In this document: positions 1 through 63,891 of the stretch, piece by piece | Layout of the letters: each line of letters starts with the position of its first letter | How positions within the stretch are numbered: position 1 is the stretch's first letter | From: Raillietiella orientalis | Lineage: Eukaryota | Length of the DNA stretch: 63,891 nucleotides | NCBI GenBank assembly: GCA_036172245.1 | Contig: JAYWIR010000148.1 | Coordinates: forward strand, 1-63,891 | Reading direction: 5' to 3' | Position numbers and translations under genes: made by a program | Notes under the pieces: model-generated | Database searches by the model: none | What the model saw: the letters and a program-made list of their open reading frames with translations, nothing else | What the model was told of the DNA's origin: nothing

Positions 1-459
1 AACCAGATGGGCAATCCGCACGCCTGCTTCGGTCAGCCAGTCTCTCTGGAGGGCAAGGAAAAACTCTTTCCTCGCCCTCCTGTTCATCAGGTCCTTGCGG
101 CTCGGTGCGTACACGTTCGTGACGATCAGATTGATCGAGTCGGACCACCTGAGAGTCAGCTGGACGACACGACCGTGATCGTCGAACCGCACGCCCCGAG
201 CCGCGGCCTCGACGGCTGGCCGGAGCAGGTAGGCGACACCGCAACTTTTCGCTCTCCCACACCTGTACCATAGCCGCCCTCCGGTGATCTGTTCGATCTC
301 TTGCGCTTGTTCTGCAGAGATCACGTGGATCTCCTGCAGCAGCGCAAGGTCGTAGGACTCCAGAAGGGCGGCCATGTCTCGTCTCCTGCCGGCGTCTGTC
401 ATGCCGTTCACGTTCCAAACGGCGATGCGCAGACGACGGCGGGAGGAGATTCCCGGCAT
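1..459 (-). pseudogene. ORF2 N-terminus (APE endonuclease), partial
   Basis: TAATG at 457-461 (minus), MPGISSRRRLRIAVWNVNG, LLQEIHV, TNVYAP. Confidence 0.88.
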
Positions 460-473
460 TACTGCTGGGAAGA

Positions 474-2135
474 TTAAGGTGTGGGGGAGCCCTCCTCTTG
501 CGAGGCGGGCGGGATGTTCATGGGGGTTTCGTCCTTCTCAGGCACCTGAGGCACCAGTTCGGCCTCCACCCCCTCCATCCCCTCCGTGTCCGCGCGTGGG
601 AGTCTCTGGGTCGACGGGTCCCGAGAGTTTCCCACGCTCATGGCACCCTTGCTTGCGGAAGCCATCTCTTCCCCTTCGACGGGGGAGACGAGCTTCCTTG
701 GCTTTGTGGACTTACGTCCAGCCTTCTTGCGCGGTGCCGTGAAAACGGAGGCTGCGCTTCCGGCCTCCACCTCGGGGTCGGAAGTGGGGGACTCCTGAGG
801 GGAGGCCGGAGGCCTTACGGCCTTCTTGCCAGCCTTGGAGGGTTCTGGCTGCAACGAGGCTGCCAGCTCCTCCGCGGCTCGCGCGAAGGCTACGTCATCG
901 ATGGTGGTGTCGATGACGGACGCCGCCGCCGGCTCGCTCCCCTCGCTGTTGACTGTGTCAACAGAGGGGAGGTCGTCGGTAGCGGCGAGTTCTTTCCGGC
1001 AGCGTTCGGCAACATCGAGAACGCGTTCGACAACGACGCTGCACTCTTTAAATATCGCGCTACCCTGCTCTTTCTTCTTCTGTTCTTAGGCGATTTTCTT
1101 TTCCATCCTCCTCTGCTTCTATGATTTTTTGGCCGTTGCCACTTGCCACTTAGTCTCCTTGCCGGCTCCCTCAACTTTTTCGGCGTTGGTCGCCGGTGTC
1201 TCGGCTGCGGCCTTGGTCTTGGGCGCGGGTGGCACAGCCTTCGCGGCAGCTTTCGCCGCCAGCCTTTTCTGCAGAAGCCGGGCGCGTTTTCTAAGCTTTC
1301 TCTTGGAAACCACCCGCACTACTGCTTTTGGGCACACCTCCCTCGTGTGGCCCATTGTGCCGCATACTTGGCACTGCACATTGGGACACCTCTTTTTGAG
1401 GTGGCCCGACGTATTGCAGAAGCCACAGTATTTCGGCTTCCCCACATACCAGAGGTCGACGGTTTCGCCTTCGACCACCAGTTTGTGGGGAAGAGTGCAG
1501 CCCTCCCGAACGGTCACGCGCGCAGCAGTGAGGCCGTGTTGCAGCCCCGTGTAGTCCTCGAAAGGACTAACTTTCGTCCACTGCGCGTGGACCGTTCCAA
1601 ACTGTTCCAAAGCGGCGCGAACCTGTTCTTTGCGCATTCGCGCGGTCACGCCTAACAGGTGGACCACCATGCTGCGGTCCGCCGTAGTGGGGAGAAGCCT
1701 GCGCGTCCCCATCACAACGGGGGTTTTAAGCAGTCGTTGGGCCAGCTCTGCATGTTCTCAGATGACCTCAACGTACTGACCCCCGCTGCAGATGGTCATA
1801 GCGCTAAGCTCCTCCTCTTTCACATCGAGAGAGCGCATGCCGTTCGAGAAGGCGCGCGCGCTCTCTAAAGAATATAAATTGCTTACCTTGTAGAACAATG
1901 AGGGGTTGTACCCCTCCTCCACATAGGCCGACAATTCCGCCGCGGCTGCTGGCGATGGCGCCGACACAACGGCGCTCCACGCCCGCGCTGCAGCAAGGAC
2001 CGATTCTGTGAGGGCGGATGCCACCACCTCCATCGCCTCTGGGGGTGACGTTTCCGCCGCCCCCGGGCTCTCCATCGCCTCTGGGGGCGGGGTTGCCGCT
2101 GCCCCCTGGCCATTCCTGGTGGTCGCGTCAGGCAT
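474..2135 (-). pseudogene. ORF1 (gag-like, two CCHC knuckles), disrupted
   Basis: ORF pieces 1758..2285, 1119..1715 and 474..854 join into one ORF1 homologous to 4515..6167, with a stop and frameshifts. Confidence 0.88.
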
Positions 2136-2228
2136 CGCTGCCTGATCGACCACCGAACCACACGACGCTTGCACTGGGGGAGACTTCCTGGCACGAGGAG
2201 CACCGAGAAAACACGTCCACCCTAGAGC

Positions 2229-4336
2229 GCACAAGGCGTTCGACTGTGTACACCAGGATCTCCTCCTAGAGCTCCTGAGTCGCATGGGCTTCCGACCCTC
2301 CTTGATTCCCTACCTGCGCTCTTGCTGGCGGAACGCGATAATTTCGATTTCTTTCAGCAGTCAAAAGGTGTATAACGTGCCGGTGCGGCGAGGCATACGG
2401 CAAGGCGATAGTCTAAGTTCCCTGCTCTTTAGCACCTACTTTCAGTTGGAGCTGAGAGCGTACAGAGTGATTTTGTCCCCCATGACGAGCTCATGTCCCG
2501 GCACGCCCGCCGTAAGTGTTTATGGTTACGTTTTGCTGCTCTTGTTACCTATGTGCACCCCGGCGAAGGAGGTCGGAGATTTCTTCGACCTCCTCAACCG
2601 CGGGACCGGACTGCAGGTGAACAGGGCGAAGTCGTCGGTGGTGCCAGTTGGTGCGGCGTGGGCAGGGCAGCAGGACTGGGTCCGTTTTGGGCCCTCCATG
2701 GGAGGTGCATCGAGTACCTTGGTGTGCCGTTGAAGGACTTCTCCCCTGCGGAAGCGTGGTCGAGCTGCGTGCAAAAAGTCGAGACGGCGATCGGCCCGTT
2801 CCTGGAAGGCAAGTTTCACTTGCCGGAAGGGGCCGCGGTTTGCAACGCCTTTGTGGCCTTCATCCTCCGCCTCTGCCTTTTTGTTTGCCCTGCCCCAGGA
2901 GTTTTTAAAAAGAGGGCGAAGGATCTCTTCCGCATCGCCATTTGGGGCGAGGGGAAGCCCCGAGTCCCTTTGAAGGACCTTTGCGTTCCTCGTCCGGCCG
3001 GCAGACTTAGCCTCTTTACGCTGGAACGCCTGGAGAAACAGCTGCCATGGCATATTCTCGCCAACGCTGCGAAAATGTGGAGCACCTTGTGGTGGATTCC
3101 GGCTCGCCATCTACCCAGTCTTGTGTCCTGGTGCGAGGGACTTGCGTCTTTTCTTCTGTGCCCTGGTGGGAAAATCAGAAGATGCGGCCTCTAGCACGGG
3201 CGCATGGCATCGTTGGCCATAGAGAACAGCTGGATGGTTTGCTGCCCCGATAACTCTTCCGCCTGGCTGAAGGAGAACATCGGAACGTGGGAAGTGGTGA
3301 ATGAGAGAAGCCACGTAACGTGGAATCGTCTCCGATGCAGCCCCTACGCCTCCTGTACTCTGAGAAATCTCCTAGAGAATCCAGCTAGGAGCACGTGGGC
3401 GGAGACAACCTGCCTGGTTACGGCGCTGCCCTTCCTAAGAAGGGCGCTTCATAGCAGTCGGACGCTAAGGTAACAAGTCTCCTGCTGCATCGAAGGACGC
3501 GAGAAGTTGATCAGGGGCTGGACAACAGGAGAACTGGCCGACGCCACGACCCCGAGCGTCCAGCCGCGAGGACTAAGAAGATGGGGCGAGCTGCTGGCCA
3601 TCCCTATTGATGTGATGAAGTGGCCTCCGCTTCTTCAGGAATCCAGGATCCTGCCCCTTAAGTGGAAAGAGTCGGCGTTGCTGTTGTTGCATTGGGGTTT
3701 ACCCTGCAACGCACGCCGCTCTCACTGGACAATAGAAGTTGTGGATCCTGCGTGTGTTAGGTGCGGAGAGCGGGAATCGCTCTCTCACCTTATTGTGGAC
3801 TGTGCTTCCCTTCGTCCCCTTTGCGAACGGTTGGGACGATCCTCGATCTCCCTACGGGCAGTTCCCCTAGAGACGTTCTTCAACCCCTCTTCGTGAAGGA
3901 CGCCCTGCAGCTAGCCGCAGCCCTTGCAGCCTTGTGCGGCGTCCGAGGCATCGTGGCGGTATGGAGCGACACCAACACGGAAAAGTTGGTCAACACGCGA
4001 TTGATGTCATCCAATATGCCCAACGCTTCTTGCAGAGAGCTGCTGGATGGCCCCGACTGAGGAACATACGGATGGACCTCGAGGGCTTTCTTCAACGAAT
4101 GGGCCCTCCTCTGGGAGAACAGAGATTCCTTCCCTGCTCTCCAACCTCTTTTGTTTGTTTGGGTTTTCATTTTCACTTTTGTTTTTTTCTCATCCCCTTT
4201 CGTTGCCGGAAAATGCCACGCCGGGCTCCGTCCCGGCGTCGCGGTAGGTCCCGTGCATAAGGCCGTGAGCGGGGACTGGTACCGCAATTGTAGAGCTTTT
4301 TATTGATAAACGCACCGGGTGTTCCCGGGTGGCAAC
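2229..4336 (+). mobile_element. Family C element, 3' part (RT from HKAFD, CCHC finger, 3'UTR)
   Basis: HKAFDCV, RGIRQGDSLS, YLGVPL, CVRCGERESLSHLIVDC, T-rich 3'UTR, ATAAA plus hairpin ending GGTGGCAAC. Confidence 0.9.
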
Positions 4337-4414
4337 TTCAAATCCCCGTGACAAGAGGTGCAAGGGGAACTCCTCGCAAAACTCGAGGACCGAGGCCTTA
4401 AAAAGGTCCCAATC
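4337..4414 (-). mobile_element. 78-bp ORF2 fragment of the host element that continues at 21138
   Basis: Reverse complement reads DWDLFKASVLEFCEEFPLHLLSRGFE, contiguous with GVTLQSLY at 21138-21162. Confidence 0.85.
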
Positions 4415-4437
4415 AGCGAAATTGCGGAGCGTCGAGC

Positions 4438-4444
4438 GGACGTG
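4438..4444 (+). promoter_or_regulatory. Conserved 5'UTR motif RGACGTG (DPE-like candidate internal promoter element); representative copy
   Basis: Present exactly or with small changes near all 12 element 5' ends. Confidence 0.5.
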
Positions 4445-4514
4445 TCTTTTCGTTGCTCCTGAGTCTCATTTCCGTTAGTGCTTGTGCGTGGAGTGGGTGG
4501 AGGATTAGGCACCA

Positions 4515-6167
4515 ATGCCTGATACCACCACCGGTGAGGATCCGGTGGCGATGACCTCATTGCCCCCGAAGGAGATGGAGGTGGGGGCTCCCGCATCATT
4601 GGAGGCTCCCGCCAGCACAAATGCGCCCCCGGCCCTACCCAGGGCTTGGAACGTCGTTGCTGCGGCACCTACGCCAGCGGCTATGGCGGAAATACGCGCT
4701 AACCTGGAGGAGGGGTATAACCCACCCCTTCTATATAAGGTAGGCGGTTTATATTCTCCCGAGAATGCGCGCGCCTTTTCGCAGGCGATGCGCGTTCTCG
4801 GTGTACTAAAAGAGGAGCTTCTGGCTATGTCAGTCAGAAGCGGGGGTCAATTTGTGGAAGTTATCTGCAAGGAGGCAACTCTTGCGCAGAGACTTCTGCA
4901 AATCCGCGTAATTATGGGCAGCTGCAGGCTTCTCCTAATTACTGAAGAACGGTCAGTGATCATTCACCTGACCGGTATCAAGTTCCGGATGACCAAGAAG
5001 GCCGTCCGGAACGAATTAGAAAAATTTGCAGCTGTCCACGCGCTGTGGGGAAACCCTACACCTTTTGTCGATTACGACGGGGTTCTTGGCGGCCTGGGTG
5101 CAGCGTCAGTGACGGTTTGCGAGGGATTTGAGTTTCCCCACAAGTTCACCGTCAACGGTGAATCCGCTGACGTGTGGTACGTGGGGAAACCCAAGTTTTG
5201 CGGCTGCTGCAGCAGCTTTGCTCACCTTAAAATGAGGTTTCCGTGCGTGCAGTGCCAGCAATGCAAACAAGCGGGGCACACCCGTCTGGTGTGCCCCCAA
5301 AACACAGTCCGCGTCGTGTCCGCGAAAAACGCGAGAAAGCGCGCGGATAAAAACAGAAAGAAGCTGGAAGCTCGTGCTGCTTTCAAGGAGGACACCTCCG
5401 TCACCAAGACGAAGGCCAGCTTCGAGACCCCGGCGAAAAACGCCGAAAAGGTCGAGGGCGAGGGTCAAGAGCCAGGGTGGCAGAAGGTCGACCCCAAGAA
5501 AAACTCCCATAAGAAGGGAAAGAACGTGGCGAAACGGAGCGAAACCGCTCTGCGCCGCGAAAAAATTAAAAGCTGCTGCGTCGTTGTAGAGCGGATTCCC
5601 GCCATCGACGAATGCGGCGCTAAAGAACTCGCTGCTGCCCCTGCTCAACCCTCCGTTTACAAAGTCAACAAGGAGGGGAGCGAGGCGGCGGCGTCCGTCA
5701 TCGAGCCCACGCTCGATGACGTCGCCTTCGAGCGCGCCGCGGAGGAGCTGGCTGCCTCGTTGCAGCCGGTTGCCCCCAAGGCTGGCAAGAAGGCCGTCAG
5801 GCGTCCGGCTTCCCCTCAGGAGTCGGCCACTTCCGATCCCGAGGTGAAGGCCGGAAACACAGCATCCATCTCCGCGGCACCCCGCAAAAAGGCAGGACGA
5901 AAGTCCACAATGCCCCGGAAGATCGTCTCCCCCGACGAAGGGGAAGAGATGGCTTCCGGTCGCGAGGGTGCCATGAGCGTGGGAAACTCCCGGGACCCGT
6001 CGCCCGAGAGAATTCCACGCTCGGACACGGAGGGGATGGTGAGGATGGAGGCCGAACAGGTACCCCAGGCGCCTGAAGAGGCCTCCGTCCTCGTTCCGAT
6101 GGTCCTCGTACCGATGGACCTTTCGTACACCTGCCCCGCGGCAGGTGCCGCGACGCCACTTTCCTAG
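4515..6167 (+). CDS. ORF1 nucleic-acid-binding protein (550 aa), zinc-knuckle region, low-complexity C-terminus
   Basis: Open frame; WYVGKPKFCGCCSSFAH and CQQCKQAGHTRLVC; the stop is 2 codons earlier than in the sister copy (CAG to TAG). Confidence 0.88.
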   Translation: MPDTTTGEDPVAMTSLPPKEMEVGAPASLEAPASTNAPPALPRAWNVVAAAPTPAAMAEIRANLEEGYNPPLLYKVGGLYSPENARAFSQAMRVLGVLKEELLAMSVRSGGQFVEVICKEATLAQRLLQIRVIMGSCRLLLITEERSVIIHLTGIKFRMTKKAVRNELEKFAAVHALWGNPTPFVDYDGVLGGLGAASVTVCEGFEFPHKFTVNGESADVWYVGKPKFCGCCSSFAHLKMRFPCVQCQQCKQAGHTRLVCPQNTVRVVSAKNARKRADKNRKKLEARAAFKEDTSVTKTKASFETPAKNAEKVEGEGQEPGWQKVDPKKNSHKKGKNVAKRSETALRREKIKSCCVVVERIPAIDECGAKELAAAPAQPSVYKVNKEGSEAAASVIEPTLDDVAFERAAEELAASLQPVAPKAGKKAVRRPASPQESATSDPEVKAGNTASISAAPRKKAGRKSTMPRKIVSPDEGEEMASGREGAMSVGNSRDPSPERIPRSDTEGMVRMEAEQVPQAPEEASVLVPMVLVPMDLSYTCPAAGAATPLS

Positions 6168-6172
6168 CCATA

Positions 6173-9100
6173 ATGCCGGGAATCGCCTCTCGCCGTCGTC
6201 TTCTGATCGCCTGTTGGAACGTGAACGGGCTAAGCGACGACGGCAAGAAACGTGACGTGGCCGCCACCCTGGCATCCTTCGACCTGGTGCTGCTGCAGGA
6301 GATCCACGTGATCTCCGCAGATCAAGCCCGGGAGATCGAACGGATCTCGGGTGGGCGGCTGTTGTGGCGTTGCGGCACCGCGAAATCAAGCGGTGTCGCC
6401 TTCCTGCTTCGGCCAGCCATCGAGACCGCAATAAAGGACGTTCGGTTCGATGACGCAGGTCGCTTCGGTCAGCTGACTCTCAGCTGGTCCGACTCTATCG
6501 ACCTGGTCGTCACCAACCTATACGCTCCTAGCGGAAACAACGCGTTGAGGGCGAAGGCAAGAAGGGAATTCTACCTTGCCCTGAGACGCGATTGGCTGAC
6601 CGATGCAGGAGTTCGCAAAGCGCACCTGATCGCAGGTGATTTCAACCTGCGCCTGCTTTCAGGTGCGCCGGATACACTGAACGACCGCGTCAACGAGTTG
6701 TGCGCAGAAATGAACCCGCGCAACTTGTTGGCCGGGTACACGGCCATGGAAAGCAGCATCGATCACGTGTACCTTGATCAGCACCTATGCTCTCGGGTGG
6801 GCAGGCGCGGCAAGGTACCATCCGAGCTGTCGGACCATGGTCGGATCATGTTCGAAGTGCGTCCGCGCGACAAGGGCCCCCCCTCGTCAGCGTGGCGTCT
6901 GCCAGGGGACTGGTTGAAGTTTCCCGACGCGGCGGAGCACCTCCGCGCGTTTATTCGGAGCTTCAGGATGCAGACACTTCAGGACTGGGACCGCTTCAAG
7001 CGGTCGGTCCAGGAGTTCTGCGACCAGTTCCCCCTGCATCGCCTACCTGCGGGATTTGGGGAGGGGCCGCGTAACGAAAGGTGCTATCTTCAGGCCCGAC
7101 GTTACGCGAGAACCCCCGACATGCGCAGGTTAGCAGAGTATCGAGCGGGAGCCAAGAGGCAAGCCTGGCAATCCCGGTCGGCTAGCTTGCTGGACGACCA
7201 GGGCCGGGAGCACTCGGCTCCTGCTCAGGAGCGCGGCATTGTGAAGAAATTTTACTCCTCCCTGTATGCCAGGGCGCCTCCGGAGCGAGACATCTCACGA
7301 CTTCTGCTTCCGGAAGGTGCTCCAGCGATCGGGGAGGAGGAGAAAAGAAGCCTCGACGAGCCTTTCACGATGGACGAGATCCTCTCGGCCATCGGAAAGC
7401 TCAAGAGGCGGAAGGCTCCAGGGGAGGACGGCCTGCCCGCGGAGTTTTACCAAACTTTCGCGGCTGAGCTTACTCCCCTGGTACATCAGCTCACCTTGCT
7501 GATCCGTGAAACAGGTGACGTTCCCACCTCGTTTCGTTCAGCAAAGGTGCGGCTCCTCCCGAAGGGAGGAGACCTAAGGAGCATGAACAACTGACGTCCC
7601 ATCACAATAGTGAATTCGGACGCCAAGTTGATAGCCAAGATGTAAGCAGAGCGTCAGGGACGTGTTGCCAGCATCTTCATCAGCCCGGAACAGACTTATC
7701 CTGTTCCCGGGCGGAGCATGGAGGCGAACCTGTTCCACGCTTCCACATGGTTAGAGCTCTAACAAGGAATGGGATTATTGAGCAGCCGGAATTCCGGTGC
7801 GTCTGTTGGCGGGAGACGGAACGGTCGGGTAAGGAAGGGAGCCCTTGCGGTCGCTGTCGACTTGCGTAAAGCATTCGACAGCGTCGACCAGAATCTCCTG
7901 CTGGAGCTTCTGGAACGCTTGGGCTTCCCGGCCTCTTTGTTGGCCTACCTGCGCTCCAGCTGGCGCGACGCGCTCATTAATGTTCTTTTCAGCGGACAAA
8001 CCGTGCACGGAGTAGCGGTGCGACGCGGCATACGGCAGGGAGACAGTCTGAGTCCCTTCCTATTCAGTACCTACTTCGAGTTGGTACTGAGAGCGTACAG
8101 GGAGACTCTGGCGCACCTGTCGAGCGATTGTCCCGGTACGCCTGCGGTTTGGGCATACGCGGACGATCTTCTGCTGCTGCTGCCTATGTACACCCCGTCT
8201 TCGGCGGTCGAGGAGTTCTTCGACCTGCTGCATCGGGGAACCGGACTTATGGTGGACAGGGCGAAGTCATCCGTAAGGCCAGTAGGAGCGGCGTGGGCTG
8301 GGCAGCAGGACTGGGTCCGTTTGGGGATCCCCACGGTGAGGTACTTCAAGTACCTTGGTGTGCCGTTGGGGGACTATTCCCCTGTAAAAGCGTGGTCCGG
8401 CTGCCTTCAGAAGGCTTATGCGGCGATCGGTCCGTTTCAGGACGGCAGGTTCTTCCTGCATGAACGGGCCGCGGCGTGGAACGCGTTTGTGGCCCACCTC
8501 CTTCGCCCCTTGCTTTTTGTTTGCCCCCCCTGAGCAGAGTCAAAGAAGGGGACGAAGGACCTCCTGAGGATCGCCCTTTGGGGCAGAGGGAGGCCCCGAG
8601 TCCGTCTTTCCGACTTGTGCGCTCCTTGTCTGGATTGTGGTCTGGGCCTTTTGACGTTGGAACGGCTGGAGTTACAGCTCCAGTTCCGAGTTGTTCCCTT
8701 TATGGCAGAAAATTGCGGCACCCCTGGGTGCCTCCTTGCACGTCTCCTCGTCGAGCGGGCCACCGGCAATGCGAAACTCTCGTCCTACATTGCACTCCGA
8801 AGCTTCATCTGCCACTGCGGACTTCAACTTCGGAGGGCGGCCAAGCTCGTGAAGAACAACTCGGCGCGGATCCTCGTACGCCCCGCGAACGATCCTGCCT
8901 GGTTGCAGGAAACCGTACGCATGTGGGCGATGATTCAGGAGCAGAGCCCGCAACACGAGTGAATAGCTCTGTTCGGGCCGCATGCCCACCGCACGCTCCG
9001 AGAAATCGTCGAGAATCCCCGAAGGAGAGCGTGGGCACAAAGAACCTCCCTTGCTGCGGTACTGCCTACCCTACGGGAACATCTGAGCAGCGACGTCGCG

Positions 9101-9754
9101 GCACAATGTGAGGTTACTGTCAAGATCGCCAGCAGAGCAAAGAAGATCGGGGATTAGAGAACGGGTCAGATCATTAACGCTGCGACCCCGAGGACCACCC
9201 CAAATGGACTGTTGCGCTGGGGAGAGCTACTGGATGTTCCAGAGGAACATCTCGAGTGGCCGCCGGTGCTCATGGAATCGCTCACCCTCCCCATGAAGTG
9301 GCAACAGTCGGCACTGCTTGTGATGCATTGGGGGCTTCCTTGCAACGCCCGCCGACACCACTGGACGCGGGGGTGTGTCAACCCTAATTGTGTCAGGTGC
9401 GGGGAGAGGGAATACCTCCTCCACCTGTTAGTGGATTCTTTTGCCCTCCGTGTTTTGTGGGAACGCTTTGCCGCAGCCCTGGGGATCCACGGAGGCAACC
9501 CTAGAGACGCTTTGCATACCCTTCTCGTCCGTGACGCCCTGCCTTCAGCGGCCTCGCTTTCAGCCCTGTGCTGCCTACGCGGGATCGTCGTAGCATGGAG
9601 TAAAGCAACGGGAGGATCCAGCGACACGAATGCCAACGTGTATGCCGCCCGTTTCCTCAGGATGGCGACGCGATGGCCCCTTCTGGAACCACACACGCAG
9701 AAACAGCTTGCCGGCTTTCTCCATAGGACGACGGTCCCTCCCAGAAGACTGTGA
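6173..9754 (+). pseudogene. ORF2: APE endonuclease + reverse transcriptase + C-terminal CCHC finger, several stops and a frameshift
   Basis: WNVNG, LQEIH, NLYAP, GDFN, SIDH, SDH; KAPGEDG, RPIT, KAFD, RQGDSLSP, YADD, KYLG; CVRCGEREYLLHLLVDS. Confidence 0.93.
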
Positions 9755-9822
9755 TTCCTTCCCGCTCCCTCCCTGATTTTTGTTTATTTCTTGTTTTCTT
9801 TTTGTTTCGTTCCTTCTCCCCT

Positions 9823-9966
9823 CTGCTGCAGAGGTCGACCGCGCGGGTCTGCGCACCGGTAGCCCGGCAAGCTATATTTTTCCAGGACGTGGATGGACTA
9901 CTGGTCCAGTCACAGATTGTATAGGTTTATTCGTGAGAATTAACGTCCCGGCGCACCCGAGTTTCA
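9823..9966 (+). other. Structured 3'UTR and terminal stem-loop; representative copy
   Basis: Stems are preserved with compensatory changes among families. Confidence 0.7.
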
Positions 9967-12610
9967 AGCGAGATTACAGAGCGTCGAGCGGACGTGTCTT
10001 TTCGTTGCTCCTGAGTTTCCTTTCCGTTGGTGCTTGTGCGTGATGTGGGTGGAGGATTAGGCAGCAATGCCTGATACCACCACCGGTAAGGATCCGGGAT
10101 CGATGACCTCATTGCCCCCGGAGGAGATGGAGTTGGGTGCTCCCGCATCAGTGGAGGCTCCCGCCAGCACGGATGCGCCCTCGGCCCTACCCAGGACTCG
10201 GAACGCCGTGGCTGCGGCACCTACGCCAGCGGCTATGGCGGAAATGCGCGCTTACTTGAAGAAGGGGTATAACCCACCCCTTCTATATGAGGTAAGCGGT
10301 TTACATTCTCCCGGGAACGCGCGCGCCTTTTCGCAGGCGATGCGCGTTCTCGGTGTACAAAAAGAGGAGCTTCTGGCTATGTCCGTCTGAAGCGGGGGTC
10401 AATTTGTGGAAGTTATCTGCAAGGAGGCAACTCTTGCGCAGAGACTTCTGCGAACCCCCATAATTATGGGCAGCCGGAGGCTTCTCCTAATTACTGAAGA
10501 CCGGTCGGTGATCATTCACCTGACCGGTATCACGTTCCGGATCACGAACGAGGCCGTCCGGAACGAATTCGAAAAATTTGCAACTGTCCACGCCCTGTGG
10601 GGTAAGCCTCCTTCTTTTGTTGATTACGACGGGGTGCCTGGCGGCCTGGGTGCTGCGCGAGTGACGGTTCGCGAGGGATGTGTTTCCCCACAAACTCACC
10701 GTCAACGGTGAATCTGTTGACGTGTGGTACGTGGGGAAACCCAAGTTTTGCGTCTGCTGCAGCATCTTTGGTAACCTCAAAATGAGGTTTCCGTGCGTGC
10801 AGTGCCAGCAATGCAAACAAGCGGGACACACCCGTCTGGTGTGCCCCCAAAACACAGTCCGCGTCGTGTCCGCGAAAAACGCGAGAAAGCGCGCGGATAA
10901 AAACAGAAAGAAGCTGGAAGCTCGTGCTGCTTTCAAGGAGGACACCTCCGTCACCAAGACGAAGGCCAGCTTCGAGACCCCGGCGAAAAACGCCGAAAAG
11001 GTCGAGGGCGAGGGTCAAGAGCCAGGGTGGCAGAAGGTCGACCCCAAGAAAAACTCCCATAAGGAGGGAAAGAACGTGGCGAAACGGAGCGAAACCGCTC
11101 TGTGCCGCGAAAAAATTAAAAGCTGCTGCGTCGTTGTAGAGCGGATTCGCGTCATCGACGAATGCGGCGCTAAACAACTCGCTGCTGCCCCTGCTCAACC
11201 CTGCGTTTACAAAGTCAACAAGGAGGGGAGCGAGGCGGCGGCGTCCGTCATCGAACCCACGCTCGATCACGTCGCCTTCGAGCGCGCCCCGAAGGAGCTG
11301 GCTGCCTCGTTGCAGCCGGTTGTCCCCAAGGATAGCAAGAAGGCCGCAAGGCGTCCGGCTCCCCCTCAGGAGTCGGCCACTTCGGACCCCGAGGTGAAGG
11401 CCGGAAACACAGCATCCACCTCCGCGGCAGCCCGCAAAAAGGCAGGACGAAAGTCCACAATGCCCCGCAAGATCGTCTCCCCCGACGAAGGGGAAGAGAT
11501 GGCTTCCGGTCGCGAGGGTGCCATGAGCGTGGGAAACTCCCGGCACCCGTCGCCCGAGAGAATTCCACGCTCGGACACGGAGGGGATGGTGAGGATGGAA
11601 GCCGAACAGCTACCCCAGGCGCCTGAAGAGGCCTTCGTCCTCGTTCCGATGGTCCTCGTACCGATGGACCTTTCCTACACATGCCCCGCGGGAGGTGCCG
11701 CGACGCCACTTTCCCAGCCATAATGCCGGGGATCGTTTCTCGCCGTCCTCTTCTGATCGCCTGTTGAAACGTGAACGGGCTAAGCGACGACGGCAAGAAG
11801 CGTGACGCGACCGCCACCCTGGCATCCTTCGACCTGGTGCTGCTGCAGGAGATCCACGTTATCTCCGCAGATCAAGCCCGGGAGATCGAACGGGTCTCGG
11901 GAGGGCGGCTGTTGTGGCGTTGCGGCACCGAGAAATTAAGCGGTGTCGCCTTCCTGCTTCGGCAAGCCATCGAGACCGCAATAAAGGACGTTCAGTTGGA
12001 TGACGCAGGTCGCGTCGGTCAGCTGACTCTCAGCTGGTCCGACTCTATCGACCTGTTCGCCACCAACCTATACGCTCCTAGCGGAAACGCCGCGTTGAGG
12101 GCGAAGGCAAGAAGAAAGTTCTCCCTTGCCCTGAGATGCGATTGGCTGACCGATGCAGGAGTTCGCAAAGCGCACCTGATCGCTGGTGATTTCAACTTCT
12201 TCCTGCTTTCAGGTGCGTCGGATACAGTGAACGACCGCTTCAACGAGTTGTGCGCAGAAATGCACACGCGCAAATTGTTGGCCGGGGACAAGGCCATGGA
12301 AAGCAGCATCGATCACGTGTACCTCGAGCAGCACCTATGCTCTCGGGTGGGCAGGCGCGGCAAGGTGCCATCCGAGCTGTCGGACCATGGTCGGATCATG
12401 TTCGAAGTTCGTTTACGCGACAAGGGCGCCCCCTCGTCAGCGTGGCGTCTGACAGGGGACTGGCTGAAGTTTCCCGACGCGGCGGAGCACCTCCACGCGT
12501 TTATTTGGAGCTTCAGGATGCAGACACTTCAGGACTGTGACCGCTTCAAGCGGTCGGTCCAGGAGTTGTGCGACCAGTTCCCCCTGCATCGCCTACCTGC
12601 GGGATTTTGG

Positions 12611-15600
12611 GTTGTCACCCGGGTATGCTCGGGGCGTTCATTGGAAAAACTCTGCATAAACGTGGTACAAGTCCTTAGTAACGGCGACACAACACCGGAC
12701 CTGCCGTGATGCCGGGACGCAGCCCGGCGTGACGCTCCTCGGCAGTGGAGGGGGATAGGGATCAAAAGAAAAAGAAAAATAAAGATATGAAAAGAAAAAA
12801 AAAAGAGTTTGGAGGGTGGAAAAGGGATCACAATCCACTGGGAAGAGGGCCCATCTTTCGTAGGATTTCCTCCAGGTCCATCTTCATGCTTCCCAGATGG
12901 GGCCATGTCGCAGCTCTCCGCATGAAGCAGACCGCATACGGGATGACATCCCTCGCGTTGGCATCCACTGCTTCGTCGCGAATGTTGCTCCAGGTCGCCA
13001 CGATGCCCCGGATGCAGCAGAGGGCTGCGAGGGCTGCGGCGGGCTGCAAGGCGTCTCGCACGAAGAGGGGCCGAAGAACGTCTCTGGGCGCGCTGCACAT
13101 TGTGAGCCCGAGGGTCGTCCCGAACCGTTCCCACAGGGGTCGGAGGGCAGCACAGACAACAAGTAGGTTGGGGAGCGATTCCCGCTCCCCGCACCTGGAA
13201 CACTCAGGCTTTATACTTCCCCGCGTCCAGTGGAAGCGGCGCGTGTTGCAGGGTAGACCCCAGTGCAACAGTAGCAGCGCCGACTCTTGCCACTTCAGGG
13301 GGAGAAGCCTGGATCCGATTAATATTGGGGGCCACTTCAGGTCATCCGTCGGGATGCCGAGCAGCTTGCCCCATCTACGAAGTCCACAAGGGAGGGCACT
13401 CGGGGTTGTGGCATCGGCCAGTTCCCCCATGGTCCAACCGCTCATCTTCTTTTCCTTGCCTGATATTCGGCAGGAGACTTCCCACTTTGGCTTGCGGCCG
13501 CTGGTTAAAGCCCTTCGTAGGAAAGGCAGGATCGAAGCTAGAGGGGTAGTCTCCGCCCACGTCCTCATGGCGGGACACTCCAGAGAAGTCCGCATTGTGC
13601 GGCAGGCGTTGGGTCCGAATCGCAGGCGGTTCCATTCCGGGAAAGTCTGGAGGTTCAATTTGGCCCATGTCGCAACGGATTTCTCCAGCCAGGCGGAGGA
13701 GTTTGCGGGGCTCCATACCGTCCAGCCGTTGTCTCTCAGCAGGGCTTCCATGCTCCCAAGGAGAAGGCCGCATATTCTGACCTTCCTGCCAGAACACAGA
13801 AGGTACGACGCGATTTCTTGCGTCCTGGACACAAGGCTGGCGAGGAGTCGTGCCGGAACGCACCAAGGGGTGCTCCATGACTTTGCTGCGATGGCGAGGG
13901 TGCGCTATCGCGGCTGTAAGTCCAGGAGCTCCAGCGTCAGGAGGCCGAGACCGCCGTCCCGACGAGGAGCGCATAAGTCATCTAGAGGCACAGGTGGCCT
14001 CCCGCTGCCCCAGAGGGCGATGCGGAGTAGGTCCTTGGTCCTCTTTGTAATGTTACGGGGGACGAAGCAAACAAAAAGCAGGGGGCGGAGGATGGGAGCC
14101 GCGAACGCGTTCCGCACCGCGGCCCGTTCCGGCAGAAGGAACTTGCCTTCCAGGAACGGGACGATTCCAACTCTACCTTTTGGAGACGACCTGACCAGGC
14201 TTCTGCGAGGCAGAAGTCCCCCAACGGGACACCCAGGTACTTCAGGTACCTGTCCGTGGGGATCCCTAAGCAAATCCAGTCAGGCCGTCCGACCCACGTC
14301 GCACCCACCGGTACGACCGACGACTTCGCCTTGTTTACCCGAAGTCCAGTCCCACGAATTAGCAGGTCGAAGAAATCCTCGACTGCGGCTGCCGAAGCGG
14401 ACATGGGCAACATTAGCAGAAGGTCGTCGGCGTATGCTGCTACGGCGGGCGTGCCGGGTCACGAGCTGGGCAGGGCAGCCAATGTCACCCTGTACGCTCT
14501 CAGCATCAACTCAAAGTAGGTGCTAAAAAGCAGGGGACTGATGCTATCGCCCTGCCGTATGCCCCGCCGCACCGGCGCGCCGTACACCTGTTGGCTGGAA
14601 AAGCAGGTGTTAAGGATGGCGTTGCGCTAGCAGGAGCGCAGGAAGGAGAGAAGGGAGGGTGGGAAGCCCATGCGACCCAGGAGCTCCAGCAGTAGCTCCT
14701 GGTCAACGCAGTCGAACGCCTTATGGAGATCGACCGCGATCGCTAGGGCCCCCTTCCCAGCCCGGGTGTCCATTCCTAGCCCAGCTGGTGACCCCAAAGT
14801 GGGGTAGCCAATCTTTCCGCCAGTTTCATTCAGGCAGCGCTGCACATGGAACCATGTACTTGCGCAGAAGAGGTTGGCATCCATACTTCGCCCGGGAACA
14901 GCGTATGTCTGCTCCGGGCTAATTATTGAGTCTGCCACCTGTCCTAGACGCGAAGCCCACAGTCCAGCGACCAGCTAGGCGTCCGTATTCACAATTGTAA
15001 TCGGACGCCAGTTGCCTAGGGATCTCAGATCTCCTCCCTTCGGGAGGAGCCTCACACGGGCTGACCGAAACCAGGCGGGAACTTCGCCTTCGTCTCGGAT
15101 CAGCCCGGTCAACTGGAGCACCAGGGGGGCCAGCTCTGTCGCGAAGCATTAAAAAAATTCTGCAGGCAGGCCATCCTCCCCTACCGCCTGACGCCTCTTA
15201 ATTCTTTTAATACCGGCGAGAATTTCACCGGTAGAAAAAGGCTCGTCGAGGCTGATCCTCTCCTCCTCCCCTATTGCCTGGCCTCCGTCCGGAAGCAGGA
15301 GCCGCGAGGCGTCCTGCTCTGGGGGTGCCCTAGTGTCGAGGGAGGAATAATACTGCCGCACGATGTGCCTGATCGCGGGTGGGGCCGATCGCTCCCGGCC
15401 CTGGTCGTCCAGCAAGCTGGCCGACCCGGATTGCCAGGCTTGGCGCTCGGCCCCGGCCCGATATTCGGCCAGGCGACGGACACTGGGTGTCCTCTCGTAC
15501 CGGCGGGCCTGTGAATAGACCCTATGGTTCCGAGATCCCTCCCCAAATCCGGGGGGCAGGCGGTGCAGGGAAAACTCCTCGCAGAACTCGCGGACCGAGG

Positions 15601-18270
15601 CCTTGAAGAGGTCCCAATCTTTGAGACTGCGGAGGGTGACGCCTCTCAGGAATTCGCGAAGGTGTTCCTTCGCACCTGAGAGCCGCGTCCAGTCCCCAGG
15701 CAACCGCCACGCTTTGGCCGGGGTCCTTTATCGCGCGGGTATACCTCGGCGATTAACCTGGAATGTTCCGACAGCGTCGACGCAACTTTTCCCCGTTTGC
15801 CGACCCGGAAGCACAGGTCGACATCCAGGAAGAAGTGGTCGATGCTGCGGTCCATTCCCTCCGCGTCCGCCAACAAGTTGGGCGTGCGCATGGCAGCGCA
15901 CAACTCGTTGGCCGTGCGTTCTTGTGCTTCGGGCTCACCTGACAGCAGACGGAGACTAAAGTCCCCAGCTATCAGGTGTGCCTTCCGCACGTTCGTATCG
16001 GCCAGCCAGTCGCGCTTCAGGGTTTCCAGCAACCTGGTACTGTCGCTGTATCCCCCTTTCCCGCTTGGGGCGTACACGTTTGTGACGATCAATTCAATCG
16101 AGTCGGACCAGCTGAGAATTAGCTGACCGACCCGACCGTCGTCATCGGAGCGTACACCTTTCACGGTAGCGTCGATGGCCGGCTTCACGAAATACGCGAA
16201 CCCACAGGTGTTGCGGGCGCCGCATCGCCAATACAGTCGACGCCCCGCGAACGTGTTGATCTCCTGGACGTCTGCCGAGGTGATCACGTGGATCTCCTGC
16301 AGCAGGGCAAGGTCGAACTCACGCAGGGTGTCGGCCGTATCTCGTCTGTTGCCGTCGTCGCGCAGCCCGTTGACGTTCCAGCTGGCCACGCGGATTCGAC
16401 GGCGGCAGGCGAGCCCAGGTGTTATTCCTGGGAAATCGGCTCTGCGGCGTCCGCCACCTGTTGGGGCGGGACGCGAGTTGGGGCAGGAGGGACAGGTGCC
16501 TCGAGCACCTGGTCCCTCTGCTCCATCGGTGACGGGGCGTCGGGCGGGTCACCCTGCGGTGGGGTCGCGCCTACCTGTTGGCCCTCCTCCATACGGGTGG
16601 GCTGTACAGGGTCCGCGCCGGCAAGGAGGACTTCGCCCCCCTGCTCACCCTCCTCCATGGGGGTGGCCTGCTCGACGACTTCCGCGCGTGGGATTTCCCC
16701 CTCCGGGATTCCCACGCTGCCGTCGGCTTCCTGCTTCTTTTCCTCGCTCGTGGAGGGGAGGCGCCTCCTCGACTTTTGGGACTTGCGTCCCGTCTTCCGG
16801 GGGGGTGCCTCCGGAGAGGAGGATGCACTTCCGGCCCCCAGGTCGCACTCACATGCGGGGGCCTTCTTCGGCGGAGCCGGCCTTCGCACGGCCTTGCGTG
16901 AGGGGTTCTCACGCTCGGCCAGCGTGGCCGCGAGCTCCTCCGCCGCCTGCGCGAACGCGGCGTCCTCGCTTTCGGCGCGCGCTTCGCGCGGCTCACCCTC
17001 TGTGCAAACAGAGGGTTCGTCGTCGCGTACCTCGGGCGCGGCGGAAACGGCGAGGGGAGGCTCGTCGCCCTGGTTGGCAGCCTCGGGGACGGCAATCCGT
17101 TTGAGTGCCACCGTGCACTCACGAAGAGTTTTCGAGCGCAAACCGGGTTTATTCGGTTTCGCGCTCTTTTCTCTCTTCGCTCTCGCGGGTTCCACGGGGG
17201 GAACTTTTTTTTCTTTTCTGTCCTTAACCAGCTTCCATCCTTCTTCCTCTCCCGCGTCTTCAGCAAGTTTTCCCTCCGACGCCTAAGTGGGAGGAACAGG
17301 AGATGGCGGCTGGGGCCTGCCAGTTTCGCGATAAGGTCTTTCGACCTTTTTTCCTTTTCTAACCTGTGCCTTTTTGGCAGCAGGTGGCACTGGGGTGGGG
17401 CGTTTGGGGCACACACGACGTAAGTGTCCCTTAACTCCGCACAAGTGGCACTCGATATTCGGGCACCGCTTGCGCAAGTGCCCTACTGCATCGCAGTATC
17501 CACAATAGCGGGGTTTCCCCACGTACCAGAGGTCGACGGATTTCTTTCGACCTCCAGTTTGTGGGGCAAGCCACTTCCCTCATTAACCGTTACACGCGCT
17601 GCGGCCTGGCCTCCGAAATGGCTATTAAATCCTTCGAAAATGGTAGGCTTTGGCCACAACGCGTGTATCTCACCGTACTTACTTAGTGCATTACTCACCG
17701 CAGATCGCGTCATGCAGTTCGTAATGCCGTTTAGATGGACCACTACGGAGCGGTCCATGCTAACCGGCAGGATCTTCCAGCCATCCACATTCAGCGGGGT
17801 GATATTGAGGCGCTGTGCTAAGGCTACGTCTTTGCGGACGACCTCCACGCGTTGCCCCCGCTGAGTACGGAGAGGCCGTCAAGATCCTTTTCGCGTACAG
17901 GAAAATCCTGCAGTGCCCTACTAAAAGCCCGGGCCGTGCGACCATCAAACAGGGGTCCTACCTTATATACCAGAGATGGTTTATATCCGGAGGCCCTGTA
18001 GGCCGCTTGCTGTGCCAGGGTTTCCGCGCTCGGCGCGGAAACCATGACGCTCCACGTCCTCGGCGTTGCCGGGGATGATTCCGGGGCGGACACCCCTGAT
18101 TCTGCAGACTGTGGAGGTGGGCAAGCCTCCCTCACACCTACCTACATCGTGGTGTCCTCAGGTATCGCTGCCATCGGACACCAACGATGTTCCACACGAA
18201 CACACACAAAGAAAAAACCGCTTCCTGTAGACTCGCTCAAGAGCTCAGGAAAAACACGTCCGCTCGCCAA
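12611..18270 (-). mobile_element. Family C element, full length, antisense inside the family B copy
   Basis: ORF1 about 18174 to 16422 (CGYCDAVGHLRKRC, CHLCGVKGHLRRVC); ORF2 16422 to 12828; flanked by gggattttgg (12601-12610) and ggtagttggg (18271-18280). Confidence 0.93.
12828..16422 (-). pseudogene. ORF2 (APE-RT-CCHC) of the family C copy, frameshifted
   Basis: ORF pieces 15646..16389, 15149..15703, 14627..14938, 13982..14413 and 12828..13832 are collinear with family B ORF2. Confidence 0.9.
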
Positions 18271-21137
18271 GGTAGTTGGGGAGGGGCCGCGTAAAGAAGG
18301 TGCTATCTTCAGGCTCGACGTTACGCAAGAACCCCCGACATGCGCAGGTTAGCAGAGTATCGAGCGGGAGCCGAGAGGCAAGCCTGGCAATGCGTGTCGG
18401 CCAGCTTGCTGGATGACCAGGGCCGGGAGCACTCGGTTCCCGCTCAGAAACGCGGGATAGTGAGGAAATTTTACTCCTCCCTGTACGCCAGGGCGCCTCC
18501 GGAGCAGGCTGTCTTACGACTTCTGCTTCCGGAAGGTGCTCGAGCAATCGGGGAGGAGGAGAAAAGGAACCTCTACGAGCCTTTCACGATGGTCGAGATC
18601 ATCTCGGCCACCGGAAAGCTAAAGAGGCGAAAGGCACCACGGGAGGACGGCCTGCCTGCGGAGTTTTATCAAACTTTCGCGGCAGAGCTTACTCCTTTGG
18701 TACATCAGCTCACCTTGCTGATCCGCGAAACAGGTGACGTTCCCACCTCGTTTCGTTCAGCAAAGGTGCGGCTCTTCCCTAAGAGAGGAGACCTAAGGAG
18801 CATGAACAACTGCCGTCCCATCACAATAGTGAATGCGGACGCCAAGTTGCTAGCCAAGCTGTGGGCAGAGCGCCTGGGACGGGTCGCCAACATCTTCATC
18901 AGCTCGGAGCAGACATATGCTGTTCCCGGGCGAGGTATGGAGGCGAACCTGTTCCACGCTTCCACATGGTTAGAGTTCCAACAAGGAAGGAGCATAATAA
19001 GCAGCAGGAATTCCGGTGCGTCCGTCGGTGGAAGACGGGATGGTCGGCAGGGGAAAGGAGCCCTCGCGGTCGCAGTCGATTTGCATAAAGCATTCGATTG
19101 CGTCGATCAGAATCTCCTTTTAAAGCTTCTGGAACGCTTGGGATTCCCGGCCTCATTGCTGGCCTATCTGCGCTCCAGCTGGCGCGACGCGCTTCTCAAG
19201 GTTTTTTAGTGGATCCACCGTGTACGGCGTACCGGTGCGACGCGGCATACGGCAGGGAGACAGCCTCAGCCGCTTGGTCTTCAGCTCCTATTTGTAATGG
19301 GTACTAAGAGCATACAGGAAGACTCTGGCACACCTGCCGTGCGATTGTCCCGGTACGCCTGCGGTTTCGGCGTACGCGGACGATCTCCTGCTGCTGCTGC
19401 CTATTTCCACCCTGGCCTCGGCGGTCGAGGACTTCTTCGACCTGCTGAATCGTGGAACAGGACTGGCGATGAACAGGGCGAAGCCGTCCGTAATGCCAGT
19501 CGGAGCGGCGTGGGGAGGGCAGCAGGACTGGGTCCGTTTGGGGATCCCCACGGTTAGGTACTTCAAGTACCTTGGTGTGCCGTTGGGGGACTACTCCCCT
19601 GCGGAAGCGTGGTCCGGCTGCCTTCAGAAGGCTCAGTCGGCGATCGGCCCATTCCAGGACGGCAGGTTCGGCGGCCTCCCTCCTTCGCCCCTTGCCTTTT
19701 GTTTGCTCCCCCTCAGCGGAGTCAAAGAAGAGGACGAAGGACCACCTGAGGATCGCCCTTTGGAGCAGAGGTAGGCCCCGAGTCCGTCTATCGGACTTGC
19801 GCTACTCTTAGGGTTGGTGGTTTTGGCCTCCTGACGCTGGAGCGGCTGGAGCTTCAGCTCCAGTTCTGAAGTGTTGCCTTGATGGCAAAAAATTGGTGCA
19901 CCGCCTAATAGCTCCCTGCACGTCTCCTCGTCGATCGGGTCACCGGCAATACGAGACTCTCGTCCTACTTTGCACTCCGAAGTCCCTTCTGTCACTAAGG
20001 ACTCCAGCTACAAAGGGTGGCAGGCTCGTGAAGACCAACTCGGAGCAGATCCCCGTACGCCCTGCGAACGGTCCTGCCTGTCTGCAGGGAACCGTACGCA
20101 CGTGGGCGATGACTCCGGAGCAGAGCACGCAACACGAGCGAATAGCTCTGTTCGCGCCGCACGCCCACCGCACGCTCCGAGAAATCATCGAGGAACCCCG
20201 AAGGAGAGAGTGGGCACAAAGAACCTCCCTTGCAGCGGTACTACATACCATGAGGGAACATCTGGACAGTAACGTCGCGGAACAATGGGAGGTTACTTTC
20301 AAGATCGCCAAAAGGGAGAAGATGGGGGACTGAAGAACGGCTCAGCTGACCAACGCTGCGAGCCCGAGGACCACCCCACACAACTCTTGCGCTGAAGCGA
20401 GCTACTGGATGTTCCAAAGAAATATCTGGAGTGGCCCCCGGTGCTCATGGACACGCTCACCCTCTTTATGAAGTTGCAACATTCGGCACTCCTGGTGTTG
20501 CATTGGGGCCTCCTTTGCAACTCTTGCCGACACTACTGGACGCGGGGGAGTGTCAACCCCAATTGTGACAGGTGCGGGGAGAGGTAATACCTCTTCCACC
20601 TGTTAGTGGAATGTGTTGCCCTTTGTCCCTTGGAACGCTTTGCCGCAGCCCTGGGGACTCCCGGAGGCAACTTCAGAGACTCTTTGGGCCCCTTCTTCGT
20701 CCATGATGCCCTGCCTCCAGCGGCCTCGCTTGCAGTCCTGTGCTGCCTTCGCGGGATCGTGGTGGCCTGGAGCAAAGCGAAGGGAGGGTCCAGCAACAGT
20801 GACGCCACCGTGTGCGCCCCCTGCTTCCAGAGGATGGCGACGCTATGGCCCCATCTAAAATCCTACATTCAGCGACAGCTTGCCGGCATCCTCCAGAGGA
20901 TGATGGACCCTTTCAGCAGACTGTGATCCCTTCCCGCTCCCCCCCCAATTTTTGTTTATTTTCTTTGTTTTTCTTTTTTTCGTTTCCCCCCCCTCTGCTG
21001 CCGAGGTCTACCGCACCGGTCTGCACACCGGTAGCCCGGCAAGCTATATCTTTCCACGGCGCTGCTGGACTACTGGTCCAGTCACAGATTGTGTAGGTTT
21101 ATTCGTGAGAATAAACGTCCCTGCGTACCGGGTTTCC

Positions 21138-23743
21138 ATAAAGACTCTGCAGCGTGACGCCTCTCAGGAATTCGCTAAGGTGTTCCTTCGCCATTGAGAG
21201 TCGCGTTTAGTCCCTCGGCAGACGTCACTCCCTAGATGGCGGTCCCTTGTCGCGAAGCCGCATCTCGACAATTAGCCGGGAATGGTCCGACAGCGTCGGA
21301 GCAATCTTCCCCCGTTTGCCGACCCGTGAACGCAGGTCAGCATCAAGGAAGACGTGGCGGATGCTGCGGACTAGTCGCCTCTCACCTGCGAACAAGTTGC
21401 GCGCACGCATGGCGACGCACAACTCGTTCATCGCGTTCACTTGTGTTTCAGGTTCACCTGTTTGCAGGCGGATATTGAAATCTCCCGGTATCAGGAGAAC
21501 CTTTCGCACGTTCGTGTTGGACAGCCAGTCACGCTTCAGGGACTCAAGCAGCCTGGTACGATTGCTGTATTCCTTTTGACTGGTTAGGGCGTACACATTT
21601 GTGTACGCCCACTTGTGAAGATCAGGTCGTTCGAATCGGACCAGCCGAGAATCAGCTGACCGACCCGACCGTCGTCATCGAAGCGCACACCCTTCACGGC
21701 AGCGTCAGTGGCCGGCTTCACGAGGAACGCGACCCCGCAGGTCTTGCGGATGCCGCATTGCCAGAACAGCCGACCCCCAGCGTTCGTCTCGATCTCCTGG
21801 ACGTATGCCGCGGTGATCACGTGGATCTCCTGCAACAGAACGAGGTCGAACTCCCGCAAGATTTCGGCTGTACCTCGCCTGTTACCGTCTTCGCGCAGCC
21901 CGTTGACATTCCAACAGGCCGCGCGAATCCGACAACGACTGGCGAGCCCAGGTGTTACTGATGGGAAGATGGAGAATCGGCGTCCGATACCTGCTGGAGC
22001 GAGACACTAGGTGAAGGAGGAGGGTCAGCTGCTCAATGCACCTGGTCCCCCTCCTTTATAGGTAATGGCGCATCAAGCGGGTCACCCACAGGTGGGGTTG
22101 CGCCTACCTCTTCGCCCTCCTCTATGGGGGTGGCCGGTTCGACGGCTTCCGTGCGTGGGAATTCCTACTTCGAACTTCCCACGCTGGCGACGGCTTCCGT
22201 CTGCTTTTGCTTGCTGATGGAGGGGAGGCGCCTCCTGGTCTTCTGGGACTTGCGTCCCAACTTCCCTGGGGCTGCCTCCGAGGAGGAGGATGTACTTACG
22301 GCTTCCAGTTCTAACTCACATCTGGGGCTTCTTCGCCGGAGCCGGCCTTCGCACGTCCTTGCGCGAGGGGTTCTCACGCTCGGCCAGCGTTGCCGCGAGC
22401 TCCTTCGCCGCCTGCACGAACGCGGCGTCCGAGGCTTCGACCGGCGCGTCGCGCGACTCACCCTCTGTGTAAACAGAGGGTTCGCCGTCGCGAGCCTCGG
22501 ACGCGGCGGAAACGGCGAGGGGAGGTTCGTCGCTCCGGGTGGCAACCTAGGGAACGACGGTTCGTTCCAGTGCCACCGTGCACTCGTGGAGAGTTTTCGT
22601 GCGCTGACCGGGTCTTTTCGGTTTACCGGCCGTCTTGCGCCCTTTCTTCTCCACGGTTGGGAGTTTCTTCGGCTTTCTGGATTCTACAAGCATCCATCCC
22701 TCTTCGCTTTCCACCGTTTCGGAAGATTTATCCTCCGGCTTATGCGCCGGAGGTTGTGGTGTGAGGTTGAGTGAAAAAGGGCCAGCACAAGCTGCCTCTT
22801 TTCCACTTTAGGTCGAGAGACTTTTGACGCGCGTTCCCCCTGCGCTTTTTCGCGGCAGGGAAAACCAGGGTGGGGCGTTTGGGGCACACGCGCAGAACGT
22901 GGCTTCGCTCCCCGCACAAGTGCCATTGTATATTGGGACCCCTTTTTCGTAGGTGCCCCACGGTATTACAATGCCCGTAATACCGGGGATTCCCTACATA
23001 CAACAGGTCGACGCTTTCTTGTGCCACCTGTACTTTGTGGGGAAGCCCACCATTCAACTTCACGGTGACTTGCGCTGCAGCCTGACCACCAAAAAGGCTA
23101 TCGAAGCAGTCGAAAATGGTGGGTTTCGGCCACAGTGCGTGCTCCTCACCGAACTTGCGCAGTTCTTCACCAACCGCTGACCGCCTCAGTCGTCTGGTGA
23201 TGCCGGTCATGTGGACCGCCACAAAGCGGTCCAATGACACTGGCAGGATCTTGCAGCAGTCAAATTTCAGCGGCGCGTGAATCAGACGGTGAGCCAAGGT
23301 AACGTCCTTACACACCACCTCGACCCGCTGCCCGCCGCTGAGGACAGAGAGGCCGTCAAGATCCTTTTCTAGTATATTCGCCTTCTGCAGCGCCCATCTA
23401 AATGCGCGTGCAATCATGCCGTCAAACAAGTTACCTACCTGGTACACGAGCAAAGAATTGTACCCGCAGGCCTTGTATGCGGCCATCTTTGCCATGGCTT
23501 CCGCGCTGGACGCTGCCACCATGGCGCTCCATGTCCTCGGCGTTTCCGGGGATGATTCCGGGGCGGCTGCCCCTGCTCCAGTAGGCTGTGAAGGCGAACT
23601 AGTCTCCCCCACTCCTACCTCCATCGCGGTGCCCTGAGGCATCATGGCCATTGGGCACCGCCGATGTACACAAAACACCACACACAAGAAAAAGCGCTTT
23701 TCTACTATTCTGGGGAGTGAAGGAAAAACACGTCCTCCAAATT
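21138..23743 (-). mobile_element. Family C-like element, 5' part (ORF1 MAMMPQG..., APE)
   Basis: ORF 22740..23687 is an ORF1 homolog; APE LLQEIHV and GDFN; TAACA junction at 21953-21957; GGACGTG at about 23729-23735. Confidence 0.9.
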
Positions 23744-25096
23744 GCCATGGAGGGGGCTGGCTGCAGCGAGACAGCCAGCTCCTCCGCCGCTCGTGCGAAA
23801 CCTACGTCATCGTTGGTGGTGTCGATGACGGACGCCGCCGCCGGGTCGCTCCCCTCGCTGTTGACAGAGTCAACAGTGGGGAGGTCGTCGGTCGCGGCGA
23901 GTTTTTTCTAGAAGCGTTGGGTAACATCGTGCACGCGTTCGACGAGGACGCTGAATTCTTTAATTATCGCGCTACCCTGCTCTTTCTTCTTCTGTTGCTA
24001 GGCGATTTTTTTCCATTCCTCACTCCTTTGATTATTTGGCTTTTGCAACTTGCCATCCAGTCTCCTGGCCGGTTCCCTCAACTTTTTGGCGTTGTTCGCG
24101 GTGGTCTTGGGTGCTGCCTTGGTCTTGGGAGCTGGTGGCGCAGCCTTCGCGGAGCTTTCGTGGCCAGCCTCTTTTGTAGCAATCAGGCCGTTTTTTTACC
24201 GTTTCTCTTGAAACCACCCGCACTACTGCTTTTTAGCACACCTCCTCCGTGTGACGCATTGTTCCGCATACTTGGCACTTCACGTTGGGACCTTTTTTGA
24301 GATGGCCAGACGTATTCCAGTAGCCGCTGTATTTCGGCTTCCCCACATACCATAGGTCGACGGTTTCGCCATCGACCACCAGTTTGTTGGGAAAAGTGCA
24401 GCCGTCCCGAACAGTCTCGCGTGCAGCCGTGACGCGGTGCTGCACCGTCGTGAAGTCCTCAGAAGGACTAACCTTCGACCACTGCGCGTGGACCGTTCCA
24501 TACTCTTCCAACGCGGCGCGAACCTGTTTTTCCGCATCCGCACCGTGACGCCTGATAGGTGTACCACCATGCTGCGTTTCGCCGTAATGGGGAGGAGCCT
24601 GCGCGTTTCCAACATCACGGTTTTTTTGAGTAGACGTTGGGCCAGCTCTGCTTGTTTGCAGATGACCACAACGTACTGATCCCCGCTGCGGATGGTCATA
24701 GCGTTGATCTTCTCTTCCACATCGAAAGCGCGCTTCTTTTTCGAGAAGGCGCGCGCGCTCTCCGAAGAATAAAGATTGCCAACCTTGTAGAACAATGAGG
24801 GGTTATACCCCTCTGCCACATAGGCCGACAATTTCGCAACGGCTGGACGCGATGGCGCCGACACAACGGCGCTCCACGTTCGCGCTGCAGCGGAAATTGA
24901 TTCCCCAGAGGCGATGGAGGGGGGGCGGATGCCCCTCCTCCATCGCCCCTTGGGTCGGCGTTACCGCTGCGCCCTGGCCACCTCTGTTGTACACGTCAGG
25001 CATCACTGCCAGATCGACCACCGAACCACACGATGCTTGCTTTAGGGAAGACTTTCTGGCACGAGGAGAACCGAGAAAACACTTCCGCCCTCGAGC
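23744..25096 (-). mobile_element. Family A element, degraded 5' part (ORF1 to ...SLQPAPS)
   Basis: Family A 5'UTR, EGYNPSLFYKVGNLYS, VDLWYVGKPKY. Confidence 0.88.
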
Positions 25097-27176
25097 GTAT
25101 AAAGCGTCCGGCTGCGTGAATGAGGATCTCCTTCTGGAGCTCCCGGGACGCCTCTGTCTCCCGGAGCACCTCGAGGCCTATTTGCGAACTCGCTGGTGCC
25201 ACGCGCTCATTTTTATCTTTTTCAGCGGCTGACACGTGTACGGCGTGCCTGTGCAGCGGGGCATCAGGCAGTGCGACGGCTTGAGCCCGTTGCACTTAAG
25301 CATCTTTTTTGAGTTGATGCTGAGGGCGTTCAGGTTGCGGCTGGCCAACTTACCGTGCTCTTCTCCAGAAACGCCGTCCGTGGCGGTCTACGCTGACGAC
25401 CAGCTACTCCATTTACCCATGACCACCCCGGCGTCCGTTCTTGAGAACTTCTTCGAGCTGATTTGCCGGTGAGCGGGAATGAGCGTAAAACGGAGCAAAA
25501 GCGTGGTAGTTCCTATTGATGCGGCGTGCGAAGGGCAGTCCGACTGGATCCGGCTGGGGATACCGCCCGCTTCGCACATCCAAAATGTGGGCGTTCCGCT
25601 GGTGAATATTAGCAGTGTGGAAGTGTGATCGGACTGCCTTCGGAAGGCTACGAGTACTCTGAGCCCGTTACACCTCTGCAGGTTTTTCCTGCCGGAGCGG
25701 GTTGCCATATGGAACACCTTTGTTGCCCTTCTCTTGCGCCCTCTGCTCTTTGTTTGCCCGCTTTCCTACTCAGCCAAGCTTTTTGCGCACAGCCTGTTGA
25801 GGAATGCTCTGTAGGGATCTACGAAGTCCAGGATCCGCCTCAAAGACTTGACAGCCCCGCGTGGGGATGCCGCATTAGGCATCCTGACGCTGAAGAGAAT
25901 CGAGCTGCAGGTGCAGCTTTTGATTTTGGCGCTGTGCGCCAACCTTTGGTCCACTTTGTAATGCGCACCCGCGCGCCTCCTCCTGCGGCGCTGCACCGGC
26001 AGCGATGCACTTCTGTCGCTCCGGCCGCAAACAGAGCGCTCCACGAATAGCTTCGGTTTCCCGTTGAAAACACTCTATCGGCTCCTGGAAGCCCACACAT
26101 GGATCTCTTGCCACCCAACGAACTTCTAATCCTGGCGGCAGGAACCGTTGCATGGCTGGGTAAAGCAACAGGACGTTTCCCTCCTGGAACTCTGTTGCCC
26201 TCATCTCTCCCTGTACTGCAAGGTGGATGAGGTGTGCAACAGCCAGGATAAGTGGACTCGCCTGGCCGTCAAGCCCCTCGTCGAAGCGCTGTTAGCCCTC
26301 AGAACAAGTGATGACAGCTACGAACCGGCAAGTTGGGAGGTCGCCTGAACCATCGCAGCAACAACACGATCCATTGGCAGCTGGAGGACTTGCGAGCTGG
26401 CAGACGCCGCCACGCCTCGCCATATCTCGAATGGACTCCTCCGATGTAGGAAACACTTGAGTGTGCCCTCCGAAGAACTTGTGGTCCCTCCCTCGTGTCT
26501 CAACACTTCTGTGTTCTTCCTTTCGTAGAAGCAGGAAGTCATAGTTCTGGTGCATTGAAGTTTTCACTCCAACCAGCGGACGAACCGTGTTTCCGGGGGG
26601 TTGTCTCTCCAAACTGCAAGCGGTGCGTGGAAGTGTTAACGCTCCCGCACCTGAGCCTGGACTGCAGTGCCCTCCTAGGACTTTGGTGGAGGCTGGCCTC
26701 AGCTCTCCCGCACCAGGGGGATACCGCGAGGGACTTGATGCGCCACTTCTTCACGCCAGGCGGCCTGTGTTTGGGTGCTGTCGTTGCAACCGTGTTTTGC
26801 ACCCGCGCCATCGACAAGGCCCACCGAGAGTTGTAGAAGCTGGACATCCTTCGTTAGCTCTTCGGATTATCCAGCGCAAGCGTGTCGTTGGCAGACGAGT
26901 GAGCCTATCTGCCAGAGGACGAAAGGAGAGAGTTCGCCGGCATCCATCGGCGGTCTGAAAGGAAGGAAAGGGGTTACCAAAGTCCCCTGTCCCTTGCCCT
27001 CCATATTTTTATTTTTCCACAGTAGTGTATATGTGGCCTTTTCCTTCCATTTCGGACTTTCGGCATATTGAATTGCGTGTCGGGGATTCCATCCCCTTCG
27101 TCTCTGGTTTTTCCTTTGTTTACGAACTTTGTTCCCGGATAATTTCTTAATAAACGCCCCGGCGCACTTGGGTGAT
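25097..27176 (+). mobile_element. Divergent family Z element, 3' part
   Basis: Degenerate KAFD, RGIRQCDGLSP, YADD, CKRCVEVLTLPHLSLDC; ends AATAAACGCCCCGGCGCACTTGGGTGA. Confidence 0.85.
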
Positions 27177-29214
27177 AAACAGCCGATCCACCGCGATCGA
27201 CTCTATCTCCTGAGCGTTCTCAACGGTGATCACATGTATCTTCTGCAGGAGCGCCAGGTCGAAGTGACGCAGAGTGTGAACCGTATTTCGCCTGTTACCG
27301 TCGTCGCTAAGCCCGTTGACATTCCAATAGGCTGCGCGAAACCGACGGCGACTGGCGAGTCCAGGTACTATTTTTAGGAAAGGGGCAGTGCGGCGTTAGC
27401 CTACTGCTGGTGCGAGACACTAGGTGGAGAAGGAAGCTCAGGTGTTGAAGACACCTGATGCGCCTCCTCCATGGGTAACGCCGCGTCGAGTGGATCAACC
27501 GCTGGGGGAGTCGCGCCTACCTTTTTGCCCTTCTCCATAGGGGCGGGCTGTTCAGAGACGGGGACTGCGGGGAGGACTTTACCCGTCTGCTCACCCTCCT
27601 CAATAAGGGTTGCCGGCTCGACGGCTTCCGAGTGTGAGAGTTCCCTTTTCGGGATTCCCACGCTTCTGCTACCTTCCTGCTTCTCCTCCTCGCTGGTGGA
27701 GGGGAGGCGCCTCCTGGGATCTGAGATTTGCGTCCCGACTGGCTATGGCGCGCCTCCACGAAGGAGGATGAACTTCCGGCCTCCAGGTCGCACTCACCTG
27801 CGGGGGCCTTCTTTGCTGGAGCCGGCCTTCGCACGGACTTACGCGATAGGTTCTCACGCTCGGCCAGCGTTGCCGGCAGCTCCTCCGCCGCCTGCGCGAA
27901 CGCGGCGTCTTCGCTGTCGCTTGGAGCGTCCAGCGGCTCACCTTCTGTGTACAGAAAGGGTTTGCCGTAGCGAACCTCGGGCGCGGCGGAAACGGCGAGG
28001 TTGGGCCCGTCGCTCCGGGTGGCAGCTTCAGGAACAGCAATGCGATCGAGTGCCACGGTGCACTCCCGCAGAGTTTTTAAGCGCTGCCAGGTTTTTTCGT
28101 CTTACCGACGTCTTCTTCACCGCTCTCATGGGTTTCGCGTGGAGCATCTTCTTTTTTCTGGCCTTAACCAGCTGCCAGCCGTCCTGGACTCCCCCGTCTT
28201 CGGTAGGTTTTTTTTCTGACGCCTGTGTGGGAGGAAGGGGGCCTGGCGGCTGCTGCCGGCCAGTATCTCTCTTTGGTCTTTCAATCAATTTTCCACCTTT
28301 TTTTCAGCGCTTTCTTGGCAGCTAGCGACACCGGAGTGGAGCATTTAGGGTATATGAGGCGCACTTGTCTCTTATCCGCGCAGAAATGACACACAATGTT
28401 CGGGCACCTCTTACGAAGGTGCCCTACTGCATTGCAGTAGCCACAAAAGCGGGGTTTCCGCACGTACCAAAGGTGTACTACTTCGTCTAGGACTTCTAGT
28501 TTGTGGGGAAGCCCACCATCCTGCTTTACCGTGAAACGCACTGCGGCCGGTCTCCCAAAAAGGCTTTCGAATGCATTGAAAATCGTGGATTTTGCCGACA
28601 ACGCGTGCACATCTTTGCATTTGTTCAATTGTTTACTAACTGCTGACCTGGTCATGCGGCTAGTGATACCTGTGAGATTGACCAACACGGAGCGTTCCCT
28701 CGTCACTGGTAATATCTTGCGGCCGTCGACGTTCAAAGGGTTGGTGATCAAGCTCTGAGCTAAGGTGATGTTGTTGCACACCACCTCGTCTCCCTGACCT
28801 TCGCTAAGAACCGACAGCCCGTCAAGATCTTGTTTTTCTATTCCGGCGTTTTGCAGCGTCGTTGAGAAGGCTCGTGCGGCTTTGCCATCGAATAAAGGGC
28901 TTATCTAATAAACAAGCTAAGGCCACCTTCCAGCATACTTGTATGCCATCTGCTCTGCCATGGTTTCCGCGCTAGGCGCGGCCACCATGGCGCTGCAGCT
29001 CCTAGCCTTGCGCGGCGAGGGCGATTCCGGGACGGACGCCCCTGATTCTGTAGGCTGTGGGGGTGGGCAAGCCTTACCCACACCAACCTCCATCGTGGTG
29101 TCCTCAGGCATCGCTACCATCGGACACCAACGATGTCCACACATCAAACACACACAAATAAAACCTTCCTAGCAATTCTTTCGGGAGCGCAGAAAAAACA
29201 CGTCCGCTGACCGT
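27177..29214 (-). mobile_element. Family C element, 5' part (ORF1 and first APE motifs)
   Basis: MVAMPEDTT start, CGYCNAVGHLRKRC, WNVNG, LLQKIHV; GGACGTG at about 29199-29205. Confidence 0.9.
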
Positions 29215-30001
29215 GTGATTTGGCGAGGGTCCTCGCAAACATAGGACTTATTTACAGGTGAGCCGGTACGAGAGAACCGCTAATGTCCGTCGCTTGGCCG
29301 AATACAGCGCTGGGGCCGAAAGCCAAGCCTGGTAATCCAGGTCGACCAGCCTGCTGGACGCCCAGGGCAGGGAATGGTTGTCCCCGGCGTCGGAACGGCA
29401 TCTCGTGCGGAGTTATTATTCCTCCCTTTACGCGTGAGCGCCCCCAGATCAAAATGCTTATAAGCGCTTGCTTCCGGATGGTGCCCCGGCAATAGGGGAG
29501 GAGGAGATATTTAGACTTGACGAGCCTTTTACCACCGGAGGAATTCTTTCTGGTATCAACAGGCTCAAGAGGCGAAAATCTCCAAGGGAAGACGGCTTAC
29601 TCGCGGAGTTCTTTGAGAGCATCGCACAAGAGCTCGCTCTCCTGCTGCTTTAGTTGACAAGGGTGATCTGAGATCAAAGCGAAGTTGCCTCCTCGTTTTG
29701 GTCGGGCAGAGTGGGGCTCCTCCCGAAAGGAGAAGTCCTCAGAAAATTGAACTTGCGTCCGATCACGATCGTGAATACGGACGACATGTTGATAGCTGCC
29801 ACCCGGTCACGCCGGGGCGTTTATTAAAAATTCTCTTCGATACGTGGTACAAGGCCCCACTACGGCCAACTCAACTGGACCTGCCGGGTCGCCAGTACGC
29901 AGACCGGCGCGACTCTCCTGGGCAGCGGAAGGGGGTGGGGGAAAAAACAAAAAGAAAAATAAAACATAAAAACAAGAAGATTTGGTAGGGTTGGGGAGGG
30001 A

Positions 30002-33000
30002 TCACTGACCACTGGGAGGAGGGCCCATCCTTCTCAGGATGCCCTCGAGGTCCGTCCGTATAATTACCAGGTGGGGACATCTGGTGACAATCCGCAAGTA
30101 GCGGACTGCAAGTACGACGGCATCCCTGTCGTGGCTCCGTCTTCCGACGTTGCTCCAGCACGTCACAATCCTGCGAACGCAGCAAAGTGCAGCCAGGGTA
30201 GCGGCTGGACGCAGGGCATCATGCACGAACAGAAGCCGAAAAACGTCTCTGGGCATGCTGCCCTCCTGGATCCGTAGGGAGGCACGAAGACGTTCCCACA
30301 GGGGTCGGAGGGCAGCACAATCAACAAGGAGATGTGGGAGGGTTTCCCGTTCCCCACAACTGATGCAGGTAGGATCTACTCGACCCCTGGTCCAGTGGTG
30401 GCGGCGTGCGTTGCAGGGTAGACCATAATGCAACAACAGAAGCGCCGACTCCTGCCACTTTAGGGTGAGGATCCTAGAACCAATTAATACCGGGGGCCAC
30501 TTCAGGTCATCCGGCTGGATGCCGATTAGCTCGCCCCATCTCTGCAGTCCTCTCGGCTGGACACTAGGGGTACTGGCGTATGCCAGTTTACCCGTGGACC
30601 AGCCGCTGATCAACTTCTCCTTGCCTGCGATGCGGCAGGAGACTTGCCACCTAGGCTTGCGGCTGCTGGAGAGCGCCCTCCTCAGGAAGGGCATCGCCGT
30701 AGCTAGGGGGTTGTCTCTGTCCACGTGCTTCTTGCGGGAAACTGGAGTATCTTCCGCAGAGTGCAGCGGGAATAGGCGCCGCGTCGCAGGCAGTTCCACA
30801 TCTCTTCATTCTTTTCATTAATCTTCGCCCACGTGCCAGCTGTCTCCGCCAGCCATGCGGAGAAGTTGGCGGGGCTGCATTCCATCCAACCGTTTTCCTT
30901 TGCCAGGGTTGCCATGCGTCCCAGGAGGAGTATGCATCTCTTGATCTTCGAGCCGCGGCACAGAAGATGAGACGCGAGACCCTCCGTTCCGGATACACGG
31001 CTGGCAAGGAGTCGGGCAGGAACGCACCATGGGGTGCTCCATAACTTCGGTGCGATGGCCAGGGTGCGCCACTGCAGCTGGATTTCTACTCTGTCCACCG
31101 TCAAAAGAGCCAGACCGCTATCTCGACGTGGAGCACACAAGTCCTTCAACTGGACTCGGGGCCTCCCTCTTCCCCAAAGGGCAATCCTCAGGAGGTCCTT
31201 CGTCCTTTTCTTCATGTCTCTGGGGACGGGGCAACAAAAAGTAGGGGGCGGAGGATGGGAGCCGCGAAGGAGTTCAACACCGCGGCCCGTTCCGGAAGTA
31301 GTAACGTGTCTTCCAAGAACGGGCCGATCGCCGTTTCTACGTTTTGGAGGCAGCCGGACCACGCATCGGAAGGGGAGTAATCTTCCAACGGCACACCGAG
31401 GTACTTGAAGCACCTCGCCGAGGGGATCCCCAAACGGACCCAGTTCTGCTGCCCAGCCCACGTCGCACCGACTGGCACCACCGACGACTTCGCCTTGTTA
31501 ACCTGCAGTCCGGTTCCGTGGTTGAGAAGGTCAAAGAAATTTTCGACTGCCTTTGCCAAGGTGGACATCGGCAACAATACCAGATCATCGGCGTACGCTG
31601 CTACGGCGGGCGTGCCGGGGCACGAGCTCGGCAAGGGGGCCAACGTCACCCTATACGCTCTCAGTACCAACTCAAGGTAAGTGCTAAAGAGCAGGTAACT
31701 GAGGCTGTCGCCCTGCTGTATGCCCCGCCGTACCGGCACGCCGTACGCCATTTGAACTCTGAAAGAGATATTCATCAGCGCGCTGCGCCAGCAAGAGCGC
31801 AGATAGGTCAGTAGGGAGGGAGGAAAGCCCATGCGTCCCAGGAGCTCCAGCAGGAGATCCTGGTCCACGCAGTCAAAGGCTTGATGCAGATCGACTGCGA
31901 TCGCTGAGGCTGCCTTCCCCACCTGGGAGTCGTGTCCCTGCATGGCTGACGCCCCCAAAGCGGGGCTGCCAATCCTTCCCTCTTCCTTTTCTTCACTACT
32001 CTGCACATGAAACCATGCGCTCGCGAAGAAGAGGTTGACCTCCATACTTCGCCCGGGAACAGCGTAATTCTGCTCCGGGCTAATTATGGAATTGGCCATT
32101 TGCCCCAGACGCGAAGCCCACAGTCCGGCGATCAACTCGGCGTCCGTGTTCACAATTGTGATCGGACGCCAGTTGCTGAGTTTCCTGAGGTCTCCTCCTT
32201 TCGGAAGGAGCCTCACTCTGGCTGACCGAAACGAGGCGGGCACATGGTCTTCATCTCGGATCAGCCTTGTCAACTCAAGCACCAGGGGTGATAACTCTGC
32301 CGCGAAGCATTGAAATAACTCCGCAGGCAGGCCGTCCTCCCCTGGTGCTTTCCGCCTCTTGAGACTTTTGATACCGGCGAGAATTTCGCCGGTGGTAAAA
32401 GGCTCGTCGAGGCTTTCCTTCTCATCCTCCCCTATTGCCGGGGCACCGTTCGGAAGCAAGCGCCGAGAGGCATCTTGGTCCGGGGGCCCCTGGCGTAAAA
32501 AGAGGAATAATAACGCCGCACGAGGTGCCGTATTCTAGCCGGAGCCGAGTGCTCCCGGCCCTGGTCGTCCAGCAAGCTGGCCGATCCGGATTGCCTGGCT
32601 TGGCGCTCGGCCCCGGCTCGGTACTCTGCCAGGCAACGGACATTGGGGGTCCTCTCGTACCGGCGGGCCTGTAAATAGACCCTATGGTTCCGAGCCTTCT
32701 CCCGAAATCCGGCGGGCAGGCGGTGCAGGGTGAACTCCTCGCAGAACTCGCGGACCGAGTCCTTGAAGAGGTCCCAATCTTTGAGACTGCGGAGGGTGAC
32801 GCCTTTGAGGAATTCGCGAAGGTGTTCCTTCGCATCTGAGATGCGCGTCCAGTCCCCAGGCAACCGCCACGCCCTGGACGGAAGTCCTTTGTCGCGCGGG
32901 CATACCTCCAATATCAATCTGGAATGGTCAGACAGTTCCGACGCAACTTTCCCCGTTTGCCGACCCGCGAGCACAGGTCGACGTCCAGGAAGACGTGGTC

Positions 33001-33581
33001 GATGCTGCTGACCATTTCCGGGAGTTACCCTAACAAGTTGCGCGTGCGCATGGCAGAGCACAACTCGTTAGTCGTCCGTTCCTGTGTGCGTGCCTCACCT
33101 GATAGCAGGCGGAGATTGATGTCTCCCGCTATCAGGTGAGCCACGCGAACGTTCGCTTCCACCAGCGAGTCGTGCTTCAGGCTTTCCAGGAACGCCGCGC
33201 GTTCCCGGTACCTCTTATAACCGCTCGGGGCGTATACCTTTGTTACGACGAGGTCGATCGTGTCGGACCATCTGAGAATCAGCTGGCCGACACGACCGGC
33301 TTCGTCGAAGCGGACGCCCTTCACGGCAGCGTCGACCGCCGGCTTCATGAAAAACTTGACGCCGCAGGTGAATCGGGTGCCGCATTGACACACCAGCCGC
33401 CCCCTGCGATCCTTTCGATCTCCTGGGCGTCCTCCCCGGTGATCACGTGGATCTCCTGCAGGAGTGCCAGGTCGAAGTCACGCAGGGTGGCTGCCGTGTC
33501 CCGTCTGTTGCTGTCGTCGCGCAGCCCGTGGACGTTCAAACATGCCACACGCAATCGACGGCGACAGGCGAGCCCAGGTGT
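30002..33581 (-). pseudogene. ORF2 (APE-RT-CCHC) of the family D copy, frameshifted
   Basis: 415-aa RT piece 31212..32459 with KAPGEDG, NWRPIT, QAFD, YADD; CISCGERETLPHLLVDC. Confidence 0.92.
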
Positions 33582-35320
33582 TATTCCCGGGTAAGTGGCA
33601 ATGGGGCTCCCGCCACCTGGTCGGTCGGGACGGATGGAGGCATAGGGGAACCGCCCAGCGGTTCTCCCACCTCCATGGGGGCCCATTCCTCGGCGGACCG
33701 GAACGATTGAAGGGAGCATGCTTCACGCACCTGCTTCCCCTCTTCCATGGGGGCCGATTCCTCGGCTGCGTTGGACGGCAGGGGGAGCGGTTCTCAGCTG
33801 TCTTCTCGCCCTCTTCCATGACCATCTCCTCCGCAGGCTCCACCGGTGGAAGGGGGAGGCAATGCCCTACCTGCTCCCCCTCCTCCATGGGGGTGGCCGG
33901 CTGCTTGGTGGCGGAGGATGGGAAAATTCCTCCCTCCGTTCCCACGCTGCCGGCTTCCCCCTCGGCTGCCGCTGCGTCCCCCTCGCTCTTCGTCGGGATG
34001 CGCCTCTTGGGATTCTTGGACTTCCGTCCAGTCTTCTTCGGAGGCGCCTCCGTGGAGGAGAACGCACTTCCGGCGTCCGGGTCGTGGTCACCTGTCGGAG
34101 GTGCCTTGGTCGCGGCCGGCCTTCGCAAGGCCTTGCGCGCGCCGTTCTAACGGTCGGCGAGTTCGGCCGCGAGCTCTTCCGCCGCCTGCTGGAAGGCGGC
34201 CTCGTCGATCGCGGCGAGCGCGTCGCGCGGTCCCCCCTCTGTTCGCACAGAGGGTTCGCCTTCCGTGATCGCGTTATCGTCGGCGTCGACTCGGGGGATA
34301 TCTCCCCCGGTGGCGGTCTCGGGTACCTCCAGACGCTCCAAAGCGACCGAACATTCGCGGATCAACGCGCGACGTTGTCTCCTATTTAAAGGAGACGTCG
34401 CGGGTTCCGCTGTCGACCCTTCGGTTTTCTTTGGTTTCTTAGCTTTAGGCTTCGCCTTCTGCCAGCCTTTGCTCTTTTCAGCGTCGTCGGTAGATTCCAC
34501 GACCGGCGTTGGCTGCACGGGCTCGGGCTCCGGATGTGGGTTCTGCCTCACGGGTGCCTTCGCAGGGTTTTCCGTAGCCTCCGCGCGTTTCCCTTTGGCC
34601 TTTTTCAAGGCAGCGGGAGCCGGGGTTTCGCGCTTCGGGCACACTTTGCAAAGGTGGCCCTTTTCTCCACAGTGGAAACACTGGATGTGAGGGCACCGCT
34701 TTTTCAGGTGCCCTGTGGCATCACAGTGTTCACAGTACTTGGGCTTGCCCACGTACCAGACGTCGACGGTCTCGTTGCCGACGTCTAGTTTGTGGGGTAG
34801 CCCTCCGTTTTCGTGGACGGTTACACGCGCACCAGCCATGCCAGTAAACAGTCTTCCGTAACTTTGGAAGACGTTGGTCTTGGGCCATAGCGCGTGAACC
34901 GTTCCGTATTTTCCGAGTTCCTCCTGTACGTCGGCTTTCGACATGCGGAGGGTGACTCCCGTGAGGTGCGTCACCACGGAGCGATCCTTCGTTACCGGGA
35001 AAACCTTCCGGCCTTCCAGTGTGATTGGCGCATTCAGGAGGTGTTGAGCAAGGCTCGCATTTCTGCAAGTCAGCTCCACCCGCTAACCACCACTCAACAC
35101 GGAAAGACCTTCCAGGTCTTCCTCTTTTACGTTCAACCGCTGCAACTCCCTTCCGAAGTTGCAAGCGGTGTTCCCGACAAACAGATTGCCTACCTTGTAT
35201 ATCAGGGACGGCTTGTATCCCTGCTCCAGGTAGGCTTTTTGCTCGGCGAGGGCTGCAGGAGATGGGGCTGTAGCCACTGAACTCCAGGTCTTCGGCGATG
35301 CCGAAGACGCATTCGAGGGT

Positions 35321-35497
35321 GCAGGTGCCCCCTTTTTCAAGGAGGCGGTTGCGCCCTTTTTCAGGGTTGCGGTTGTCCCCTTTTTTCAAGGGGGCGGTTG
35401 CACCCTGTTCCAGCGGGGCTTTTGCCCCCTTTTTCAAGGGGGCCTTTGCCCTCGTTTCCGAGGCGGCGGTTGCCCCTTTTTCAGGGGTGCGGCTGCC
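35321..35497 (-). repeat. About 24-bp coding minisatellite (about 7 imperfect units, GATAPLKK-like) in the ORF1 N-terminus
   Basis: Recurring gcggttgcccctttttcaaggg units. Confidence 0.8.
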
Positions 35498-38059
35498 GTC
35501 GCCTCCGTGGGGGCAGTTGCCCCCACCTTCGTGGGTTGGGAAGAGGAGCAAGCCTTTCCCCCTCCTATATCCATCGCGGTGTCCTCAGGCATTTCTGCCA
35601 TTGGACACCGCAGATGCTTCACACACAAACACAAAAGAAACCAAACGCTTTACACCAGGCGCGGAAGAGCGCTACAAAAACACGTCCGCACGCCAAGTTG
35701 ATAGCAGGGCTATGGGCTTCGCGTCTGGGGCAGGTGGCAGAATTCATAATTTGCCCGGAGCAGAGTTATGCTGTTCCCGTGCGAAGTATGGATGCCAAGC
35801 TCGTTTTCGAAAGTACGTGAATGCACCTGAAGAGGAGTCAAAAGGACGAAAACGGTAAAAATTCCAACCGTACTTTGGGGCTGCCAGTTGTACATTAAAA
35901 TAATTTCCAAGCAAGGAAGGGATATCCGGTCGAAGAAGGGGGCCCTAGCGCTCCCAGTCGAACTCCAGGAGACGTTCGTTTGCGTGGAGCAGGATCTTTT
36001 GTTGTAGCTCGTGCGTCGCATGGGCTTTCCACCCACTTTGATAACCTACCTGCGCTCCAGCTGTCGCAATGGGATAATTAATGTCTTTTTCAGTAGTCAG
36101 AAGGTGTATGGCGTGTTCGTTCGGCGGGACATAATGCATGGCGACAGTCTCAGTTCCCTGCTCTTTAGCACCTACTTTTAGTTGTTGCTGAGAGCGTAAA
36201 GGGTGAACTTAGCATCCTTGGAGAGCTCGTGCGACGGCACGTCCCCCTCAGCAGCCTTTGCCGACTATCTTCTGCTTCTGATACCTTTGTCCACCCCGGC
36301 GAAGGCGGTCGGAGGTTTCTTCGATCTGCTCAACCGTGGGACAGGACTGCAGGTTAACAAGGCGAAGTCGACGGTGGTCCCAGTCGGTGCGGCGTGGGCA
36401 GGGCAGCAGGACTGGGTCCGTCCGGTGATCCCCACGGCAATGTGCTTCAAGTATCTTGGTGTGTCGTTGGAAGCCTTTTTTTCTGCGGAAGCTGTCTCCA
36501 AAAAGTTGAGACGGCGATCGGCCCGTTCCTGGAAGGCAAGTTTCACTTGCCGGAACGAGGCGCACTTTGGAACGAATTTGCGGCCCTTAAGTTCCGCTTC
36601 TTGCTTTTTGTTTGCCCTTCCACTGTAGAATGCAAGAAGCGGATAAAGGACTTACTCCGCGTCGCGCTTTGGGGCAAGGGGAGGCCACGAGTCTCTCTGA
36701 AGGACTTGTGCACTGCGCGTCGGGACGGCAGTCTCAGCATCCTGACGCTGGAGAACGTGTAAATCCAGCTGCGGTGGCGAACCTTTTTCATCGCAGTAAA
36801 GATGTGGATCACCCTTCGGTTCATTCCGGCCCGCCTCCTCTCCAGGCGTGTGTCCCTGTGCGAAGGACTCGCGTCTTTTCTCCTGTGCCCCTGCCGGAAG
36901 ATCCGTAGATGCTGCCTACTGCTCGTGCGCTTGGCAACCCTGGCGAAGGAGAACAGCTGGATGATTCGTGTCCCCGACAACTCCTCCGCCTGGATGGAGG
37001 AGACTGCTGGCACCTGCGCTAAGCAAAACCCGAGCAGTAATGATCCGATGAACTACCTGCTTATCGGCCTATACGCTCTCTGCAAAATGCGAGACATACT
37101 TGAATTTCTTGCAAGACGCACGTGGGCGGATGCGATCTCCCTTGCTACGGCGATGATCTACCTCCGGAGGGCGCTTCACGCCCGTCATAAGCCGAGGTTG
37201 CAAGTTTCCTACCGAATCGCAGGCACGGAGGTGATCAGCGGCTGGAAAACAGGAGGACTGGCAAACGCCAAGATCCCGTGCGTTGAGCCGCGAAGACTGA
37301 AGAAATGGAAAGAGCTGCTCGCCATCCCCATGAATGTGCTGAAGTGGCCCTCGGTGCTTCAAGAATCCAGGATCTTGCCCCTTAAGTGGCAAGATTTGGC
37401 GTTGCTGCTGTTGCATTGGGGTTTACACTGCAACGCACGCCGCTTCTATTAGACAAGGGGAGCTATGGATTCTAAGTGTGCTAGGTGCGGAGAACAAGAA
37501 TCGCTCTTTCAATTTATCGTGAACTTTTCTACACTCCGTTCTCTTTGGGAACGGTTCGGAACAACCGTCGGGCTCACTACGGGCAGTACACCTAGAGACG
37601 TTCTCCGGTCCCTCTTCGTGAAAGACGCCATGCTGCTAGCCGCAGCCCTCGCAGCCTTGTGCTGCGTCCGAGGCATCGTGGTGGCCTGGAGTGACACCAA
37701 GAACGAAGGACTGAATCCAAACGCGTTGAATGTCATCCCATATGCCCAACGCTCCATGCGGAGAGCTTGTGGATGGCCCCAACTTTGGAATATAAGGATG
37801 AACCTCGGGGGCATCCTTCAAAGGATGGACCCTCCTCACAGCAAGCAGTGATTTTTTTCTCGCCCTCCAAGTTGTTTTGCTTGTTTATTTTTATTTTTAT
37901 TTTTGTTTTATCCCCATCCCTTTTCGCTGCTGAGGTACGCTACGCCGGGTTGCGTCCCGGCGTCCCGACAGGTCCCGTGCATATAGCCGTGAGCAAGGCT
38001 TCGTACCGCGGCTGTAGATTTTTCTCGAATAAACGTCTCGGGCGTACCTCGGTGACAAC

Positions 38060-40790
38060 GCCGAAACCCGGCGTAAGACGTTCCAGGGGAAACTGGTTGC
38101 AAAACTTGCGGACTGAGCACTTCATTTCGTCTCAGCCCGCGAGCTTCTCAAGATGAACTCCTCTCAGGAAGGCGCGCAGATGTACCACCGTTCCTGCGAG
38201 TCGCAAACAGTGCCCTGGCAGACGTCATGTTTTCAAGGGACGGCCCTTATTTCGCGGATTTAACTCGAGCGTGAGCCGTGGATGGTCGGACAGCTATGCT
38301 GGGAGCGTTCCTCGAGTTCCCATCCGCGTGCACAGGTGGTTGTCGAGGAACATGTGGTCGATGTTCCGACCTCTCCCTGCATCACCGGCCAAGAGGTTGC
38401 GCGCATTCACTACTGCAAACAACTCGTTGACCAGTTGTGCTCGTCTGTTAAGGACACCTGCCAGTAGGCGGAGAATGAAATCGCCTGCAATGAGGTGCCC
38501 CCTCCGTAAGCCAGCTTCAGCTAGTCAGTCTCGCTGCAGGGATTCGAAAAACGCAGTTGGTTCTTCGGCTTTGTGCTTGCTCACTGGTGCGTACAAGTTC
38601 GTCATCACAAGTTCGATCGAATCGGACCACTTGAGAACAAGTTGTCTAACTCGACCGTCCCCGTCAAACCGAGCGCTTCGCAGTGAGTTGTCGACGGCCG
38701 GCTTCAGCAGATAGGCCACTTTGAAGAAGAAATCTGTTCCGTTCCTCCACAGTAACCGCCATTCTGTGATTCTTTCGAAATCCTGGTCTGCTTCTGCTGT
38801 GAGCATGTGAGTCTCTTGTAGTAGCGCCAGTCGAAGTCTCGCAGAATGGCGGCTTCGTCTCGCCTCTTCCCGTCGCTGCTCAACTCGTTGACGTTCTAAG
38901 ATGTTAGTCGCAAGCGGCGAGAGGAGGCGAGTCCACGCAATGGTGTTGTTATGGTGGGGTGGAGGAAACCGCCTCCTGTTCAGAAGACCGGTGGTCCGGG
39001 TCCATGTCGTTGGAGTGTTCAGGAGCATCGCTCACTCCGTCGACCGTGGACTGTGTTAACAGTTGGTAAAGGATGCTCTCAGGCACGAAGTCGCATTGTG
39101 CAACGCACATGGACTCTTCCTCGCTGTCAGATGCCATTTCGACCTCTTCCTGAGAGGTGAAAGCACGCCTACGAGCTCCTGTTGCATTTCTATGTTCTCT
39201 TTTTGGTAAGCCAACGGAGGGCGAGTTCCCGCTTTCGGCGTAAGACTCGGAGGTTTCCGGGTCTTTTGCCGTAGCCGGGCGTCGAACGGCCTTCTTCCCG
39301 GCCTTCACTGACTAACTCAAGAAGGCAGCCAACTCTTCCGCGGCTTGCGGGAAGCTTGCATCCGAGATGCGTTTCACCTCATCACGGATTTCGCCGCCTG
39401 TTGGCGTGTCCGGTGACGTAACAACCGATTCGATAGCGGCAACCGGCGCTCCATCGTTCGGCACAGCCGCAGCTGAGCTTTCGCTCGCCGCTACAACGCT
39501 TCCAGTTAACAAGACTGGAACAACAGTATCGATCGCGGCAGCGTGCACCGCGCTATCGATGGCGACCGTAGCGATTTCGCCATACGGGGCCGGAACCGCT
39601 TTATCAATCGACGCCGCAGCTGTAGTATCGGTCGTTGGCTTGCTGGTTGAAGTCTTCGCGGGAACGCGATCGATGTGTACGATGGAACGGCGGACGGTTT
39701 CTTCCACCACTTTCACCGTATTCTTAGGGACCTTACCTTTCCCCTTGCTTTCCTTCTTCACAGACTGCCAACTGTTTTCGGCAAGTGTTTCGCCTTTCTC
39801 CGGCTTTAGTTCCACAGGCGTCCATTTCTCTCCTGGTTGGGAGGTTTTACCAGATGGGGGATCCTGTTTGTCTGGCTCCTGTGGCGACTCTGCTCTCTTG
39901 TTACCAACAGGAGTAGACGCAAAACGAAGAGGGCACAGCTTTCTCACGTGGCCCTTGTTCTCGCAGCGAAGACACAGGATGTTGGGGAGTCTCCCTTTAA
40001 GGTGCCCGGTGGTCTCGCAGTTACCGCAAAATTTGGGTTTCCCTATGTACCACAGATCGACGATTCCTATGTACCAGAGACCACAGTCGGTGGGGTAAAC
40101 CACTATCCTCGCTGGCTGTCACACGCGCGGCGGCATAGCTACTGATAGCGCTAGTATACCCCTGGGTGTTCTGCTGTGCCCACAGCGCGTGATCGGTCCC
40201 GTATTTCTCCAATTAGGCTCGAACGGCGTTCTTTGCCATTCTCATCGTCACCCCGGTAACGTAGATGACGATCGATTTGTCGGCAGTAAACAAGAAGATC
40301 CTTCTCCCGTTCACGGTCACCGGGCATCTCAGCAACTGATGAGTCATTCCTGCAGTTCTGCAGTTCAGCTCGACTAGCTGACCGCCACTGCGAACAGAAA
40401 GGCCAAGAACTTCTTCTTCCGGCACATTCAGTTTTTAAAATTCCGCGGCAAACGTTCTCAACATCGCGGGAGAATAAAGCCCACATACCTTATACAGTAG
40501 GGCCGGGTTGTATCCGTGAGACTCATAGGCCCTTTGTTCCTCGCATGGTGGCGGCGCGGGAGCCGCCACCACCGCACTCCAAGCCCTCGCCCAAGCAGGG
40601 GAAGGAACTCTGGGGGAGATGGCCCCCACATCCATGAGCTGAGGGGACGAGGCACGCACGTCCCCCTTTTCCGCACTGGCGGTGTCCTCAGGCATTTCTG
40701 CCTTCAAAACACCGCCCAAACACCACACAACCTACAAACTCGCGCTAAAACGCAGAAGAAGCAAAAGAAACACGTCTGCCGTCACGGCGG
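38060..40790 (-). mobile_element. Family X element, 5' part (ORF1 MPEDTASAEK..., APE, linker to PGFG)
   Basis: CGNCETTGHLKGR, CLRCENKGHVRKLC, LLQETH, NLYAP, GDF; AGACGTG at about 40771-40777. Confidence 0.88.
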
Positions 40791-42906
40791 TATTCACCCG
40801 GATATGCCGTGGCATTTATTTCGAAAAATAAAAATACATTAATTTTTCCAGTGGAGAACCCGAAGGCGCACCACGCCAAAACAGCTTGCTGGTTGCCGGT
40901 ACTATGCCGGAGAGGTTCTTCCGATGCGCGGGGGTTGGGACAGAAAAAAAACAAAAAAAACAAAAAGTTTAAACACGGGAGGGGATGAATGTTTTAGGGA
41001 TGAAAGGGCAGGGAGGGGATCACTATGCGCCCGGAGAGGTCCTCTAGATCCTATTCAGGATCTGGACAAACTGTGTCCTCTGTGCGCCTAAGTGGCGCCA
41101 CTTGCATACACCTCGCACGAATAGGCGAGTCCATCGTAAGGCACTGCCAGTTAGCTGACGTCTTCTTCTGGTGGCGTTCCAAGCCGCCACAATCCCTCGA
41201 AAGCAGCAGAGGATTGCTAGAGAAGCGAGGGAGGACAAGGCGTCACTACAGAAGAGGCGCCTGAAAACGTCCTTGTGGCCGCATCCGCGCAAGTGCAGGA
41301 TCGCCGTAAGGCGATTCCATAAAGGGCGGATGGCACTGCACTCAAAGAGAAGGTGGGGAAAGGTCTCTTTTTCCCAGCACCGGTCGCACTGGGGATCCAC
41401 AGCCCCCCGGGTGGTGTGGTACAGGCGGGCTTTACAGGATAAACCCCAATGCATTACCAGCAACGCCACCTCCTGCCATTTGAGGGGGAAAGATCCACTG
41501 TTCCAGGACGCTGGAGGCCACTTCATCTCCTCCGGAGATAGTCCCAGTAGCTCGCCTCAGCGTCGAATTCCGTTGGGCGGGACACTCGGCGTCGCAGCGT
41601 CAGCTAGCTGCCGAGATGTCCACGCCTTTATCGATTGTGTCCTGCCGCATATGGTGCAGGACACGCTCCATTTCCCCTGCTCACTACTGTCCCTGGCATT
41701 CACAAGGAAGGGCAGCACTGGGGCGAAGGGGGTTATCAAGGCTCACAGAAGCTTGTCGTGGGACTGCACGATCTCCTGCAGCGCCCAGCGGGCATGCCTT
41801 TTCAGGCAAGTGTTCTTTGTGCCCGTTGGTACGTAGATCTTTTCCCAGGTGCAGACTGACTCGTGCAACCATGCCGTGTAGTTCCCTGGGAGGCAGGAGA
41901 TCCAGGCGTTCTTCCGTACCACAACGTCCATGCGACGCAGGAGAAAGCCGCCGTGTGCTTCTCTGCGGTCGCGCGCAAACAGATACGACAAAAGTCCGCC
42001 GAATCCGCAGGCTCGTTGGGCCAGGAGGCGTGCTGGAACGCACCAAGGCGTGTCCCACAATTCGGCCGCGAGGGCGAGAGTCCTAAATCCAAGTTGCAGT
42101 TCCATGCGCTCCAGCGTAATTACGCCAAGTCCACCGTCCTTACGTGGACCGCACAAGTCTTTGAGCCTCACACGGGACCTCCCTTTGCCCCAAAGGACTG
42201 TCCTCAGGAGGCCCGCTGCTCGTTTTCAAATAAAATAAGGGGCAAGGCAAGCAAAAAGTGGGGGACAAGGAGGAAGGCCGCAAACGCGTTTTACACCGCG
42301 GCCCGTTCCTGCAAGTAGAACCTGCTCTCTTGGAACGGACCGAACGCCAACGCTGCCTTTTGAAGACGGTCGGACCAGGATTCTGCTGCGCGGAAGTCCC
42401 CCAACGGAACGCCAAGGTACTTGAAGCACCTGCCCGTGGAGATCCCCAAGCGGATCCAGTCCGACCGTGCAGCCCACGCCAAACCGACAAAGACCATGGA
42501 CGACTTCGCCCTCATCACCTCCAGGCCCGTCCCGCGGCGCAGCAGCTCGAAGAAGTCCTCGAGCGCACTCGCCGGGGTGGACCCGGGAAGCAGCAGCAGA
42601 AGATCGTCTGCATAGGCCGACACGGCAGGCGTGCCGGCACACGAGCTCGGCAGAGTTGCCAGAGTTACCCTGTATGCCCTTAGCAACAACTCGAAGTAGA
42701 TGCTGAAGAGCAAGGGGCTCAGGCTGTCACCCTGTCTGATGCCGCGTCGCACTGGCACGCCGTACACTTGCCGGCCGCTGAAACCAATATTGATATACGC
42801 GTTGCGCCAGCAGGAGCGCAGGTAAGACCGGAGCACGGCCGAGAAACCCAAGCGTTTCAGGAGCTCCAGAACGAGATCCTGGTCGACGCAGTCTGATGCT
42901 TTGTGA
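40791..42906 (-). mobile_element. Element 3' part (probably family X), from HKAxD to the 3' end
   Basis: RGIRQGDSLSP, YADD, KYLG, CDRCWEKETFPHLLFEC; AATAAA plus hairpin ending GGGTGAATA. Confidence 0.88.
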
Positions 42907-45900
42907 GATCCAGGGTGAAAGTGTATTCTCGGTGCTCCTCGTGCCAGGAAGTCTCCTCAGTGCAAGCGTCGTGTGGTTCGGTGGTCGATCAGGCAGCGAT
43001 GCCTGACGCGACCACCAGGGATGGCCAGGGGGCAGCGGAAACGCCGCCCCCAGAGGCGATGGAGAGCCAGGGAGCGGCGGCAACGTCACCTCCAGAGGCG
43101 ATGGAGGTGGGGGCATCCGCCCTCACATAATCGGTCCCCGCTGCAACGCATGCGTGGAGCGCCGTTGTGTGGGCGCCATCGCCTGCAGTTGCGGCGGAAT
43201 TGTCGGCCTATGTAGAGGAGGGGTACAAGCCCTCATTGTTCTACAAGGTAGGCAATTTATATTCTTTAGAGAGCGCGCGCGCCTTCTCGAAGGGCATGCG
43301 CGCTCTCGATGTGAAAGAGGAGGAGCTCAGCGCTATGACCATCCGCAGCGGGGGTCAGTACGTTGAGATCATCTGCAAACAAGCAGAGCTGGCCCAACGA
43401 CTGCTTAAAACCCACGTGGTGATGGGGACGCGCAAGCTCCTCCCTATTACGGCGGACCGCAGCATGATGGTCCACCTGTTAGGTGTTACCGCACGGATGC
43501 GCAAGGAACAGGTTCGCGCCGCGTTGGAGGAATACGGAACGGTCCACGCGCAGTGGACGAAAGTAAGTACTTTCGAGGACTCCACGGGGCTGCAACACGG
43601 CATCACTGCTGCGCGCGTGATCGTTCGGGAGGGCTGCACTCTTCCCCACAATCTGGTGGTCGAAGGCGAAACCGTCGACCTCTGGTATGTGGGGAACCCG
43701 AAATACTGTGGCATCCGCAATACGTCGGGCCACCTCTAAAAGGGGTGTCCCAATGTGCAGTGCCAAGTATGCGGAACCATGGGACACACGAGGGAGGTGT
43801 GCCCTAAAGCAGTAGTGCGGGTGGTTTCCAAGAGAAAGCTTAGAAAACGTGCCCGGATTCTGCAGAAAAGACTGGCGGCGAAAGCTGCCGCGAAGGCTGT
43901 GCCAACCGCGCCCAAGGCCCAGGCCGCACCCGAGACCCCGGCGAACAACGCCGAAAAAGTCGAGGGAACAAGACAGCAGCCTGGGTGGCAGGTGCCTACG
44001 GCCAAAAAATCAAAAAAGGAGAGGTGGATGGAGAAAAAGCTCGCGAAACGCCAGAAAAAACAGCAGGCAAGCGAGCAAATTAAAGAATGCAGCGTTGTCG
44101 TCGAGCGTATTCCCGACCTATGCGAAAAAGAACTCGCCGCTACCGACGACAACCCCTATGTTGACTCTGTCAACAGCGAGGGGAGGGAGCCGGCGGCAGC
44201 GTACGTCATCGACACCACCATCGATGACGTAGAATTCGCGCGAGCCGCGGAGGAGCTGGCAGCCTCGTTGCAGCCAGAACCCTCCAAGGCTGGCAAGAAG
44301 GGCGTAAGGCGTCCGGCCTCCCCTCAGGAGTCCCCCATTTCCGACCCCGACGTGGAGGCCGGAAGCGCAGCCTTCGTTTTCAGGGCACCGCGCAAGAAGC
44401 CTGGACGTAAGTCCACAAAGCCAAGGAAGCTCGTCTCCCCCGTCGAAGGGGGAGTGATGGCTTCCCCAAGCGAGGGTGCCATGAGCGTGGGAAACTCTCG
44501 GGACCCGTCGCCCGAGAGACTCCCACGCACGGACACGAAGGGGATGGAGGGGGTGGAGGCCCAACAGGTGCCTCAGGTGCCTGAGAAGGCCGAAAACCCC
44601 ATGGACATCCCGCCTGCCTCGCAAGAAAAGGGCTCCCCCACACCTTAATCTTCCCAGCAGTAATGCCGGGAATCTCCTCCCGCCGTCGTCTGCGCATCGC
44701 CGTTTCGAACGTGAACGGCATGACAGACGCCGGCAGGAGACGAGACATGGCCGCCCTTCTGGAGTCCTACGACCTTGCGCTGCTGCAGGAGATCCACGTG
44801 ATCTCTGCAGAACAAGCGCAAGAGATCGAACGGATCTCCGGAGGGCAGCTATGGTACAGGTGTGGGAGAGCGAAAAGTTGCGGTGTCGCCTACCTGCTTC
44901 GGCCAGCCGTCGAGGCCGCGGCTCGGGGCGTGCGGTTCGACGATCACGGTCGTGTCGGCCAGCTGACTCTCAGGTGGTCCGACTCGATCGATCTGATCGT
45001 CACGAACGTGTACGCACCGAACGGCGCGGACCTAATGAACAAGAGGGCGAGGAAAGAGTTTTTCCTTGCCCTCTGGAGAGACTGGCTGACCGAAGCAGGC
45101 GTTGGAAATGCCCATCTGGTTGCAGGCGATTTAGACGTTCGCCTGAAACCAGATGAGCAGAATCCCGAGCGTGACCTGGTCAACGAGGTGTGCATGGCGG
45201 TGCACACCTGTAATTTGTTGGCCAGTGCACCGGGTATGGAAGACAGCATTGACCACGTGTTTCCTGAGGAGCACCCGTGCCCTCGCGTGGGCAGGCGCGG
45301 CAAGTGACCGTGCGAGCTGTCCGACCATTGCCCGCTAGTCCTCGAGATCCATCCGCGCGACAGGGTCCCCCCTCTTCAGCGTGGCGTCTCCCAGGGGACT
45401 GGCTGAAGCTCCCGGACGCGGCGGAAAATCTCCGCACGTTCATAAGGAGCTTCAGGCTGCGGACACTCCAGGATTGGGACCGCTTCAAGCGGTCAGTCCA
45501 GGAGTTCTGCGACCAGTTCCCTCTGCACCGCCTACCTACGGGATTTGAAGACGGGGTACGTAACGAACGAGCCTACCTGCAGTCCCGTCGTTACGCCAAG
45601 ACCCCCGACATCCGCAGGCTGGCAGAATACAAAGCGGGAGACAAGAGGCAAGCCTGGCGGTCCGGATCGGCCAGCTTACTGGACGATCAGGGCCAGGAGC
45701 ACTCGGCACCTGCCCAAATCCGCGGCCTGCTGCGCAGTTACTACTCCTCGCTGTATGCCAGGGCACCTCCGGAGAGGAACGTCTCACGACTCCTGCTTCC
45801 GGAAGGCGCTCCAGCGATCGAAGAGGAGCAGAGAAAGACCCTCGACGAGCCTTCCACGATGGACGAGATCCTCTCGGCCATCGGAAAGCTCAAGAAGCGA

Positions 45901-46459
45901 AAGGCTCCAGTGCAGGACAACCTGCCCGCGAAGTTTTATCAAACCTTCGCGGCTGAACTTACCCCACTGGTACAGCAACTCACCTTGCTGATACGCGAAA
46001 CAGGTTACGTCCCCGCCTTGTTTCGTTCGGCAGAGGTGCAACTCTTCCCTAAGGGAGGAGATCTGAGGAGCATGAACAACTGGCGCCCCATCAGAATAGT
46101 GAATGCGGACGCCAAGTTGCTGGAAAGGCTTGGGCAGAGCGTCTGGGACGGGTTGCCAACATCTTTATCAGCCCGGAACAGACATATGCTGTTCCCGGGC
46201 GAAGCATGGAGGCGAACCTGTTCCAGGCTTCCACCTGGCTAGAGCTCCAACACCAAAGGAGCTTGGTGCGCTGTGGAATTCCGGTGCGTGCGCCGGCAGG
46301 GGGTTTGATGGTCGGGTGGGAGAAGGAGCCCTTGCGGTCGCAATCGACTTGCGGAAAGCATTCGATTGCGTAGACCAGAATCTCCTTCTGGAGCTTCTGG
46401 AACGCTTGGGCTTCCCGCCCTCATTAGTGGCCTATCTGCGCTCCTGCTGGCGCGACGCC
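42907..46459 (+). mobile_element. Family A element, 5'UTR through RT motif KAFD, then truncated
   Basis: ORF1 42999-44648 with internal stops; ORF2 from 44663 to YLRSCWRDA. Confidence 0.92.
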
Positions 46460-47010
46460 CAGACGCAAGATTTCGAAGAACGCAGTGCGTTCCTCGGCCC
46501 TGTGGCTGCTCACCGGAGCGTACATGTTCGTGACTATGAAGTCGATCGAGTCAGACCACTTGAGAAGTTTTACAAACACTTGGCGCCAGAGCTGGCCCCC
46601 CTGGTGCTCAGGTTAAGTACACTGATCCGCAAACACGGCGAAGTTCCCGCCTCGTTCCGGACAGCAAATGTACGTCTCCTGCCAAAATCAGGAGACTTAC
46701 GCAACATTGGCAACTGTCGTCCCATCACAGTAGTGAATGCGGACGCAAAGGGCTATGCCAAGTTGTGGGCTCAGCGTTTGGGGCGGGTGGCCGCTTCCGT
46801 GGTGAGCCCCGAGCAGACTTACGCTCTTCCCGGACGAACCATGGAGACCAACCTGCTTCTCGCCAACTCATGGTGGCAGTTGCGACAACACGTTGCTCAG
46901 GATGGTCAAGGGAGCCTCGCGCTCCCCTCTGACCAAGAAGATCATGCAGAAGCAAGGACGGACTCGGCGGGAGCCTTTGCCGTCGCGGTCGATTTGCACA
47001 AAGCATTCGA
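46460..47010. mobile_element. Rearranged fragments: X-like minus-strand APE piece (46460-46566) joined to a plus-strand RT piece (46567-47010)
   Basis: Reverse complement LKWSDSIDFIVTNMYAPVSSHRAEERTAFFE; plus strand FYKHLAPELAP...AVAVDLHKAFD. Confidence 0.8.
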
Positions 47011-49237
47011 TATTCACCCAGATTTCGCCAGGGCGTTTATTGTGAAATAAACTTCTACAAAGACCTTCGGTGGCTGGACCATTGCTCCAGCCACGCACGA
47101 AGAAACACAGAGCCTGCCGGGTCACCGGTTCGCAGACCGGTACGGTCCACAACGGCAGCAGGGGGAAGGGGGAAAAACAAAAAAAACAAAACAAAAGAGA
47201 AAAGAAAAGTTGGGAGGGTAAGGGAAGGGATCACAGTTACTGGTGGGGCCCTTGCATCCTTTGCAGGATGCCAGCACGCTCCTTCTGTATTCCTGGATCC
47301 AGGTGAGGCCATCGGGACGCCCTCCTCAGGAAATGGGAGGCTGGATGGATGGCAACCTGGTCGCGTTGTTTTCCCGTAGCGTTGCTCCAAGCGGTGACGA
47401 TCCAGCGTAGGCAGCACAAAAGTGCTAACAAGGCCGCTGGCCGAAGGGCGTCGGCAACGAAGAGGGCTTTCAGTGCGTCCCTGGGGTTGCCGCAGGGGAT
47501 TCCGATGGCCGCGGCAGAGCGAAACCAAAGGGGCCGAAGGACAACACAATCCACTAGCAGGTGGGGGAGGGACTCCCGTTCCCCACACCTGACGCAATTG
47601 GGGTCCACCGCTCCCCAGGTACAGTGGTGTCGGCGGGAGTTGCAGGGGAGTTCCCAGTGCTGCAACAGTAGAGCCGACTCCTGCCATTTTAAGGGGAGGG
47701 CGGAAGTGTTCATGAGCACCGGGCGCCACTTCAGATGTTCAATGGGAACATCGAGCAGCGCGCCCCAGCGCAGAAGTCCTTTGGGAGGCGTACTCAGGGT
47801 CCCAGCGTCTGTTACCTGGCCCGTCTTCCAGTCTCCTATCTTCTTCTCCTTTACGGAGATTGTTACTGTAACCACCCACTTCGCCGCAACATCGCTGTCC
47901 AGATCTTCCATCAGGGAGGGCAGCGCAGCAGCTAGGGGGGTTCTTCCTGCCCACGCTCTCTTCTTTGGATCCTCCAGGATCTCGCGGAGCGTGCAACTTC
48001 TGTAACTTCCAAACAGGAACCTTCGTTCCTGTTGGGAGCGTTGCATGCCGAACTGTCCCCAGATTCAAACGGTTACCTGCAACCAGGCACTACCGTTCAA
48101 AGGGCGACAGGTGAGAAATCCAGGGTTTTTGCGATACAGCGCAGCCACCCTCCGTAGCTGGAGTCCGCAACGGTTGACGCGCCGACGGAGTGCAAGAAAC
48201 GCCGTCAGTCCCGTCTTGCAGGTGGCTTGCTGGAGAAGGAGACGTGCAGGGACGCACCAACAGGTGCACCACAACTCTGGAACGAGTGCCGACAAGCGGA
48301 ACTGGAGCTGAAGCTCTATCCGCTCCAATGTCAGGATGCCGAGACCACCGTCCGGACGCGGAGCGCACAAGTCCTTTAAGCGGACTCGGGCCCTCCCGTT
48401 GCCCCAAAGGGCGATACGGAGGAGGTCCTTCGTCCGCTTTTTGATCCTATCTGTGTGGGGGCAAACAAAAAGCAGGGAATGGAGGAGAGGAGCCGCGAAC
48501 ATGTTCCAAACCGCGGCCCGTTCAGGCAGGAAAAACCTGCCGCCTCGGAACGGGCCGATAGCCGTCTCTACTTTTTGAAGGCAGCCGGACCACGCTTACG
48601 CAGGGGAGTAGTCCCCCAACAGCACACCAAGGTACTTCAAGTACCTCACCGTGGGGATCCCCAAACAAACCCAGTCCTGCTGCTCTGCCCACGCCGCACC
48701 AACTGGCATCACGGACGATTTCGCCTTGTTCACCGTAAGTCCGGTTCCCCGATGCAGCAGGTCGAAGAACTCCTCGACCGCCGCAGCCGGGGTGGACATA
48801 GGGAGCAGTAGCAGGAGGTCGTCCGCATATGCTGAAACCGCAGGCGTTCCGGCGCATCCATGTGGCAGGTGCGCTAGAGTTTTCCTGTACGCTTTCAGTA
48901 CCAACTCAAAGTAGGTACTGAAGAGCAAGGGGCTCAGGCTGTCTCCTTGCCGTTTGCCCCGCCGTACCGGCACGCCGTACACCATCTGACCTCTAAAAGA
49001 GATGTTGATTAGCGCGCTGCGCCAGCAAAAGCGCAGGAAGGTCAGTAGGAAGGGTGGGAAGCCCATGCGACCCAGGAGCTCCAGCAGGAGATCCCGGTCC
49101 ACGCAGTCGAACGCTTTATGCAGATCGACTGCGATCGCTAGGGCCCCCTTTTCCACCTGGGTGTCTTGTCCCTGCCTGGCTGACTTCCGCGAATCGGGGC
49201 AGCCAATCGTTCCCTCTTTCTTGTTACTACTCTGCAG
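47011..49237 (-). mobile_element. 5'-truncated chimeric element (D-like RT start, A/B-like remainder and 3'UTR)
   Basis: HKAFD, YADD, CVRCGERESLPHLLVDC; 3'UTR similar to family B; AATAAA plus hairpin. Confidence 0.85.
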
Positions 49238-49247
49238 TTTCTTAGTG

Positions 49248-49409
49248 TTTCATCCGGGTAAGCCGGGGCCTTTATTACTAAAATTTTGAAATTACAAAAT
49301 TTTGTAACAGAGTCTATGTTGTTAAAATTTTTGTTTTTACGACGTCAGAAGTTCAGATCAGAAGTTTGGTAGCACTTGTGCTTACCGACCCGGAGGTCGA
49401 TAAGGTCCT
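49248..49409 (-). mobile_element. About 160-bp 3'UTR-only copy of family Y
   Basis: Shares GACCTTATCG...GTCGGTAAGNACAAGTGC and TAATAAA.GCCCCGGCT.ACCCGG.TGAAA with 60289-60480. Confidence 0.8.
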
Positions 49410-50066
49410 GCGGCGTAGCCACTAAAAGCCCTGGCATATCCCAGGACATTGGGCAACGCCCACAGCGCGTGGACGGTTTCTTATTGCTCCAAGCTTTCTT
49501 TTACGGCGTGCTTCGCCATCCGCATTGTTATGCTGGTTAGGTGGACAATGATCGAATTGTCCGCCGTGAACGGGAAGATTCTTGAACCGTTCACGGTCAT
49601 CTGCAGGCAAAGCAGCTGTTGAGCCATCCCTGCAGACCTGCAGTTCAGCTCAACCCGCTGCCCCCCACTTCTCACCGAGCCCGAGGACTTCGTCCTTCGG
49701 GACTTTTAACTCTTTAAGCTCGGCCGCGAACGGCCGCAAAACCTCGAAGGAATACAGGCCAGCTACCTTGTATAACAAGGCTGGGTTATACCCGTCGGCC
49801 ATGTATGGCTGCTGCTCTTCTAAGGGGGGCGCTGCCACCACCGCGCTCCAAGCCCTCGCCGGGGCGGGGAACGAATCCGTCGGGGAGATGGCCCTAACAT
49901 CCATTGGTTGGGGGGACGAGACTTGCTTGCCCCTTTCCGCCGTCTTGGTGGGGTCCTCAGGCATTTCTAACTAGGAACAACCACGCTGAAATCACCGAAA
50001 ACACCCGCGAAAACAACGGTTTTGCAGAGCTTCACAAAAACACATCGTCTCAGCCCGGTAAAGTCA
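49410..50066 (-). mobile_element. Family X element, 5' end and ORF1 N-terminus (MPEDPTKTAE...)
   Basis: GYNPALLYKVAGLYS and SGGQRVELNC; paralog of 40130-40790. Confidence 0.85.
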
Positions 50067-50822
50067 TCTCTTCCACGCTAATATGCAAGGGTTTATTTCT
50101 CACAAACAAAAGAACAATGAATTTACTCGTGGCGAGCTCAAGGGCTCACCACTATGAGGCAGCTTGCTTGGTGCCTGTGCGGAACCGGCGAGGTATATCC
50201 GACGCGCAGGAGTTGGAAGGATGAAACAGAAGAAAGCACAAATGTTTTAGGGATGAAAGGGCAGGGAAGGAATCACTGTACGCGCGGAAGGTTCTCTGGT
50301 TCCTCTTGAGGGTCCTCAAGAGCTGCGTCCAAATCTGCGTCCTATCTGCGCTGCGACGCCGACTGTCCCTTTCAACGGAATTCGGCGCTGGGGCGAGCTA
50401 GTCGGACTATCTCCGGAGGAGATGAAGTGTCCCCCAGCGTCCTGGAACAGTGAATCCCTCTCCCTGTAATGGCAGGAGGTGGCGTTGCTTGTTGTACATT
50501 GGGGTTTATCCTTCAAAGTACGCCTGAATCCTACCACACGGGGGCTGTGGTTCCCCAGTGCAACCTGTGTGGGGAAAAAGTGACATTCCTTTACCTTTTG
50601 ATTGAGTGCAGTGCCCTTTGCCCTCATTGGGATCGTCTTTTGGCGATGTTGGACTTGCGTGGATGCGGCCCTGAGTTCGTTTTCAGGCGCCTCTTCTGTC
50701 GTGACGCCTTGTTCTCGATCCTAGAATGCAGCAATCCTCCGCTGCTTTCTAGGGATCGTGACGGCTTGCAACGCCACCAGAAGAAGACCTCAGATAACCG
50801 GCAACGCCTTACATTGGACAGT
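50067..50822 (-). mobile_element. Truncated X-like 3' end with an inverted 5' segment (about 50349-50822 on plus)
   Basis: Minus part: ORF2 end plus 3'UTR like 40791-41090; plus part AATPTVPFNGIRRWGEL...CNLCGEK...ALHWT. Confidence 0.82.
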
Positions 50823-53800
50823 GTGTAATCAGTTTTTTTTTGAGGGAGCCTTCTGTTGATTGATGAATATGCGCGCTACGGTTATTCTTCAGAAATATTG
50901 ACTTTTGTAAGAGATTTCTTCATGAGGAACCCATATCTCTGCGGAGGTGGTTCCTTACGTCTCCTGTTCCCACCAAGATTCGGTCACTTTACAATAGGCA
51001 TCCTTTGGGTGAAGACTATCGTAGACGCGTTGGCAAAGTAGTGATATCTTTCCCGAAAAAGGGTTGGATTTTTTATTATTCTATCACCACTAGAATTCTC
51101 AGAGAAGCCATTTTGAAAAATTGCTAATTGCACAAGAAAAATTAGATTGTGTTTCTTGCAAACGAATATTTTGAAGGCTGTGATTTTGTTTGTGTTTTCT
51201 TGGTAAAATGATGAAGTCTTCGTTTAATCGTCACATTGCACGACGAATAATGACTCTTTTATTCATCAGCACGGTACAAGCTGCAAGTAGATATGAATCT
51301 TAGCAGTATGTTTATTTTCAGTTTATTTCTTCATTTCAAGCCAAAAAACATTAAAGCCTGTTTTCGCTACTCATGACGAGGCTTTTTTTGGAGCTGACTA
51401 GCTTTCAGAAAATCCAAAAGACAAATGGAATCTTTTTCAAAGGTGCAATTCACACTGAATGGCGTTTTAAGTACGATGACCACTTTTCCACTCACTTCCT
51501 CGCTGAAAGATTGTGTTTAAGAAAAACGAATATTGAGATTGCAAAGTAATTGCGCATTTTCAATGTTGCTTACATTTCTGAAGGCTCATTGGATCATTTT
51601 TGTGGTAAAGTTGTCGAGACCCTCCCATAGGTGTGCGCATTTTGAACGAAAAGCACAAGGGTTTTGACCAGAAAACTAAAAATTTCGGGACACTAAGAAA
51701 AATAGCGCTGGGAAATTAAGAGTTCTTAGAAGGTTCGATTGGTTTTTGAGTTTTGATGTTGCATTTTGCAACTACGAGCTGACGTCGGAACCGAGCATAT
51801 TGCTTTCATGCCTTATCAATTTGCGGCAGATGCTTGCATCCCGGCTGGCGATTATGTCGTCAAGGAAGCAGAGGAAAAAGCGGAAGTTTAAATAATAAAA
51901 GCATGTCCAAATCAAAAGAACACACGGATGCGTTATTCATGCGAAAGGGAAGCCTAGATGGAATGCTTAATTAGGTAGTTGTCTTACTTGATATTAGGTT
52001 TAACTTGGCAATGACATGGTCCTCTTATGAAGTTAGCATAGACTGATACATTCAACGGAACTCCGAAAAAAGACTAAGAAAAACGATTTAATCTATCTGA
52101 ATGTTCACTGCCTCCTTACCGTCACCAACACTGAACAAGATTGCCTATGAGGTGTAGGCAATGTATTTGTAGTCCATGCTACCTTGCACGGATTCCATGG
52201 TTCCTCAGGAGATGGTGTCAGAAGAATGAATGAACACTTCCCTGTGGAATCCTCAAACTTGATGTCGTTAATAGTTTGTCGGAACATAAAAGCATTCTCT
52301 TCAGCGTTGTTTATTTTAAGGCAGAGAACTGCCATCACCATCAGCAGGCACTGAAACGTGAAATTTGTCAAAACGAAAATTTTCTACTATGTTGTGCATG
52401 GCGGGCAGAGGTCCGGATAGGAGGCTGGGAAAGTCAATCACTATTCTCGCCTCGATCTCAAATGCACATGGAAACTCTCGAAAAAACGGAGTTGCGCTCC
52501 GAAATAGCAGAAAGCCCAATGGACAACGTGATTGCTTCAATACTTCCCGTATTTTAAATTACGCGTGTTGTATCTTCACCGTTTTTAGCATTTTCACATA
52601 CAGTATGCAAGGATAAGTTTAATTTTTCAAGCCTCGAAGTTTTGTTGTTCCCTCGGAATAACCTTGACAGTAATACATGGAAAGCAAATATTCCCGTTGC
52701 TCCCATCTCCAGCTCTTGCATAAAGTCCGAGTGTGTTTTCGACGATGGTGATATAAGGTAAAACCTCGCACGCGGTCAACGTGTGCCTTACAGTAGCTCC
52801 CATTGATAAGAGGTGCAAAACTGCAGAATGAGGCGGCATTTTGCAATGCTTCTTTGCTTACAAATTCAGAAACACGAAAGTGCCATTCCCTCGCTAGCAT
52901 AGGGAGGACGAATTTTCGTAAATCGCGAAAGAGAGCGTTTCGAATGAGCGTAGGTCCTGGCGTGCCTTTTTCAGGTTGCGATATGTCGGTTTGCATTCGG
53001 TGTTTCGCGAACGTTCATCATCAAAACTTTTTACCCGCCCAACAGTTTGTTTGCATAATCATAAGACATTTCCTTCATAGGAACTTCATTAACAATTGTG
53101 AATTTGAAAGAATCTAACCCCATACGCACATTTGGAAGCATCATTATGCCGAAATTCCTTTGCACTTCCTCTTTAAAGCAAAAAGAAGAACGCACTCGAA
53201 TATTAGAAGAACTGAAGTTCCTTTCTTAGAATGTGGTGCGGAGTTGGTCAACTTATATTTGCTCGTGGGAGCACAACAGGCGAACCCCTTGCGTAAGTAC
53301 CGCAATATGGTTGTTGTCAAAACACAAACACATCATCTCCATGCATGCTCGCAAATTTCTCAGAATTTCTTTTCTTCAGGATCGAAGAGAAAACTCAAGA
53401 TTCCTCTTCATGAGCTGCGTACACCTCTCATGCTTGTAAGCGCTTATGCATGTGTGGTCCGCTGCATCATTTCTCCCTCATGTTCGCGGAGAGCAGCAGC
53501 CAATTCGAAGCTGCCGCGAAAGGTAAAATAACAAATTGGAGAACTCTTTTGGGAAAGAAAAGAAAGGTTTCACTGCTGAAATGGATGTTGCGAGCATCCT
53601 TCTGTGAGTTTTCTCCACTTTTCTTTATCTCAATTTCTTATGCTTACTTTATTGTGAACAGAGAGAGGCATGTCGGGGAAGCCGTAGACCACTACTCGTA
53701 ATATTAAGATATGAAAACTTTGATTCCGGAAATACTGCGTACTAATGAAAAGTGAGTTCGCAGCAGGGTGAGGAAAAATAGGTTCAAAGGTGAAAACAAG

Positions 53801-56800
53801 CCTAGGTGTGATAAATAGGAGCTTCATGATATGGTATGTCGCTTAGCTATTTGCCCAAAAAGTTGAGTTAAGGATTATTATTGCGATGCTTCCATACCAA
53901 GAAAGTAGGAAATAGGCAAAACCATGGTGTCATTCCCCCACTTGAGCAGACGGAGAAGTATAAAGATGATACTGCGTTCAAAAGTATACTTGGTTGCCTG
54001 GAGGATAAGTGCAGGGGAAGAACGAGCTTATAATTGCGTTTATACAATCAACTGGTTTGGTTGTTTACTTCCCAGCTGCTTTAGCTGATGTTGGATAAAA
54101 ATCGTTGAGAACAAAAATGGTAATAAGAAAGAAAATAAGATGAAAATTGTCTATGCCACATAGAGCGAAGAAGAACCACAAATAAACCTCTGAGAAAGAT
54201 ATTCGGAACTTGGTGAAATTCAACATTCTTGATAATGTAGCGAGTGATCCACCTGGATTCGGCGGTGTTGTCGACGGTAAGTGAAATGGTTTTCTCGTGT
54301 TTAACCGCAGAAAGGTTCTTCACCTTGTTCGCTCACTCGATCGTTTATGCAGAATCTCATTCAGCGCAGTGGAAAGCAATGTGGGAAAAGTCCCAAGCAT
54401 GAAATATCCATACCAATATACAATTTTTCTTTACGACTCCCCAAACAAAGGAGAATCTTTGACTGAATAAACACGCTATTTAAAAGCTTCAGAGCGCTTT
54501 TATCCGGTAAAACAGCCAGTAAACATCAACTCGCAGGGAAAATAGCTCTAAACATGAAAAACAGGTGTGGCTCTGGATTCCCATGGGAAATTTCTCCGTA
54601 TCTTGTCAAGCGTACCAAAGGTCCAAGCACAGATTGAAATTAGTTTTGTTTCATTCATAGTCAGAAGAGCGGAACAACAGATCTTTTTGATCGCTAGGGC
54701 TTGCACGTTTCTCTTTCTGCTTCCAAATCGCTAAACAAATGGAAAAAGGCTAATACAAGGGGAAGAAGATTTCATTTTAGTTTCCATAGAACGCATTCAG
54801 CCTTTCTTGAAAAAAGAATGATACACGGGGTTAATCGACATTTCCGGAATGCCGACTCTGAATTCTCTGTTTGCCGTTCTGATTTATGCAGCAATACTGG
54901 ATCTCAATCAAGGCGAAAGACGGGTGTATTCTCTTGTTGCACAATTGATCATTTGACTGATGTCTTTTGGAGCAAGGATGTGTTTTGAAAAAATTGGATA
55001 ATCGCCAATGTGAACCTGCAACGAATCGTCTCAGGAATTCTCGAAGCGTTAGAATGTTTTGCTCTGTTTACTGGTGCGCACTAGCTTCAATGTGCTTCAA
55101 GAAGAGAGCTTTGATGAAAAACGTGGACGGTGGGAGAAAATATACCAATGATACATGGAGCAACATGCGAGACAAACTTTCTGCCGTGGACATGGAAACC
55201 AAGCAGGAGGCTTTGATCTGTGTATCTCCTGACACCTATGAAAACAAGGCAAGTCGATCTCCCCCGTATACACGGCAGGTTTCTGGCTCAGGAGCAACAC
55301 GTGTAGGCCACGTGAGCAGGAAAGTTGCTAGAAGCAAGTCTTAACGTTTCTGAATACGAATAGAACAAACCAGGTGTGTGCGAGATTACCTGGGTAGGGT
55401 TCATAATTTATGATTCTTCGCAACTGCGCGAGATTCCTCCTATGCAAACATGGATGCAATGAAATGGAAATCACGGTCTCTAGATGAACATGCATCTTAG
55501 TCATGGGATTCTTCAAGAGGATTTATGTGTGCAAGAAACACATTCAATAATGCATGTGCATGCAAGAATGAGCTTAGGAATATTTGGATAAGGATACATG
55601 AAACAACAATGATGCTAATAAACCAAAATAGTTACGCAATGGTGTGAAGGTCGAGTATTGTCCTGGAGCACCGGGCAAGCGGTGCGCTTTCTTGCTCCTG
55701 CATTCAGATGATAAAGTTTTAGAGTTCGCTGCATGCTTGGAGGCTGCTGCAAGTATGGCTTCGTATGGATACCTTCAATCAAAATGTCTTGTTTATCAAG
55801 ATAGATGAAAATATAGCTTTTAGCAAAAGCTACGGCAGCGGGACATGGAGAGTACAGCGCTTAAACAGAAAAGAAATTTAGGAAGTACAGCAGCTTCATA
55901 ACAGACCCTCTATCCTCAATAGAGGTAAGAACGTAAATTAGAAAGATTAGAGAAATTACAAAAGCGTTTCCTTCTCAGGTTACACGGCTGCAGTTGTGCT
56001 ACAATCTATGTCCTCAGTTGAAGATATGTATGGAGAATCACGAAAAATCCAAGGTGGCTTTCCTAAACAAGGCATGAAAGTAACGGATTTGTGTGGTTTC
56101 ATCGAATCTGCCCAAGTTGCAAAAGCAGCATCCTGTAATTGGGATTGGGATTCAGATTTTTGCTCAGGCAGCTTGTGCTCTACTCACTACTAAAGTTCAG
56201 GTTATTCGGCTTGAAGGAAGGAAACTATCCACCTGGCAGGCTTAGGGCAACACCGAAGATGAGGAAACCGACGCAAGAAAGATGCAGTAGATCTGTGCAA
56301 ACTTTGAAAAGGATGAACTAAATGTGCTTATCTTATTCCAGCAGCTATCGCCTAGGCATCGGGAACAAAGCGCTTTCTCACTGTTCCTCCCGCTCTTTGG
56401 TGAGATAGAGCTTCTCTCACAGGTGTGTCACAGGAAGCTGGCATGCGCTCCTGCTCAATAGGAGTCCTCCTTTGGCGTAACTCGCGCCCAATGATTTCAC
56501 TCGCGCCAATAGTACCATGGGGATGCCCAGACTCCAGGGAATCAGGCTGCTTCTCGGAATCCACAGTTGTGTTCTTGTCCGCATTGCTGCCGCCCGCGGA
56601 CTTTCTTCTGCTATCACGAGAATGCGATGAGTGCTACTGCTTTACTAAACTGCGGTTTGTTGGGCGTCTCGGAGTTGCAGCACTTCAGAAGTGTTTTCCC
56701 TGTTCGTTACTTTTAGTAAAAACTCTTCAAAGAGCAGTAAGGAGCTGCGCTAATAATTATATCGACAAAATCTTGAGGAGAAATGGTTGCATGCATGAAT

Positions 56801-58700
56801 ATCTCAGAAAACTTTGTAAGATCGTCATCAAATTATTGCACTTTCCTAGACGCCGTTTTCGATCCGATGTTTTTCAGGTCCCGTGTCTTGGCAACACTGA
56901 ATTCAGTTCTTCAAATCCCCACCAGCAATACGGCATGGTCTTCGACGAATTCTTAACTGCGCGAAGTACATTTCTCTTGTACTCCGATAAAAGTATCTCT
57001 TGGTATTCTGTTCTCTGCAGCACATTCTTTGTGAGAGACTGTCTGTTTCCGGCTATACATCTTCCGGGATACAAGCATTATGAAACTTAGGAGCAAATTG
57101 CTGGTAGATTGCAACCTGCAAGAGCTTGAGCGGATTCATGCTATCATGCGCGATGTCCTGGAATGATGATGTGCTTGCTGTTGCCTTGTAGATCTCTGTG
57201 ATCAACCGTGCAATTTGTTAAAGAAAAACTATTCTTTTCAATGGAGTATGATACTTAGAAATTCCTGCGAAGATCGGACAATGAACGTTAATAATTAAAG
57301 GTGCAATACACTTTTAAAGATGCGACCACCTGCATACAGGATAACTCTCTTCCATGAAGCAACATTAGCAAACTCCTCAGCTGTAGAACGGGACCCAATA
57401 ACCTATCAATGGTTGACGACTTCTCAGCCATTCACCGACCCAGTCAACAACCCAGATCTGCGTATTCTCAAATAACACGTAAACAATAACATGTTAACAT
57501 GGTTAAACCATGTTAGCGTCCTCGTTTTAAACCCCTATCACAACATTACTTTTATTCCATAGTCCATCACAGTAACAAATAGACACTTGTCAATTCATAA
57601 CCCTTTACAGCTTATTGCTGAAAAAGTAAAGCCCTATTTGATAGATTTCGTTGTTGATTACATTCGGTAACCGCATTACGCTAGGAATCAACCATACGTC
57701 AGCAAACATTACTCAGCTTTGCACATGTTTCGCCATTTCGCGGTCGCAAATAAGAATTACAGAAATACAACTGTTTTTTCTTTTTCCATCCAAGGATAAC
57801 TTCAAACATGCCTTTGTCGAAAAATCTGCACCGAATGGATCCGAAAAGTATTTTCCTTATACAGCATTAACCGACTGAGTCATGAAGATTCATTTTGTGA
57901 ATATGAATTCTGCATGGACCCTACAGTGAGGAAAGTACATACTTTAGTCACTATTCCGCTCAACTTCTCACTGATTTATCAATGTTATTCCCTATCACTA
58001 TGAAATCATTTCATTACAAACATTCATCACCCCTAATACAATGAGCAACCCAAATGGAGAACATCTGCTTCCACCGTTCTAATGACTGCGCGTAAATTTT
58101 ACTTTCGGTAGATCAAAAATGCTATAGTGACACTATAGGAACGGAAAATTTAATAACGAATGGATCCATTATTACAATTGTTCTTCTCGAAGTACGTTGC
58201 GATCACTCCCATCTCATGGAAACTTATAGGATGGTGCATCCTCACATTGAACATTTGACATTCCATCTATTTTTCTGGAAAGTTTTTATTGTTGTCACTC
58301 AATCGCAACGCTAATATACTCTTCTGAAGTACATCAAGCAGTCTTAACTTCAAAAATAACTTGCGTTGCTTCGAGAATCTCGTTTGATAACAGAAATCCT
58401 TCTTCCAGTTGCTGCTAGCATGTGGTAGTCTTCTTCTTCAAATCCCAGTTATCGATGTTTCGTAATAGGCCTAAAAATTTCGCTTCAAAAGAAACAGCTG
58501 AAACATTTAATAGATCCACTAATGAAATTTAGAATTATCAGGAAATCCACATTCGGCAACAGAAGGCTGTGAGCTTATCCTCATCCGCGGAAACAACCCC
58601 CAGAAGTCAGAACGTCAGTCTAAGTAGCCGATTAGATGAATTACAGCACGCTGCGAGGCAAATGGGCAAGCACTTGAGCGAAAGAGGAAAACGTGAGAAA
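50823..58700. other. AT-rich island without these retrotransposons; no identifiable gene
   Basis: Abrupt drop in GC; only short ORFs without recognisable motifs. Confidence 0.6.
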
Positions 58701-58739
58701 GAATGTTGCGAATCCATCACGCTCCGACGTCGCGCTGCA

Positions 58740-59075
58740 GGGAAGGTCCAGGGACGATGGTGAGCAGGAGAGTGACTTCCCACACCTTCCATGCGACCCA
58801 GCTGATCAGTCGATTCCATGGAATAGGAAGAACAGCAACAGGAAGCACATCGTCCTGCTTGCGCTTCAAAAGATCGGGGTGCGTAAGTGGCCGTACCACT
58901 TTCCAAGGAATAATACCTGGATTCGAAAGTCACTGACACATCCGCGTGGACAATTCGAACGTCAGAAGACTGTGCAAAGACGACAAAAGACGAGACACGG
59001 CCTCTACGCTGCGTGACTTTCACCTGTTGCACCTGTAGGAGATCCATGTGATCACCACAAAAACGTCCAAAAGAT
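58740..59075 (+). mobile_element. Highly degraded C-like fragment (ORF1 end and APE start)
   Basis: ttccaaggaataatacctgg junction, NV..., EIHVIT. Confidence 0.7.
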
Positions 59076-59460
59076 TTCTCACCCGTTCAAGCCGGGTCGT
59101 TTATTTCATATAATATAAACAGTATCAATCACAATTATATAAAATGAACCAGTTGGAAACCTGGTTCCCATCCGAAGACTAAACAAGGATCAAGAGAAGA
59201 TTGCTAGCACGCAGGCCTAAATAACAGTCTTGCGAACGGGGTGTGGGGACGGGAAACACAAACAAACAAAAACAAAAGAAAAACAATTAATGGGGATGCC
59301 GGGACAAGAGTCTTTGGGATCGCCGTGGTGGGCACCGGGATAGAAGAAACGGCACCGGGAATACAGCAGAGCCAAAAAGGATGGGGTATGTGTGGGCTAC
59401 AGGACGCAGTGGTCAGCAGATTACGTTGTTCTCAAAACTGTGTAAACCAACAATGGATGC
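59076..59460 (-). mobile_element. Short 3'-end element with a distinct 3'UTR
   Basis: T-rich tract and AATAAACGACCCGGCTTGAACGGGTGA terminal hairpin; no clear ORF2 homology. Confidence 0.65.
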
Positions 59461-60288
59461 CAGCGCCAGGTCGAGCTCACTCAGGGTGTCGTCTGGGTCT
59501 CCCCTGTTACCGTCGTCGTGCAGCCCGTTGACATTTTAACGCGACGCGCGAATCCGATGGCCACTGGCAAGCCCAAGTATATATCGTGGGAAGATGGTGA
59601 TGAGGCGTCCGTCACCTGCTGGGGCGGGACACAAGGTGGAGGGGGAGAATCACGTGCTGAAGGCACCTTGTCTCCCTCCTCCATGGGTAGTGGCGCGTCG
59701 AGCGGATCTCCCGCACGTGAGGTCGCGCTTACCTGTTGGTCCTCCTCCATGAGGGCGCGCTGTTGATGATCGGTGGCAGCAGGGAGGACTTCACCACCCT
59801 GCTTTCCCTCCTCCATTTGGGTGGCCGACTCGACAGCTTCCGAGAGTGTGAGTTCCCCCTCCGGGATTCCGACGCCGGTGACGGCTTCTGTCTCCTCCTC
59901 CTTGCTGGTGGAGGGGAGGCGCCTCCTGGGCTTTTCGGACTTGCGTCTTGACTTCCTGGGGGGTGCCAACCCGAAGGAGGTTCAGCATCCTTTCTCCAGG
60001 TCTGACTCACCTGTAGGGGCCTTTTTTGCCGGAGTCGGCCTTCTCACGCCCTTGCTTCAGGGGTTCTCACGCTCGGCCAGCGTTGCCGCGAGCTTCTCCG
60101 CCGCCTTCGCCAACTCGGTGTCCTCGCAGTCGGTTCGAGCGTCGCGCGGTTCACCCCCTGTGTACACAGAGGTTTCGCCGTCGCGAACCTCGAGCGCATC
60201 GGAAATGGCGAGGGGAAGTTCGTCGAACCGGGTGGCAACCTCGGGAACGCTGACGCGCCCTAATGTTACCGCGCACTCGCGAAGGGAT
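59461..60288 (-). mobile_element. Family C fragment (ORF1 C-terminal half and APE start)
   Basis: Homologous to 16300-17125. Confidence 0.85.
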
Positions 60289-62465
60289 TTTCACCCGGGT
60301 GAGCCGGGGCTTTTATTATTAAGATTTTTCAAAATACACACAAAAAGAAATTTCATAATAAAGTCATGATTTGTTTTTTTTTGTTGTTGTTGTTCTTGTT
60401 CTTGTTTTTCAGTCGGGACATATGGACCGAATGTCTTCAGGCACTTGTCCTTACCGACTTGAAGGCCGATAAGGTCCTCTACACTGGCGAAGGGGCGGGG
60501 AAAACCAAAAATAAACAAAAAAAAGAAAACGCCTGGGGGGACAATGCTCTTCGGGAGGGAGAGGGAAGGGAAGGAATCACGGTACGCCGTGAGGAGGCCT
60601 CTGCATCCCATCACGAATGCGGATGAGTGTCTGTAAGTGTTTTCCAAGTCGGCGCCAACGGCAGGCCTTCTCCAAGGAGATAATTGCCCAGTGGATGGCA
60701 TTCCGACTGGCATGTCCTCTCCTTGACGCGGTCCACTTGTCCAGTATTCCGCGTATGCAACAGAGCACTGCTACACACCCGGAAGCTGGCAAGGCGTCCT
60801 ACATCAGAAGTCGAAAAATGTTCTTCGGGTCGCCCAGCGGTATGTTGAAGCTCGACAGGAGTCTGTCTTACATATCGCGAAGGGCAACCGAGTCAATGAT
60901 CTAGTGAGGAAAGGTTTCTCTTTCCCCACAGTCTGGACAATTAGCATCAACACTCCCCTGTGTCCAGTGAGACAAGCGCGCTCTGCTTAACAGTCCCCAA
61001 TGAAGCAGAAGCAACGCCGTCTCCTGCCACTGCAGGGGAAGGGTGCCGTTATCCCACGACTCCGGGGGCCACTTCACCTCCTCCAGAGGTACTTCGAGCA
61101 GCGCGCCCCAGCGTGAAAGTCCATTCGGCATGACACTCGGGGTACAAGCTTCCGCTAGTTTCCGAGACGTCCACGCCTTCAATAATTTTCTCCTGCCTCC
61201 GATGAGGCAGGACACTTCCCAAGATGCCCCCTGCTGGCTGTCCCGAACTTCCCTGAGGGAGGGCAGCACTAAGGCAAGGGGGAGAAAGGAGGCCCACAGA
61301 CGCTTCCGTGGGTTGCTGACGATTTGCTGCAGTGGCTGACCAGCGTACCTGCCTCTACGAAGGCAGGAGAAGTCCTCATCGCTGGAGCCGTTGATTATGG
61401 CCCATGCGGAAACGAAATCCTGGAGCCTGGTGGTCCAGTCCGCAGGGATGCAGGAAATCCACGGATTGTCTCTCAACAGGGCAATAAAGTCCCGCAGCTG
61501 AAAACCACAGTGGTTAAGGCTGCGGTCGTTGGCTACTTGGATTGAGGTCAATCCATGGCAGCCGGATGCCCTGTGAGCCAGGAGTCTCGAGGATGCACAC
61601 CAGGATGCGGTCCAGTACTTTGCAACAAGGGCGAGTTTACGGAATTAGAGCTGTCGCTACATGGGCTCCAGCGTCAGGAGACCAAGTCCACCGTCCCTGC
61701 GTGGAGCCCACAAGTCTTTAAGACGGACGCGGGGCCTCCGATTGCCCCAGGGGGCTTTTCTAATGAGACCCCTTGTCCTTTGATGACTTTATGGAGTTAT
61801 GGGGCATACAAAAAGTAGGATACAAAGGAGGAAGGCCGCAAAAGCGTTCCACATTGCGTTTCGTTCCTGCAAGTAACACTTGCCGTCCCGGAACGGGCCT
61901 ATCGCCAACTCCACCTCTTGGAGACGGGCGGACCAGGCTTCTGCTTCGCAGAACTCCCCCAACGGAACGCCCAGGTACTTCAAGTATTCGCCCGTGTGGA
62001 TCCCCAAACGGATCCGGTCCGACCCATTAGCCCTCGACGAGTCCGGAGAAATGATTGACGACTTCGCCCTGTTTTCATCGAAGCCTGTCCCACGGTTCAG
62101 CAACTCGAAGAAATCTTCGAGAGCCGATGCCGAAGTGGACCCAATAAGCAGAAGCAGAAGGTCGTCGGCATAGGCCGACACGGCAGGCGTGCCGAAACAT
62201 GAGCTCGGCAGAGTTGCCAAAGTCTCCCTGTATGCTCTCAGCACCAACTCAAAGTAGATGCTGCAGAGCAGGGGGTTCAGGCTGTCACCCTGCCGGATGC
62301 CGCGACGAACCGGCACGCCGCACACGTGCCGTTCGCTGAATCTGATGTTAATTAGCGCGGAGCGCCAGCAAGAGCGCAGGTACGCCAGGAAGACGGTCGG
62401 AAATCCCAAGCGTTCCAGGAGCTCCAGGAGGAGCTCCTGGTCGACTCAATCGAAAGCTTTAAGTC
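60289..62465 (-). mobile_element. Family Y element, 3' part from KAFD
   Basis: RGIRQGDSLNP, YADD, KYLG, CPDCGERETFPH, 3'UTR and terminal hairpin. Confidence 0.88.
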
Positions 62466-63891
62466 GCTTAGAGCAGACGTGTATCCTAGGTGCTCCTCGT
62501 GCCGGCAACCGTCCCTAGGTGTTGGCTTCGTGTTTGGTGGTGGTCGATCAGGAAGCAATGCCTGACACGACCACCAGTGCGTGTCAGACGGCGGTGGCAA
62601 CGTCGCCTCCTGAAGTAATGGAGCGCCAGGTGGCGGCGGCAACGTCGCCTCTAGAAAAGTTGGAATGCCAGGAAGCGGCGGCAACGTCGCCTTCAGTGGC
62701 GAAGGAGGTGGAGGCGACCGCCCCCACAAAACCGGTCCACGCTGCAGCTCGGGCATGAAGCGCCGTCGTGTCGGCGCCATCGCCTGCAGCCGCGGCTAAA
62801 TTATCTGCCTATGTAGAAGAGGGGTATATCCCATCGCTATTCTACAAGGTAGTGTATTTGTATCCCTCTGAGAGCGCGCGCGCCTTTTCGAAGGGGATGC
62901 GCGCACTCGATATTAAAGAGGAGGGGCTCTGCGCTATGACCATTCGTAGCGGGGGGCAGTACGTAGAGGTGATCTGCAAACACGCAGATCTGGCCCAACA
63001 TCTGCTCAAAACTCACGTGGTGATTGGGACACGCAGGCTCCTTCTTAGTATGGCGGATCAAATTATGGTGGTCCACCTTTTAGGAGTTACCGCGCGGATG
63101 CGAAAAGAAATATTAGACGCCGCGTTAAGAAAAGAAGGCACGGTCCATGCAGTATGGACCAAGCTTAGTACTTTTGGAGACGATACCACAGTTCAGTGCG
63201 ACCTCACAGGTACCCGTGTAACCGTTTGGGAGAGCTCTACCCTTCCCCAGAAACTGGTAATCGGCGGAGAAAGGGTCGATCTCTGGTACGTGGGGAAGCC
63301 CAAATATTGTGGGTTCCGCAACACGTCGGGACACCTCAAAAGGAGGTGCCCCAACGTACAGTGCCTGGTATGCGGGACAATGGGACACACGAAGGAAGTA
63401 TGTCCACAATCCGCTGTGCGCGTGGTTTCCGCAAGGAACCTAAAAAAACGCGCGCGGCTGCTACAGAAAAAACTGGCGGCGAAGGCTGCCGCTCAAGCTG
63501 TGCCACCCACTCCCGTGGTCCAGGCCTCAGCCGACACCCCGGCAACGAATGCCGAAAAAATCGACAACAGCGGTCAGGTGTCGGAATGGCAAGAAGCCAC
63601 AGCGAAAAAAAAAAAGTGGAAGAAAGAACGACGAATTGAAAAAAGCTCGCCTACCAAAATAAAAAGCAGCAGGTTAGCGAGAATTTAAAACAATGCAGCG
63701 TCATCGGGGAAGGCGTTTACGCCGAACGCCGCAAGGTAGAAATCGCTTCTACCGACGAGCAACCCACTGTTGAAAATGTCAACAGCGTGGGGAGCGAACC
63801 GGCGGAAGCGTCCGCCATCTAGACCGTGATCGATGACGCCGCCTACGAGCGTGCAGCGGAGGAGCTGGCTGCATCGTTGCAGCCAGACCTC
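62466..63891 (+). mobile_element. Family A element, 5' part; runs off the window end
   Basis: A-type 5'UTR with AGACGTG; ORF1 from 62558 with CLVCGTMGHTKEVC. Confidence 0.9.
62590..62717 (+). repeat. Three 42-bp units (AATSPxExME-like) in the ORF1 N-terminus
   Basis: GGCAACGTCGCCT recurs at 42-bp spacing; other family A copies have two units. Confidence 0.78.

Follow-up and report, generated by a model that had tools for sequence, protein, structure and literature searches.

The window analysed here, a 63,891-nt stretch of Raillietiella orientalis DNA (assembly GCA_036172245.1, contig JAYWIR010000148.1, forward strand), is a Russian-doll pile of nested L1-like LINEs that reaches a depth of up to eight levels. 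In 13 events an element lies antisense within, or adjoining, the ORF2 of a relative, and 9 of these fall at just two positions; both counts had been given in a preliminary description of this DNA and were reproduced when we read the junctions at the base level. The arrangement is probably the work of co-active, sequence-specific APE-LINE lineages of the L1 superfamily that target the ORF2 of their relatives.

To place the fragments on a common scale, we used the most complete copy, R1 (4416-9967, + strand, 5552 nt), as a reference and searched its three-frame translations against the window by tblastn. With a subsequent MAFFT fragment alignment, 24 LINE fragments were placed on the 5552-nt reference, and the host/insert junctions were then inspected base by base; all counts refer to this one 64-kb window. 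The window is strongly repetitive, its long self-matches being 70-94% identical, and its LINE cluster has a GC content of about 59% (versus 42%). Terminal nhmmer profiles give 12 3' ends and 12 full-length 5' ends in the window; every one of these 5' ends had gone into the profiles, as had 11 of the 3' ends, which leaves the 3' end at 59079 as the only new one. None of the copies has an intact ORF2.

Judged from their translated sequence, the elements are APE-type LINEs of the L1 superfamily with an ORF1 and an ORF2. ORF2 begins with a predicted APE endonuclease (PF03372, E 3e-16) that is followed by a reverse transcriptase (RT) domain (PF00078, RVT_1, E 5e-15 to 2e-18), and its translations show the motifs WNVNG, QEIH, GDFN, SDH and YADD. 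Human L1 ORF2p is the top solved relative of the APE/linker region (E 1e-25) and of the RT (E 3e-33), with R2 proteins far weaker. Two further domains are putative: a zinc finger in the C-terminal cysteine-rich region of ORF2 (zf-RVT, 19.6 bits, under the cut-off of 27.5) and a CCHC domain in ORF1, where Cys/His knuckle patterns are visible (zf-CCHC, 20.3 bits, under the cut-off of 20.8). All 86 matches in the protein database are at or below 32% identity, and those that carry a name are for the most part hypothetical proteins of Batrachochytrium; these matches therefore identify no clade. The ESM Atlas yielded nothing beyond generic RT clusters, and a metagenome scan with a single-protein query gave two loci whose identity of 23% is too distant to be informative. 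The conserved 3' ends lack poly(A); they carry AATAAA, a GC-rich box, GGGTG and a short tail specific to each lineage. Conservation of the 3' box is at the level of sequence. A candidate 3' hairpin was rejected, its stem being only 4 bp long with one compensatory change at one of the four pairs, which is no real support, and Rfam gave no match.

The left half of the window includes the clade C host H0. At the left edge, E1 (1..2229, - strand) is a clade A copy spanning its 5' end to the APE (reference nt 8-2216) that runs off the window; its full-length 5' end adjoins el2 at the KAFD site (2229|2230). Its host el2 (2230..4336, +), the 3' part of a clade C element (reference ~3450 to end), in turn adjoins H0 at the GFG site with its 3' tail GGTGGCAAC (4336|4337). 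H0 itself lies on the - strand in two pieces, the 79-nt H0a (4337..4415), which runs from the GFG site to the DW site, and its 5' part H0b (21139..23742, reference 16-2568), which rejoins H0a seamlessly across a tandem of two clade B elements inserted at the DW site (4415|4416 and 21138|21139). The tandem consists of R1, which is full-length (ORF1 at 4509-6167; ORF2, with APE and RT, split into at least four frames), and of A2, which follows directly behind it head-to-tail. A2 is likewise divided, into a 5' part (A2a, 9968..12610, +, reference 1 to ~2647) and a 3' part (A2b, 18276..21138, +, reference ~2641 to end) whose tail GGGTTTCCA adjoins H0 at the DW site. Between these parts, at the GFG site of A2, sits a full-length clade C element, el6 (12611..18275, -), with both junctions present (12610|12611 and 18275|18276) and flanked on both sides by the 4 bp TTGG (12607-12610 and 18276-18279). 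The 5' end of H0 interrupts, in sense orientation, the ORF1 of el9 (23743..25097, -; clade A, reference 3-1368). We considered whether H0 had entered el9 through a GFG look-alike, since CCCCCTCC lies upstream, but the motif lies some 6 nt out of register and the case is anecdotal. The 5' end of el9 adjoins el10 at the KAFD site (25097|25098), and el10 (25098..27179, +; reference ~3451 to end), the 3' part of a long-branch lineage that we call Z, adjoins el11 with its 3' tail GGGTGATAAA in the APE after ..GGRL (27179|27180).

A second clade C host, H, lies in the middle of the window. The 5' end of el11 (27180..29218, -), the 5' part of a clade C element (reference 2 to ~1947), adjoins H at the GFG site (29218|29219). 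H is split into Ha (29219..29796, +), which spans the GFG site to the DAKLIA site, and its 3' part Hb (35698..38059, +), and between them el13 (29797..35697, -), a full-length sister of clade C designated D, occupies the DAKLIA site (29796|29797 and 35697|35698) within an 8-bp target-site duplication, TTGATAGC (29789-29796 and 35698-35705). The tail of Hb, GGTGACAAC, adjoins el14 at the GFG site (38059|38060); el14 (38060..40790, -; 5' part, reference 1 to ~2649) is a lineage of its own and the outermost visible host of the nest. Head-to-tail with it lies el15 (40791..42905, -), the 3' part of a clade E element (reference ~3446 to end), which hosts the clade A element el16 (42906..46482, +; reference 16-3602) at the KAFD site (42905|42906). 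Beyond el16, an unassigned RT fragment, el17 (46483..47011, +; reference ~2941-3464), ends just past ..HKAFD and hosts el18 (47012..49244, -; 3' part, reference 3308 to end), whose tail GGGTGAAT meets it at the KAFD site (47011|47012). The next element, el19 (49245..50060, -), is short, with both termini present and an internal deletion. Towards the right edge, el24 (58898..59078, +), an APE fragment (reference ~1744-1920), hosts the 3' end of el25 after ..AQE/KR in the APE (59078|59079). The segment that follows (59079..60289, -) comprises the 3' UTR of el25 with tail GGGTGAGAAA (59079 to ~59330) and a C-like ORF1/APE piece, el21 (tblastn 59461-60329), and the two may be one internally deleted element. 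Last come el22 (60290..62463, -), the 3' part of a second clade E element, and the clade A 5' part el23 (62464..63891, +), which it hosts at the KAFD site (62463|62464) and which is cut by the right window edge.

Collected on the reference, four of the 13 antisense events (el2 in H0, el6 in A2, el11 in H and H in el14) share one spot in PxGF|G, at R1-reference nt ~2647, and five junctions lie at HKAFD (nt ~3450-3464). Four of the latter are 5' junctions that directly precede the H/Y/L codon of HKAFD, and that of el18, just past ..KAFD, is the only 3' junction there. DW, DAKLIA and each of the two APE sites are represented by one locus apiece. When 13 uniform breakpoints were placed on 5552 nt in 200,000 simulations, five or more fell within 20 nt at a frequency of ~5e-6, and four or more at 1.3e-4. 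All six distinct sites are antisense (two-sided binomial P = 0.03). The antisense orientation put forward in the preliminary description thus stands for the 13 ORF2 events but is not universal: among 19 LINE-LINE adjacencies, 13 are antisense and six are sense, namely the head-to-tail tandems R1|A2, el15|el14 and el22|el21 together with H0|el9, el16|el17 and el19|el18, and these six remain outside the antisense rule. The same description had taken the targets to be conserved coding motifs, a view that the window does not support, as the sites rank only between the 21st and the 78th percentile of ORF2 24-nt windows for conservation; the target DNA is not unusually conserved.

Clades were assigned from a tree with ultrafast bootstrap on the window fragments. 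Clade A (E1, el9, el16 and el23) has a support of 100; clade C is supported at 100/98 in its 5' half (el6, H0b, el11 and el21) and at 82 in its 3' half (el6, el2 and Hb). That the site tracks the subfamily of the insert, as proposed earlier, was borne out by the clade C inserts at GFG (el6, el11, el2 and H, 4/4 events) and by the clade A inserts at KAFD (4/4 5' junctions), and did not extend to the fifth KAFD junction, that of el18, which is not assignable to A. We rejected a placement of el18 in clade A as unproven: none of the A copies retains its own 3' half for comparison, and el18 is a mosaic, el13-like at reference 3300-3600 and B-like further on. The proposed matches of B to DW, D to DAKLIA and the long-branch lineage Z to the APE are seen as well, at one locus per site. 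No common target was seen in the window for clade E (el15 and el22), and el13 and el6 have similar 3' halves and different sites. Within the window, the data support that the clade of the insert tracks the site, for the 5' junctions of clade A and for clade C.

Recurrent junctions could also each go back to a single event, if a few ancestral nests had proliferated within a repeat-rich region, for instance a centromere, through segmental duplication, unequal exchange or gene conversion; the preliminary description had itself named duplication of one ancestral insertion as the alternative to its proposal. The repetitive nature of the region, with its long self-matches at 70-94% identity, is in keeping with such an origin. 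The inserts, however, are far more alike than their hosts: E1 shares 91.7% identity with el16 over 2223 nt, against 70.1% over 795 nt for their hosts el2 and el15, and E1 and el9 are 82.3% identical with hosts (el2 and el10) at 65.0%. Hosts at one site also belong to different clades, the four GFG hosts representing three clades, with H0, A2 and el14 at 47-61% identity to one another. We conclude from these two observations that no single ancestral nest was copied to give the recurrences, and by insert versus host identities the recurrent junctions are independent. One pair fits duplication better, as el16 and el23 (73.4%) and their hosts el15 and el22 (70.4%) are near-equally diverged, so a single event that was later duplicated could underlie both of these KAFD junctions. 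For H0 and H, and for el2 and el11, the halves present have no overlap on the reference and thus allow no direct comparison. Against multiplication of nests speak also the events being nested in one another and not side by side, the 5' leaders that vary by event (those at the two GFG 5' junctions are dissimilar) and the presence of target-site duplications. Taken together, we consider this origin improbable.

We give an equally low probability to a reading in which nucleic-acid pairing, and not a sequence-specific endonuclease, sets site and orientation. Here the invading RNA would hybridise to the homologous host ORF2 DNA, and the displaced sense strand would be nicked and prime reverse transcription, which would force the antisense orientation. 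The uniform orientation of the six distinct sites would be accounted for, and insert/host homology exists at all targets. Yet clade A found its way into hosts, el10 among them, of no more than ~60-70% identity, each clade has one exact nucleotide and its own duplication length, the targets are not the best-conserved stretches, and H0 lies sense in the ORF1 of el9, at a place that offers no homology between the two in the required register. That the junctions are assembly artefacts, chimeric joins of repeat copies, seems to us very improbable indeed. The window is repetitive, read run X1 contains only 0.26 of the sampled words of the reference R1, and among the X1 records listed none bridges the named junctions. 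Chimeric joins would nevertheless not yield precise termini, matching duplications, seamless hosts and a clade-specific site, and the 8-bp and 4-bp duplications together with the seamless, loss-free rejoining of H0a and H0b across R1+A2 confirm that the insertions are real. Beyond the window, 663 contigs of X1 match 29219-49200 with an identity of at least 80%, which for 405 of them is below 90%, and one X1 joint (44826 + 'TTCT' + 29800) repeats the geometry of the el25/el24 junction in an A-like host. Runs X2 and X3 contributed two contigs and one contig on the window. Most of the joints listed were discarded, since they pass from one homologous copy to another at an unchanged reference coordinate (for example 42824/46417 and 46458/48999), and a loose contig end at 33016 reflects simple divergence from the window sequence.

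If sequence-specific targeting is the right reading, each lineage would supply its own APE-type endonuclease and RT and integrate by target-primed reverse transcription into a lineage-specific DNA sequence in the ORF2 of relatives, its own clade included. The target would be read on the antisense strand, and the insert would therefore come to lie backwards in its host. By analogy with R1Bm and Tx1L, we infer that the endonuclease sets the site, and nick distances that differ by lineage would account for target-site duplications whose length is 0 bp in B, 4 bp in C, 8 bp in D and, by deduction for A, none of whose copies has both junctions, ~15 bp. The start of reverse transcription may be fixed by read-through or by pairing of the tail with the target, and repeated use of the same site would yield head-to-tail tandems. 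In the window, el9 (A) houses H0 (C), in which lies A2 (B) with el6 (C) inside it; on a second path H0 houses el2 (C), in which lies E1 (A). This nesting order places the activity of A, B and C in one and the same period.

A further-reaching picture, which we offer tentatively and would not favour at present, is that of a closed ecosystem of at least six sister LINE lineages for which each other's ORF2 is the main or only niche, with one exact antisense site each. Every jump would then land harmlessly and disable a competitor, the arrays would form GC-rich chromosome islands, possibly centromeres, and the antisense rule would reflect a shared mechanistic or selective constraint and not chance. 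Target-specific LINEs are natural models for programmable safe-site gene insertion and for how selfish elements limit host harm. Sequence-specific targeting of relatives, if confirmed, would provide several closely related APE endonucleases whose exact targets and nick spacings differ within one alignable protein family, a ready comparison set for mapping specificity determinants. Transposon lineages would, moreover, be partitioning niches, and possibly competing by interference, with the coding sequence of their own family as the resource, and the growth of Zepp-like LINE islands would gain a nucleotide-level mechanism.

Among known systems, Zepp/ZeppL, Cnl1 and the transposon-targeting Tx1 families come nearest to the window. 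The rDNA-specific LINEs (R1, R2 and others) comprise several lineages, each with its own exact site in one multicopy host unit, although the R2 endonuclease is of another type. The window resembles this set in the partitioning of niches within a repeated target, which in rDNA is a host gene array and here is the LINE family itself. Zepp of Chlorella and Coccomyxa and ZeppL of Chlamydomonas are L1-type LINEs found almost solely in clusters of nested copies, which are said to arise by targeting of existing copies and, in Coccomyxa, form GC-rich peaks (61% versus 53%), according to the portions of PMC8226300 and PMC3446292 drawn on here. The window, likened to them by structure, is likewise a nested, GC-rich LINE cluster (59% versus 42%). 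Zepp arrays, as the same part of PMC8226300 relates (citing Higashiyama 1997), are tandem and consist mostly of 5'-truncated 3' ends, unlike the window, where full-length 5' ends are as many as 3' ends (12 each) and 13 antisense events stand against only three head-to-tail adjacencies. Also unlike Zepp, the events here fall at fixed ORF2 nucleotides and involve several lineages, and the elements have no poly(A). Cnl1 of Cryptococcus is a LINE that prefers to insert within itself and builds nested arrays, as the window elements do; the excerpted account in PMC9942834 presents it as a single family, tandem (sense), subtelomeric and often 5'-truncated, whereas the window is mostly antisense (13/19). 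In Tx1-clade APE-type LINEs the endonuclease gives sequence-specific insertion, for several of them into other transposons (the sections of PMC4494074 used here name Tx1L in Tx1D, Tx1-Mar in Mariner-N4_AMi, Tx1-8_Crp and Tx1-4_AMi in LTR retrotransposons, and Keno in U2). The recurrence of identical junction nucleotides in independent window events is Tx1-like in behaviour. The Tx1 targets are unrelated transposons or RNA genes, the window's target is the ORF2 of relatives, and the sharing of one host element by sister lineages is a feature of the window that those sections of PMC4494074 do not describe for Tx1. An exact-word search of open PMC papers and bioRxiv found no description of several LINE lineages at fixed antisense sites in each other's ORF2. 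Self-targeting or transposon-targeting LINEs have been described before, in Tx1, Zepp and Cnl1, and the new part is the partition of the target among multiple lineages.

We placed 24 LINE fragments on R1, a full-length clade B copy (4416-9967, forward strand; 5552 nt, whose numbering is used as reference, "ref"), by tblastn of its three reading frames combined with a MAFFT fragment alignment, and every fragment boundary was inspected base by base. Re-reading the junctions in this way confirmed the preliminary description on two points: an element lies antisense inside a relative's ORF2 in 13 events, and two positions hold nine of them. The GFG site (ref ~2647, GGA TTT GGG) accounts for four events (el2 in H0, el6 in A2, el11 in H, and H in el14), and the KAFD site (ref ~3450-3464) for five junctions (inserts E1, el9, el16, el23 and el18 in hosts el2, el10, el15, el22 and el17, respectively). 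At KAFD, the 5' junctions of E1, el9, el16 and el23 all fall directly ahead of the H/Y/L codon of HKAFD, and the 3' junction of el18 lies just past ..KAFD. The remaining four sites host one event each: DW (ref ~2568; the R1+A2 tandem in H0), DAKLIA (ref ~3215; el13 in H), and two positions in the APE domain, after ..GGRL (ref ~1947; el10 in el11) and after ..AQE/KR (ref ~1920; el25 in el24). In 200,000 simulations of 13 breakpoints placed uniformly over 5552 nt, at least five fell within 20 nt with a frequency of about 5e-6, and a cluster of at least four occurred with a frequency of 1.3e-4.

The host is visible on both flanks of the insert in three cases, all of which behave like true insertions: H carries an 8-bp duplication (TTGATAGC) around el13, A2 carries a 4-bp duplication (TTGG) around el6, and the halves of H0 rejoin around R1+A2 without gain or loss. 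For clade A, the separate 5' and 3' junctions suggest a putative 15-bp duplication. KAFD and DAKL match classic reverse transcriptase motifs. The proposal that the best-conserved motifs serve as targets does not hold at the DNA level: scored in 24-nt windows across ORF2, conservation puts APE ..GGRL at the 21st percentile, APE ..AQE/KR at the 51st, DW at the 58th, DAKLIA at the 65th, GFG at the 66th and KAFD at the 78th, values that junction-end misalignment may lower somewhat.

To assign elements to clades, we built maximum-likelihood trees for the 5' and 3' halves separately. The 5'-half tree resolves clade A (E1, el9, el16, el23; support 100), clade B (R1, A2) and clade C (el6, H0b, el11, el21; 100/98), with el13 ('D') as sister to C (100) and el14 standing alone. 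The 3'-half tree recovers B with el18 as its sister (100), C (el6, el2, Hb; 82) joined by el13 (100), and clade E (el15, el22; 100), and places el10 on a long branch. Site preference follows the subfamily of the insert, as had been claimed, for clade C at GFG (4/4 inserts) and clade A at the KAFD 5' junctions (4/4); el18, the remaining KAFD insert, is not assignable to A. The clade E copies have no common target in the window. el18 (47012-49244) is a mosaic within one unbroken reading frame: it resembles el13 over ref 3400-3600 (86-88%) but is closest to B from ref 3600 on, a pattern suggestive of recombination between lineages. Its placement in clade A was set aside as unproven, as the 3' half is kept in none of the A copies and el18 is itself mosaic.

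Recurrence at a site could also arise if one ancestral insertion had been duplicated, in which case hosts would be expected to have diverged as far as their inserts. The inserts E1 and el16 are 91.7% identical over 2223 nt and their hosts el2 and el15 only 70.1% over 795 nt; likewise, E1 and el9 share 82.3% and their hosts el2 and el10 share 65.0%. These events are thus independent, with inserts closer to one another than the hosts are. The duplication reading fits one pair: el16 and el23 (73.4%) are about as diverged as their hosts el15 and el22 (70.4%) and could be one duplicated event, so that the independent KAFD junctions number at least four. The GFG hosts that can be compared (H0, A2 and el14) are 47-61% identical and belong to three clades, and the leaders differ between the two GFG 5' junctions. 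The recurrent events are nested in one another and do not lie side by side.

The nesting runs to eight levels, outermost first el14 > H > el11 > el10 > el9 > H0 > el2 > E1, with the R1/A2 tandem also in H0, el6 in A2 and el13 in H. The A, B and C lineages were active side by side: el9 (A) contains and is therefore older than H0 (C), H0 is older than both the A2 (B) and the second clade A copy, E1, nested in it, and A2 is in turn older than its insert el6 (C). Clade C elements also serve as hosts to clade C (H0 to el2, H to el11) and thus give no sign of self-immunity.

The claimed antisense orientation holds for the 13 events but not for six LINE-LINE adjacencies, which are in sense orientation. 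Three are head-to-tail tandems (R1|A2 at 9967|9968, el15|el14 at 40790|40791, el22|el21 at 60289|60290), and the others are H0|el9, el16|el17 and el19|el18. At four head-to-tail joins (9967|9968, 40790|40791, 49244|49245, 60289|60290), a 3' tail meets another element's 5' end or 5'-truncated start, and in three of these joins the partners come from different lineages. The H0 5' end lies in sense orientation inside ORF1 of el9 (23743-23760). Its upstream flank has CCCCCTCC, which is like the GFG target word CCCCTCCCC with an offset of ~6 nt. The clade A copy el16 ends at ref ~3602 and is followed in sense orientation by el17, a reverse transcriptase fragment assigned to no clade that begins at ref ~2941 (46482|46483).

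Profile searches of the window located 12 3' ends and 12 5' ends; the profiles were built from 11 of these 3' ends and all 12 5' ends, so that the 3' end at 59079 is the sole new find. The 3' ends share a box running from AATAAA through CGCCCCGG, a 4-7 nt spacer and CCGGGTG to a short tail, and none in the window has poly(A). A 4-bp stem in this box has no real covariation support. Tails are GGTG(A/G)CAAC in clade C, GGGTTTC(A/C)A in clade B, GGGTGGCA in el13 and GGGTGAAT in el18. The 5' ends have ..GCGGACGTGTTTTT.. in common after a short variable leader. Tandem repeats occupy the 5' region/ORF1 start in el13 (35312-35524; 24/48-nt units, 4-8 copies) and in the clade A copies E1 (2028-2110), el16 (43024-43106) and el23 (62590-62696), where a 42-nt unit is present 2-2.5 times. 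At 59079-60329, ~130 nt separate a C-like ORF1/APE piece from a 3' UTR whose tail is GGGTGAGAAA; the two may form a single element with a ~3.3-kb internal deletion.

Nucleotide-exact junctions, duplications whose length varies with the clade, an AATAAA signal without poly(A), and re-use of the DW site to give a head-to-tail pair all fit a mechanism in which the APE endonuclease of each lineage probably reads its own DNA word, both strands would be nicked at a lineage-specific spacing, and reverse transcription would start at the short tail in place of a poly(A). R1Bm and Tx1L are established cases of a target set by the endonuclease (PMC1919474; PMC4494074), and we infer the same for the LINEs of the window.

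Outside the window, 663 contigs of sequencing run X1 match 29219-49200 at ≥80% identity, 27 of them ≥99% alike and 405 <90%; in that sample, the family is therefore both abundant and diverse. Of the joints listed, most are switches between homologous copies. One (44826, 'TTCT', 29800) links an A-like APE at ..AQEI|ER to a 3'-box terminus and hints at the el25/el24 geometry in another host clade. Another (45130 to 29801, with 16 other letters between) connects a 3'-box terminus with an A-like APE at ..AGD|(FN) and may mark GDFN as one more motif with an antisense site.

One repeat family, with copies 70-94% identical on both strands, accounts for all GC-rich DNA (54-62% G+C at 1 to ~50,900 and ~58,600 to 63,891). 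The 7.7-kb island between the LINE blocks (~50.9-58.6 kb; 41-44% G+C) lacks LINE similarity and Rfam matches, contains ORFs of at most 228 aa, and may represent the genome's ordinary composition. Cys/His knuckles are present in the ORF1 translations. In those of ORF2, PF03372 marks an APE endonuclease (E 3e-16) and PF00078 a reverse transcriptase (E 5e-15 and 2e-18), and zf-RVT matches weakly, under its cut-off; ORF2 is intact in none of the window's copies. Among solved relatives, human L1 ORF2p is the best match to the APE/linker region (E 1e-25) as well as to the reverse transcriptase (E 3e-33). The closest proteins in the database reach at most 32% identity and are mostly without names, and a metagenome scan returned two loci only, at 23% identity.

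Exact-word matching over open PMC papers and bioRxiv found no description of several sister lineages that each use a precise antisense position within the ORF2 of the others, and fixed intra-ORF2 sites do not appear in passages of the CENH3/ZeppL (10.1101/2025.03.28.645958) or brown-alga centromere (10.64898/2025.12.07.692804) preprints. In summary, the observation behind the preliminary description is confirmed, and its interpretation as a guild of elements is partly supported. The L1-type LINEs Zepp and ZeppL target copies already present and so build up GC-rich nested clusters (PMC8226300, PMC3446292), insertion of Cnl1 into itself takes a tandem orientation (PMC9942834), and Tx1 families are site-specific in other transposons, among them Tx1D, Mariner-N4_AMi and some LTR elements (PMC4494074). 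The four head-to-tail joins resemble the tandem arrays reported in Zepp and Cnl1, and we rate the LINEs of the window as belonging with these target-specific, self-nesting LINEs.

Follow-up and report, generated by a model that had tools for sequence, protein, structure and literature searches.

One arm of a deep pile of L1-type LINEs with family-specific sites inside sister LINEs in Raillietiella orientalis

Layers of the window

The window, that is, the whole stretch of 63,891 nt of Raillietiella orientalis DNA that was analysed, corresponds to the entire contig C148 (G000:C148; JAYWIR010000148.1). Related L1-type LINEs are deeply piled in its first ~41 kb, which contain one arm of the pile; the other arm is absent from the assembly. 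The innermost element is a family A LINE cut by the contig start, of which the 5' 2.2 kb (leader, 5' UTR, ORF1 and the start of the endonuclease) lies at 1..2229 on the minus strand, with the 5' head at 2217 and 96% identity to a full A copy. It is inserted antisense at the RT motif "HKAFD" of C3, a C-group LINE of which everything 3' of the RT KAFD site remains (3' half, 2230..4336, plus strand). The 3' tail of C3, at 4331, maps to the C-group site, at position 2651 (antisense) in the coordinates of B1, which served as the reference for target sites. A 78-nt piece of a C2-family host follows (4337..4414, minus strand), bounded by the C-group site and the B site.

The next segment is occupied by two family B LINEs in tandem. 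B1 is full-length (4415..9965, plus strand, an interval that takes in the duplicated target at the 5' side), carries Exo_endo_phos and RVT_1 domains, and is 90-98% identical to a young B copy; its APE endonuclease domain (6173..6910, plus strand) is stop-free and keeps the catalytic motifs, with a short hairpin region. B2 is split into a 5' half (9967..12611, plus strand; 94% identical to B1 and 91-95% to young B) and a 3' part (18276..21137, plus strand), which consists of older B sequence from a recombination joint at ~19.8 kb and whose 3' tail, at 21135, corresponds to the B site (antisense, 2570). Between them lies C1, a full-length C-group LINE (12612..18275, minus strand) inserted antisense at the C-group site of B2, with both host sides present.

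Beyond the B pair, the 5' half of a Cl LINE (21138..23743, minus strand; 85-87% identical to a full Cl copy) is inserted in sense in ORF1 of A4, an older family A copy represented by its 5' 1.35 kb (23744..25096, minus strand; 83-84% to young A). A4 is antisense at the RT KAFD site of the 3' half of a Z LINE (25097..27176, plus strand), and Z is antisense at the endonuclease "EIERI" site (1952) of C6, a C-group LINE present as its 5' part (27177..29214, minus strand). C6 is in turn antisense at the C-group site of C7, the 3' half of another C-group LINE (29215..38059, in two pieces, 29215-29796 and 35691-38059, plus strand), interrupted by a full-length C2 LINE (29797..35690, minus strand) that is antisense at the RT motif "NTD..L" (3203-3224). 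The site of this C2 is empty in the paralog on contig C13, in such a way that the two loci form a filled/empty pair. C7 is antisense at the C-group site of X, whose 5' half (38060..40790, minus strand) is the outermost listed layer. No host is seen at position 40790, where X is preceded head-to-tail by the 3' half of a second X-family copy (40791..42902, minus strand), interrupted at RT KAFD by a further A copy (42903-46458, plus strand); within the contig neither the 3' end of this A nor the 5' half of that second X is present.

An earlier note, made from the sequence alone, had described this region as the right half of a nest at least eight layers deep. Its layers and junctions hold, with segments, strands and boundaries (2228/9, 4336/7, 23743/4, 25096/7, 27176/7, 29214/5 and 38059/60) right to within a few bases; its "layer 3" as a single element does not. 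Each of the seven junctions sets an intact element terminus against an interior position of the neighbouring element, which identifies the element that is the insert, and all seven fall at fixed, family-specific sites. Orientation alternates at every step except Cl-in-A, as noted before, and both the alternation and its one exception follow from the polarity of the targets, that is, from the strand that carries the site. The note did not give family-specific target sites as the cause, although they account for the depth as well as the alternation. The presence of right halves only is explained chiefly by the contig start, which falls inside the youngest element.

The claim that inner layers are younger is borne out by the termini at the junctions, and agrees roughly with the identities to the nearest non-paralogous copies (A 96%, C3 88%, Cl 87%, A4 83-84% to young A, Z 87%, C6 80-81%, C7 82% and X 89%, with around 40 best candidates scored per search), X being out of order. 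As a chronology the stack is of limited value, because recombination reshuffles layers. Identity to the C13 paralog is patchy (85-99.7%), which shows conversion or recombination that blurs the ages.

Element families and their target sites

By their coding sequences the elements, around 5.5-5.9 kb long, are L1-group LINEs. In profile searches Exo_endo_phos (PF03372) and RVT_1 (PF00078) scored above the cut-off and zf-RVT (PF13966) weakly, below it (E 2e-4 to 1.5e-3), in such a way that ORF2 has the APE endonuclease, the RT and the C-terminal zinc motif of the group, and its best match among solved structures is human L1 ORF2p (E 8e-26). ORF1 has the features of a nucleic-acid-binding protein: zf-CCHC is weak, and Atlas feature matches of 0.93-0.94 to CCHC proteins were obtained, one cluster having RBD_ZCCHC3 in 12-13% of its members. 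Insertions carry target duplications of 9-16 nt overall, and some copies are 5'-truncated, such as those of A that measure 0.5-1 kb and have duplications of 11-16 nt. LINE 3' ends usually have a poly(A) or simple-repeat tail. Here neither is found, and the 3' ends are fixed at NNAA, ~30 nt after AATAAA; the termini are a GGACGTG-T-rich 5' head and a 3' tail of the form AATAAACG..CCGGGTG-NNAA. A short inverted repeat is visible at the 3' end, but a terminal RNA hairpin was discarded, as the fold was no more stable than that of shuffled sequences for 8/8 ends (z -1.7 to +2.0).

Each of at least eight families uses one site inside sister LINEs. Among 87 3' ends mapped in 670 kb (21 further ends were unmapped and 8 were tandem), 72 share a site within 2 nt, against a null mean of 3.2 and a maximum of 12 in 2000 draws, so that chance does not account for the coincidence; 65 of the mapped ends are antisense and 22 sense. 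Family A uses the RT "KAFD" codons; B, the C-group, C2, Z and Y use other points of ORF2, all of these sites being antisense. The sense sites are those of Cl in ORF1 and of D in the endonuclease motif "GDFN". The tails of the X family and of several others show no single site.

Two families were sampled by 30 ends each. All the A 5' ends were either at the KAFD codons (27/30) or tandem (3/30), and the host flanks of the 27 are 44-96% alike, which indicates mostly independent events. For the A 3' ends an A-specific pattern was used, the short shared tail pattern (429 matches) not being family-specific; 19/30 were at the KAFD site (three of them repeating three others), 5 tandem and 6 elsewhere. 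These six have 11-16-nt duplications starting with TCGA, TCGG or ACGA; the left flank of one of them is RT-like. Of the Cl 3' ends, 23/30 were at one sense site in A ORF1, 3 tandem and 4 elsewhere. The fractions for A (27/30 and 19/30) and Cl (23/30) exceed the >20% of flanks taken as target preference in the Tx1 clade (PMC4494074). Complete insertions had an empty-site counterpart matching both flanks in 24/26 cases. Target specificity was read here from genomic junctions alone.

Targeting is reciprocal between A and Cl, A and C2, and B and Cl, and direct insertions of A into A are rare (1/27); this figure comes from host counts, a self-avoidance table based on motif mismatches having been set aside as partly circular. 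In a tree built from 110 ends the main sites each correspond to a single clade, and the C2 and Cl clades branch within the users of the C-group site.

The composite third layer and the other arm

The earlier note had taken 4337-4414 and 21138-23743 as the two parts of one "C-like" element. The left piece matches Cl at 59/74 positions at best over its full length, versus 70/74 and 67/74 for two C2 copies, and is thus closest to C2; the right piece is closest to Cl/C3 copies (~88%, versus 76-80% to C2 copies). The duplicated target disagrees between the two sides of the B pair. In B2, the identity with young B, mostly 91-95%, falls to 83-89% at ~19.8 kb and goes up again only in the last bin. 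Judged from these comparisons, "layer 3" is two different elements joined via a chimeric B copy, and the upstream order that the note predicted is wrong or broken at this point. This leaves two readings: a stack of ten layers that has lost ~5 kb, or a splice of two stacks.

On balance we lean towards a ten-deep chain, in which A would lie in C3, in C2, in old B, in Cl, in A, in Z, in C6, in C7, in X, and recombination of B2 with an older B would have removed ~5 kb, hiding two layers. The insertion of C2 in B that this chain involves, antisense at 3203-3224, is seen at contigs C13 and C88, and the joint in B2 is located 3' of this position. If the stack is ten deep, an A 3' end with TCGAACGCCTTGTG, a C3 5' half, a C2 3' half and an old B 5' part would lie leftward of base 1, and further left a Cl 3' half, an A 3' part from the ORF1 site, the Z 5' part, the C6 3' part, the C7 5' part and the X 3' part. 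The basis of the ten-layer reading is parsimony, and a splice of two stacks would yield an identical right arm.

A serious possibility, to which we give somewhat less than an even chance, is that recombination between young B and old B spliced two unrelated stacks into this arm. The inner stack would then be A in C3 in C2, and the outer one old B in Cl in A in Z in C6 in C7 in X, with the left halves of the latter deleted or elsewhere, not upstream. The mismatch of host families across the B pair and the chimeric B2 fit this, as do Cl-5'/C3-3' chimeras with unmatched flanks at contigs C29 and C111 and a one-sided stack within the window itself (40791-46458). The nearest paralog of the outer layers, on contig C13 (G000:C13, 92-95% identity), is followed by 67 kb without the mirror halves, and the target at which its Cl ends is another one; in addition, ~21/46 intact 5' ends in assembled sequence, counted by eye, have no partner. 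However, a short deletion in a single nest fits the same data through the known target rules and a nearby direct repeat, and complete mirrored stacks with four inserted levels do exist (C13:2491486-2516074).

The prediction of one eight-layer nest, with eight missing halves upstream in exact mirror order and with matching duplications, is very unlikely: the termini do define insert and host at seven junctions, the contig does break inside A, and the A-in-C junction is two-sided at five other loci, which have the full A, the left host half and the 14-nt duplication, but the third layer is two elements, about half of the intact 5' ends elsewhere lack a partner and the C13 paralog is one-sided. 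For the outer layers the mirror order is doubtful in any case, on account of that paralog and of the partnerless 5' ends, and the other arm need not be an exact mirror image.

None of seven candidate contig ends with an A 3' part continues the window leftward. The sole overlap of at least 95% among them covers 297 nt at 95.3%, but the host there belongs to another family. Among 20 large contigs, partly chosen for having matches, 10 begin in this LINE clade. A search for six copies of the plant-type telomere repeat, the only repeat type searched, gave no match.

Insertion mechanism and related systems

We consider it probable that the stack arose by target-primed retrotransposition within a clade whose families have their own sites in sister LINEs. 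Insertions of a given family fall at one short site that lies in codons conserved among its sisters, every new copy supplies fresh sites, and with reciprocal targeting depth has no built-in limit; recombination between same-family copies would then erode the stacks. The depth of the stack thus follows from the family-specific sites. The target is most likely recognised by the element's own endonuclease. The loops of this domain differ by family; against such recognition, the domains of families with different sites are 52-68% alike and lack most of the hairpin linked to target choice in L1-EN. Pairing of read-through RNA with the nicked strand may help the endonuclease, as proposed for R1.

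The endonuclease domains of A, B, C2, Cl and D are naturally stop-free. That of B1 was modelled with a pLDDT of 89, a first model that was poor past residue 158 having been replaced, and it superposes on L1-EN with Z 26 and rmsd 2.2-2.4 over ~210 residues. The region of the betaB6-betaB5 hairpin is ~16-20 residues short, with a 16-residue gap in the HMMER alignment, and the two catalytic aspartates have 41-43 residues between them in 14/14 aligned copies, versus 59-73 in 72/73 homologues. With no hairpin strands between residues 185 and 196 of the model, the L1-type hairpin (betaB6-betaB5, T192-S202) is predicted to be absent or a stub of 4-5 residues. In L1-EN this hairpin has been tied to target choice (PMC1950540, accessible part).

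An RNA-led choice of target would give these observations another meaning, although we think it improbable. Transcripts would extend into the duplicated target and their 3' extension would pair with the nicked strand, in such a way that a loosely specific, hairpin-less endonuclease nicks, the RNA picks, and a stray insertion can found a family with a new target. The short hairpin region in 14/14 aligned copies, the fixed 3' ends without poly(A), the resemblance of stray A sites to the main target just downstream of the nick, the origin of new targets within one clade and the similar model outlined for R1 in the accessible part of PMC2718515 argue for it. The six off-site A insertions, however, carry no extra target sequence, the endonuclease loops vary between families, and Tx1L-EN alone nicks its target, according to the accessible part of PMC1950540. 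Equally unlikely, in our view, is its extension to a self-contained LINE guild in which RNA read-through sets the target and one stray insertion reprograms it; if true, the reciprocal hits on essential codons would amount to an evolving conflict among retrotransposons, with stacks ten or more deep.

An assembly artefact, or segmental duplication of one old nest without site-specific insertion, is hardly credible: duplicated stretches (C13/C129, C11/C13) and contig breaks in these fields do occur, but it is already contradicted by the use of one site across hosts from many families and by the empty sites; target duplications exist, outer layers vary between loci, and among the contigs of run X1, compared with positions 1-9000, one has a Y-type 3' end abutting window base 296, the Y site of A.

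Returning to site-specific retrotransposition, target-specific LINEs usually hide in host repeats or unrelated transposons, and here close relatives reciprocally use conserved coding positions. In this clade eight or more related endonucleases, each with a different single-base target and lacking the hairpin that usually reads the target, or most of it, would form a natural panel, through which the way APE LINEs change target becomes directly testable. No prior description of such a guild was found in the literature searched, its scope leaving out most subscription papers, Repbase reports and the supplementary target tables of PMC4494074, which could contain a LINE-in-LINE case.

Several known systems share some of these features, as far as the accessible parts of the cited reports go. 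Target-specific Tx1 APE LINEs insert in other mobile elements, such as Tx1L in Tx1D, Tx1-Mar in Mariner-N4_AMi, and Tx1-8_Crp and Tx1-4_AMi in LTR elements (PMC4494074). They resemble the present elements in the APE endonuclease and RT, the fixed site in another mobile element, the tandem copies and the related families with different targets, but here the targets are coding motifs of sister LINEs, used reciprocally, in stacks seven or more deep. The likeness drawn here is one of site use; no named Tx1 sequence appeared among the homologue matches, and the nearest named relatives are a turtle and a fish protein (31-33% identical).

Zepp and ZeppL of green algae are L1-group LINEs that also insert into existing copies, in GC-rich nested clusters where assemblies break; Zepp is described as a single family whose arrays are mostly 3' ends, with one cluster per chromosome (PMC3446292, PMC8226300, accessible parts). 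Nested insertion into existing copies is found here as well, into sister families more than into self (1/27 for A), with at least eight families at distinct single-base sites and many full-length copies. Among the matches listed, in an assembly below chromosome level, several separate clusters lie on contigs C1, C5, C13 and C26, which would argue against a single cluster per chromosome at the centromere, as in Zepp.

R1 of 28S rDNA has an invariant 3' junction, a 14-nt duplication as in family A, target-like off-sites and tandem arrays (PMC2718515, accessible part), but its target is a host gene and it belongs to another clade. Human L1 ORF2p (PDB 1vyb, 8sp5) shares the endonuclease fold and catalytic residues (Z 26, rmsd 2.2-2.4 Å, ~210 residues), whereas in the present elements the stretch from the GDFN to the IDH motif (connector and betaB6-betaB5 hairpin) is ~16-20 residues shorter, the EN-RT linker is much shorter and there is no poly(A) tail. 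Nested LTR-retrotransposon clusters likewise give a relative chronology from layered insertion; in the accessible part of that report they involve one centrophilic family with varied duplications, the deepest mean depth by iterative excision being 2.86 (10.64898/2026.09.17.752431), in contrast to the fixed sites found here.

Elements and junctions of the stack

The window comprises the entire contig C148 (63,891 bases), which belongs to a eukaryotic assembly of 210 Mb in 491 contigs, and its first 50,000 bases (GC 54–62%) are made almost entirely of related repeats. These are non-LTR retrotransposons of 5.5–5.9 kb, with CCHC knuckles in ORF1 and an ORF2 encoding an APE endonuclease, a reverse transcriptase (RT) and a weak zinc motif, whose closest relative of solved structure is human L1 ORF2p. 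Database relatives show 20–39% identity, save two unnamed proteins (78% and 51%); ten were looked up, and the two that carry a name are both animal proteins. The elements start with a short leader followed by GGACGTG and Ts, and finish in CCGGGTG-NNAA, around 30 nt past AATAAA, without poly(A); the copies translated here contain stops or frameshifts. Positions within elements refer to the full B copy (4415-9965), and family letters beyond A, C, Z and X were coined in this analysis. The sole non-LINE stretch of the contig, around 8 kb without LINE match (50800-58800, GC 41–44%), holds one 228-codon open frame (56404-57090).

Terminus mapping placed the seven junctions of the eight-layer nest described in the earlier note (1-40790) within a few bases of where they had been drawn, and at all of them the intact end of one element adjoins an internal point of the next. 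The stacked stretch also includes two complete side insertions, C1 (12612-18275) and C2 (29797-35690), and a tandem B pair. The deep stack is real, with one layer misread: the third, taken as a single C-like element, combines pieces of two families. Judged by its sequence, the 78-nt piece at 4337-4414 is assigned to C2, with 70, 67 and 62 of 74 positions matching three C2 copies, versus 59 of 74 for Cl, whereas 21138-23743 is Cl, around 88% identical to Cl and C3 copies and 76–80% to C2. Moreover, the target duplications flanking the B pair left and right do not agree, and its second B (B2, 9967-12611 plus 18276-21137) switches from young to older B sequence near 19.8 kb, in such a way that these data together indicate two elements joined by B–B recombination. 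Short tandem repeats with APLKKG-like units in the 5' part of C2 ORF1 (35300-35540) vary among C2 copies.

Target sites of the LINE families

The 3' ends were surveyed in 670 kb from 15 regions, namely the window and regions mostly picked for similarity to it. Of 116 ends found, 87 mapped within a LINE (65 antisense, 22 sense), 8 were tandem and 21 unmapped. A site common to another end within 2 nt was detected for 72 of the 87, while random placement gave 3.2 such ends on average and 12 at most in 2000 draws. Antisense sites were found for A at coordinate 3468 (RT motif KAFD), the C group at 2651 (HRLPxGFG), Z at 1952, Y at 1926, B at 2570 and C2 at 3224, and sense sites for D at 2221 (endonuclease GDFN) and Cl at 1356 (ORF1); X-family and some other tails had no single site. 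In a tree built from the terminal 900 nt of 110 ends (midpoint root, several long branches), each of these sites pairs with one clade, the C2 and Cl clades sitting inside a larger group that uses site 2651.

Ends were also sampled genome-wide by element sequence, not by target, and these samples gave a concordant picture. Among the first 30 perfect matches of 220 to the A 5' end, 27 lie at KAFD, their hosts representing at least seven families, and 3 are tandem; of these 27 direct A insertions, only one is into another A. Of thirty A 3' ends, 19 are on site, three of which duplicate three others; 5 are tandem and 6 lie elsewhere. These last six are short copies with 11–16-nt duplications beginning TCGA, TCGG or ACGA, one of them with an RT-like left flank. 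For Cl, 23 of 30 3' ends are at the sense ORF1 site, 3 are tandem, 2 occupy other LINE positions and 2 lie outside LINEs. Complete insertions carry 9–16-nt target duplications (weak for C1), and an empty counterpart matching both flanks was found for 24 of 26. A and Cl, A and C2, and B and Cl were each found within the other. All seven junctions of the stack coincide with these family sites. Its orientation alternates because most of the sites are antisense, and the single non-alternating step is due to Cl, which targets in sense. Family-specific targeting is a well supported cause of the stack.

In a single case, contig C87 (23572-29128), the 5' copy of the target duplication matches the usual A target and not the 3' copy in the host, as though overwritten by donor sequence. 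Genome-wide there are 429 occurrences of the shared tail CCGGGTGAAAATC. Many of these are scattered over large contigs, which means that some of the clade's families are dispersed, and these may give rise to new clusters.

The B joint, relative ages and the missing arm

For the B joint, we lean slightly towards one nest with a deletion of around 5 kb, making the chain ten deep. C2 would have sat in an old B, antisense at 3203-3224, which is a known C2 insertion, and recombination between B2 and this old B, 3' of the C2 site, would have deleted the intervening DNA. Two unrelated stacks spliced at this joint are a somewhat less probable origin, and the exact mirror order of missing halves predicted upstream in the earlier note is very unlikely.

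The idea that inner layers are younger held only roughly. Among the matches listed, nearest non-paralogous identity is 96% for A, then 88, 87, 83–84 and 87% going outward and 80–82% for C6 (27177-29214) and C7 (29215-38059), but X, at 89%, runs against the trend; such values vary with the number of surviving copies. A paralog of window 22107-41022 on contig C13 (2.486-2.524 Mb, 92–95% identity) ranges from 85 to 99.7% across 300-nt bins, a patchiness that is a sign of conversion or recombination; its C2 site is empty, and it has an additional stack at a position unoccupied in the window. C13:2486435-2491477 and C129:2276-7318 look identical in differing surroundings, being either a recent duplication or a haplotype pair, and the end of C11 likewise repeats C13:2461227-2473661.

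Contig C148 starts within the youngest element of the stack; no other contig matches its first 3 kb above 96%, and none of seven candidate contig ends examined continues it leftward. As 10 of 20 large contigs checked (partly chosen for matches) also start in this clade, the single arm is most simply explained by a break in a young repeat. Both sides are kept at five other A-in-C loci (full A plus left host half), and C13:2491486-2516074 holds a stack of four inserted levels that is mirrored in full. By contrast, the halves of an older A copy (A4, 23744-25096), Z, C6, C7 and X are absent from the 67 kb following the C13 paralog. Of the intact 5' ends in families A, B, C, C2, Cl and D lying outside the window, a count by eye gave 25 with a partner and 21 lacking one, leaving out ends short of room, two unclear C84 cases and three degraded C13 A copies. 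Contigs C29 and C111 hold Cl-5'/C3-3' chimeras, and C148 itself has a further one-sided stack (40791-46458). The mirror-order prediction is accordingly doubtful beyond the innermost layers.

At 40791-46458, an X-family 3' half is cut at KAFD by an A copy stopping around coordinate 3557, with neither the A 3' end nor the X 5' half present within the assembled sequence. Inverted fold-back pairs of same-family ends, at C63:2644-5523 and C13:2461241-2463674 and 2473675-2475556, are another route of half loss. The right contig end (61660-63891) is an A-type 5' part, antisense at KAFD, so that both ends of C148 lie within A copies. The stretch at 47016-49251 looks like a chimeric element, an A-family 3' part being joined in the same orientation to C2-like RT sequence around 49157. 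Position 49251 marks the end of another type of tail.

Endonuclease and related systems

The duplications, fixed 3' ends and truncated copies point to target-primed reverse transcription. The endonuclease keeps its catalytic motifs, and its model shows the L1-EN fold (pLDDT 89, Z 26, rmsd 2.2–2.4 Å). However, the catalytic Asp–Asp spacing is 41–43 residues in 14 of 14 copies versus 59–73 in 72 of 73 homologues, and the HMMER alignment places a 16-residue gap across the L1 connector and βB6-βB5 hairpin, where a short stub may persist; PMC1950540 ties this hairpin region to target selection. Other surface loops vary by family and are the likeliest target readers. Alternatively, read-through RNA could choose the site by pairing with the nicked strand, as proposed for R1 (PMC2718515); the junction data do not discriminate between these possibilities.

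Target-specific APE LINEs of Tx1 and R1 type work in the same way, a likeness of behaviour, and their known targets include transposons (PMC4494074, PMC4640811). Zepp clusters (PMC3446292, PMC8226300) resemble these stacks in layout. Unlike in those systems, many sister families here use each other's fixed codons reciprocally, and no description of such mutual LINE-in-LINE targeting was found in the literature searched, most subscription papers and Repbase being outside its scope. A more distant LINE family lies in the same fields (C13:2456796, 2546817 and 2557311; C129:28002), with another 3' end and likewise with a short GDxN-IDH stretch in its endonuclease.

Follow-up and report, generated by a model that had tools for sequence, protein, structure and literature searches.

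Family A of the Raillietiella orientalis contig JAYWIR010000148.1 is probably a target-specific L1-like LINE, with an APE endonuclease and an RT, whose target is the DNA coding for catalytic motif A (VD-L-HKAFD) in the RT of other LINE families, entered in antisense orientation. Family A shows four 5' junctions, all at a common site although the host lineages differ, and the corresponding position carries a single 3' junction. The window, i.e. the whole stretch of DNA analysed (63,891 nucleotides), is filled by a nest of L1-like LINEs with APE endonuclease and RT, which by nhmmer mapping is at least eight levels deep and which contains at least five LINE lineages and 12 copies that reach their own 5' end. 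GC content was approximately 59% in the elements and 42% in the adjoining stretch.

Reference (ref) coordinates were obtained by nhmmer mapping onto S4 (4415..9965, + strand), a full-length element of family B, the sister of family A, with an intact motif A at 7868-7879. S4 was matched by Pfam Exo_endo_phos (PF03372, E = 3e-16, positions 6077-7594; a test on family B, not on an A copy) for the endonuclease and by RVT_1 (PF00078, E = 5e-15) for the RT. In a PDB search the elements matched L1 endonuclease structures, the best solved match was human L1 ORF2p (E = 3e-33), and the motif A alignment to L1 placed the Asp of 'aiavDlhqAFD' opposite 'isiDaekAFD'. None of the 3' ends read in the window carried a poly(A) or A-rich tail; an AATAAA-like box precedes the termini, which read ...CCGGGTGA(C)AA or ...GGGTTTC without an A tract. 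An A-rich 3' tail is typical for L1, yet does not define LINEs. Rfam and tRNA scans of the whole window gave no match, and hence no ribozyme match at the A 5' end. Protein searches returned no close sequence relative of the window elements, the best long relatives being 31-32% identical and the JGI protein P0087 (619 aa) 67% identical. Relatives of P0087 in metagenome contigs (seven loci, 22-35% identical in the best segment and 61% over a single match of 28 residues) were unrelated to the family and were set aside, and a degenerate 26-mer taken from the 5' UTR of A, scanned for exactly across the metagenome contigs, gave 0 matches. An Atlas search placed a 'Transposon TX1' cluster at rank 22 (score 0.88), which is taken as a lead only.

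Four copies of family A were delimited. A1 (1..2228, - strand; 5' end 2228) runs off the left window edge at about ref 2215 (nhmmer 3-2224 = ref 18-2215), and in A2 (23744..25096, - strand; 5' end 25096) the sequence is interrupted at ref 1368, where element M (21137-23743) begins with its 5' end. A3 (42907..46462, + strand) spans the 5' end to ref 3561 and keeps its own uninterrupted motif A (RKAFD, 46352-46366), and A4 (62466..63891, + strand), the most diverged copy, runs off the right window edge. Identity was 90% over 1337 nt between A1 and A3 and 70-75% between A4 and A1-A3. Among the 12 LINE 5' regions of the window, A1-A4 formed a single clade with support 1.0 and the topology (A4,(A3,(A1,A2))). 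All four copies are decayed and incomplete, two running off the edges, one being cut by M and one ending at ref 3561, so that the window holds no A insertion with both junctions, empty site or target-site duplication (TSD). No A copy within the window lies away from KAFD.

The initial annotation had stated that all A 5' ends (2228, 25096, 42907 and about 62466) adjoin opposite-strand host sequence starting from the (H)KAFD codons, and this was confirmed for 4/4, against 0/8 for the other LINE 5' ends. At 2228/2229 the A 5' end on the - strand is followed by GCACAAGGCGTTCGAC... on the + strand, and junction 25096/25097 is arranged in the same way, with the decayed codons TATAAAGCGTCCGGC. At 42906/42907, ...GTCTGATGCTTTGTGA is followed by the A 5' end on the + strand, and at 62465/62466, ...ATCGAAAGCTTTAAGTC is followed by the A 5' end. 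Three of the four junctions fall at the identical nucleotide, directly after the His codon; the one at 62466 is without the His codon and shows about 5 odd bases. By hand arithmetic, assuming uniform junctions, a 5.5-kb target and either orientation, the chance of three further hits at most 7 nt from the first is approximately 2.5e-10. The copies share the HKAFD site and a fixed antisense orientation on the target, with n = 4 in one window. Motif-A sites in the window number 12 (seven uninterrupted, four downstream halves and one upstream half); the seven unoccupied ones include A/B-clade and E/Q-clade sites. Among legible hit sites the codon before KAFD was CAC in 3 of 4, and at the unhit sites CAC occurred in 0/7 (CAT, CGN or CAG instead).

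The host pieces at these junctions all begin at ref 3449-3451 in the nhmmer map and run to the 3' end. H1 (2229..4334, + strand; ref 3450-5536) covers the RT from HKAFD onwards as far as the 3' end; it is of an E2/K-like clade and groups with K (UFboot 100). H2 (25097..27177, + strand) is a heavily decayed RT piece that starts with the (Y)KA(S)(G) codons at ref 3449 and reaches the 3' end; it sits on a long branch, with approximately 50% identity to every other 3' piece. H3 (40793..42906, - strand) comprises the RT from HKA(S)D, and its sister H4 (60292..62465, - strand) that from (L)KAFD, each up to the 3' end. The hosts had been assigned to four families (C, Z, X-like and Y); this number was reduced to three lineages, namely H1 with K/E2, the sisters H3 and H4, and the very diverged H2. 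The flanks beyond the hosts differ: H1 lies in M (ref 2648) and H2 in P (ref 1949), H3 stands before element N, to whose 5' end its 3' end is joined head-to-tail, and H4 stands beside an E-type fragment. The nesting order reads N > K > P > H2 > A2 > M > H1 > A1.

Identity between copies was compared on the two sides of the junction. It was 83.2% on the A side and 58.1% on the host side for copies 1 and 2 (Fisher p = 2e-36), 90.0 vs 69.1% for copies 1 and 3 (p = 1.4e-33) and 80.9 vs 61.8% for copies 2 and 3 (p = 1e-21), with maximum-likelihood change-points 47 columns (copies 1 and 2) and 19 columns (copies 1 and 3) away from the junction. Copies 3 and 4 showed no step (74.4 vs 76.0%, p = 0.44) and could share one origin, which leaves three sure events. 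Monophyly of the hosts was rejected (delta lnL 125, AU p = 1.7e-44), the four host pieces being polyphyletic, and the A tree and the host tree were incongruent. The idea that the antisense KAFD segment is a constant part of the A 5' end, which the initial annotation had named as its own refutation, was examined and is contradicted by the 58-69% identity of the host pieces against 81-90% for the A parts and by the rejected monophyly. These comparisons point to at least three, and probably four, independent insertions into one site. It is very unlikely that one or two ancestral composites of A and host were instead copied by segmental duplication or as a mobile unit, with later gene conversion homogenising the A parts. 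Single self-BLAST HSPs do span the junction (1-3034 vs 45121-42101 at 85.8%, 832-2684 vs 23744-25552 at 78.0% and 844-3043 vs 63887-61649 at 71.5%), and copies 3 and 4 are equally diverged on both sides; this span, however, is due solely to the homology among the host RTs. The fall of 19-25 points in identity at the junction among copies 1, 2 and 3 contradicts copying for three of the four copies, as do, for the set, the polyphyly of the hosts (at the AU value given above) and the different flanks past H1-H4.

From their sequence context the hosts appear to be ordinary earlier insertions. The 3' end of H1 is inserted antisense into element M at ref 2648, 2.1 kb from A1; this position, the canonical ref-2647 site that E2 and K use as well, marks H1 as a normal earlier insertion that was later hit by A1. 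The same observation bears on a reversal of roles, in which several families, 5'-truncated at KAFD, landed beside the 5' ends of resident A copies. Although the window shows only A 5' ends and KAFD-to-3' host parts, as such a reversal would have it, we consider it highly improbable: H1 sits where its own specificity would place it, and A is not needed to account for that position, no mechanism is available by which four lineages would truncate at one codon, and the nesting order is coherent only with A entering the hosts.

A still less probable origin is twin priming, or 5' inversion, within one retrotransposition event, with the breakpoint set at KAFD by pairing of cDNA from the 5' end with the KAFD region. 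The topology, in which a 5' segment lies inverted, with base 1 at its end, and adjoins a direct 3' segment, fits such an event, and the two arms of copy 3 overlap by about 111 nt (ref 3450-3561). The arms, however, come from different families. The 112 nt that follow KAFD in A3 itself (ref 3450-3561) are 87.5% identical to S4 and 86.6% to S7, and 75% to H3; twin priming on a single RNA is excluded by this closer match of A3 to family B than to its host. The A arms moreover form one clade and the host arms are polyphyletic, and A RNA would have had to serve as second template in each of four different host families.

The 3' side of the proposed insertion was examined at the right end of A3. Piece F (46463..47011, + strand) is the upstream RT half of another family, from ref about 2915/3018 to 3465, with 61-65% identity to all other families; its last bases, ...CACAAAGCATTCGAT, finish exactly at the D codon of KAFD, and an ORF (46103-47050) reads across the A3/F join. 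Piece G (47012..49242, - strand) has its 3' end at 47012, where it adjoins the KAFD of F in antisense, and is the sole 3' junction at the KAFD site. Its A/B-type 3' part ends exactly after the D codon of KAFD and in antisense, the geometry expected for site-specific insertion of family A. G is chimeric, being Q/E-like from ref 3338 to approximately 3615, including its own KAFD, and A/B-like from approximately 3627 to the 3' end; in its overlap with A3 (ref 3338-3561) it shares 65-76% identity with A3, against 86% with Q. G as a plain family-A copy was ruled out by this chimerism. The junction at 47011/47012 is thus as the initial annotation had described it, whereas the TSD of 14-15 bp that it had derived there is not established, because the figure pairs 5' junctions of A with a 3' junction that belongs to another element, the chimeric G. 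We considered that F and the 3' part of G may together represent the inverted 3' flank of the A3 insertion; the start of H3 (CACAAAGCATCAGAC) and the end of F (CACAAAGCATTCGAT) have 12 of 15 positions in common, and the crossover in G is compatible with recombination between inverted RTs, both of which count for this reading. Also considered was that F may be an H-type element in its own right, which entered A3 at ref 3561 and was afterwards hit by G. The region to the right of G (49.2-50.9 kb) is strongly rearranged.

Specificity might reside in the 5' join alone: A would nick elsewhere or non-specifically in LINE DNA, and microhomology or a structural preference would direct the joining of the completed cDNA to KAFD in the upstream target, host sequence being lost to a variable extent. 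KAFD would then be a hotspot for 5' joining rather than the target of the endonuclease. No A copy has a visible 3' junction, the LINE 5' ends have a common GGACGTGT core whose upstream bases loosely resemble antisense KAFD by eye, and the junction of copy 4 is shifted, with its odd bases; these points speak for such a join, which we nevertheless hold to be unlikely. The single 3' junction at the site (G/F) sits exactly where a staggered cut predicts it, and comparison of the A 5' terminus (GCTCTAGGG...) with the host bases past the His codon gave no convincing microhomology. Clade E elements, moreover, use ref 2647 at four junctions, and the 3' end of H1 (ref 2648) is at the site of E2 and K. 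For E2 at ref 2647 both junctions are site-specific, with contiguous host coordinates (2647/2642) and a short TSD of 5-6 bp, and true target specificity therefore exists among these elements. Site-specific nesting is a general habit of the cluster.

For insertion of family A at motif A, we infer nick positions, TSD length, endonuclease recognition and selective rationale as follows. The A endonuclease would recognise about 15-25 bp around the KAFD codons and nick the host sense strand just 3' of the GAY (Asp) codon of KAFD. The resulting 3' OH would prime reverse transcription of A RNA (target-primed reverse transcription), and the other strand would be cut about 15 nt off, where the Leu codon meets the His codon. 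On completion, the 5' end of A would adjoin antisense ...TTYGTG, and the HKAFD codons (CAYAARGCNTTCGAY) would be duplicated as a TSD of 14-15 bp. Each insertion would kill the host copy, because the catalytic Asp of motif A is separated from the remaining RT. The selective rationale may be a safe haven inside other transposable elements, the killing of competitors, or both. The initial annotation had proposed homing to a site that relatives cannot easily mutate away. The site falls within the best-conserved part of the elements: the KAFD 20-mer itself is highly conserved though not of top rank (307 of 5521 windows), and two windows flanking it (ref 3427 and 3479) place in the top five; the rationale itself we infer.

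A broader reading, which we offer tentatively and regard as somewhat doubtful, sees in the cluster a closed ecosystem, made up of at least five sister LINE lineages, in which each endonuclease is tuned to a different short site in the others. As parts of that one reading, A would enter the HKAFD codons, clade E ref 2647, B ref 2569 or B 3' ends, and N the 3' end of H-type elements; A would act as a 'killer' homing to the RT catalytic motif of its rivals. The A/B clade would be self-immune, its own motif being R-KAFD (CGN) and not H-KAFD. If true, this would amount to warfare between transposable elements via homing, with target-site immunity.

Target-specific APE-type LINEs are known from the Tx1 and R1 clades, with Tx1L in the Tx1D transposon of Xenopus, R1 in 28S rDNA and TRAS/SART in telomeric repeats. 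Known targets of such LINEs are rDNA, snRNA genes, telomeres, microsatellites and one DNA transposon. Like these elements, family A is a LINE with APE and RT that lands repeatedly at one defined multicopy sequence in fixed orientation, and Tx1L/Tx1D is a precedent for a transposon as the target. Unlike them, family A has as its apparent target the coding sequence of RT catalytic motif A of other LINEs, enters it in antisense and in several diverged LINE lineages, and belongs to a nest in which several sister lineages appear to use other sites in one another. A LINE aimed at the catalytic-motif coding sequence of other LINEs would differ from the known targets, and no report of a LINE targeting the RT motif of another LINE was found in the open-access literature searched.

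Homing endonuclease genes and mobile group I and II introns are selfish elements that take a conserved, constrained coding site as target, so that their targets persist. Family A resembles them in that its target is a conserved, functionally constrained coding site. It differs from mobile introns in that its mechanism would be LINE target-primed reverse transcription and no splicing restores the host gene, so that the host RT is destroyed. Persistence of homing endonuclease genes is discussed in PMC4640811. If the proposed targeting by family A is true, it represents parasitism or competition of transposon on transposon, in which rivals lose the target only by losing RT activity. It would further explain the growth of LINE-only nests (Zepp-like clusters, candidate centromeric or heterochromatic blocks) without hitting genes, and nature would thereby offer a series of related APE endonucleases whose specificities differ and can be read, from which it could be learned how such endonucleases acquire sequence specificity.

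According to PMC8226300 and PMC3446292, Zepp and ZeppL of green algae are GC-rich L1-type LINEs that target existing copies and form nested clusters, Zepp having 61% GC in a genome of 53% GC and being described as one family, in tandem arrays of mostly 5'-truncated copies with poly(A)-tailed 3' ends. The window elements are similar in being GC-rich (approximately 59% vs the adjoining 42%) and nested through insertion into existing copies; they differ from Zepp in comprising at least five lineages and 12 copies reaching the 5' end, without a poly(A) tail, and in having insertion points that are precise, family-specific and antisense. According to PMC9942834, Cnl1 of Cryptococcus is a LINE that prefers its own copies as insertion target and builds nested arrays, a likeness to the window, but inserts into itself in tandem orientation at subtelomeres. 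Unlike Cnl1, family A appears to go antisense into other families, at the codons of RT motif A.

Pieces were mapped with nhmmer, using as queries the full-length element S4 (4415–9965, plus strand, 5551 bp), whose coordinates serve as the reference (ref), and a second full-length copy, E2 (12612–18275, minus strand). The repeat part of the window, a GC-rich (~55–61%) nest of related non-LTR retrotransposons at 1–50.9 kb and 58.5–63.9 kb, was thereby tiled completely. The stretch 50900–58500 between both parts has 41–44% GC and interrupts the nest; scans of it turned up neither long ORFs nor tRNA genes nor Rfam matches. S4 encodes a 552-aa ORF1 without a Pfam match, an APE-type endonuclease (PF03372, E 3e-16) and a reverse transcriptase (RT; PF00078), and the closest solved structures are of human L1 ORF2p, for the RT (E 3e-33) and the endonuclease–RT linker region (E 1e-25). 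In the alignment to L1, the Asp of 'aiavDlhqAFD' lies opposite that of 'isiDaekAFD'. The aligned segment is RT motif A, bearing the first catalytic aspartate, and the biochemical premise of the initial annotation, that KAFD is motif A with the catalytic Asp, is therefore sound.

All four 5' ends of family A, an L1-like LINE, were found, as previously described, at antisense (H)KAFD codons of RT pieces (H1–H4) of other families. A1 (1–2228, minus strand, ref 18–2215) adjoins H1 (2229–4334, plus strand, ref 3450 to the 3' end), A2 (23744–25096, minus strand, ref 1–1368) adjoins H2 (25097–27177, plus strand, ref 3449 to the end), A3 (42907–46462, plus strand, ref 1–3561) adjoins H3 (40793–42906, minus strand, ref 3450 to the end) and A4 (62466–63891, plus strand, ref 1–1355) adjoins H4 (60292–62465, minus strand, ref 3451 to the end). 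Three of the four junctions fall at the identical nucleotide, after the His codon; the fourth (62465/62466) lacks the His codon and has ~5 odd bases in between. When the 12 LINE 5' regions that the window contains were put in one tree, A1–A4 formed a single clade (support 1.0) with family B (S4 and S5; S5 at 9967–12611, plus strand, ref 1–2647) as its sister. The other clades were E (E2; M, 21137–23743, minus strand, ref 1–2569; P, 27178–29210, minus strand, ref 19–1949), Q (29799–35699, minus strand, full length) and N (N, 38059–40790, minus strand, ref 1–2647; R, 49243–50070, minus strand). None of the eight non-A 5' ends in the window lies at KAFD. Within the 5' UTR of family A, a 42-bp GC-rich sequence is repeated in tandem, in 2–2.5 copies (2028–2110, 43024–43106, 62590–62696), and the 5' UTR of Q has a 24/48-bp repeat array (35312–35524). 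An Rfam scan of the A 5' end returned no ribozyme and no other family.

A motif search of the window gave 14 matches against 9.5 expected by chance, nine of them RT motif-A sites; three more, decayed, were recognized by alignment, giving 12 sites in total. Seven are uninterrupted, in S4, E2, S7 (18276–21136, plus strand, ref 2642 to the end), Q, K (29207–29797 and 35700–38058, plus strand, split by Q), A3 and the element G (47012–49242, minus strand, ref 3338 to the end). Four survive as downstream halves (H1–H4) and one as an upstream half (F, 46463/46555–47011, plus strand, ref ~2915/3018 to 3465). At occupied sites the His codon is CAC in H1, H3 and F (e.g. 2230–2232, 46997–46999) and TAT in H2; at unoccupied sites this position reads CAT in E2, Q, G and S7, CAG in K, and CGT or CGG in S4 and A3 (7865–7867, 46352–46354). 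The related protein P0087 likewise has R-KAFD. These differences may relate to the choice of target or to self-immunity in the A/B clade, in a small sample confounded by phylogeny. Conservation was scored as the mean pairwise identity of 20-mers in an alignment of 16 pieces (5521 windows). The 20-mer from ref 3450 (KAFD) ranked 307th with a mean identity of 0.73, and on either side of it the windows at ref 3427 and 3479 were among the five best (0.83); the KAFD site therefore lies within the most conserved block of these elements. A site at ref 2647, also used in the nest, is not conserved (identity 0.50, rank 3774), and conservation is thus no general rule for the sites used there.

In self-BLAST, single HSPs span the A–host junction (e.g. 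1–3034 versus 45121–42101 at 85.8%) because every host is a homologous RT. Such HSPs resemble a fixed composite, an impression that was gone once the alignment was split at the junction. Among the composites (c1–c4, numbered as their A copies), identity on the A and host sides, respectively, was 83.2% and 58.1% for c1–c2, 90.0% and 69.1% for c1–c3, 80.9% and 61.8% for c2–c3, 75.0% and 66.6% for c1–c4, 69.5% and 59.3% for c2–c4, and 74.4% and 76.0% for c3–c4. Fisher tests of A versus host side gave p of 1e-21 to 2e-36 for pairs among c1–c3, 4e-5 for c1–c4 and 2e-6 for c2–c4, with no identity step for c3–c4 (p 0.44). Maximum-likelihood change-points fell 47 (c1–c2) and 19 (c1–c3) columns from the junction, 238–305 columns away inside conserved RT for c2–c3, c1–c4 and c2–c4, and 1100 columns off, on the A side, for the stepless c3–c4. 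In a tree of ten KAFD-to-3'-end pieces, H1 fell within the E2/Q group, paired with K (UFboot 100), H3 and H4 were sisters, and H2 was a long branch beside them. Constraining H1–H4 to monophyly cost 125 lnL units (AU p 1.7e-44), and the A tree, (A4,(A3,(A1,A2))), is not mirrored by the host tree. The antisense KAFD segment is accordingly no fixed part of family A, since identity falls at the junction among c1–c3 and the hosts are not monophyletic. From the identity drop, host polyphyly and tree mismatch together, the composites had at least three origins, most simply four.

The reverse roles, with KAFD-truncated hosts inserted beside A, were unsupported by the insertion order. The 3' end of H1 lies antisense at ref 2648 of M, of which an 80-nt piece follows (4335–4414, minus strand, ref 2568–2648). 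The same ref 2647/2648 position takes the 3' ends of E2 (in S5/S7) and K (in N), and P (in K) has its 5' end within ~10 nt of it. This second recurrent site, ref 2642–2648 in the linker between endonuclease and RT, has its junctions at 4334/4335, 12611/12612, 38058/38059 and 29207–29210; all occupants (H1, E2, K, P) are antisense to their hosts and belong to clade E. For E2 both junctions are present, with contiguous host coordinates (2647/2642) and a target-site duplication (TSD) of 5–6 bp (CCCAA). From its position, H1 is an ordinary clade-E insertion at the clade-E site, and A1 entered H1 later. On this reading the left half of the window forms a single, coherent nest, in the order N > K > P > H2 > A2 > M > H1 > A1 from outermost to innermost, with which branch lengths agree (A2 0.159 versus A1 0.037); S4 and S5/S7 (carrying E2) are likewise within M. 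The missing halves of the nest are beyond the left edge. With an inverted 5' part that ends at base 1 joined to a direct 3' part, the composites have the topology of an L1 5' inversion. In c3 the arms overlap across ref 3450–3561, and A3's own overlap is 75.0% identical to H3 versus 87.5% and 86.6% to S4 and S7; the arms are therefore from different families, and twin priming on a single RNA was excluded.

At 47011/47012 a minus-strand 3' end meets plus-strand ...CACAAAGCATTCGAT exactly after the D codon. Combined with the A 5' joins, this 3' end would give a TSD of 14–15 bp covering HKAFD, in line with the initial annotation. Of the earlier claim, the A/B-type 3' end at the predicted position held; its owner, G, is no plain A copy, a reading rejected on its mixed affinities along the element, and the TSD length combines 5' joins of A with the 3' join of G. 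Most of the body of G and its last 160–260 nt are closest to family B (65–91%), and between ref 3338 and ~3615 it resembles Q/E (86% identity to Q, 65% to A3). G is thus a recombinant, Q/E-like to ~3615 and A/B-like from ~3627 to the 3' end, with the crossover within the conserved RQGD-coding stretch of RT. Its 3' part may well belong to family A, of which no copy in the window extends there, since it pairs with B as sister in the 3' tree, as A does in the 5' tree. F together with the 3' part of G could originally have flanked the A3 insertion on its right and been turned round when inverted RTs recombined: the H3 start (CACAAAGCATCAGAC) and the F end (CACAAAGCATTCGAT) have 12 of 15 positions in common, and the string CACAAAGCAT is common to H3 and F and absent from every other copy. 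F could also be a separate H-type element after A3 ref 3561, independently hit. On either reading of F, an A/B-type 3' end is at the predicted position. An ORF of 315 codons (46103–47050, plus strand) is open across the A3 (ref 3561)/F (ref ~2915) join with the RT fragments in frame, which GC-rich DNA may produce by chance. The N-clade element R, ~830 bp long after internal deletion, consists of 670 nt from the 5' end and an AT-rich 3' UTR that closes with ...CCCGGATGAA; it is inserted in G at ref ~3338 in the same orientation.

Head-to-tail joins, 3' end onto next 5' end, were seen at S4–S5 (1 nt between; 9965–9967), H3–N (40790–40793) and X–R (50052–50070). A single family, forming tandems or targeting its own 3' end, may account for both the N/R 5' clade and the H 3' clade, since the window contains no partner half for either; alternatively, template jumping may have produced the joins. 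At 50053–50819 there are two oppositely oriented 3' fragments resembling H3, of which one is 81.7% identical to it. S4 and S5 are 93–99% identical over most of the 5' half (4415–12611), and S4 and S7 only 78–90% in the 3' half. The step in S4 identity lies near the E2 insertion point (ref ~2650–2760), which suggests gene conversion between tandem neighbours that went no further than the nested element, or that S5 and S7 belong to different elements. Element 3' ends have the conserved tail AATAAACGCCCCGGCG...CCGGGTGA(C)AA (family B, ...GGGTTTC), and poly(A) is absent from all of them (e.g. 4290–4334, 9920–9965, 12612–12660, 47012–47060).

A sequence-specific APE-type endonuclease would nick the host sense strand after the GAY of KAFD, the nick would prime reverse transcription at the target, and the second strand would be cut where the Leu codon meets the His codon, ~15 nt from the nick. 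An antisense insertion would result, with the catalytic Asp cut off from the remainder of motif A. Across one 64-kb window with four A copies, all decayed and incomplete, the observation was confirmed and repeated insertion at HKAFD of other families is supported; the TSD and the evolutionary rationale are still inferred.

In the open-access literature searched, no account was found of a LINE targeting catalytic-motif codons of other LINEs. Among APE LINEs, target specificity is known from the Tx1 and R1 clades, with 'transposons' among the targets in a passage of PMC4640811, and excerpts of PMC8226300 and PMC3446292 describe Zepp and ZeppL LINEs that 'target existing copies', forming nested clusters. 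Family A differs from these in landing, antisense, on codons of the catalytic motif in other LINE families, and there is a hint that the window's sister lineages each have a site of their own.

Follow-up and report, generated by a model that had tools for sequence, protein, structure and literature searches.

Target-specific LINEs are known to insert into rDNA, snRNA and tRNA genes, microsatellites, telomeres and a DNA transposon, and the APE type is exemplified by R1 (28S rDNA), Keno (U2 genes) and Tx1L (a DNA transposon). The target of homing endonuclease genes and of group II introns is a conserved coding site, whose sequence is held constant because selection acts on the function of the host gene. 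LINE clusters also mark centromeres or candidate centromeres in several green algae, where nested clusters of Zepp/ZeppL elements occur at one per chromosome, and the Zepp elements carry poly(A) tails. Passages of a survey of target-specific elements (Kojima and Jurka 2015, PMC4640811) list 'transposons' among the known targets and present the Tx1 and R1 clades as APE-type specialists. Excerpts on the Zepp/ZeppL elements of green algae describe L1-like LINEs that form nested clusters and 'target existing copies' (Craig 2021, PMC8226300), with tandem 3' ends and frequent 5' truncation in the Zepp arrays (PMC8226300) and with a Zepp cluster whose G+C content exceeds that of the DNA around it (Blanc 2012, PMC3446292). 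No sequence-defined target of Zepp was found in such excerpts of the Zepp literature, the original 1997 paper being outside their scope.

In the window analysed here (the whole stretch of 63,891 nucleotides), related non-LTR retrotransposons, which have an APE endonuclease and a reverse transcriptase (RT), form a nested cluster. The architecture is L1-like, with Exo_endo_phos (APE) upstream of RT in ORF2. In the copy named B1 (4415-9965), the APE domain lies at 6077-7594 (E 3e-16) and the RVT_1 domain at 7763-8533 (E 5.1e-15), and the copy named C1 has an APE domain at 15646-16548 on the reverse strand (E 5.9e-9). C1, which can be aligned colinearly with B1 for 5.5 kb, also has the KAFD and YxDD motifs, and these and its PxGFG motif are spread over different frames; ORFs are broken in all copies of this window, which therefore supplies no active endonuclease. 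A putative C-terminal Cys-rich region scored 14 bits (E 0.081) against the zf-RVT profile, whose cut-off is 27.5, and the CCHC-like patterns in ORF1 of B1 and of another copy, C2, candidates for a zinc knuckle, are matches to a regular expression only. A conserved AATAAACG...CCGGGTG-type tail lacking an A-run was seen at the nine 3' ends examined, and a conserved GCGGACGTG-type leader at the 12 5' ends examined. Almost all of the nested copies lie antisense. The G+C content is about 55-61% in the cluster versus about 42% at 50-58 kb, and no Pfam family was detected among 12 ORFs of the low-GC island. An Rfam search of the sequence gave no matches, and a search for a conserved 3' hairpin yielded a weak candidate (five pairs, -2.45 kcal/mol, a compensatory change in one pair). 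Database proteins matched the elements at 23-37% identity, and at no more than 24% wherever the match spanned the larger part of the query; most of them are unnamed. When the APE-linker protein of B1 was used as the query against metagenome contigs, four loci were recovered with no more than 28-31% identity over the APE part, too distant to inform on flanks.

The position that concerns us, site A, is empty in B1, where the 10-mer GGGATTTGGG at 7051-7060 (forward strand), followed by GAGGGGCC, is translated within LPAGFGEG by the codons (GC)G GGA TTT GGG. The 10-mer covers the last base of codon x and the codons of Gly-Phe-Gly. In the sister copy B2, the same place is interrupted by the complete C1, a full-length non-LTR retrotransposon of family C (5660 bp, 12611-18270, reverse strand) with broken ORFs, whose 3' end ...GGGTGACAAC lies at 12611 and whose 5' end TTGGCGAGCGGACGTG... 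lies at 18270. The 5' part of B2 (9967-12610, forward strand), with ORF1, APE and the linker as far as the Gly-Phe-Gly codons, is 93.9% identical to B1 4415-7061, and its 3' part (18271-21136, forward strand) contains linker, RT, C-terminal region and 3' UTR. C1 stands between two decayed copies of the 10-mer that is single in B1. The left copy, GGGATTTTGG (12601-12610, forward strand; gttgtcaccc comes next), adjoins the 3' end of C1 and would offer its 3'-OH as first-strand primer, and the right copy, GGTAGTTGGG (18271-18280, forward strand; ...cgctcgccaa just before), adjoins the 5' end. Beyond the 10-mers, the flanks of B2 continue the sequence of B1 (upstream, at 47 of 48 bases), so that the duplication of the 10-mer is real, and the empty site of B1 together with the colinear flanks of B2 establishes a clean insertion with duplication. 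The duplication measures 10 or 11 bp, because its left boundary is ambiguous by one G. Its copies agree with each other at seven of ten positions and with the empty site of B1 at nine and eight of ten, and thus the pair shows more decay than the 48 bases upstream (one difference).

Three further family C insertions end at the same place. F2 (2229-4336, forward strand), the 3' 2.1 kb of a copy whose 5' side is cut by another element at the KAFD codons, ends with ...GGTGGCAAC at 4336; ttcaaatccc comes next, within the site A 10-mer GGGATTTGAA (4337-4346, reverse strand) of its host F3, a C-like element on the reverse strand at 4337-4414 and 21138-23737. The 3' part of F7 (35697-38059, forward strand; other piece at 29215-29796) ends with ...GGTGACAAC at 38059 and is followed by gccgaaaccc, the 10-mer there being GGGTTTCGGC (38060-38069, reverse strand) of F8, a host of a divergent family (38060 to about 40785, reverse strand). 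The 5' 2 kb of F6 (27177-29214, reverse strand) begin at 29214, next to gtgatttggc, and here the 10-mer GTGATTTGGC (29215-29224, forward strand) belongs to F7. Because F6 sits at site A of F7 and the 3' end of F7 (38059) lies itself at site A, F7 is both host and insert. When aligned in host sense, all five site A junctions of the four insertions share one register, and every insert is antisense to its host: the three 3' junctions fall directly after the second Gly codon, and the two 5' junctions start from the third base of codon x. Both junctions are visible in one of the four insertions only, and the other three show one each, in a register that fits 10 bp.

All coordinates and letters quoted in the initial annotation are present in the sequence, and its proposal that insertion is specific for the PxGFG codons and duplicates 10 bp is borne out by the five junctions in one register and by the LPAGFGEG reading of B1. 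The consensus GGGWTTYGGN that it offered is serviceable as a description only, being confounded by codon conservation and post-insertion decay. The similarity of the 10-mers follows from host homology, and what is not trivial is that breakpoint and orientation are identical. For hosts of about 5.6 kb, each open to insertion in two orientations, three more insertions at one position would have a chance of about (1/11320)^3 by our own arithmetic. The 16-mer GGGATTTGGGGAGGGG with up to three mismatches occurs seven times against 1.00 expected, a count reached in none of 100 shuffles, and five of the seven matches lie at the homologous ORF2 position. The 12-mer CCGGGTGRCAAC with two mismatches was uninformative (13 matches, 12.5 expected). 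Uninterrupted sites A were also found in C1 itself (CGGATTTGGG, 15542-15551, reverse strand), in C2 (CGGATTTCGG, 32702-32711, reverse strand) and in F10 (GGGATTTGAA then GACGGG, 45540-45549, forward strand), and that of B1 is empty despite being a perfect match. The 10-mer begins with G in six non-C hosts and with C in C1 and C2.

These features of one window are probably the outcome of sequence-specific target-primed reverse transcription (TPRT) into conserved ORF2 codons of sibling LINEs. Family C would be a target-specific APE-type non-LTR retrotransposon, whose target is a short sequence of the ORF2 linker between endonuclease and RT in related LINEs, its own family included. The endonuclease of the element would nick the host-sense strand after ...GGGATTTGGG (or one G further) and before GAGGGG, and the freed 3'-OH would prime reverse transcription at a defined, non-polyadenylated RNA 3' end (...CCGGGTGRCAAC), which would leave the copy antisense to its host. 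A cut of the other strand 10 bp upstream would generate the 10-bp duplication, and the full-length cDNA would be attached with a precise 5' end that lies 7 nt ahead of the conserved GCGGACGTG. As each insertion would destroy the ORF2 of the host and supply a new target, repeated rounds could build a nested cluster. The sequence itself shows the breakpoints, the orientation, the duplication, at least three independent events and the association of insert subclade with site; we infer a site-recognising protein and this order of nicks, and recognition by protein rather than by RNA would be favoured because no complementarity of the element termini to the target was seen by eye.

An unlikely alternative is that targeting is guided by homology rather than by endonuclease specificity, with family C RNA reading through into the antisense host flank and its tail annealing to nicked homologous ORF2 DNA in other LINE copies. 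Read-through tails have been described for R1-type elements as guiding new copies to the same place, and in any donor at site A the target sequence would lie immediately 3' of the element's end. The 20 bases of F3 closest to the junction are less like its relatives C1 and C2 than are the 58 before them, and the 10-mer of F3 is that of F10 and not that of its own family, which would fit a patch copied from a donor flank. On the other hand, two independent 5' junctions (18270/71 and 29214/15) are each separated from the 3' register by exactly 10 bp, a spacing that requires defined staggered cuts rather than an arbitrary nick in a homologous stretch. Moreover, F8 and B2 are only 66% alike beside the site, which is poor for annealing, and C2 and the family at the KAFD site are equally antisense and precise at other sites.

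Specific recognition by the element is also suggested by the relationship between insert clade and site. In a tree of ten 3' regions, a subclade (94/97) within the family C clade (100/100) unites C1, F2 and F7, each of which is at site A; none of the six other 3' ends read occupies this site, and the tenth row of the tree is without its end. By our own arithmetic and event count, four of five events in the site A subclade were at site A versus none of about ten others (hypergeometric p about 0.004). Within the window, C2, a diverged and outlying full-length family C copy (29797-35696, reverse strand), and the 5' end of the C-like F3 lie away from site A, so that the specificity is relaxed or differs between subfamilies; it is strong in this window but not absolute. 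C2 is inserted antisense in F7 at another ORF2 site, with a duplication of GTTGATAGC (9 bp), or of 16 bp when ACGMCAW is counted. Family C copies are 64-74% alike over the last 150 bp and about 77% alike at best over longer stretches, implying that the insertion events are old and that an identity step across the site A junctions cannot be shown.

A second family behaves in the same manner at the RT 'KAFD' codons, where five junctions were found. All four 5' ends at this site come from one 100/100 clade, and the fifth terminus is the 3' end of F12, which would belong to the same family by inference only. The F1 and F10 inserts are 91.4% alike and their hosts 70.7%, with the step exactly at the junction. 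Positions 1-2896 had been considered to duplicate the composite 42239-45121 in inverted orientation (87%), which could have meant that duplication had spread the junctions, an interpretation that was rejected on the split alignment of inserts (91.4%) and hosts (70.7%). A further candidate for a recurrent breakpoint, near element position 2040-2060 (27178 and 59072), was also discarded, its junctions being about 26 bases apart and not at one site. The occurrence of several recurrent ORF2 breakpoints (site A, the KAFD site and others), together with the prevailing antisense orientation, could point to a structural or regional hotspot without sequence recognition, in which fragile or exposed places of ORF2 receive any inserting family. 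This is very improbable, as the sites are private to families (all five site A termini from the C subclade, all four KAFD 5' ends from one clade) and the breakpoints are exact to the base.

The independence of the insertions was examined by comparing host and insert phylogenies, as the initial annotation had suggested. The host tree, based on 1 kb upstream, has the topology ((C2 empty,(C1 empty,F3 filled)),(F8 filled,(F10 empty,(B1 empty,B2 filled)))), in which empty relatives lie between the three hosts that carry a 3' junction and three changes of state are needed. The AU test rejects a clade of B2, F3 and F8 (p 2.5e-6) as well as one of F3 and F8 (p 2.4e-4). The inserts F2 and F7 are sisters (branches 0.15 and 0.20), and their hosts F3 and F8 fall in the two deepest host clades. 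Next to the junction, the host flanks are specific to the family, with B2 97% like B1 and F3 82% like C1, and the flank of F8 is at most 66% like that of any other host. At least three of the site A insertions are therefore independent events, and independent copies occur at one nucleotide position of a repeated target. The annotation had counted four such events; the fourth (F6 in F7, 29214) is separate by geometry only, as the host half of F7 does not overlap the other hosts and this event lies beyond the tree test. That the insertion occurred once in an ancestor, and that its junction then spread within a recombining cluster through segmental duplication, ectopic recombination or gene conversion, is already disfavoured and scarcely credible, because the highly repetitive cluster, the fall of B1/B2 identity from 93.9% left of the insertion to 88.3% and then 83.4% on its right (which hints at conversion) and the alignments that cross junctions at 74-77% identity are outweighed by the three gains on the host tree, the rejected filled clades, the sister inserts in distant hosts, the junction bases that follow each host's own family and the empty B1 as sister to the filled B2.

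A LINE that targets a codon motif of other LINEs and of its own family would have a self-renewing niche, in which selection on active elements keeps the target constant, each insertion adds a target and genes are never hit. The 'insert into existing copies' behaviour of LINE clusters, so far unexplained, may thereby receive a mechanism that is concrete and can be tested. A wider reading, which we regard as possible but tentative, is that of a guild of related LINE families, each with a private homing site in an ORF2 codon motif and always antisense (Pro-x-Gly-Phe-Gly in the endonuclease-RT linker for family C, RT 'KAFD' for the second family), and that this is how Zepp-like clusters nucleate once and grow in place and also how LINEs compete. 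If true, it would supply the long-sought growth mechanism of Zepp-like clusters, which are candidate algal centromeres, and a form of LINE competition in which each insertion kills a rival copy and creates a target. Such families would also offer naturally programmable APE endonucleases, with differing specificities of 10-16 bp in closely related proteins.

Compared with known systems, the locus resembles Zepp in its nested, G+C-rich cluster and in having the Chlorella Zepp RT among its distant protein matches (O64428, E 1.6e-5, 24% identity, rank 13 of 14, below proteins derived from fish, fungus and metagenomes), and this protein identity is too low to call the elements Zepp. Unlike Zepp, the copies here have full-length and precise 5' ends, lie antisense to their hosts and carry no A-run; at the nine 3' ends and 12 5' ends examined, neither poly(A) tails nor arrays of 5'-truncated tandem 3' ends were found. 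The likeness to homing endonuclease genes and group II introns is an analogy only, namely a niche that cannot easily mutate away, whereas the mechanism here would be LINE TPRT and the host is another selfish element. With the R1 and Tx1 clades, the elements share APE and RT, one precise multicopy target, defined ends and, as seen in the one complete insertion at site A, a short defined duplication, a comparison by features. The target here differs in being a conserved ORF2 coding motif of sibling or own-family LINEs, entered antisense, and at least two related families have different private sites in the same gene.

Related repeats fill nearly all of the initial 50 kb and the final 5 kb of the window, two stretches with a G+C content of 54-62%. 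Because Exo_endo_phos (APE) and RVT_1 domains were found in ORFs of the window, the repeats are non-LTR retrotransposons. By nhmmer segmentation with two queries, a complete family C element (C1, the reverse complement of 12611-18270) and a family B element (B1, 4415-9965), about 25 fragments were obtained that are colinear with one 5.6-kb layout (ORF1, APE, linker, RT, C-terminal region, and 3' UTR). The best database proteins, which include the Chlorella vulgaris Zepp reverse transcriptase, are L1-like (APE, RT, zf-RVT) and show 23-24% identity across most of the query, and metagenome contigs provide relatives at 28-31% only. The copies are old and degenerate, with ORFs broken in all of them, and all results on insertions come from this single window. 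Tandem repeats were observed in 5' regions, with 24/48-bp units in C2, the outlier of family C (35312-35524), and 42-bp units in three copies of a second family inserted at RT 'KAFD' codons (2028-2110, 43024-43106, and 62590-62696). A low-GC island at ~50.8-58.5 kb (about 42% G+C, 41-44%, versus 54-62% elsewhere), in which 0 of 12 ORFs had a Pfam match and no Rfam match was found, may be unique sequence flanking the cluster or a repeat of another kind.

Site A is a 10-mer in the linker of ORF2; B1 is uninterrupted there and encodes LPAGFGEG, the 10-mer comprising the third base of codon x and the Gly-Phe-Gly codons. The B1 sequence reads ...CCTACCTGC GGGATTTGGG GAGGGGCCGC..., with the empty 10-mer at 7051-7060, and its colinear neighbour B2 (9967-12610 and 18271-21136) reads ...CCTACCTGC GGGATTTTGG, a 5660-bp insert (C1), and GGTAGTTGGG GAGGGGCCGC..., as the initial annotation had described the empty site and the flanking copies. 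The 10-mers on either side of C1 match that of B1 at 9/10 and 8/10 positions and one another at 7/10; an 11-bp duplication is also possible, as the first base of the insert on this strand is G. C1 lies on the minus strand, with the 3' end ...CCCGGGTGACAAC and the 5' end TTGGCGAGCGGACGTGTTTTTCC, and is the only insertion at site A with both junctions. Identity between B1 (4415-9965) and B2 (9967-21136) was 93.9% left of C1, then 88.3%, and then 83.4% on the right, which could mean that the insertion halted gene conversion or that the copies came from different source RNAs.

Three further junctions were identified at this site. A 3' end ...GGTGGCAAC at 4336 (copy F2, 2229-4336) is followed by the reverse complement of GGGATTTGAA, a 3' end ...GGTGACAAC at 38059 (copy F7, 29215-29796 and 35697-38059) by that of GGGTTTCGGC, and a 5' end at 29214 (copy F6, 27177-29214) by GTGATTTGGC GAGGGT. 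In host-sense orientation, all five junctions (5/5) share one register of homologous ORF2 codons, and 4/4 inserts run antisense to the host. The recurrent insertion of family C at the PxGFG codons, proposed from the sequence at the outset, was confirmed as an observation and supported as an interpretation.

The insertion anatomy fits target-primed reverse transcription. The primer would be the host-sense strand ending ...GGGATTTGGG-3', cDNA synthesis would begin at the fixed 3' end of the RNA, the second cut would fall on the other strand 10 bp upstream, and full-length copies would be joined at the fixed 5' end. By eye, no complementarity of either element terminus to the target was found, and the 10-bp offset is kept by two independent 5' junctions; for these reasons, the target is quite likely to be recognized by the endonuclease or the ORF2 protein of the element. 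Annealing of a read-through RNA tail to the target appears improbable: the final 20 junction-side bases of F3, the C-like host of F2 (minus strand, 4337-4414 and 21138-23737), are unusually diverged from its family, as such annealing might produce, but the constant offset at both 5' junctions speaks against it.

In a 5.6-kb host, a random insertion would match both base and orientation with a chance of about 1 in 11,000, and the real rival of recurrent insertion is therefore common descent from one ancestral junction. A maximum likelihood tree built on 1 kb upstream of site A, in the seven elements covering this stretch, has two main groups: in one, C2 (empty) joins the pair of C1 (empty) and F3 (filled; 91/95); in the other, the divergent element F8 (filled, minus strand, 38060-~40785), host of F7, is sister to a group in which F10 (empty) joins the pair of B1 (empty) and B2 (filled; 100/100). 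Common descent is at odds with this tree, which requires three changes of state, and AU tests rejected both a single clade of the three filled hosts (p 2.5e-6) and an F3+F8 clade (p 2.4e-4). Moreover, the 68 host bases adjoining the junction track the host family (B2 97% like B1, F3 82% like C1, and F8 <=66% like any other). Since the hosts of the sister inserts F2 and F7 (100/100) belong to the two deepest host clades, both a duplicated composite and a flank moved by 3' transduction are excluded. The comparison of host and insert phylogenies suggested in the initial annotation thus upheld at least three of its four independent events. For the fourth, F6 in F7, a 5' junction alone is visible, and the half of F7 concerned shares no stretch with the other hosts; position and strand, rather than a tree, mark it as a separate event. 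A total of four independent events is probable.

The tie between family C and site A was also visible in the insert phylogenies. In a tree built from 2.1 kb at the 3' side of ten elements, the family C copies formed a 100/100 clade, including a subclade of C1, F2, and F7 (94/97), all at site A, with the outlier C2 located elsewhere; in the 5' tree, the C clade contained C1 and F6 (site A), F3, and C2. The 5' end of F3 is joined, in sense, to the ORF1 region of another element. No end of any non-C family was found at site A in the window. By our count of events, 4/5 events of the site-A subclade versus 0/~10 other events fall at site A (hypergeometric p ~0.004). F7 occupies site A of F8 and is itself hit at site A by F6; family C thus targets its own members in addition to families B and F8. 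Three C-like copies carry, in antisense and at a homologous position inside the ORF1 region (plus strand, 22535-22546, 28015-28026, and 60228-60239), a 12-mer from the 3' end of family C (CCGGGTGGCAAC or CCGGGTGGCAGC), which may be chance.

Other insertions lie outside site A. C2 (29797-35696) is complete and antisense in F7 at a different ORF2 position, with GTTGATAGC on each side (junction stretches 29781-29797 and 35690-35705). Ahead of its duplication lie seven host bases, ACGCCAA in relatives, that are complementary to the family 5' end TTGGCGT, so the duplication is readable as 9 or 16 bp; this sequence match suggests a microhomology-mediated 5' junction. AGGG was noticed in three target loci of the C clade, either directly at the presumed first nick or within a few bases on its 3' side: at site A (GGG^GAGGGG, 7057-7066), at the C2 site (GATAGC^AGGGCT, 29791-29797 and 35700-35711), and in the F3 5' flank (23745-23765), where the nick position depends on an assumed duplication length. 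Its background chance is 0.6%, 1.8%, and 4.0% for a start within 1, 3, and 7 positions, in a post hoc comparison, and AGGG beside the first nick in C-clade targets is a lead only. The head-to-tail pair B1-B2, with C1 nested inside, is inserted antisense in F3 (junctions 4414/4415 and 21136/21138), ~80 bp upstream of site A, and its duplication measures 0-1 bp. At three head-to-tail junctions (B1 to B2, 9965/9967; F9 to F8, 40786-40792; an unnamed 3' end to F13, about 50057), the full 5' end of one element begins 0-5 bases after the 3' end of another, which fits template jumping between RNAs or insertion at an element's end.

The KAFD-site family parallels site A. The 5' ends of F1, F4, F10, and F14, at ~2228 (2224-2229), 25095 (25090-25096), 42913 (42912-42917), and 62463 (62463-62467), form one 100/100 clade, and each adjoins, antisense, the homologous RT position of its host inside the conserved ...DL.KAFD... 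codons (GCATAAAGCATTCGAC in host sense; empty in B1 at 7864-7879). The 3' end of F12 (47013; 47011-47013), probably the 3' half of this family, adjoins the opposite edge of this 13-16-base stretch in host F11. The insertions occupy five different hosts, with a duplication of ~13-16 bp (GCAYAAAGCATTCGAY). The F1 and F10 inserts are 91.4% identical and their hosts 70.7%, with the step exactly at the junction, and the filled hosts (F2, F5, and F9/F15) are again interspersed with empty ones in the 3' tree. This parallel strengthens the reading that each family has its own sequence-defined target. Insertion at site A thus belongs to a broader pattern in the window.

Zepp-type elements form G+C-rich clusters, one per chromosome, as described by Blanc (2012, PMC3446292). 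In the portions consulted of that paper, Craig (2021, PMC8226300), PMC9940879, PMC11005252, and bioRxiv 10.1101/2025.03.28.645958, no sequence-defined target for such clusters was found; the original Zepp papers might describe one. The present elements differ from Zepp in two features (no A-run and full-length 5' ends) and, judged by protein sequence, are too distant to be filed as Zepp. Target-specific non-LTR retrotransposons are mostly of the early-branched, Tx1, and R1 groups, the latter two using an APE endonuclease, according to Kojima and Jurka (2015, PMC4640811), who also count transposons as targets of such elements; the kind is therefore known. In contrast to those systems, the target here is a conserved coding motif of sibling LINEs, insertion is strictly antisense, sites are partitioned between related families, and a self-feeding nest results. 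From this single window of old, degenerate copies, with one complete insertion, family C is a target-specific LINE of a new type within a known kind.

Follow-up and report, generated by a model that had tools for sequence, protein, structure and literature searches.

Non-LTR retrotransposons whose ORF2 lacks an AUG at the junction with ORF1, and a candidate stop-coupled restart

How bicistronic LINEs translate their second ORF is still unsettled according to the reviews, and direct models are described there only for SART1 and human L1. In SART1, a telomeric non-LTR retrotransposon of Bombyx mori, coupling at an overlapping UAAUG is reported to need a downstream structure (Kojima, Matsumoto and Fujiwara 2005), and human L1 ORF2 is reported to be reached by an AUG-independent termination/reinitiation, which was shown with engineered mutants (Alisch et al. 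2006). The original prediction for this locus had invoked both systems, and the reviews bear out its account of UAAUG coupling in SART1 and of an L1 ORF2 reinitiation that tolerates a non-AUG codon. In the TURBS systems of caliciviruses and influenza B BM2, as they have been described, near-cognate restart codons work with reduced efficiency. Downstream structures are also reported to promote non-AUG initiation (Kozak 1990; Tidu et al. 2024, PMC11165317), and in START a ribosomal subunit can be held on a non-AUG codon when a stable hairpin lies shortly 3' of it (PMC11165317).

In the window analysed here, a stretch of 63,891 nt, degraded non-LTR retrotransposons of the APE+RT type, from several lineages of one group, lie nested in one another and provide 11 ORF1/ORF2 junctions (A1, A2, B1, B2, C1, C2, D, X, g27, g58 and g59). 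Like SART1, these elements are bicistronic APE-type LINEs, overlapping UAAUG is found in A1, A2, B1 and B2, and to the structure 3' of the stop that matters in SART1, as published, corresponds a hairpin predicted 9 nt downstream. They differ from SART1 in that C, D and X have UAACA, that the ATG-less clade also includes UAAUA, UAGUA and a lost stop, that the hairpin is a prediction only and that telomeric repeat targets are absent. With human L1 they would share an ORF2 reached through an unconventional restart for which the AUG is reportedly dispensable, but L1 is described as having a 63-nt spacer and an AUG kept in nature, whereas here stop and start overlap and the AUG-less state is natural and inherited clade-wide. 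The stop/start overlap (UAAUG or AUGA) and the restart after a long ORF are reported for TURBS as well, although the TURBS structure is described as lying upstream and the hairpin here lies downstream; TGGGA, corresponding to the UGGGA motif 1 of TURBS, was found within 120 nt 5' of the junction in only 1 of the 11 copies (D, at -86).

Elements and junctions in the window

ORF2 encodes an APE that matches Pfam PF03372 (Exo_endo_phos) in A1 (E=3e-16, 6077-7594) and C1 (E=5.9e-09, 15646-16548, minus), followed on its 3' side by an RT that in D matches PF00078 (RVT_1; E=1.8e-18, 31212-32534, minus), while ORF1 gave no match to Pfam. The insertions bear target-site duplications and have no LTRs. 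With APE, RT and target-site duplications all present, the copies are APE-type two-ORF non-LTR retrotransposons (LINEs); they show neither telomeric repeat targets nor a poly(A) tail. The closest named protein matches, from turtle, fish and amphioxus, are ~30% identical. Across the RT, identity to the relative P0001 is 78% for A1 and 66% for C1, and no related loci were found in metagenomes. All window copies are broken, and none of them is an intact or young ATG-less copy; in C1, ORF2 carries two frameshifts and five in-frame stops, and ORF1 two frameshifts and one stop. The coordinates of elements, junctions and predicted hairpins are collected in Table 1.

Table 1 Full-length elements, ORF1/ORF2 junctions and predicted hairpins in the window
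Feature	Position	Strand	Remark
A1 element	4415..9966	+	Full-length, ATG-bearing; ORF2 1169 codons in one frame, 6 in-frame stops
C1 element	12612..18275	-	Full-length, ATG-less, 5664 nt; inserted in A2, duplication ~6 bp
D element	29797..35697	-	Full-length, ATG-less; inserted in copy E, target duplication GTTGATAGC
B1 junction	457..461	-	TAATG, then CCGGGR ATC
A1 junction	6171..6175	+	TAATG, stop and start overlapping, then CCGGGR ATC
A2 junction	11721..11725	+	TAATG, then CCGGGR ATC
B2 junction	44661..44665	+	TAATG, then CCGGGR ATC
C1 junction	16420..16424	-	TAACA, ORF1 TAA overlapping ACA at the position of the A/B ATG, then CCTGGGCTCGCC
C2 junction	21953..21957	-	TAACA, then CCTGGGCTCGCC
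D junction	33579..33583	-	TAACA, then CCTGGGCTCGCC
X junction	38947..38951	-	TAACA, then a 9-nt insertion relative to C/D
g27 junction	27366..27370	-	TAGTA, GTA at the start-codon position
g58 junction	58911..58915	+	TAATA, with ATA in place of the start codon; fragment in heavy decay
g59 junction	~59577..59585	-	GATATATAC, no stop left and ATA in place of the start codon
A1 hairpin	6183..6253	+	Predicted; register as in C1
C1 hairpin	16342..16412	-	Predicted; starts 9 nt 3' of the stop; outer arms 16397-16412 and 16342-16357
C2 hairpin	21875..21945	-	Predicted; -49.6 kcal/mol, z -7.16
D hairpin	33501..33571	-	Predicted, weakest; z -0.76 (dinucleotide shuffles), -1.19 (synonymous resampling)

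Four of the 11 junctions (A1, A2, B1 and B2) read TAATG and four (C1, C2, D and X) read TAACA; the start-codon position of the remaining three is occupied by ATA in two and GTA in one. ATG is thus found in none of the seven copies outside A and B, and the third base is A in all seven. The replacement of TAATG by TAACA and the lack of an ORF2 AUG in C, D and X hold at every coordinate given by the original prediction, whose degraded TAGTA and TAATA copies were located as g27 and g58; g59 was absent from it. ORF2 occupies the -1 frame with respect to ORF1, and the ACA is, as had been claimed, in frame with the N-terminus of the APE, C1 reading TPGLACRRRIRVASWNVNGL in the frame that gives the Exo_endo_phos match. 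The further claim that no Met precedes the APE motif stands for C1, C2 and X, in which the open stretches 5' of the junction (42, 17 and 10 codons, respectively) contain no in-frame ATG, and fails for D, which has two in-frame upstream ATGs at -35 and -46 codons that are common to no other copy. On the 3' side, C1 offers no Met until ~180 codons in, beyond the WNVNG and LLQE motifs, and distant ORF2 homologues begin 4-9 residues ahead of the N-x-x-G motif; an alternative start is thus not available. ORF2 codons 2-9 (PGLACRRR) keep their residues across the clades while their third bases vary (CCG/CCT, GGA/GGG), suggesting that translation starts at or before these codons.

The stop falls in one alignment column in 9 of the 11 copies despite indels in the ORF1 tail 5' of it, and the last sense codons of ORF1 vary (GAA, CAG, CCA). 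ACA differs from AUG at two positions and so falls outside the near-cognate codons. One codon 5' of the ACA position, an AUA overlaps the stop (AUAA) in five of the seven ATG-less copies and is missing in C2 (GUA) and g59. The B family has an additional in-frame ORF1 stop 15 nt 5' of the junction.

Loss of the start codon and selection on its descendants

The ML tree separates (A,B) from (X,(D,g58,(C1,(C2,g27,g59)))), with 100/99 support for the two main clades. On this tree the third base of the start codon changes once and the second base (C/T) four times; the G is reconstructed as lost once, at the base of the clade of X, D, C1, C2, g27, g58 and g59, whose present codons are ACA, AUA and GUA. 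Since the common TAACA reflects common descent and not independent events, a test for excess over chance is not useful here, and the useful test concerns the function of the ancestor. P0003, the sole outside relative that covers the junction region (48% identical to C1), starts with a Met at the equivalent site and clusters with C1 and C2 with 92/84 support, which indicates that ATG-bearing relatives exist close to the ATG-less clade.

Selection was assessed from dN/dS values calculated by the Nei-Gojobori method, with wrong frames and the neutral pair of A1 and the 5' part of A2 as controls. Among the ATG-less copies, ORF2 dN/dS was 0.33 for C1-D (1146 codons), 0.34 for C1-C2 (260) and 0.36 for C1-X (192), compared with 1.04 and 1.67 in the wrong frames and 0.85 for the A1/A2 pair; a value of ~0.33 includes neutral decay after insertion and cannot date the end of selection. 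The differences between C1 and D at codon positions 1, 2 and 3 were 0.188, 0.134 and 0.323 (~1165 codons; chi-square p=3e-29). ORF1 dN/dS was 0.35 for C1-C2, 0.34 for C1-g27, 0.38 for C1-D and 0.58 for C1-g59. Because the G-to-A loss appears as one basal event, purifying selection would have acted after the loss, and the low dN/dS among the ATG-less copies suggests that these elements were once functional and had not merely decayed. We infer, with good support, that the AUG was lost in an active element, and that in its descendants purifying selection still maintained both ORFs while full-length insertions continued to be made. Selection on both ORFs together with full-length insertion after the loss suggests that ORF2 had to be translated with no AUG at its N-terminus or close to it. 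Within the window, the proposal of a naturally fixed AUG-less state gains support from the uniform third base and its single change, from the ORF2 dN/dS values and from C1 and D being full-length with target-site duplications.

Predicted hairpin and possible routes to ORF2

In both clades a hairpin of ~70 nt is predicted, beginning 9 nt 3' of the stop. All seven folded copies have it as their MFE structure, with z values from -0.76 to -7.16. The outer helix consists of 14 pairs, in which 83.8% of cells are paired, compared with 17-69% in slid registers. The observed pairing, covariation score and compensatory-cell count were reached by 0 of 500 shuffles, a control that is lenient because the copies are related, and the number of pairs with both sides changed (4, compared with 2.8 in shuffles) was reached by 118 of 500. 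Resampling of synonymous codons showed the native fold to be more stable in seven of eight copies (z<=-2.47); the hairpin of D was not significant by dinucleotide shuffles or by synonymous resampling. Within this GC-rich element the stability of the hairpin is unexceptional, its 83-nt window ranking 238/1094 in A1, 89/1117 in C1 and 275/1164 in D. A small hairpin bracketing the stop showed no covariation and occurs in only 4 of the 11 MFE folds.

The preferred reading, to which we give an even chance, is that ORF2 of the ATG-less clade was translated by a SART1-like, stop-coupled restart that no longer needed an AUG. A ribosome finishing ORF1 would halt at the conserved UAA, its front abutting the stable hairpin, and would then resume at the overlapping codons in the -1 frame, the coupling being as in SART1 (UAAUG plus downstream structure) and made AUG-independent as in human L1 ORF2. 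Restart could use the near-cognate AUA overlapping the stop, or no specific codon may be required; the free flipping of the second base between C and T on the tree fits a codon identity that is not tightly constrained. The conserved stop position, the variable ORF1 tail and the presence of the downstream hairpin in both clades favour reinitiation over a -1 frameshift. A stronger form, in which a whole natural LINE clade gave up its ORF2 initiation codon and the hairpin-held ribosome resumes after the UAA mostly at the non-near-cognate ACA, is more tentative and, in our view, rather doubtful.

An unlikely route would bypass ORF1 termination, with the hairpin stalling a 40S subunit, brought by internal entry or on a shorter transcript, over the AUA or another near-cognate codon in the manner of START. 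The predicted hairpin and the AUA one codon upstream in most of the ATG-less copies fit such initiation, and START is reported to promote non-AUG initiation with AUA among the working codons (Tidu et al. 2024, PMC11165317). However, START is described for scanning 43S complexes in 5' leaders, with an optimal spacing of 20-23 nt, or 14 nt in earlier work (PMC11165317), whereas the hairpin here lies at +11 from ACA/AUG and +14 from AUA and follows an ORF of ~550 codons. The exact stop/start overlap conserved across the clades would also be unexplained if termination were irrelevant, and an internal promoter or entry site has no evidence.

It is less probable still that the ATG-less copies are dead ends, their ORF2 disabled and the copies either moved in trans by relatives with an ATG (A/B, for example) or simply decayed. 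The degradation of all copies, the ATG-bearing families in the same nest and the Met of P0003, which is nearer to C than to A, are as this explanation would have it, but the divergence is synonymous-biased (ORF2 dN/dS 0.33-0.36 and ORF1 0.34-0.58, against 0.85-1.67 in the controls), and the selection postdates the single basal G-to-A loss. Independent double changes from ATG to ACA in four copies are very unlikely, and with a CpG o/e of ~1 there is no special rate for a decay from ACG to ACA.

The original prediction had offered, as its second option, a programmed -1 frameshift near the end of ORF1 that would yield an ORF1-ORF2 fusion, with the hairpin as stimulator and no start needed for ORF2. 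This gained no support, and we hold it to be improbable, below the dead-end explanation. The -1 frame of ORF2, its openness for 10-72 codons 5' of the junction and the stable hairpin predicted just 3' of the junction would suit a frameshift, yet an X_XXY_YYZ heptamer in the ORF1 frame within 150 nt 5' of the stop occurs in none of the seven ATG-less copies and, among the 11, only in B2. With the hairpin beginning 9 nt beyond the stop codon, the usual 5-9 nt spacing would place any slip site on or past that stop, and the differing last sense codons leave no conserved site for re-pairing. The open upstream stretches are about what chance gives at 60% GC (a rough estimate is ~31 codons on average), and a fusion does not require a conserved stop position.

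Splicing of the first ORF1 codons, with their AUG, to an acceptor just 5' of ORF2, which would lend ORF2 the ORF1 start, is very improbable. A conserved YUUYCCYAG 7-9 nt before the stop does resemble a 3' splice site, the ORF1 ATG is followed after 6-10 codons by GTRAGG-like donors, and the donor and acceptor phases of A1/A2 would be in frame. However, an in-frame match in A is expected by chance at 1 in 3, YAG stands at the acceptor column in 5 of 11 copies and 1 of 7 ATG-less ones (C1, plus C2 shifted by 3 nt), the best C-type donor (GAG|GTAGGT) is in phase 0 and would run into the TAA, phase-1 donors are not conserved, and no window copy lacks ORF1 as expected of retrotransposed spliced RNA.

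Implications for bicistronic LINEs

The sister lineages in the window share the stop position and the predicted hairpin and differ in the presence of the AUG, and the substitution pattern indicates that the AUG-less lineage stayed functional. LINE annotation that requires an ORF2 ATG will mislabel such elements as defective. If the AUG-less lineage did stay functional, AUG-independent restart would be used in nature and not just tolerated in the laboratory; on the stronger form of the reading, these elements would parallel, as a state stable in natural evolution, the engineered AUG-independence of L1. UAAUG and UAACA with the same hairpin would then form a minimal natural pair for what restarting eukaryotic ribosomes need.

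Copies of the element and their ORF1/ORF2 junctions

Self-comparison of the window revealed a nest of copies of one element group, each 5.5–5.9 kb long, which lie on both strands, are nested in one another and share 65–94% pairwise identity. An ORF1 of ~550 codons without a Pfam match lies 5′ of an ORF encoding an N-terminal APE endonuclease and a reverse transcriptase (RT; Pfam PF03372 and PF00078), and this combination assigns the elements, on domain content, to the APE-type non-LTR retrotransposons. The three full-length copies are A1, C1 and D, and every copy in the window is damaged; the ORF2 of A1 (1169 codons) contains six stops and no frameshifts, and that of C1 (~1170 codons) contains two frameshifts and five in-frame stops.

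A profile built from the junctions, followed by alignment, located 11 junctions in the window, confirming all of the junction coordinates of the original prediction and adding one copy, g59, that it had not listed. At all of them, the first codon of the ORF2 frame, which is the −1 frame, shares bases with the ORF1 stop. This codon is ATG in the four copies of the A and B families and ACA, ATA or GTA in the other seven (X, D, C1, C2, g27, g58 and g59), where its third base is always A. In the B family, three inserted nucleotides additionally introduce an in-frame ORF1 stop 15 nt upstream of TAATG (44646–44648 (+), with the matching B1 site near 474–476 (−); CCT TAA TCT TCC CAG CAG TAA TG).

Junctions, full-length copies and predicted hairpins in the window
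Feature	Position	Strand	Description
A1	4415–9966	+	full length
C1	12612–18275	−	full length; inside A2, duplication ~6 bp
D	29797–about 35697	−	full length; inside another copy, duplication GTTGATAGC
TAATG	6171, 11721, 44661	+	A1, A2 and B2 junctions
TAATG	461	−	B1 junction
TAACA	16424, 21957, 33583, 38951	−	C1, C2, D and X junctions
TAGTA	27370	−	g27 junction
TAATA	58911	+	g58 junction
Eleventh junction	about 59577–59585	−	g59; GATATATAC
C1 hairpin arms	16397–16412 and 16342–16357	−	RNAalifold
A1 hairpin	6183–6253	+	RNAalifold

No in-frame ATG common to the ATG-less copies was found in their upstream open stretches. The earlier statement that no Met precedes the endonuclease motif holds for the open stretches of C1, C2 and X but not for D, which has two private upstream ATGs. 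The first downstream Met of C1 lies ~180 codons in, far beyond the endonuclease WNVNG and LLQE motifs, and distant ORF2 homologues start 4–9 residues ahead of the equivalent N-x-x-G; no room would be left for a conventional ORF2 start. In the alignment, the amino acids of codons 2–9 (PG[IL]A[SC]RRR) are kept across the clades while their third bases vary, which indicates that decoding would start at or before the codon following ACA.

Several features of the nest were observed alongside the junctions. Insertion breakpoints lie at 12611/12612, 18275/18276, 4335/4336, 21136/21137, 29208/29209 and 38058/38059, and the elements have inserted into each other, in antisense orientation, at one shared site with at least five independent breakpoints. 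This site falls between CTGCGGGATTT and GGGGAGGGG, where the APE domain ends (about 2720–2745 on the C1 reference; intact target in A1 at about 7048–7066), and its repeated use suggests that sequence-specific self-targeting builds the nest. A2 (9967–12611) follows A1 head to tail without a spacer; its 5′ 2.6 kb is 94% identical to A1, whereas its 3′ continuation (18276–21136) is only 84.5% identical (dN/dS 0.43), and the two halves may therefore have different histories, e.g. as a chimera or through gene conversion. The 3′ ends inspected (9930–9966, 12612–12650 (−), 29797–29840 (−), 38020–38058 and 4300–4335) have neither a poly(A) nor a microsatellite tail, and the terminus, ...AATAAACGYCCCGRG...CCCGGGTGACAA(C), is a short GC-rich inverted repeat resembling that of ‘stringent-type’ LINEs, whose RT recognises a 3′ stem-loop. 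Tandem repeats of 24/48 nt (about 4–8 copies) occupy 35312–35524 in the 5′ part of the D ORF1 region, and 42-nt two-copy repeats occur in B-type ORF1 regions (2028–2110, 43024–43106 and 62590–62696). The GC content is ~59% over most of the window and 42% at 50–58 kb; the stretch 50400–58600 (~42% GC, CpG o/e 0.86, no long ORFs), compared with ~59% GC in the elements, is probably host background under the nest. Long antisense frames, including one of 597 codons opposite the C1 ORF2 (12733–14526 (+)), have no Pfam match and most likely result from the high GC content.

Age of the ATG loss and selection on both ORFs

A tree built from 825 nt around the junction has the topology (A,B) versus (X,(D,g58,(C1,(C2,g27,g59)))), with support of 100/99 for each of the two main clades. 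The third base of the start codon underwent a single change, G to A, at the root of the ATG-less clade, so X, D, C1 and C2 diverged from one another after the ATG had been lost. The second base changed four times, and this flipping between C and T would fit a weakly constrained codon.

Outside the window, only P0001 and P0003 emerged as close relatives when the N-terminal part of the A1 ORF2 was used in a HMMER scan, and both are unnamed singleton clusters. P0001 (78% identity) covers the RT part only, and its Atlas matches, generic RT clusters labelled as diatom and chordate, are uninformative. P0003, a 106-residue metagenome protein (51% identity to the A1 query and 48% to C1), is the sole outside relative spanning the junction region; it groups with C1 and C2 with moderate support (92/84) and opens with Met at the homologous position (MRGIAS...), which points to ATG as the ancestral state and to a loss specific to the clade seen in the window. 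A protein-alignment scan of metagenome contigs for related loci yielded 161 pattern matches, none of them confirmed, and a homologous-protein search with the C1 APE query gave no match. An exact 20-nt probe from the LLQEIHVI coding stretch hit 23 loci in metagenome contigs, none of which had the junction profile beyond the probe or a C1 APE match by tblastn.

The ATG-less copies differ mainly at third codon positions. Between C1 and D, differences at codon positions 1, 2 and 3 were 0.188, 0.134 and 0.323 (~1165 codons, chi-square p = 3e-29), and Nei-Gojobori dN/dS for ORF2 was 0.33 for C1–D (1146 codons), 0.34 for C1–C2 and 0.36 for C1–X; ORF1 was similar (0.34–0.58). As controls, the two wrong frames of the C1–D alignment gave 1.04 and 1.67, and the 5′ part of A1/A2, which is 6% divergent, gave 0.85 with a flat distribution across codon positions. 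CpG o/e is 0.94–1.0 in the elements, compared with 0.86 in the background; a value of ~1 means that a CpG effect explains neither the third-position excess nor an ACG-to-ACA route by deamination, and the C does not belong to a CpG. Neutral decay after insertion also contributes to these dN/dS values, so the active lineages would have been under stronger selection than 0.33 suggests. We conclude that the ATG-less elements were probably active, that selection maintained both of their ORFs and that they inserted as full-length copies; that they were functional without an ORF2 ATG appears quite likely from the substitution pattern in 4–7 related, degraded copies of one window.

Translation routes and the downstream hairpin

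A −1 frameshift, which the original prediction had offered as an option, would yield an ORF1–ORF2 fusion, but none of the seven ATG-less copies has a canonical slippery heptamer in frame with ORF1 in the 150 nt before the stop. The last sense codons of ORF1 vary between copies, whereas the stop position is exactly kept, which a fusion would not require, and the open ORF2-frame stretch upstream (10–72 codons) is estimated to be as expected by chance at 60% GC. A fusion could also arise by splicing of the ORF1 start to an acceptor just before ORF2. An acceptor-like YUUYCCYAG does occur at a conserved position 7–9 nt before the ORF1 stop, as does a donor-like GTRAGG about 30–60 nt after the ORF1 ATG in A1, A2, C1, C2 and g27; however, the acceptor is at the conserved column in only one of the seven ATG-less copies and the phases are in frame only in A-type copies, so the clade for which such a fusion would be required has not conserved the motifs. 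TURBS-like reinitiation was rejected, as the upstream UGGGA motif occurs in one of 11 copies.

RNAalifold on seven copies predicted a stem-loop of ~70 nt starting 9 nt after the ORF1 stop, in the ATG and ATG-less clades alike. Folding its sequence in isolation gave this stem-loop as the MFE structure in all seven (−31.9 to −49.6 kcal/mol), with z ≤ −2.58 in six and −0.76 in D, and across all 11 copies 83.8% of cells are paired at its 14 outer pairs (17–69% in slid registers). None of 500 shuffles reached the observed pairing, covariation score or count of compensatory cells, a control that is lenient since the copies are related; pairs with double changes were not in excess (118/500). At one pair, five copies have C-G and another five have G-C, a swap that requires amino-acid changes in both arms. 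Synonymous-codon resampling with the elements’ own usage left the native fold more stable (z ≤ −2.47 in 7/8; D −1.19); counting against the hairpin, its raw stability is ordinary for this GC-rich element (ranks 238/1094 in A1, 89/1117 in C1 and 275/1164 in D). A small hairpin around the stop (CCCAGG...CCUGGG) was rejected as a conserved structure: it is part of the MFE fold in only 4 of 11 copies, and it lacks covariation in both registers (66.7% and 62.9% of cells paired, equalled or nearly equalled by shuffles). The larger predicted hairpin is the better supported, at a moderate level.

Relation to known LINE coupling

Reviews state both points that the original prediction had taken as established, namely UAAUG coupling in SART1, where downstream structure is required, and AUG-independent translation of human L1 ORF2. 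According to a review, TURBS reinitiation accepts near-cognate codons at reduced efficiency with Met-tRNAi. Downstream structures can promote non-AUG initiation, with AUA among the codons (PMC11165317). The stop position, overlap and downstream structure of SART1 are matched by the window elements, with the hairpin as a prediction, and the A and B families look like ordinary members of a SART1-like mechanism; their sister clade retains the stop and predicted hairpin but not the AUG. Together with L1 AUG-independence and near-cognate tolerance, these likenesses point to stop-coupled restart as the way in which ORF2 of the ATG-less clade would be translated. The restart point may be the AUA overlapping the stop (AUAA, in five of the seven copies), or there may be no fixed codon. 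For the whole statement, function plus this mechanism, we see the chances as evenly balanced.

The system would not be of a new kind but a natural variant of LINE ORF1–ORF2 coupling from which the AUG has disappeared. The absence of an ORF2 ATG may also have been described for several CR1/L2/Jockey-type families, although a literature search for LINEs of which this is said found nothing on point. The value of these elements lies in natural sister lineages, one with and one without the AUG, and in evolutionary evidence that the AUG-less lineage probably remained functional.
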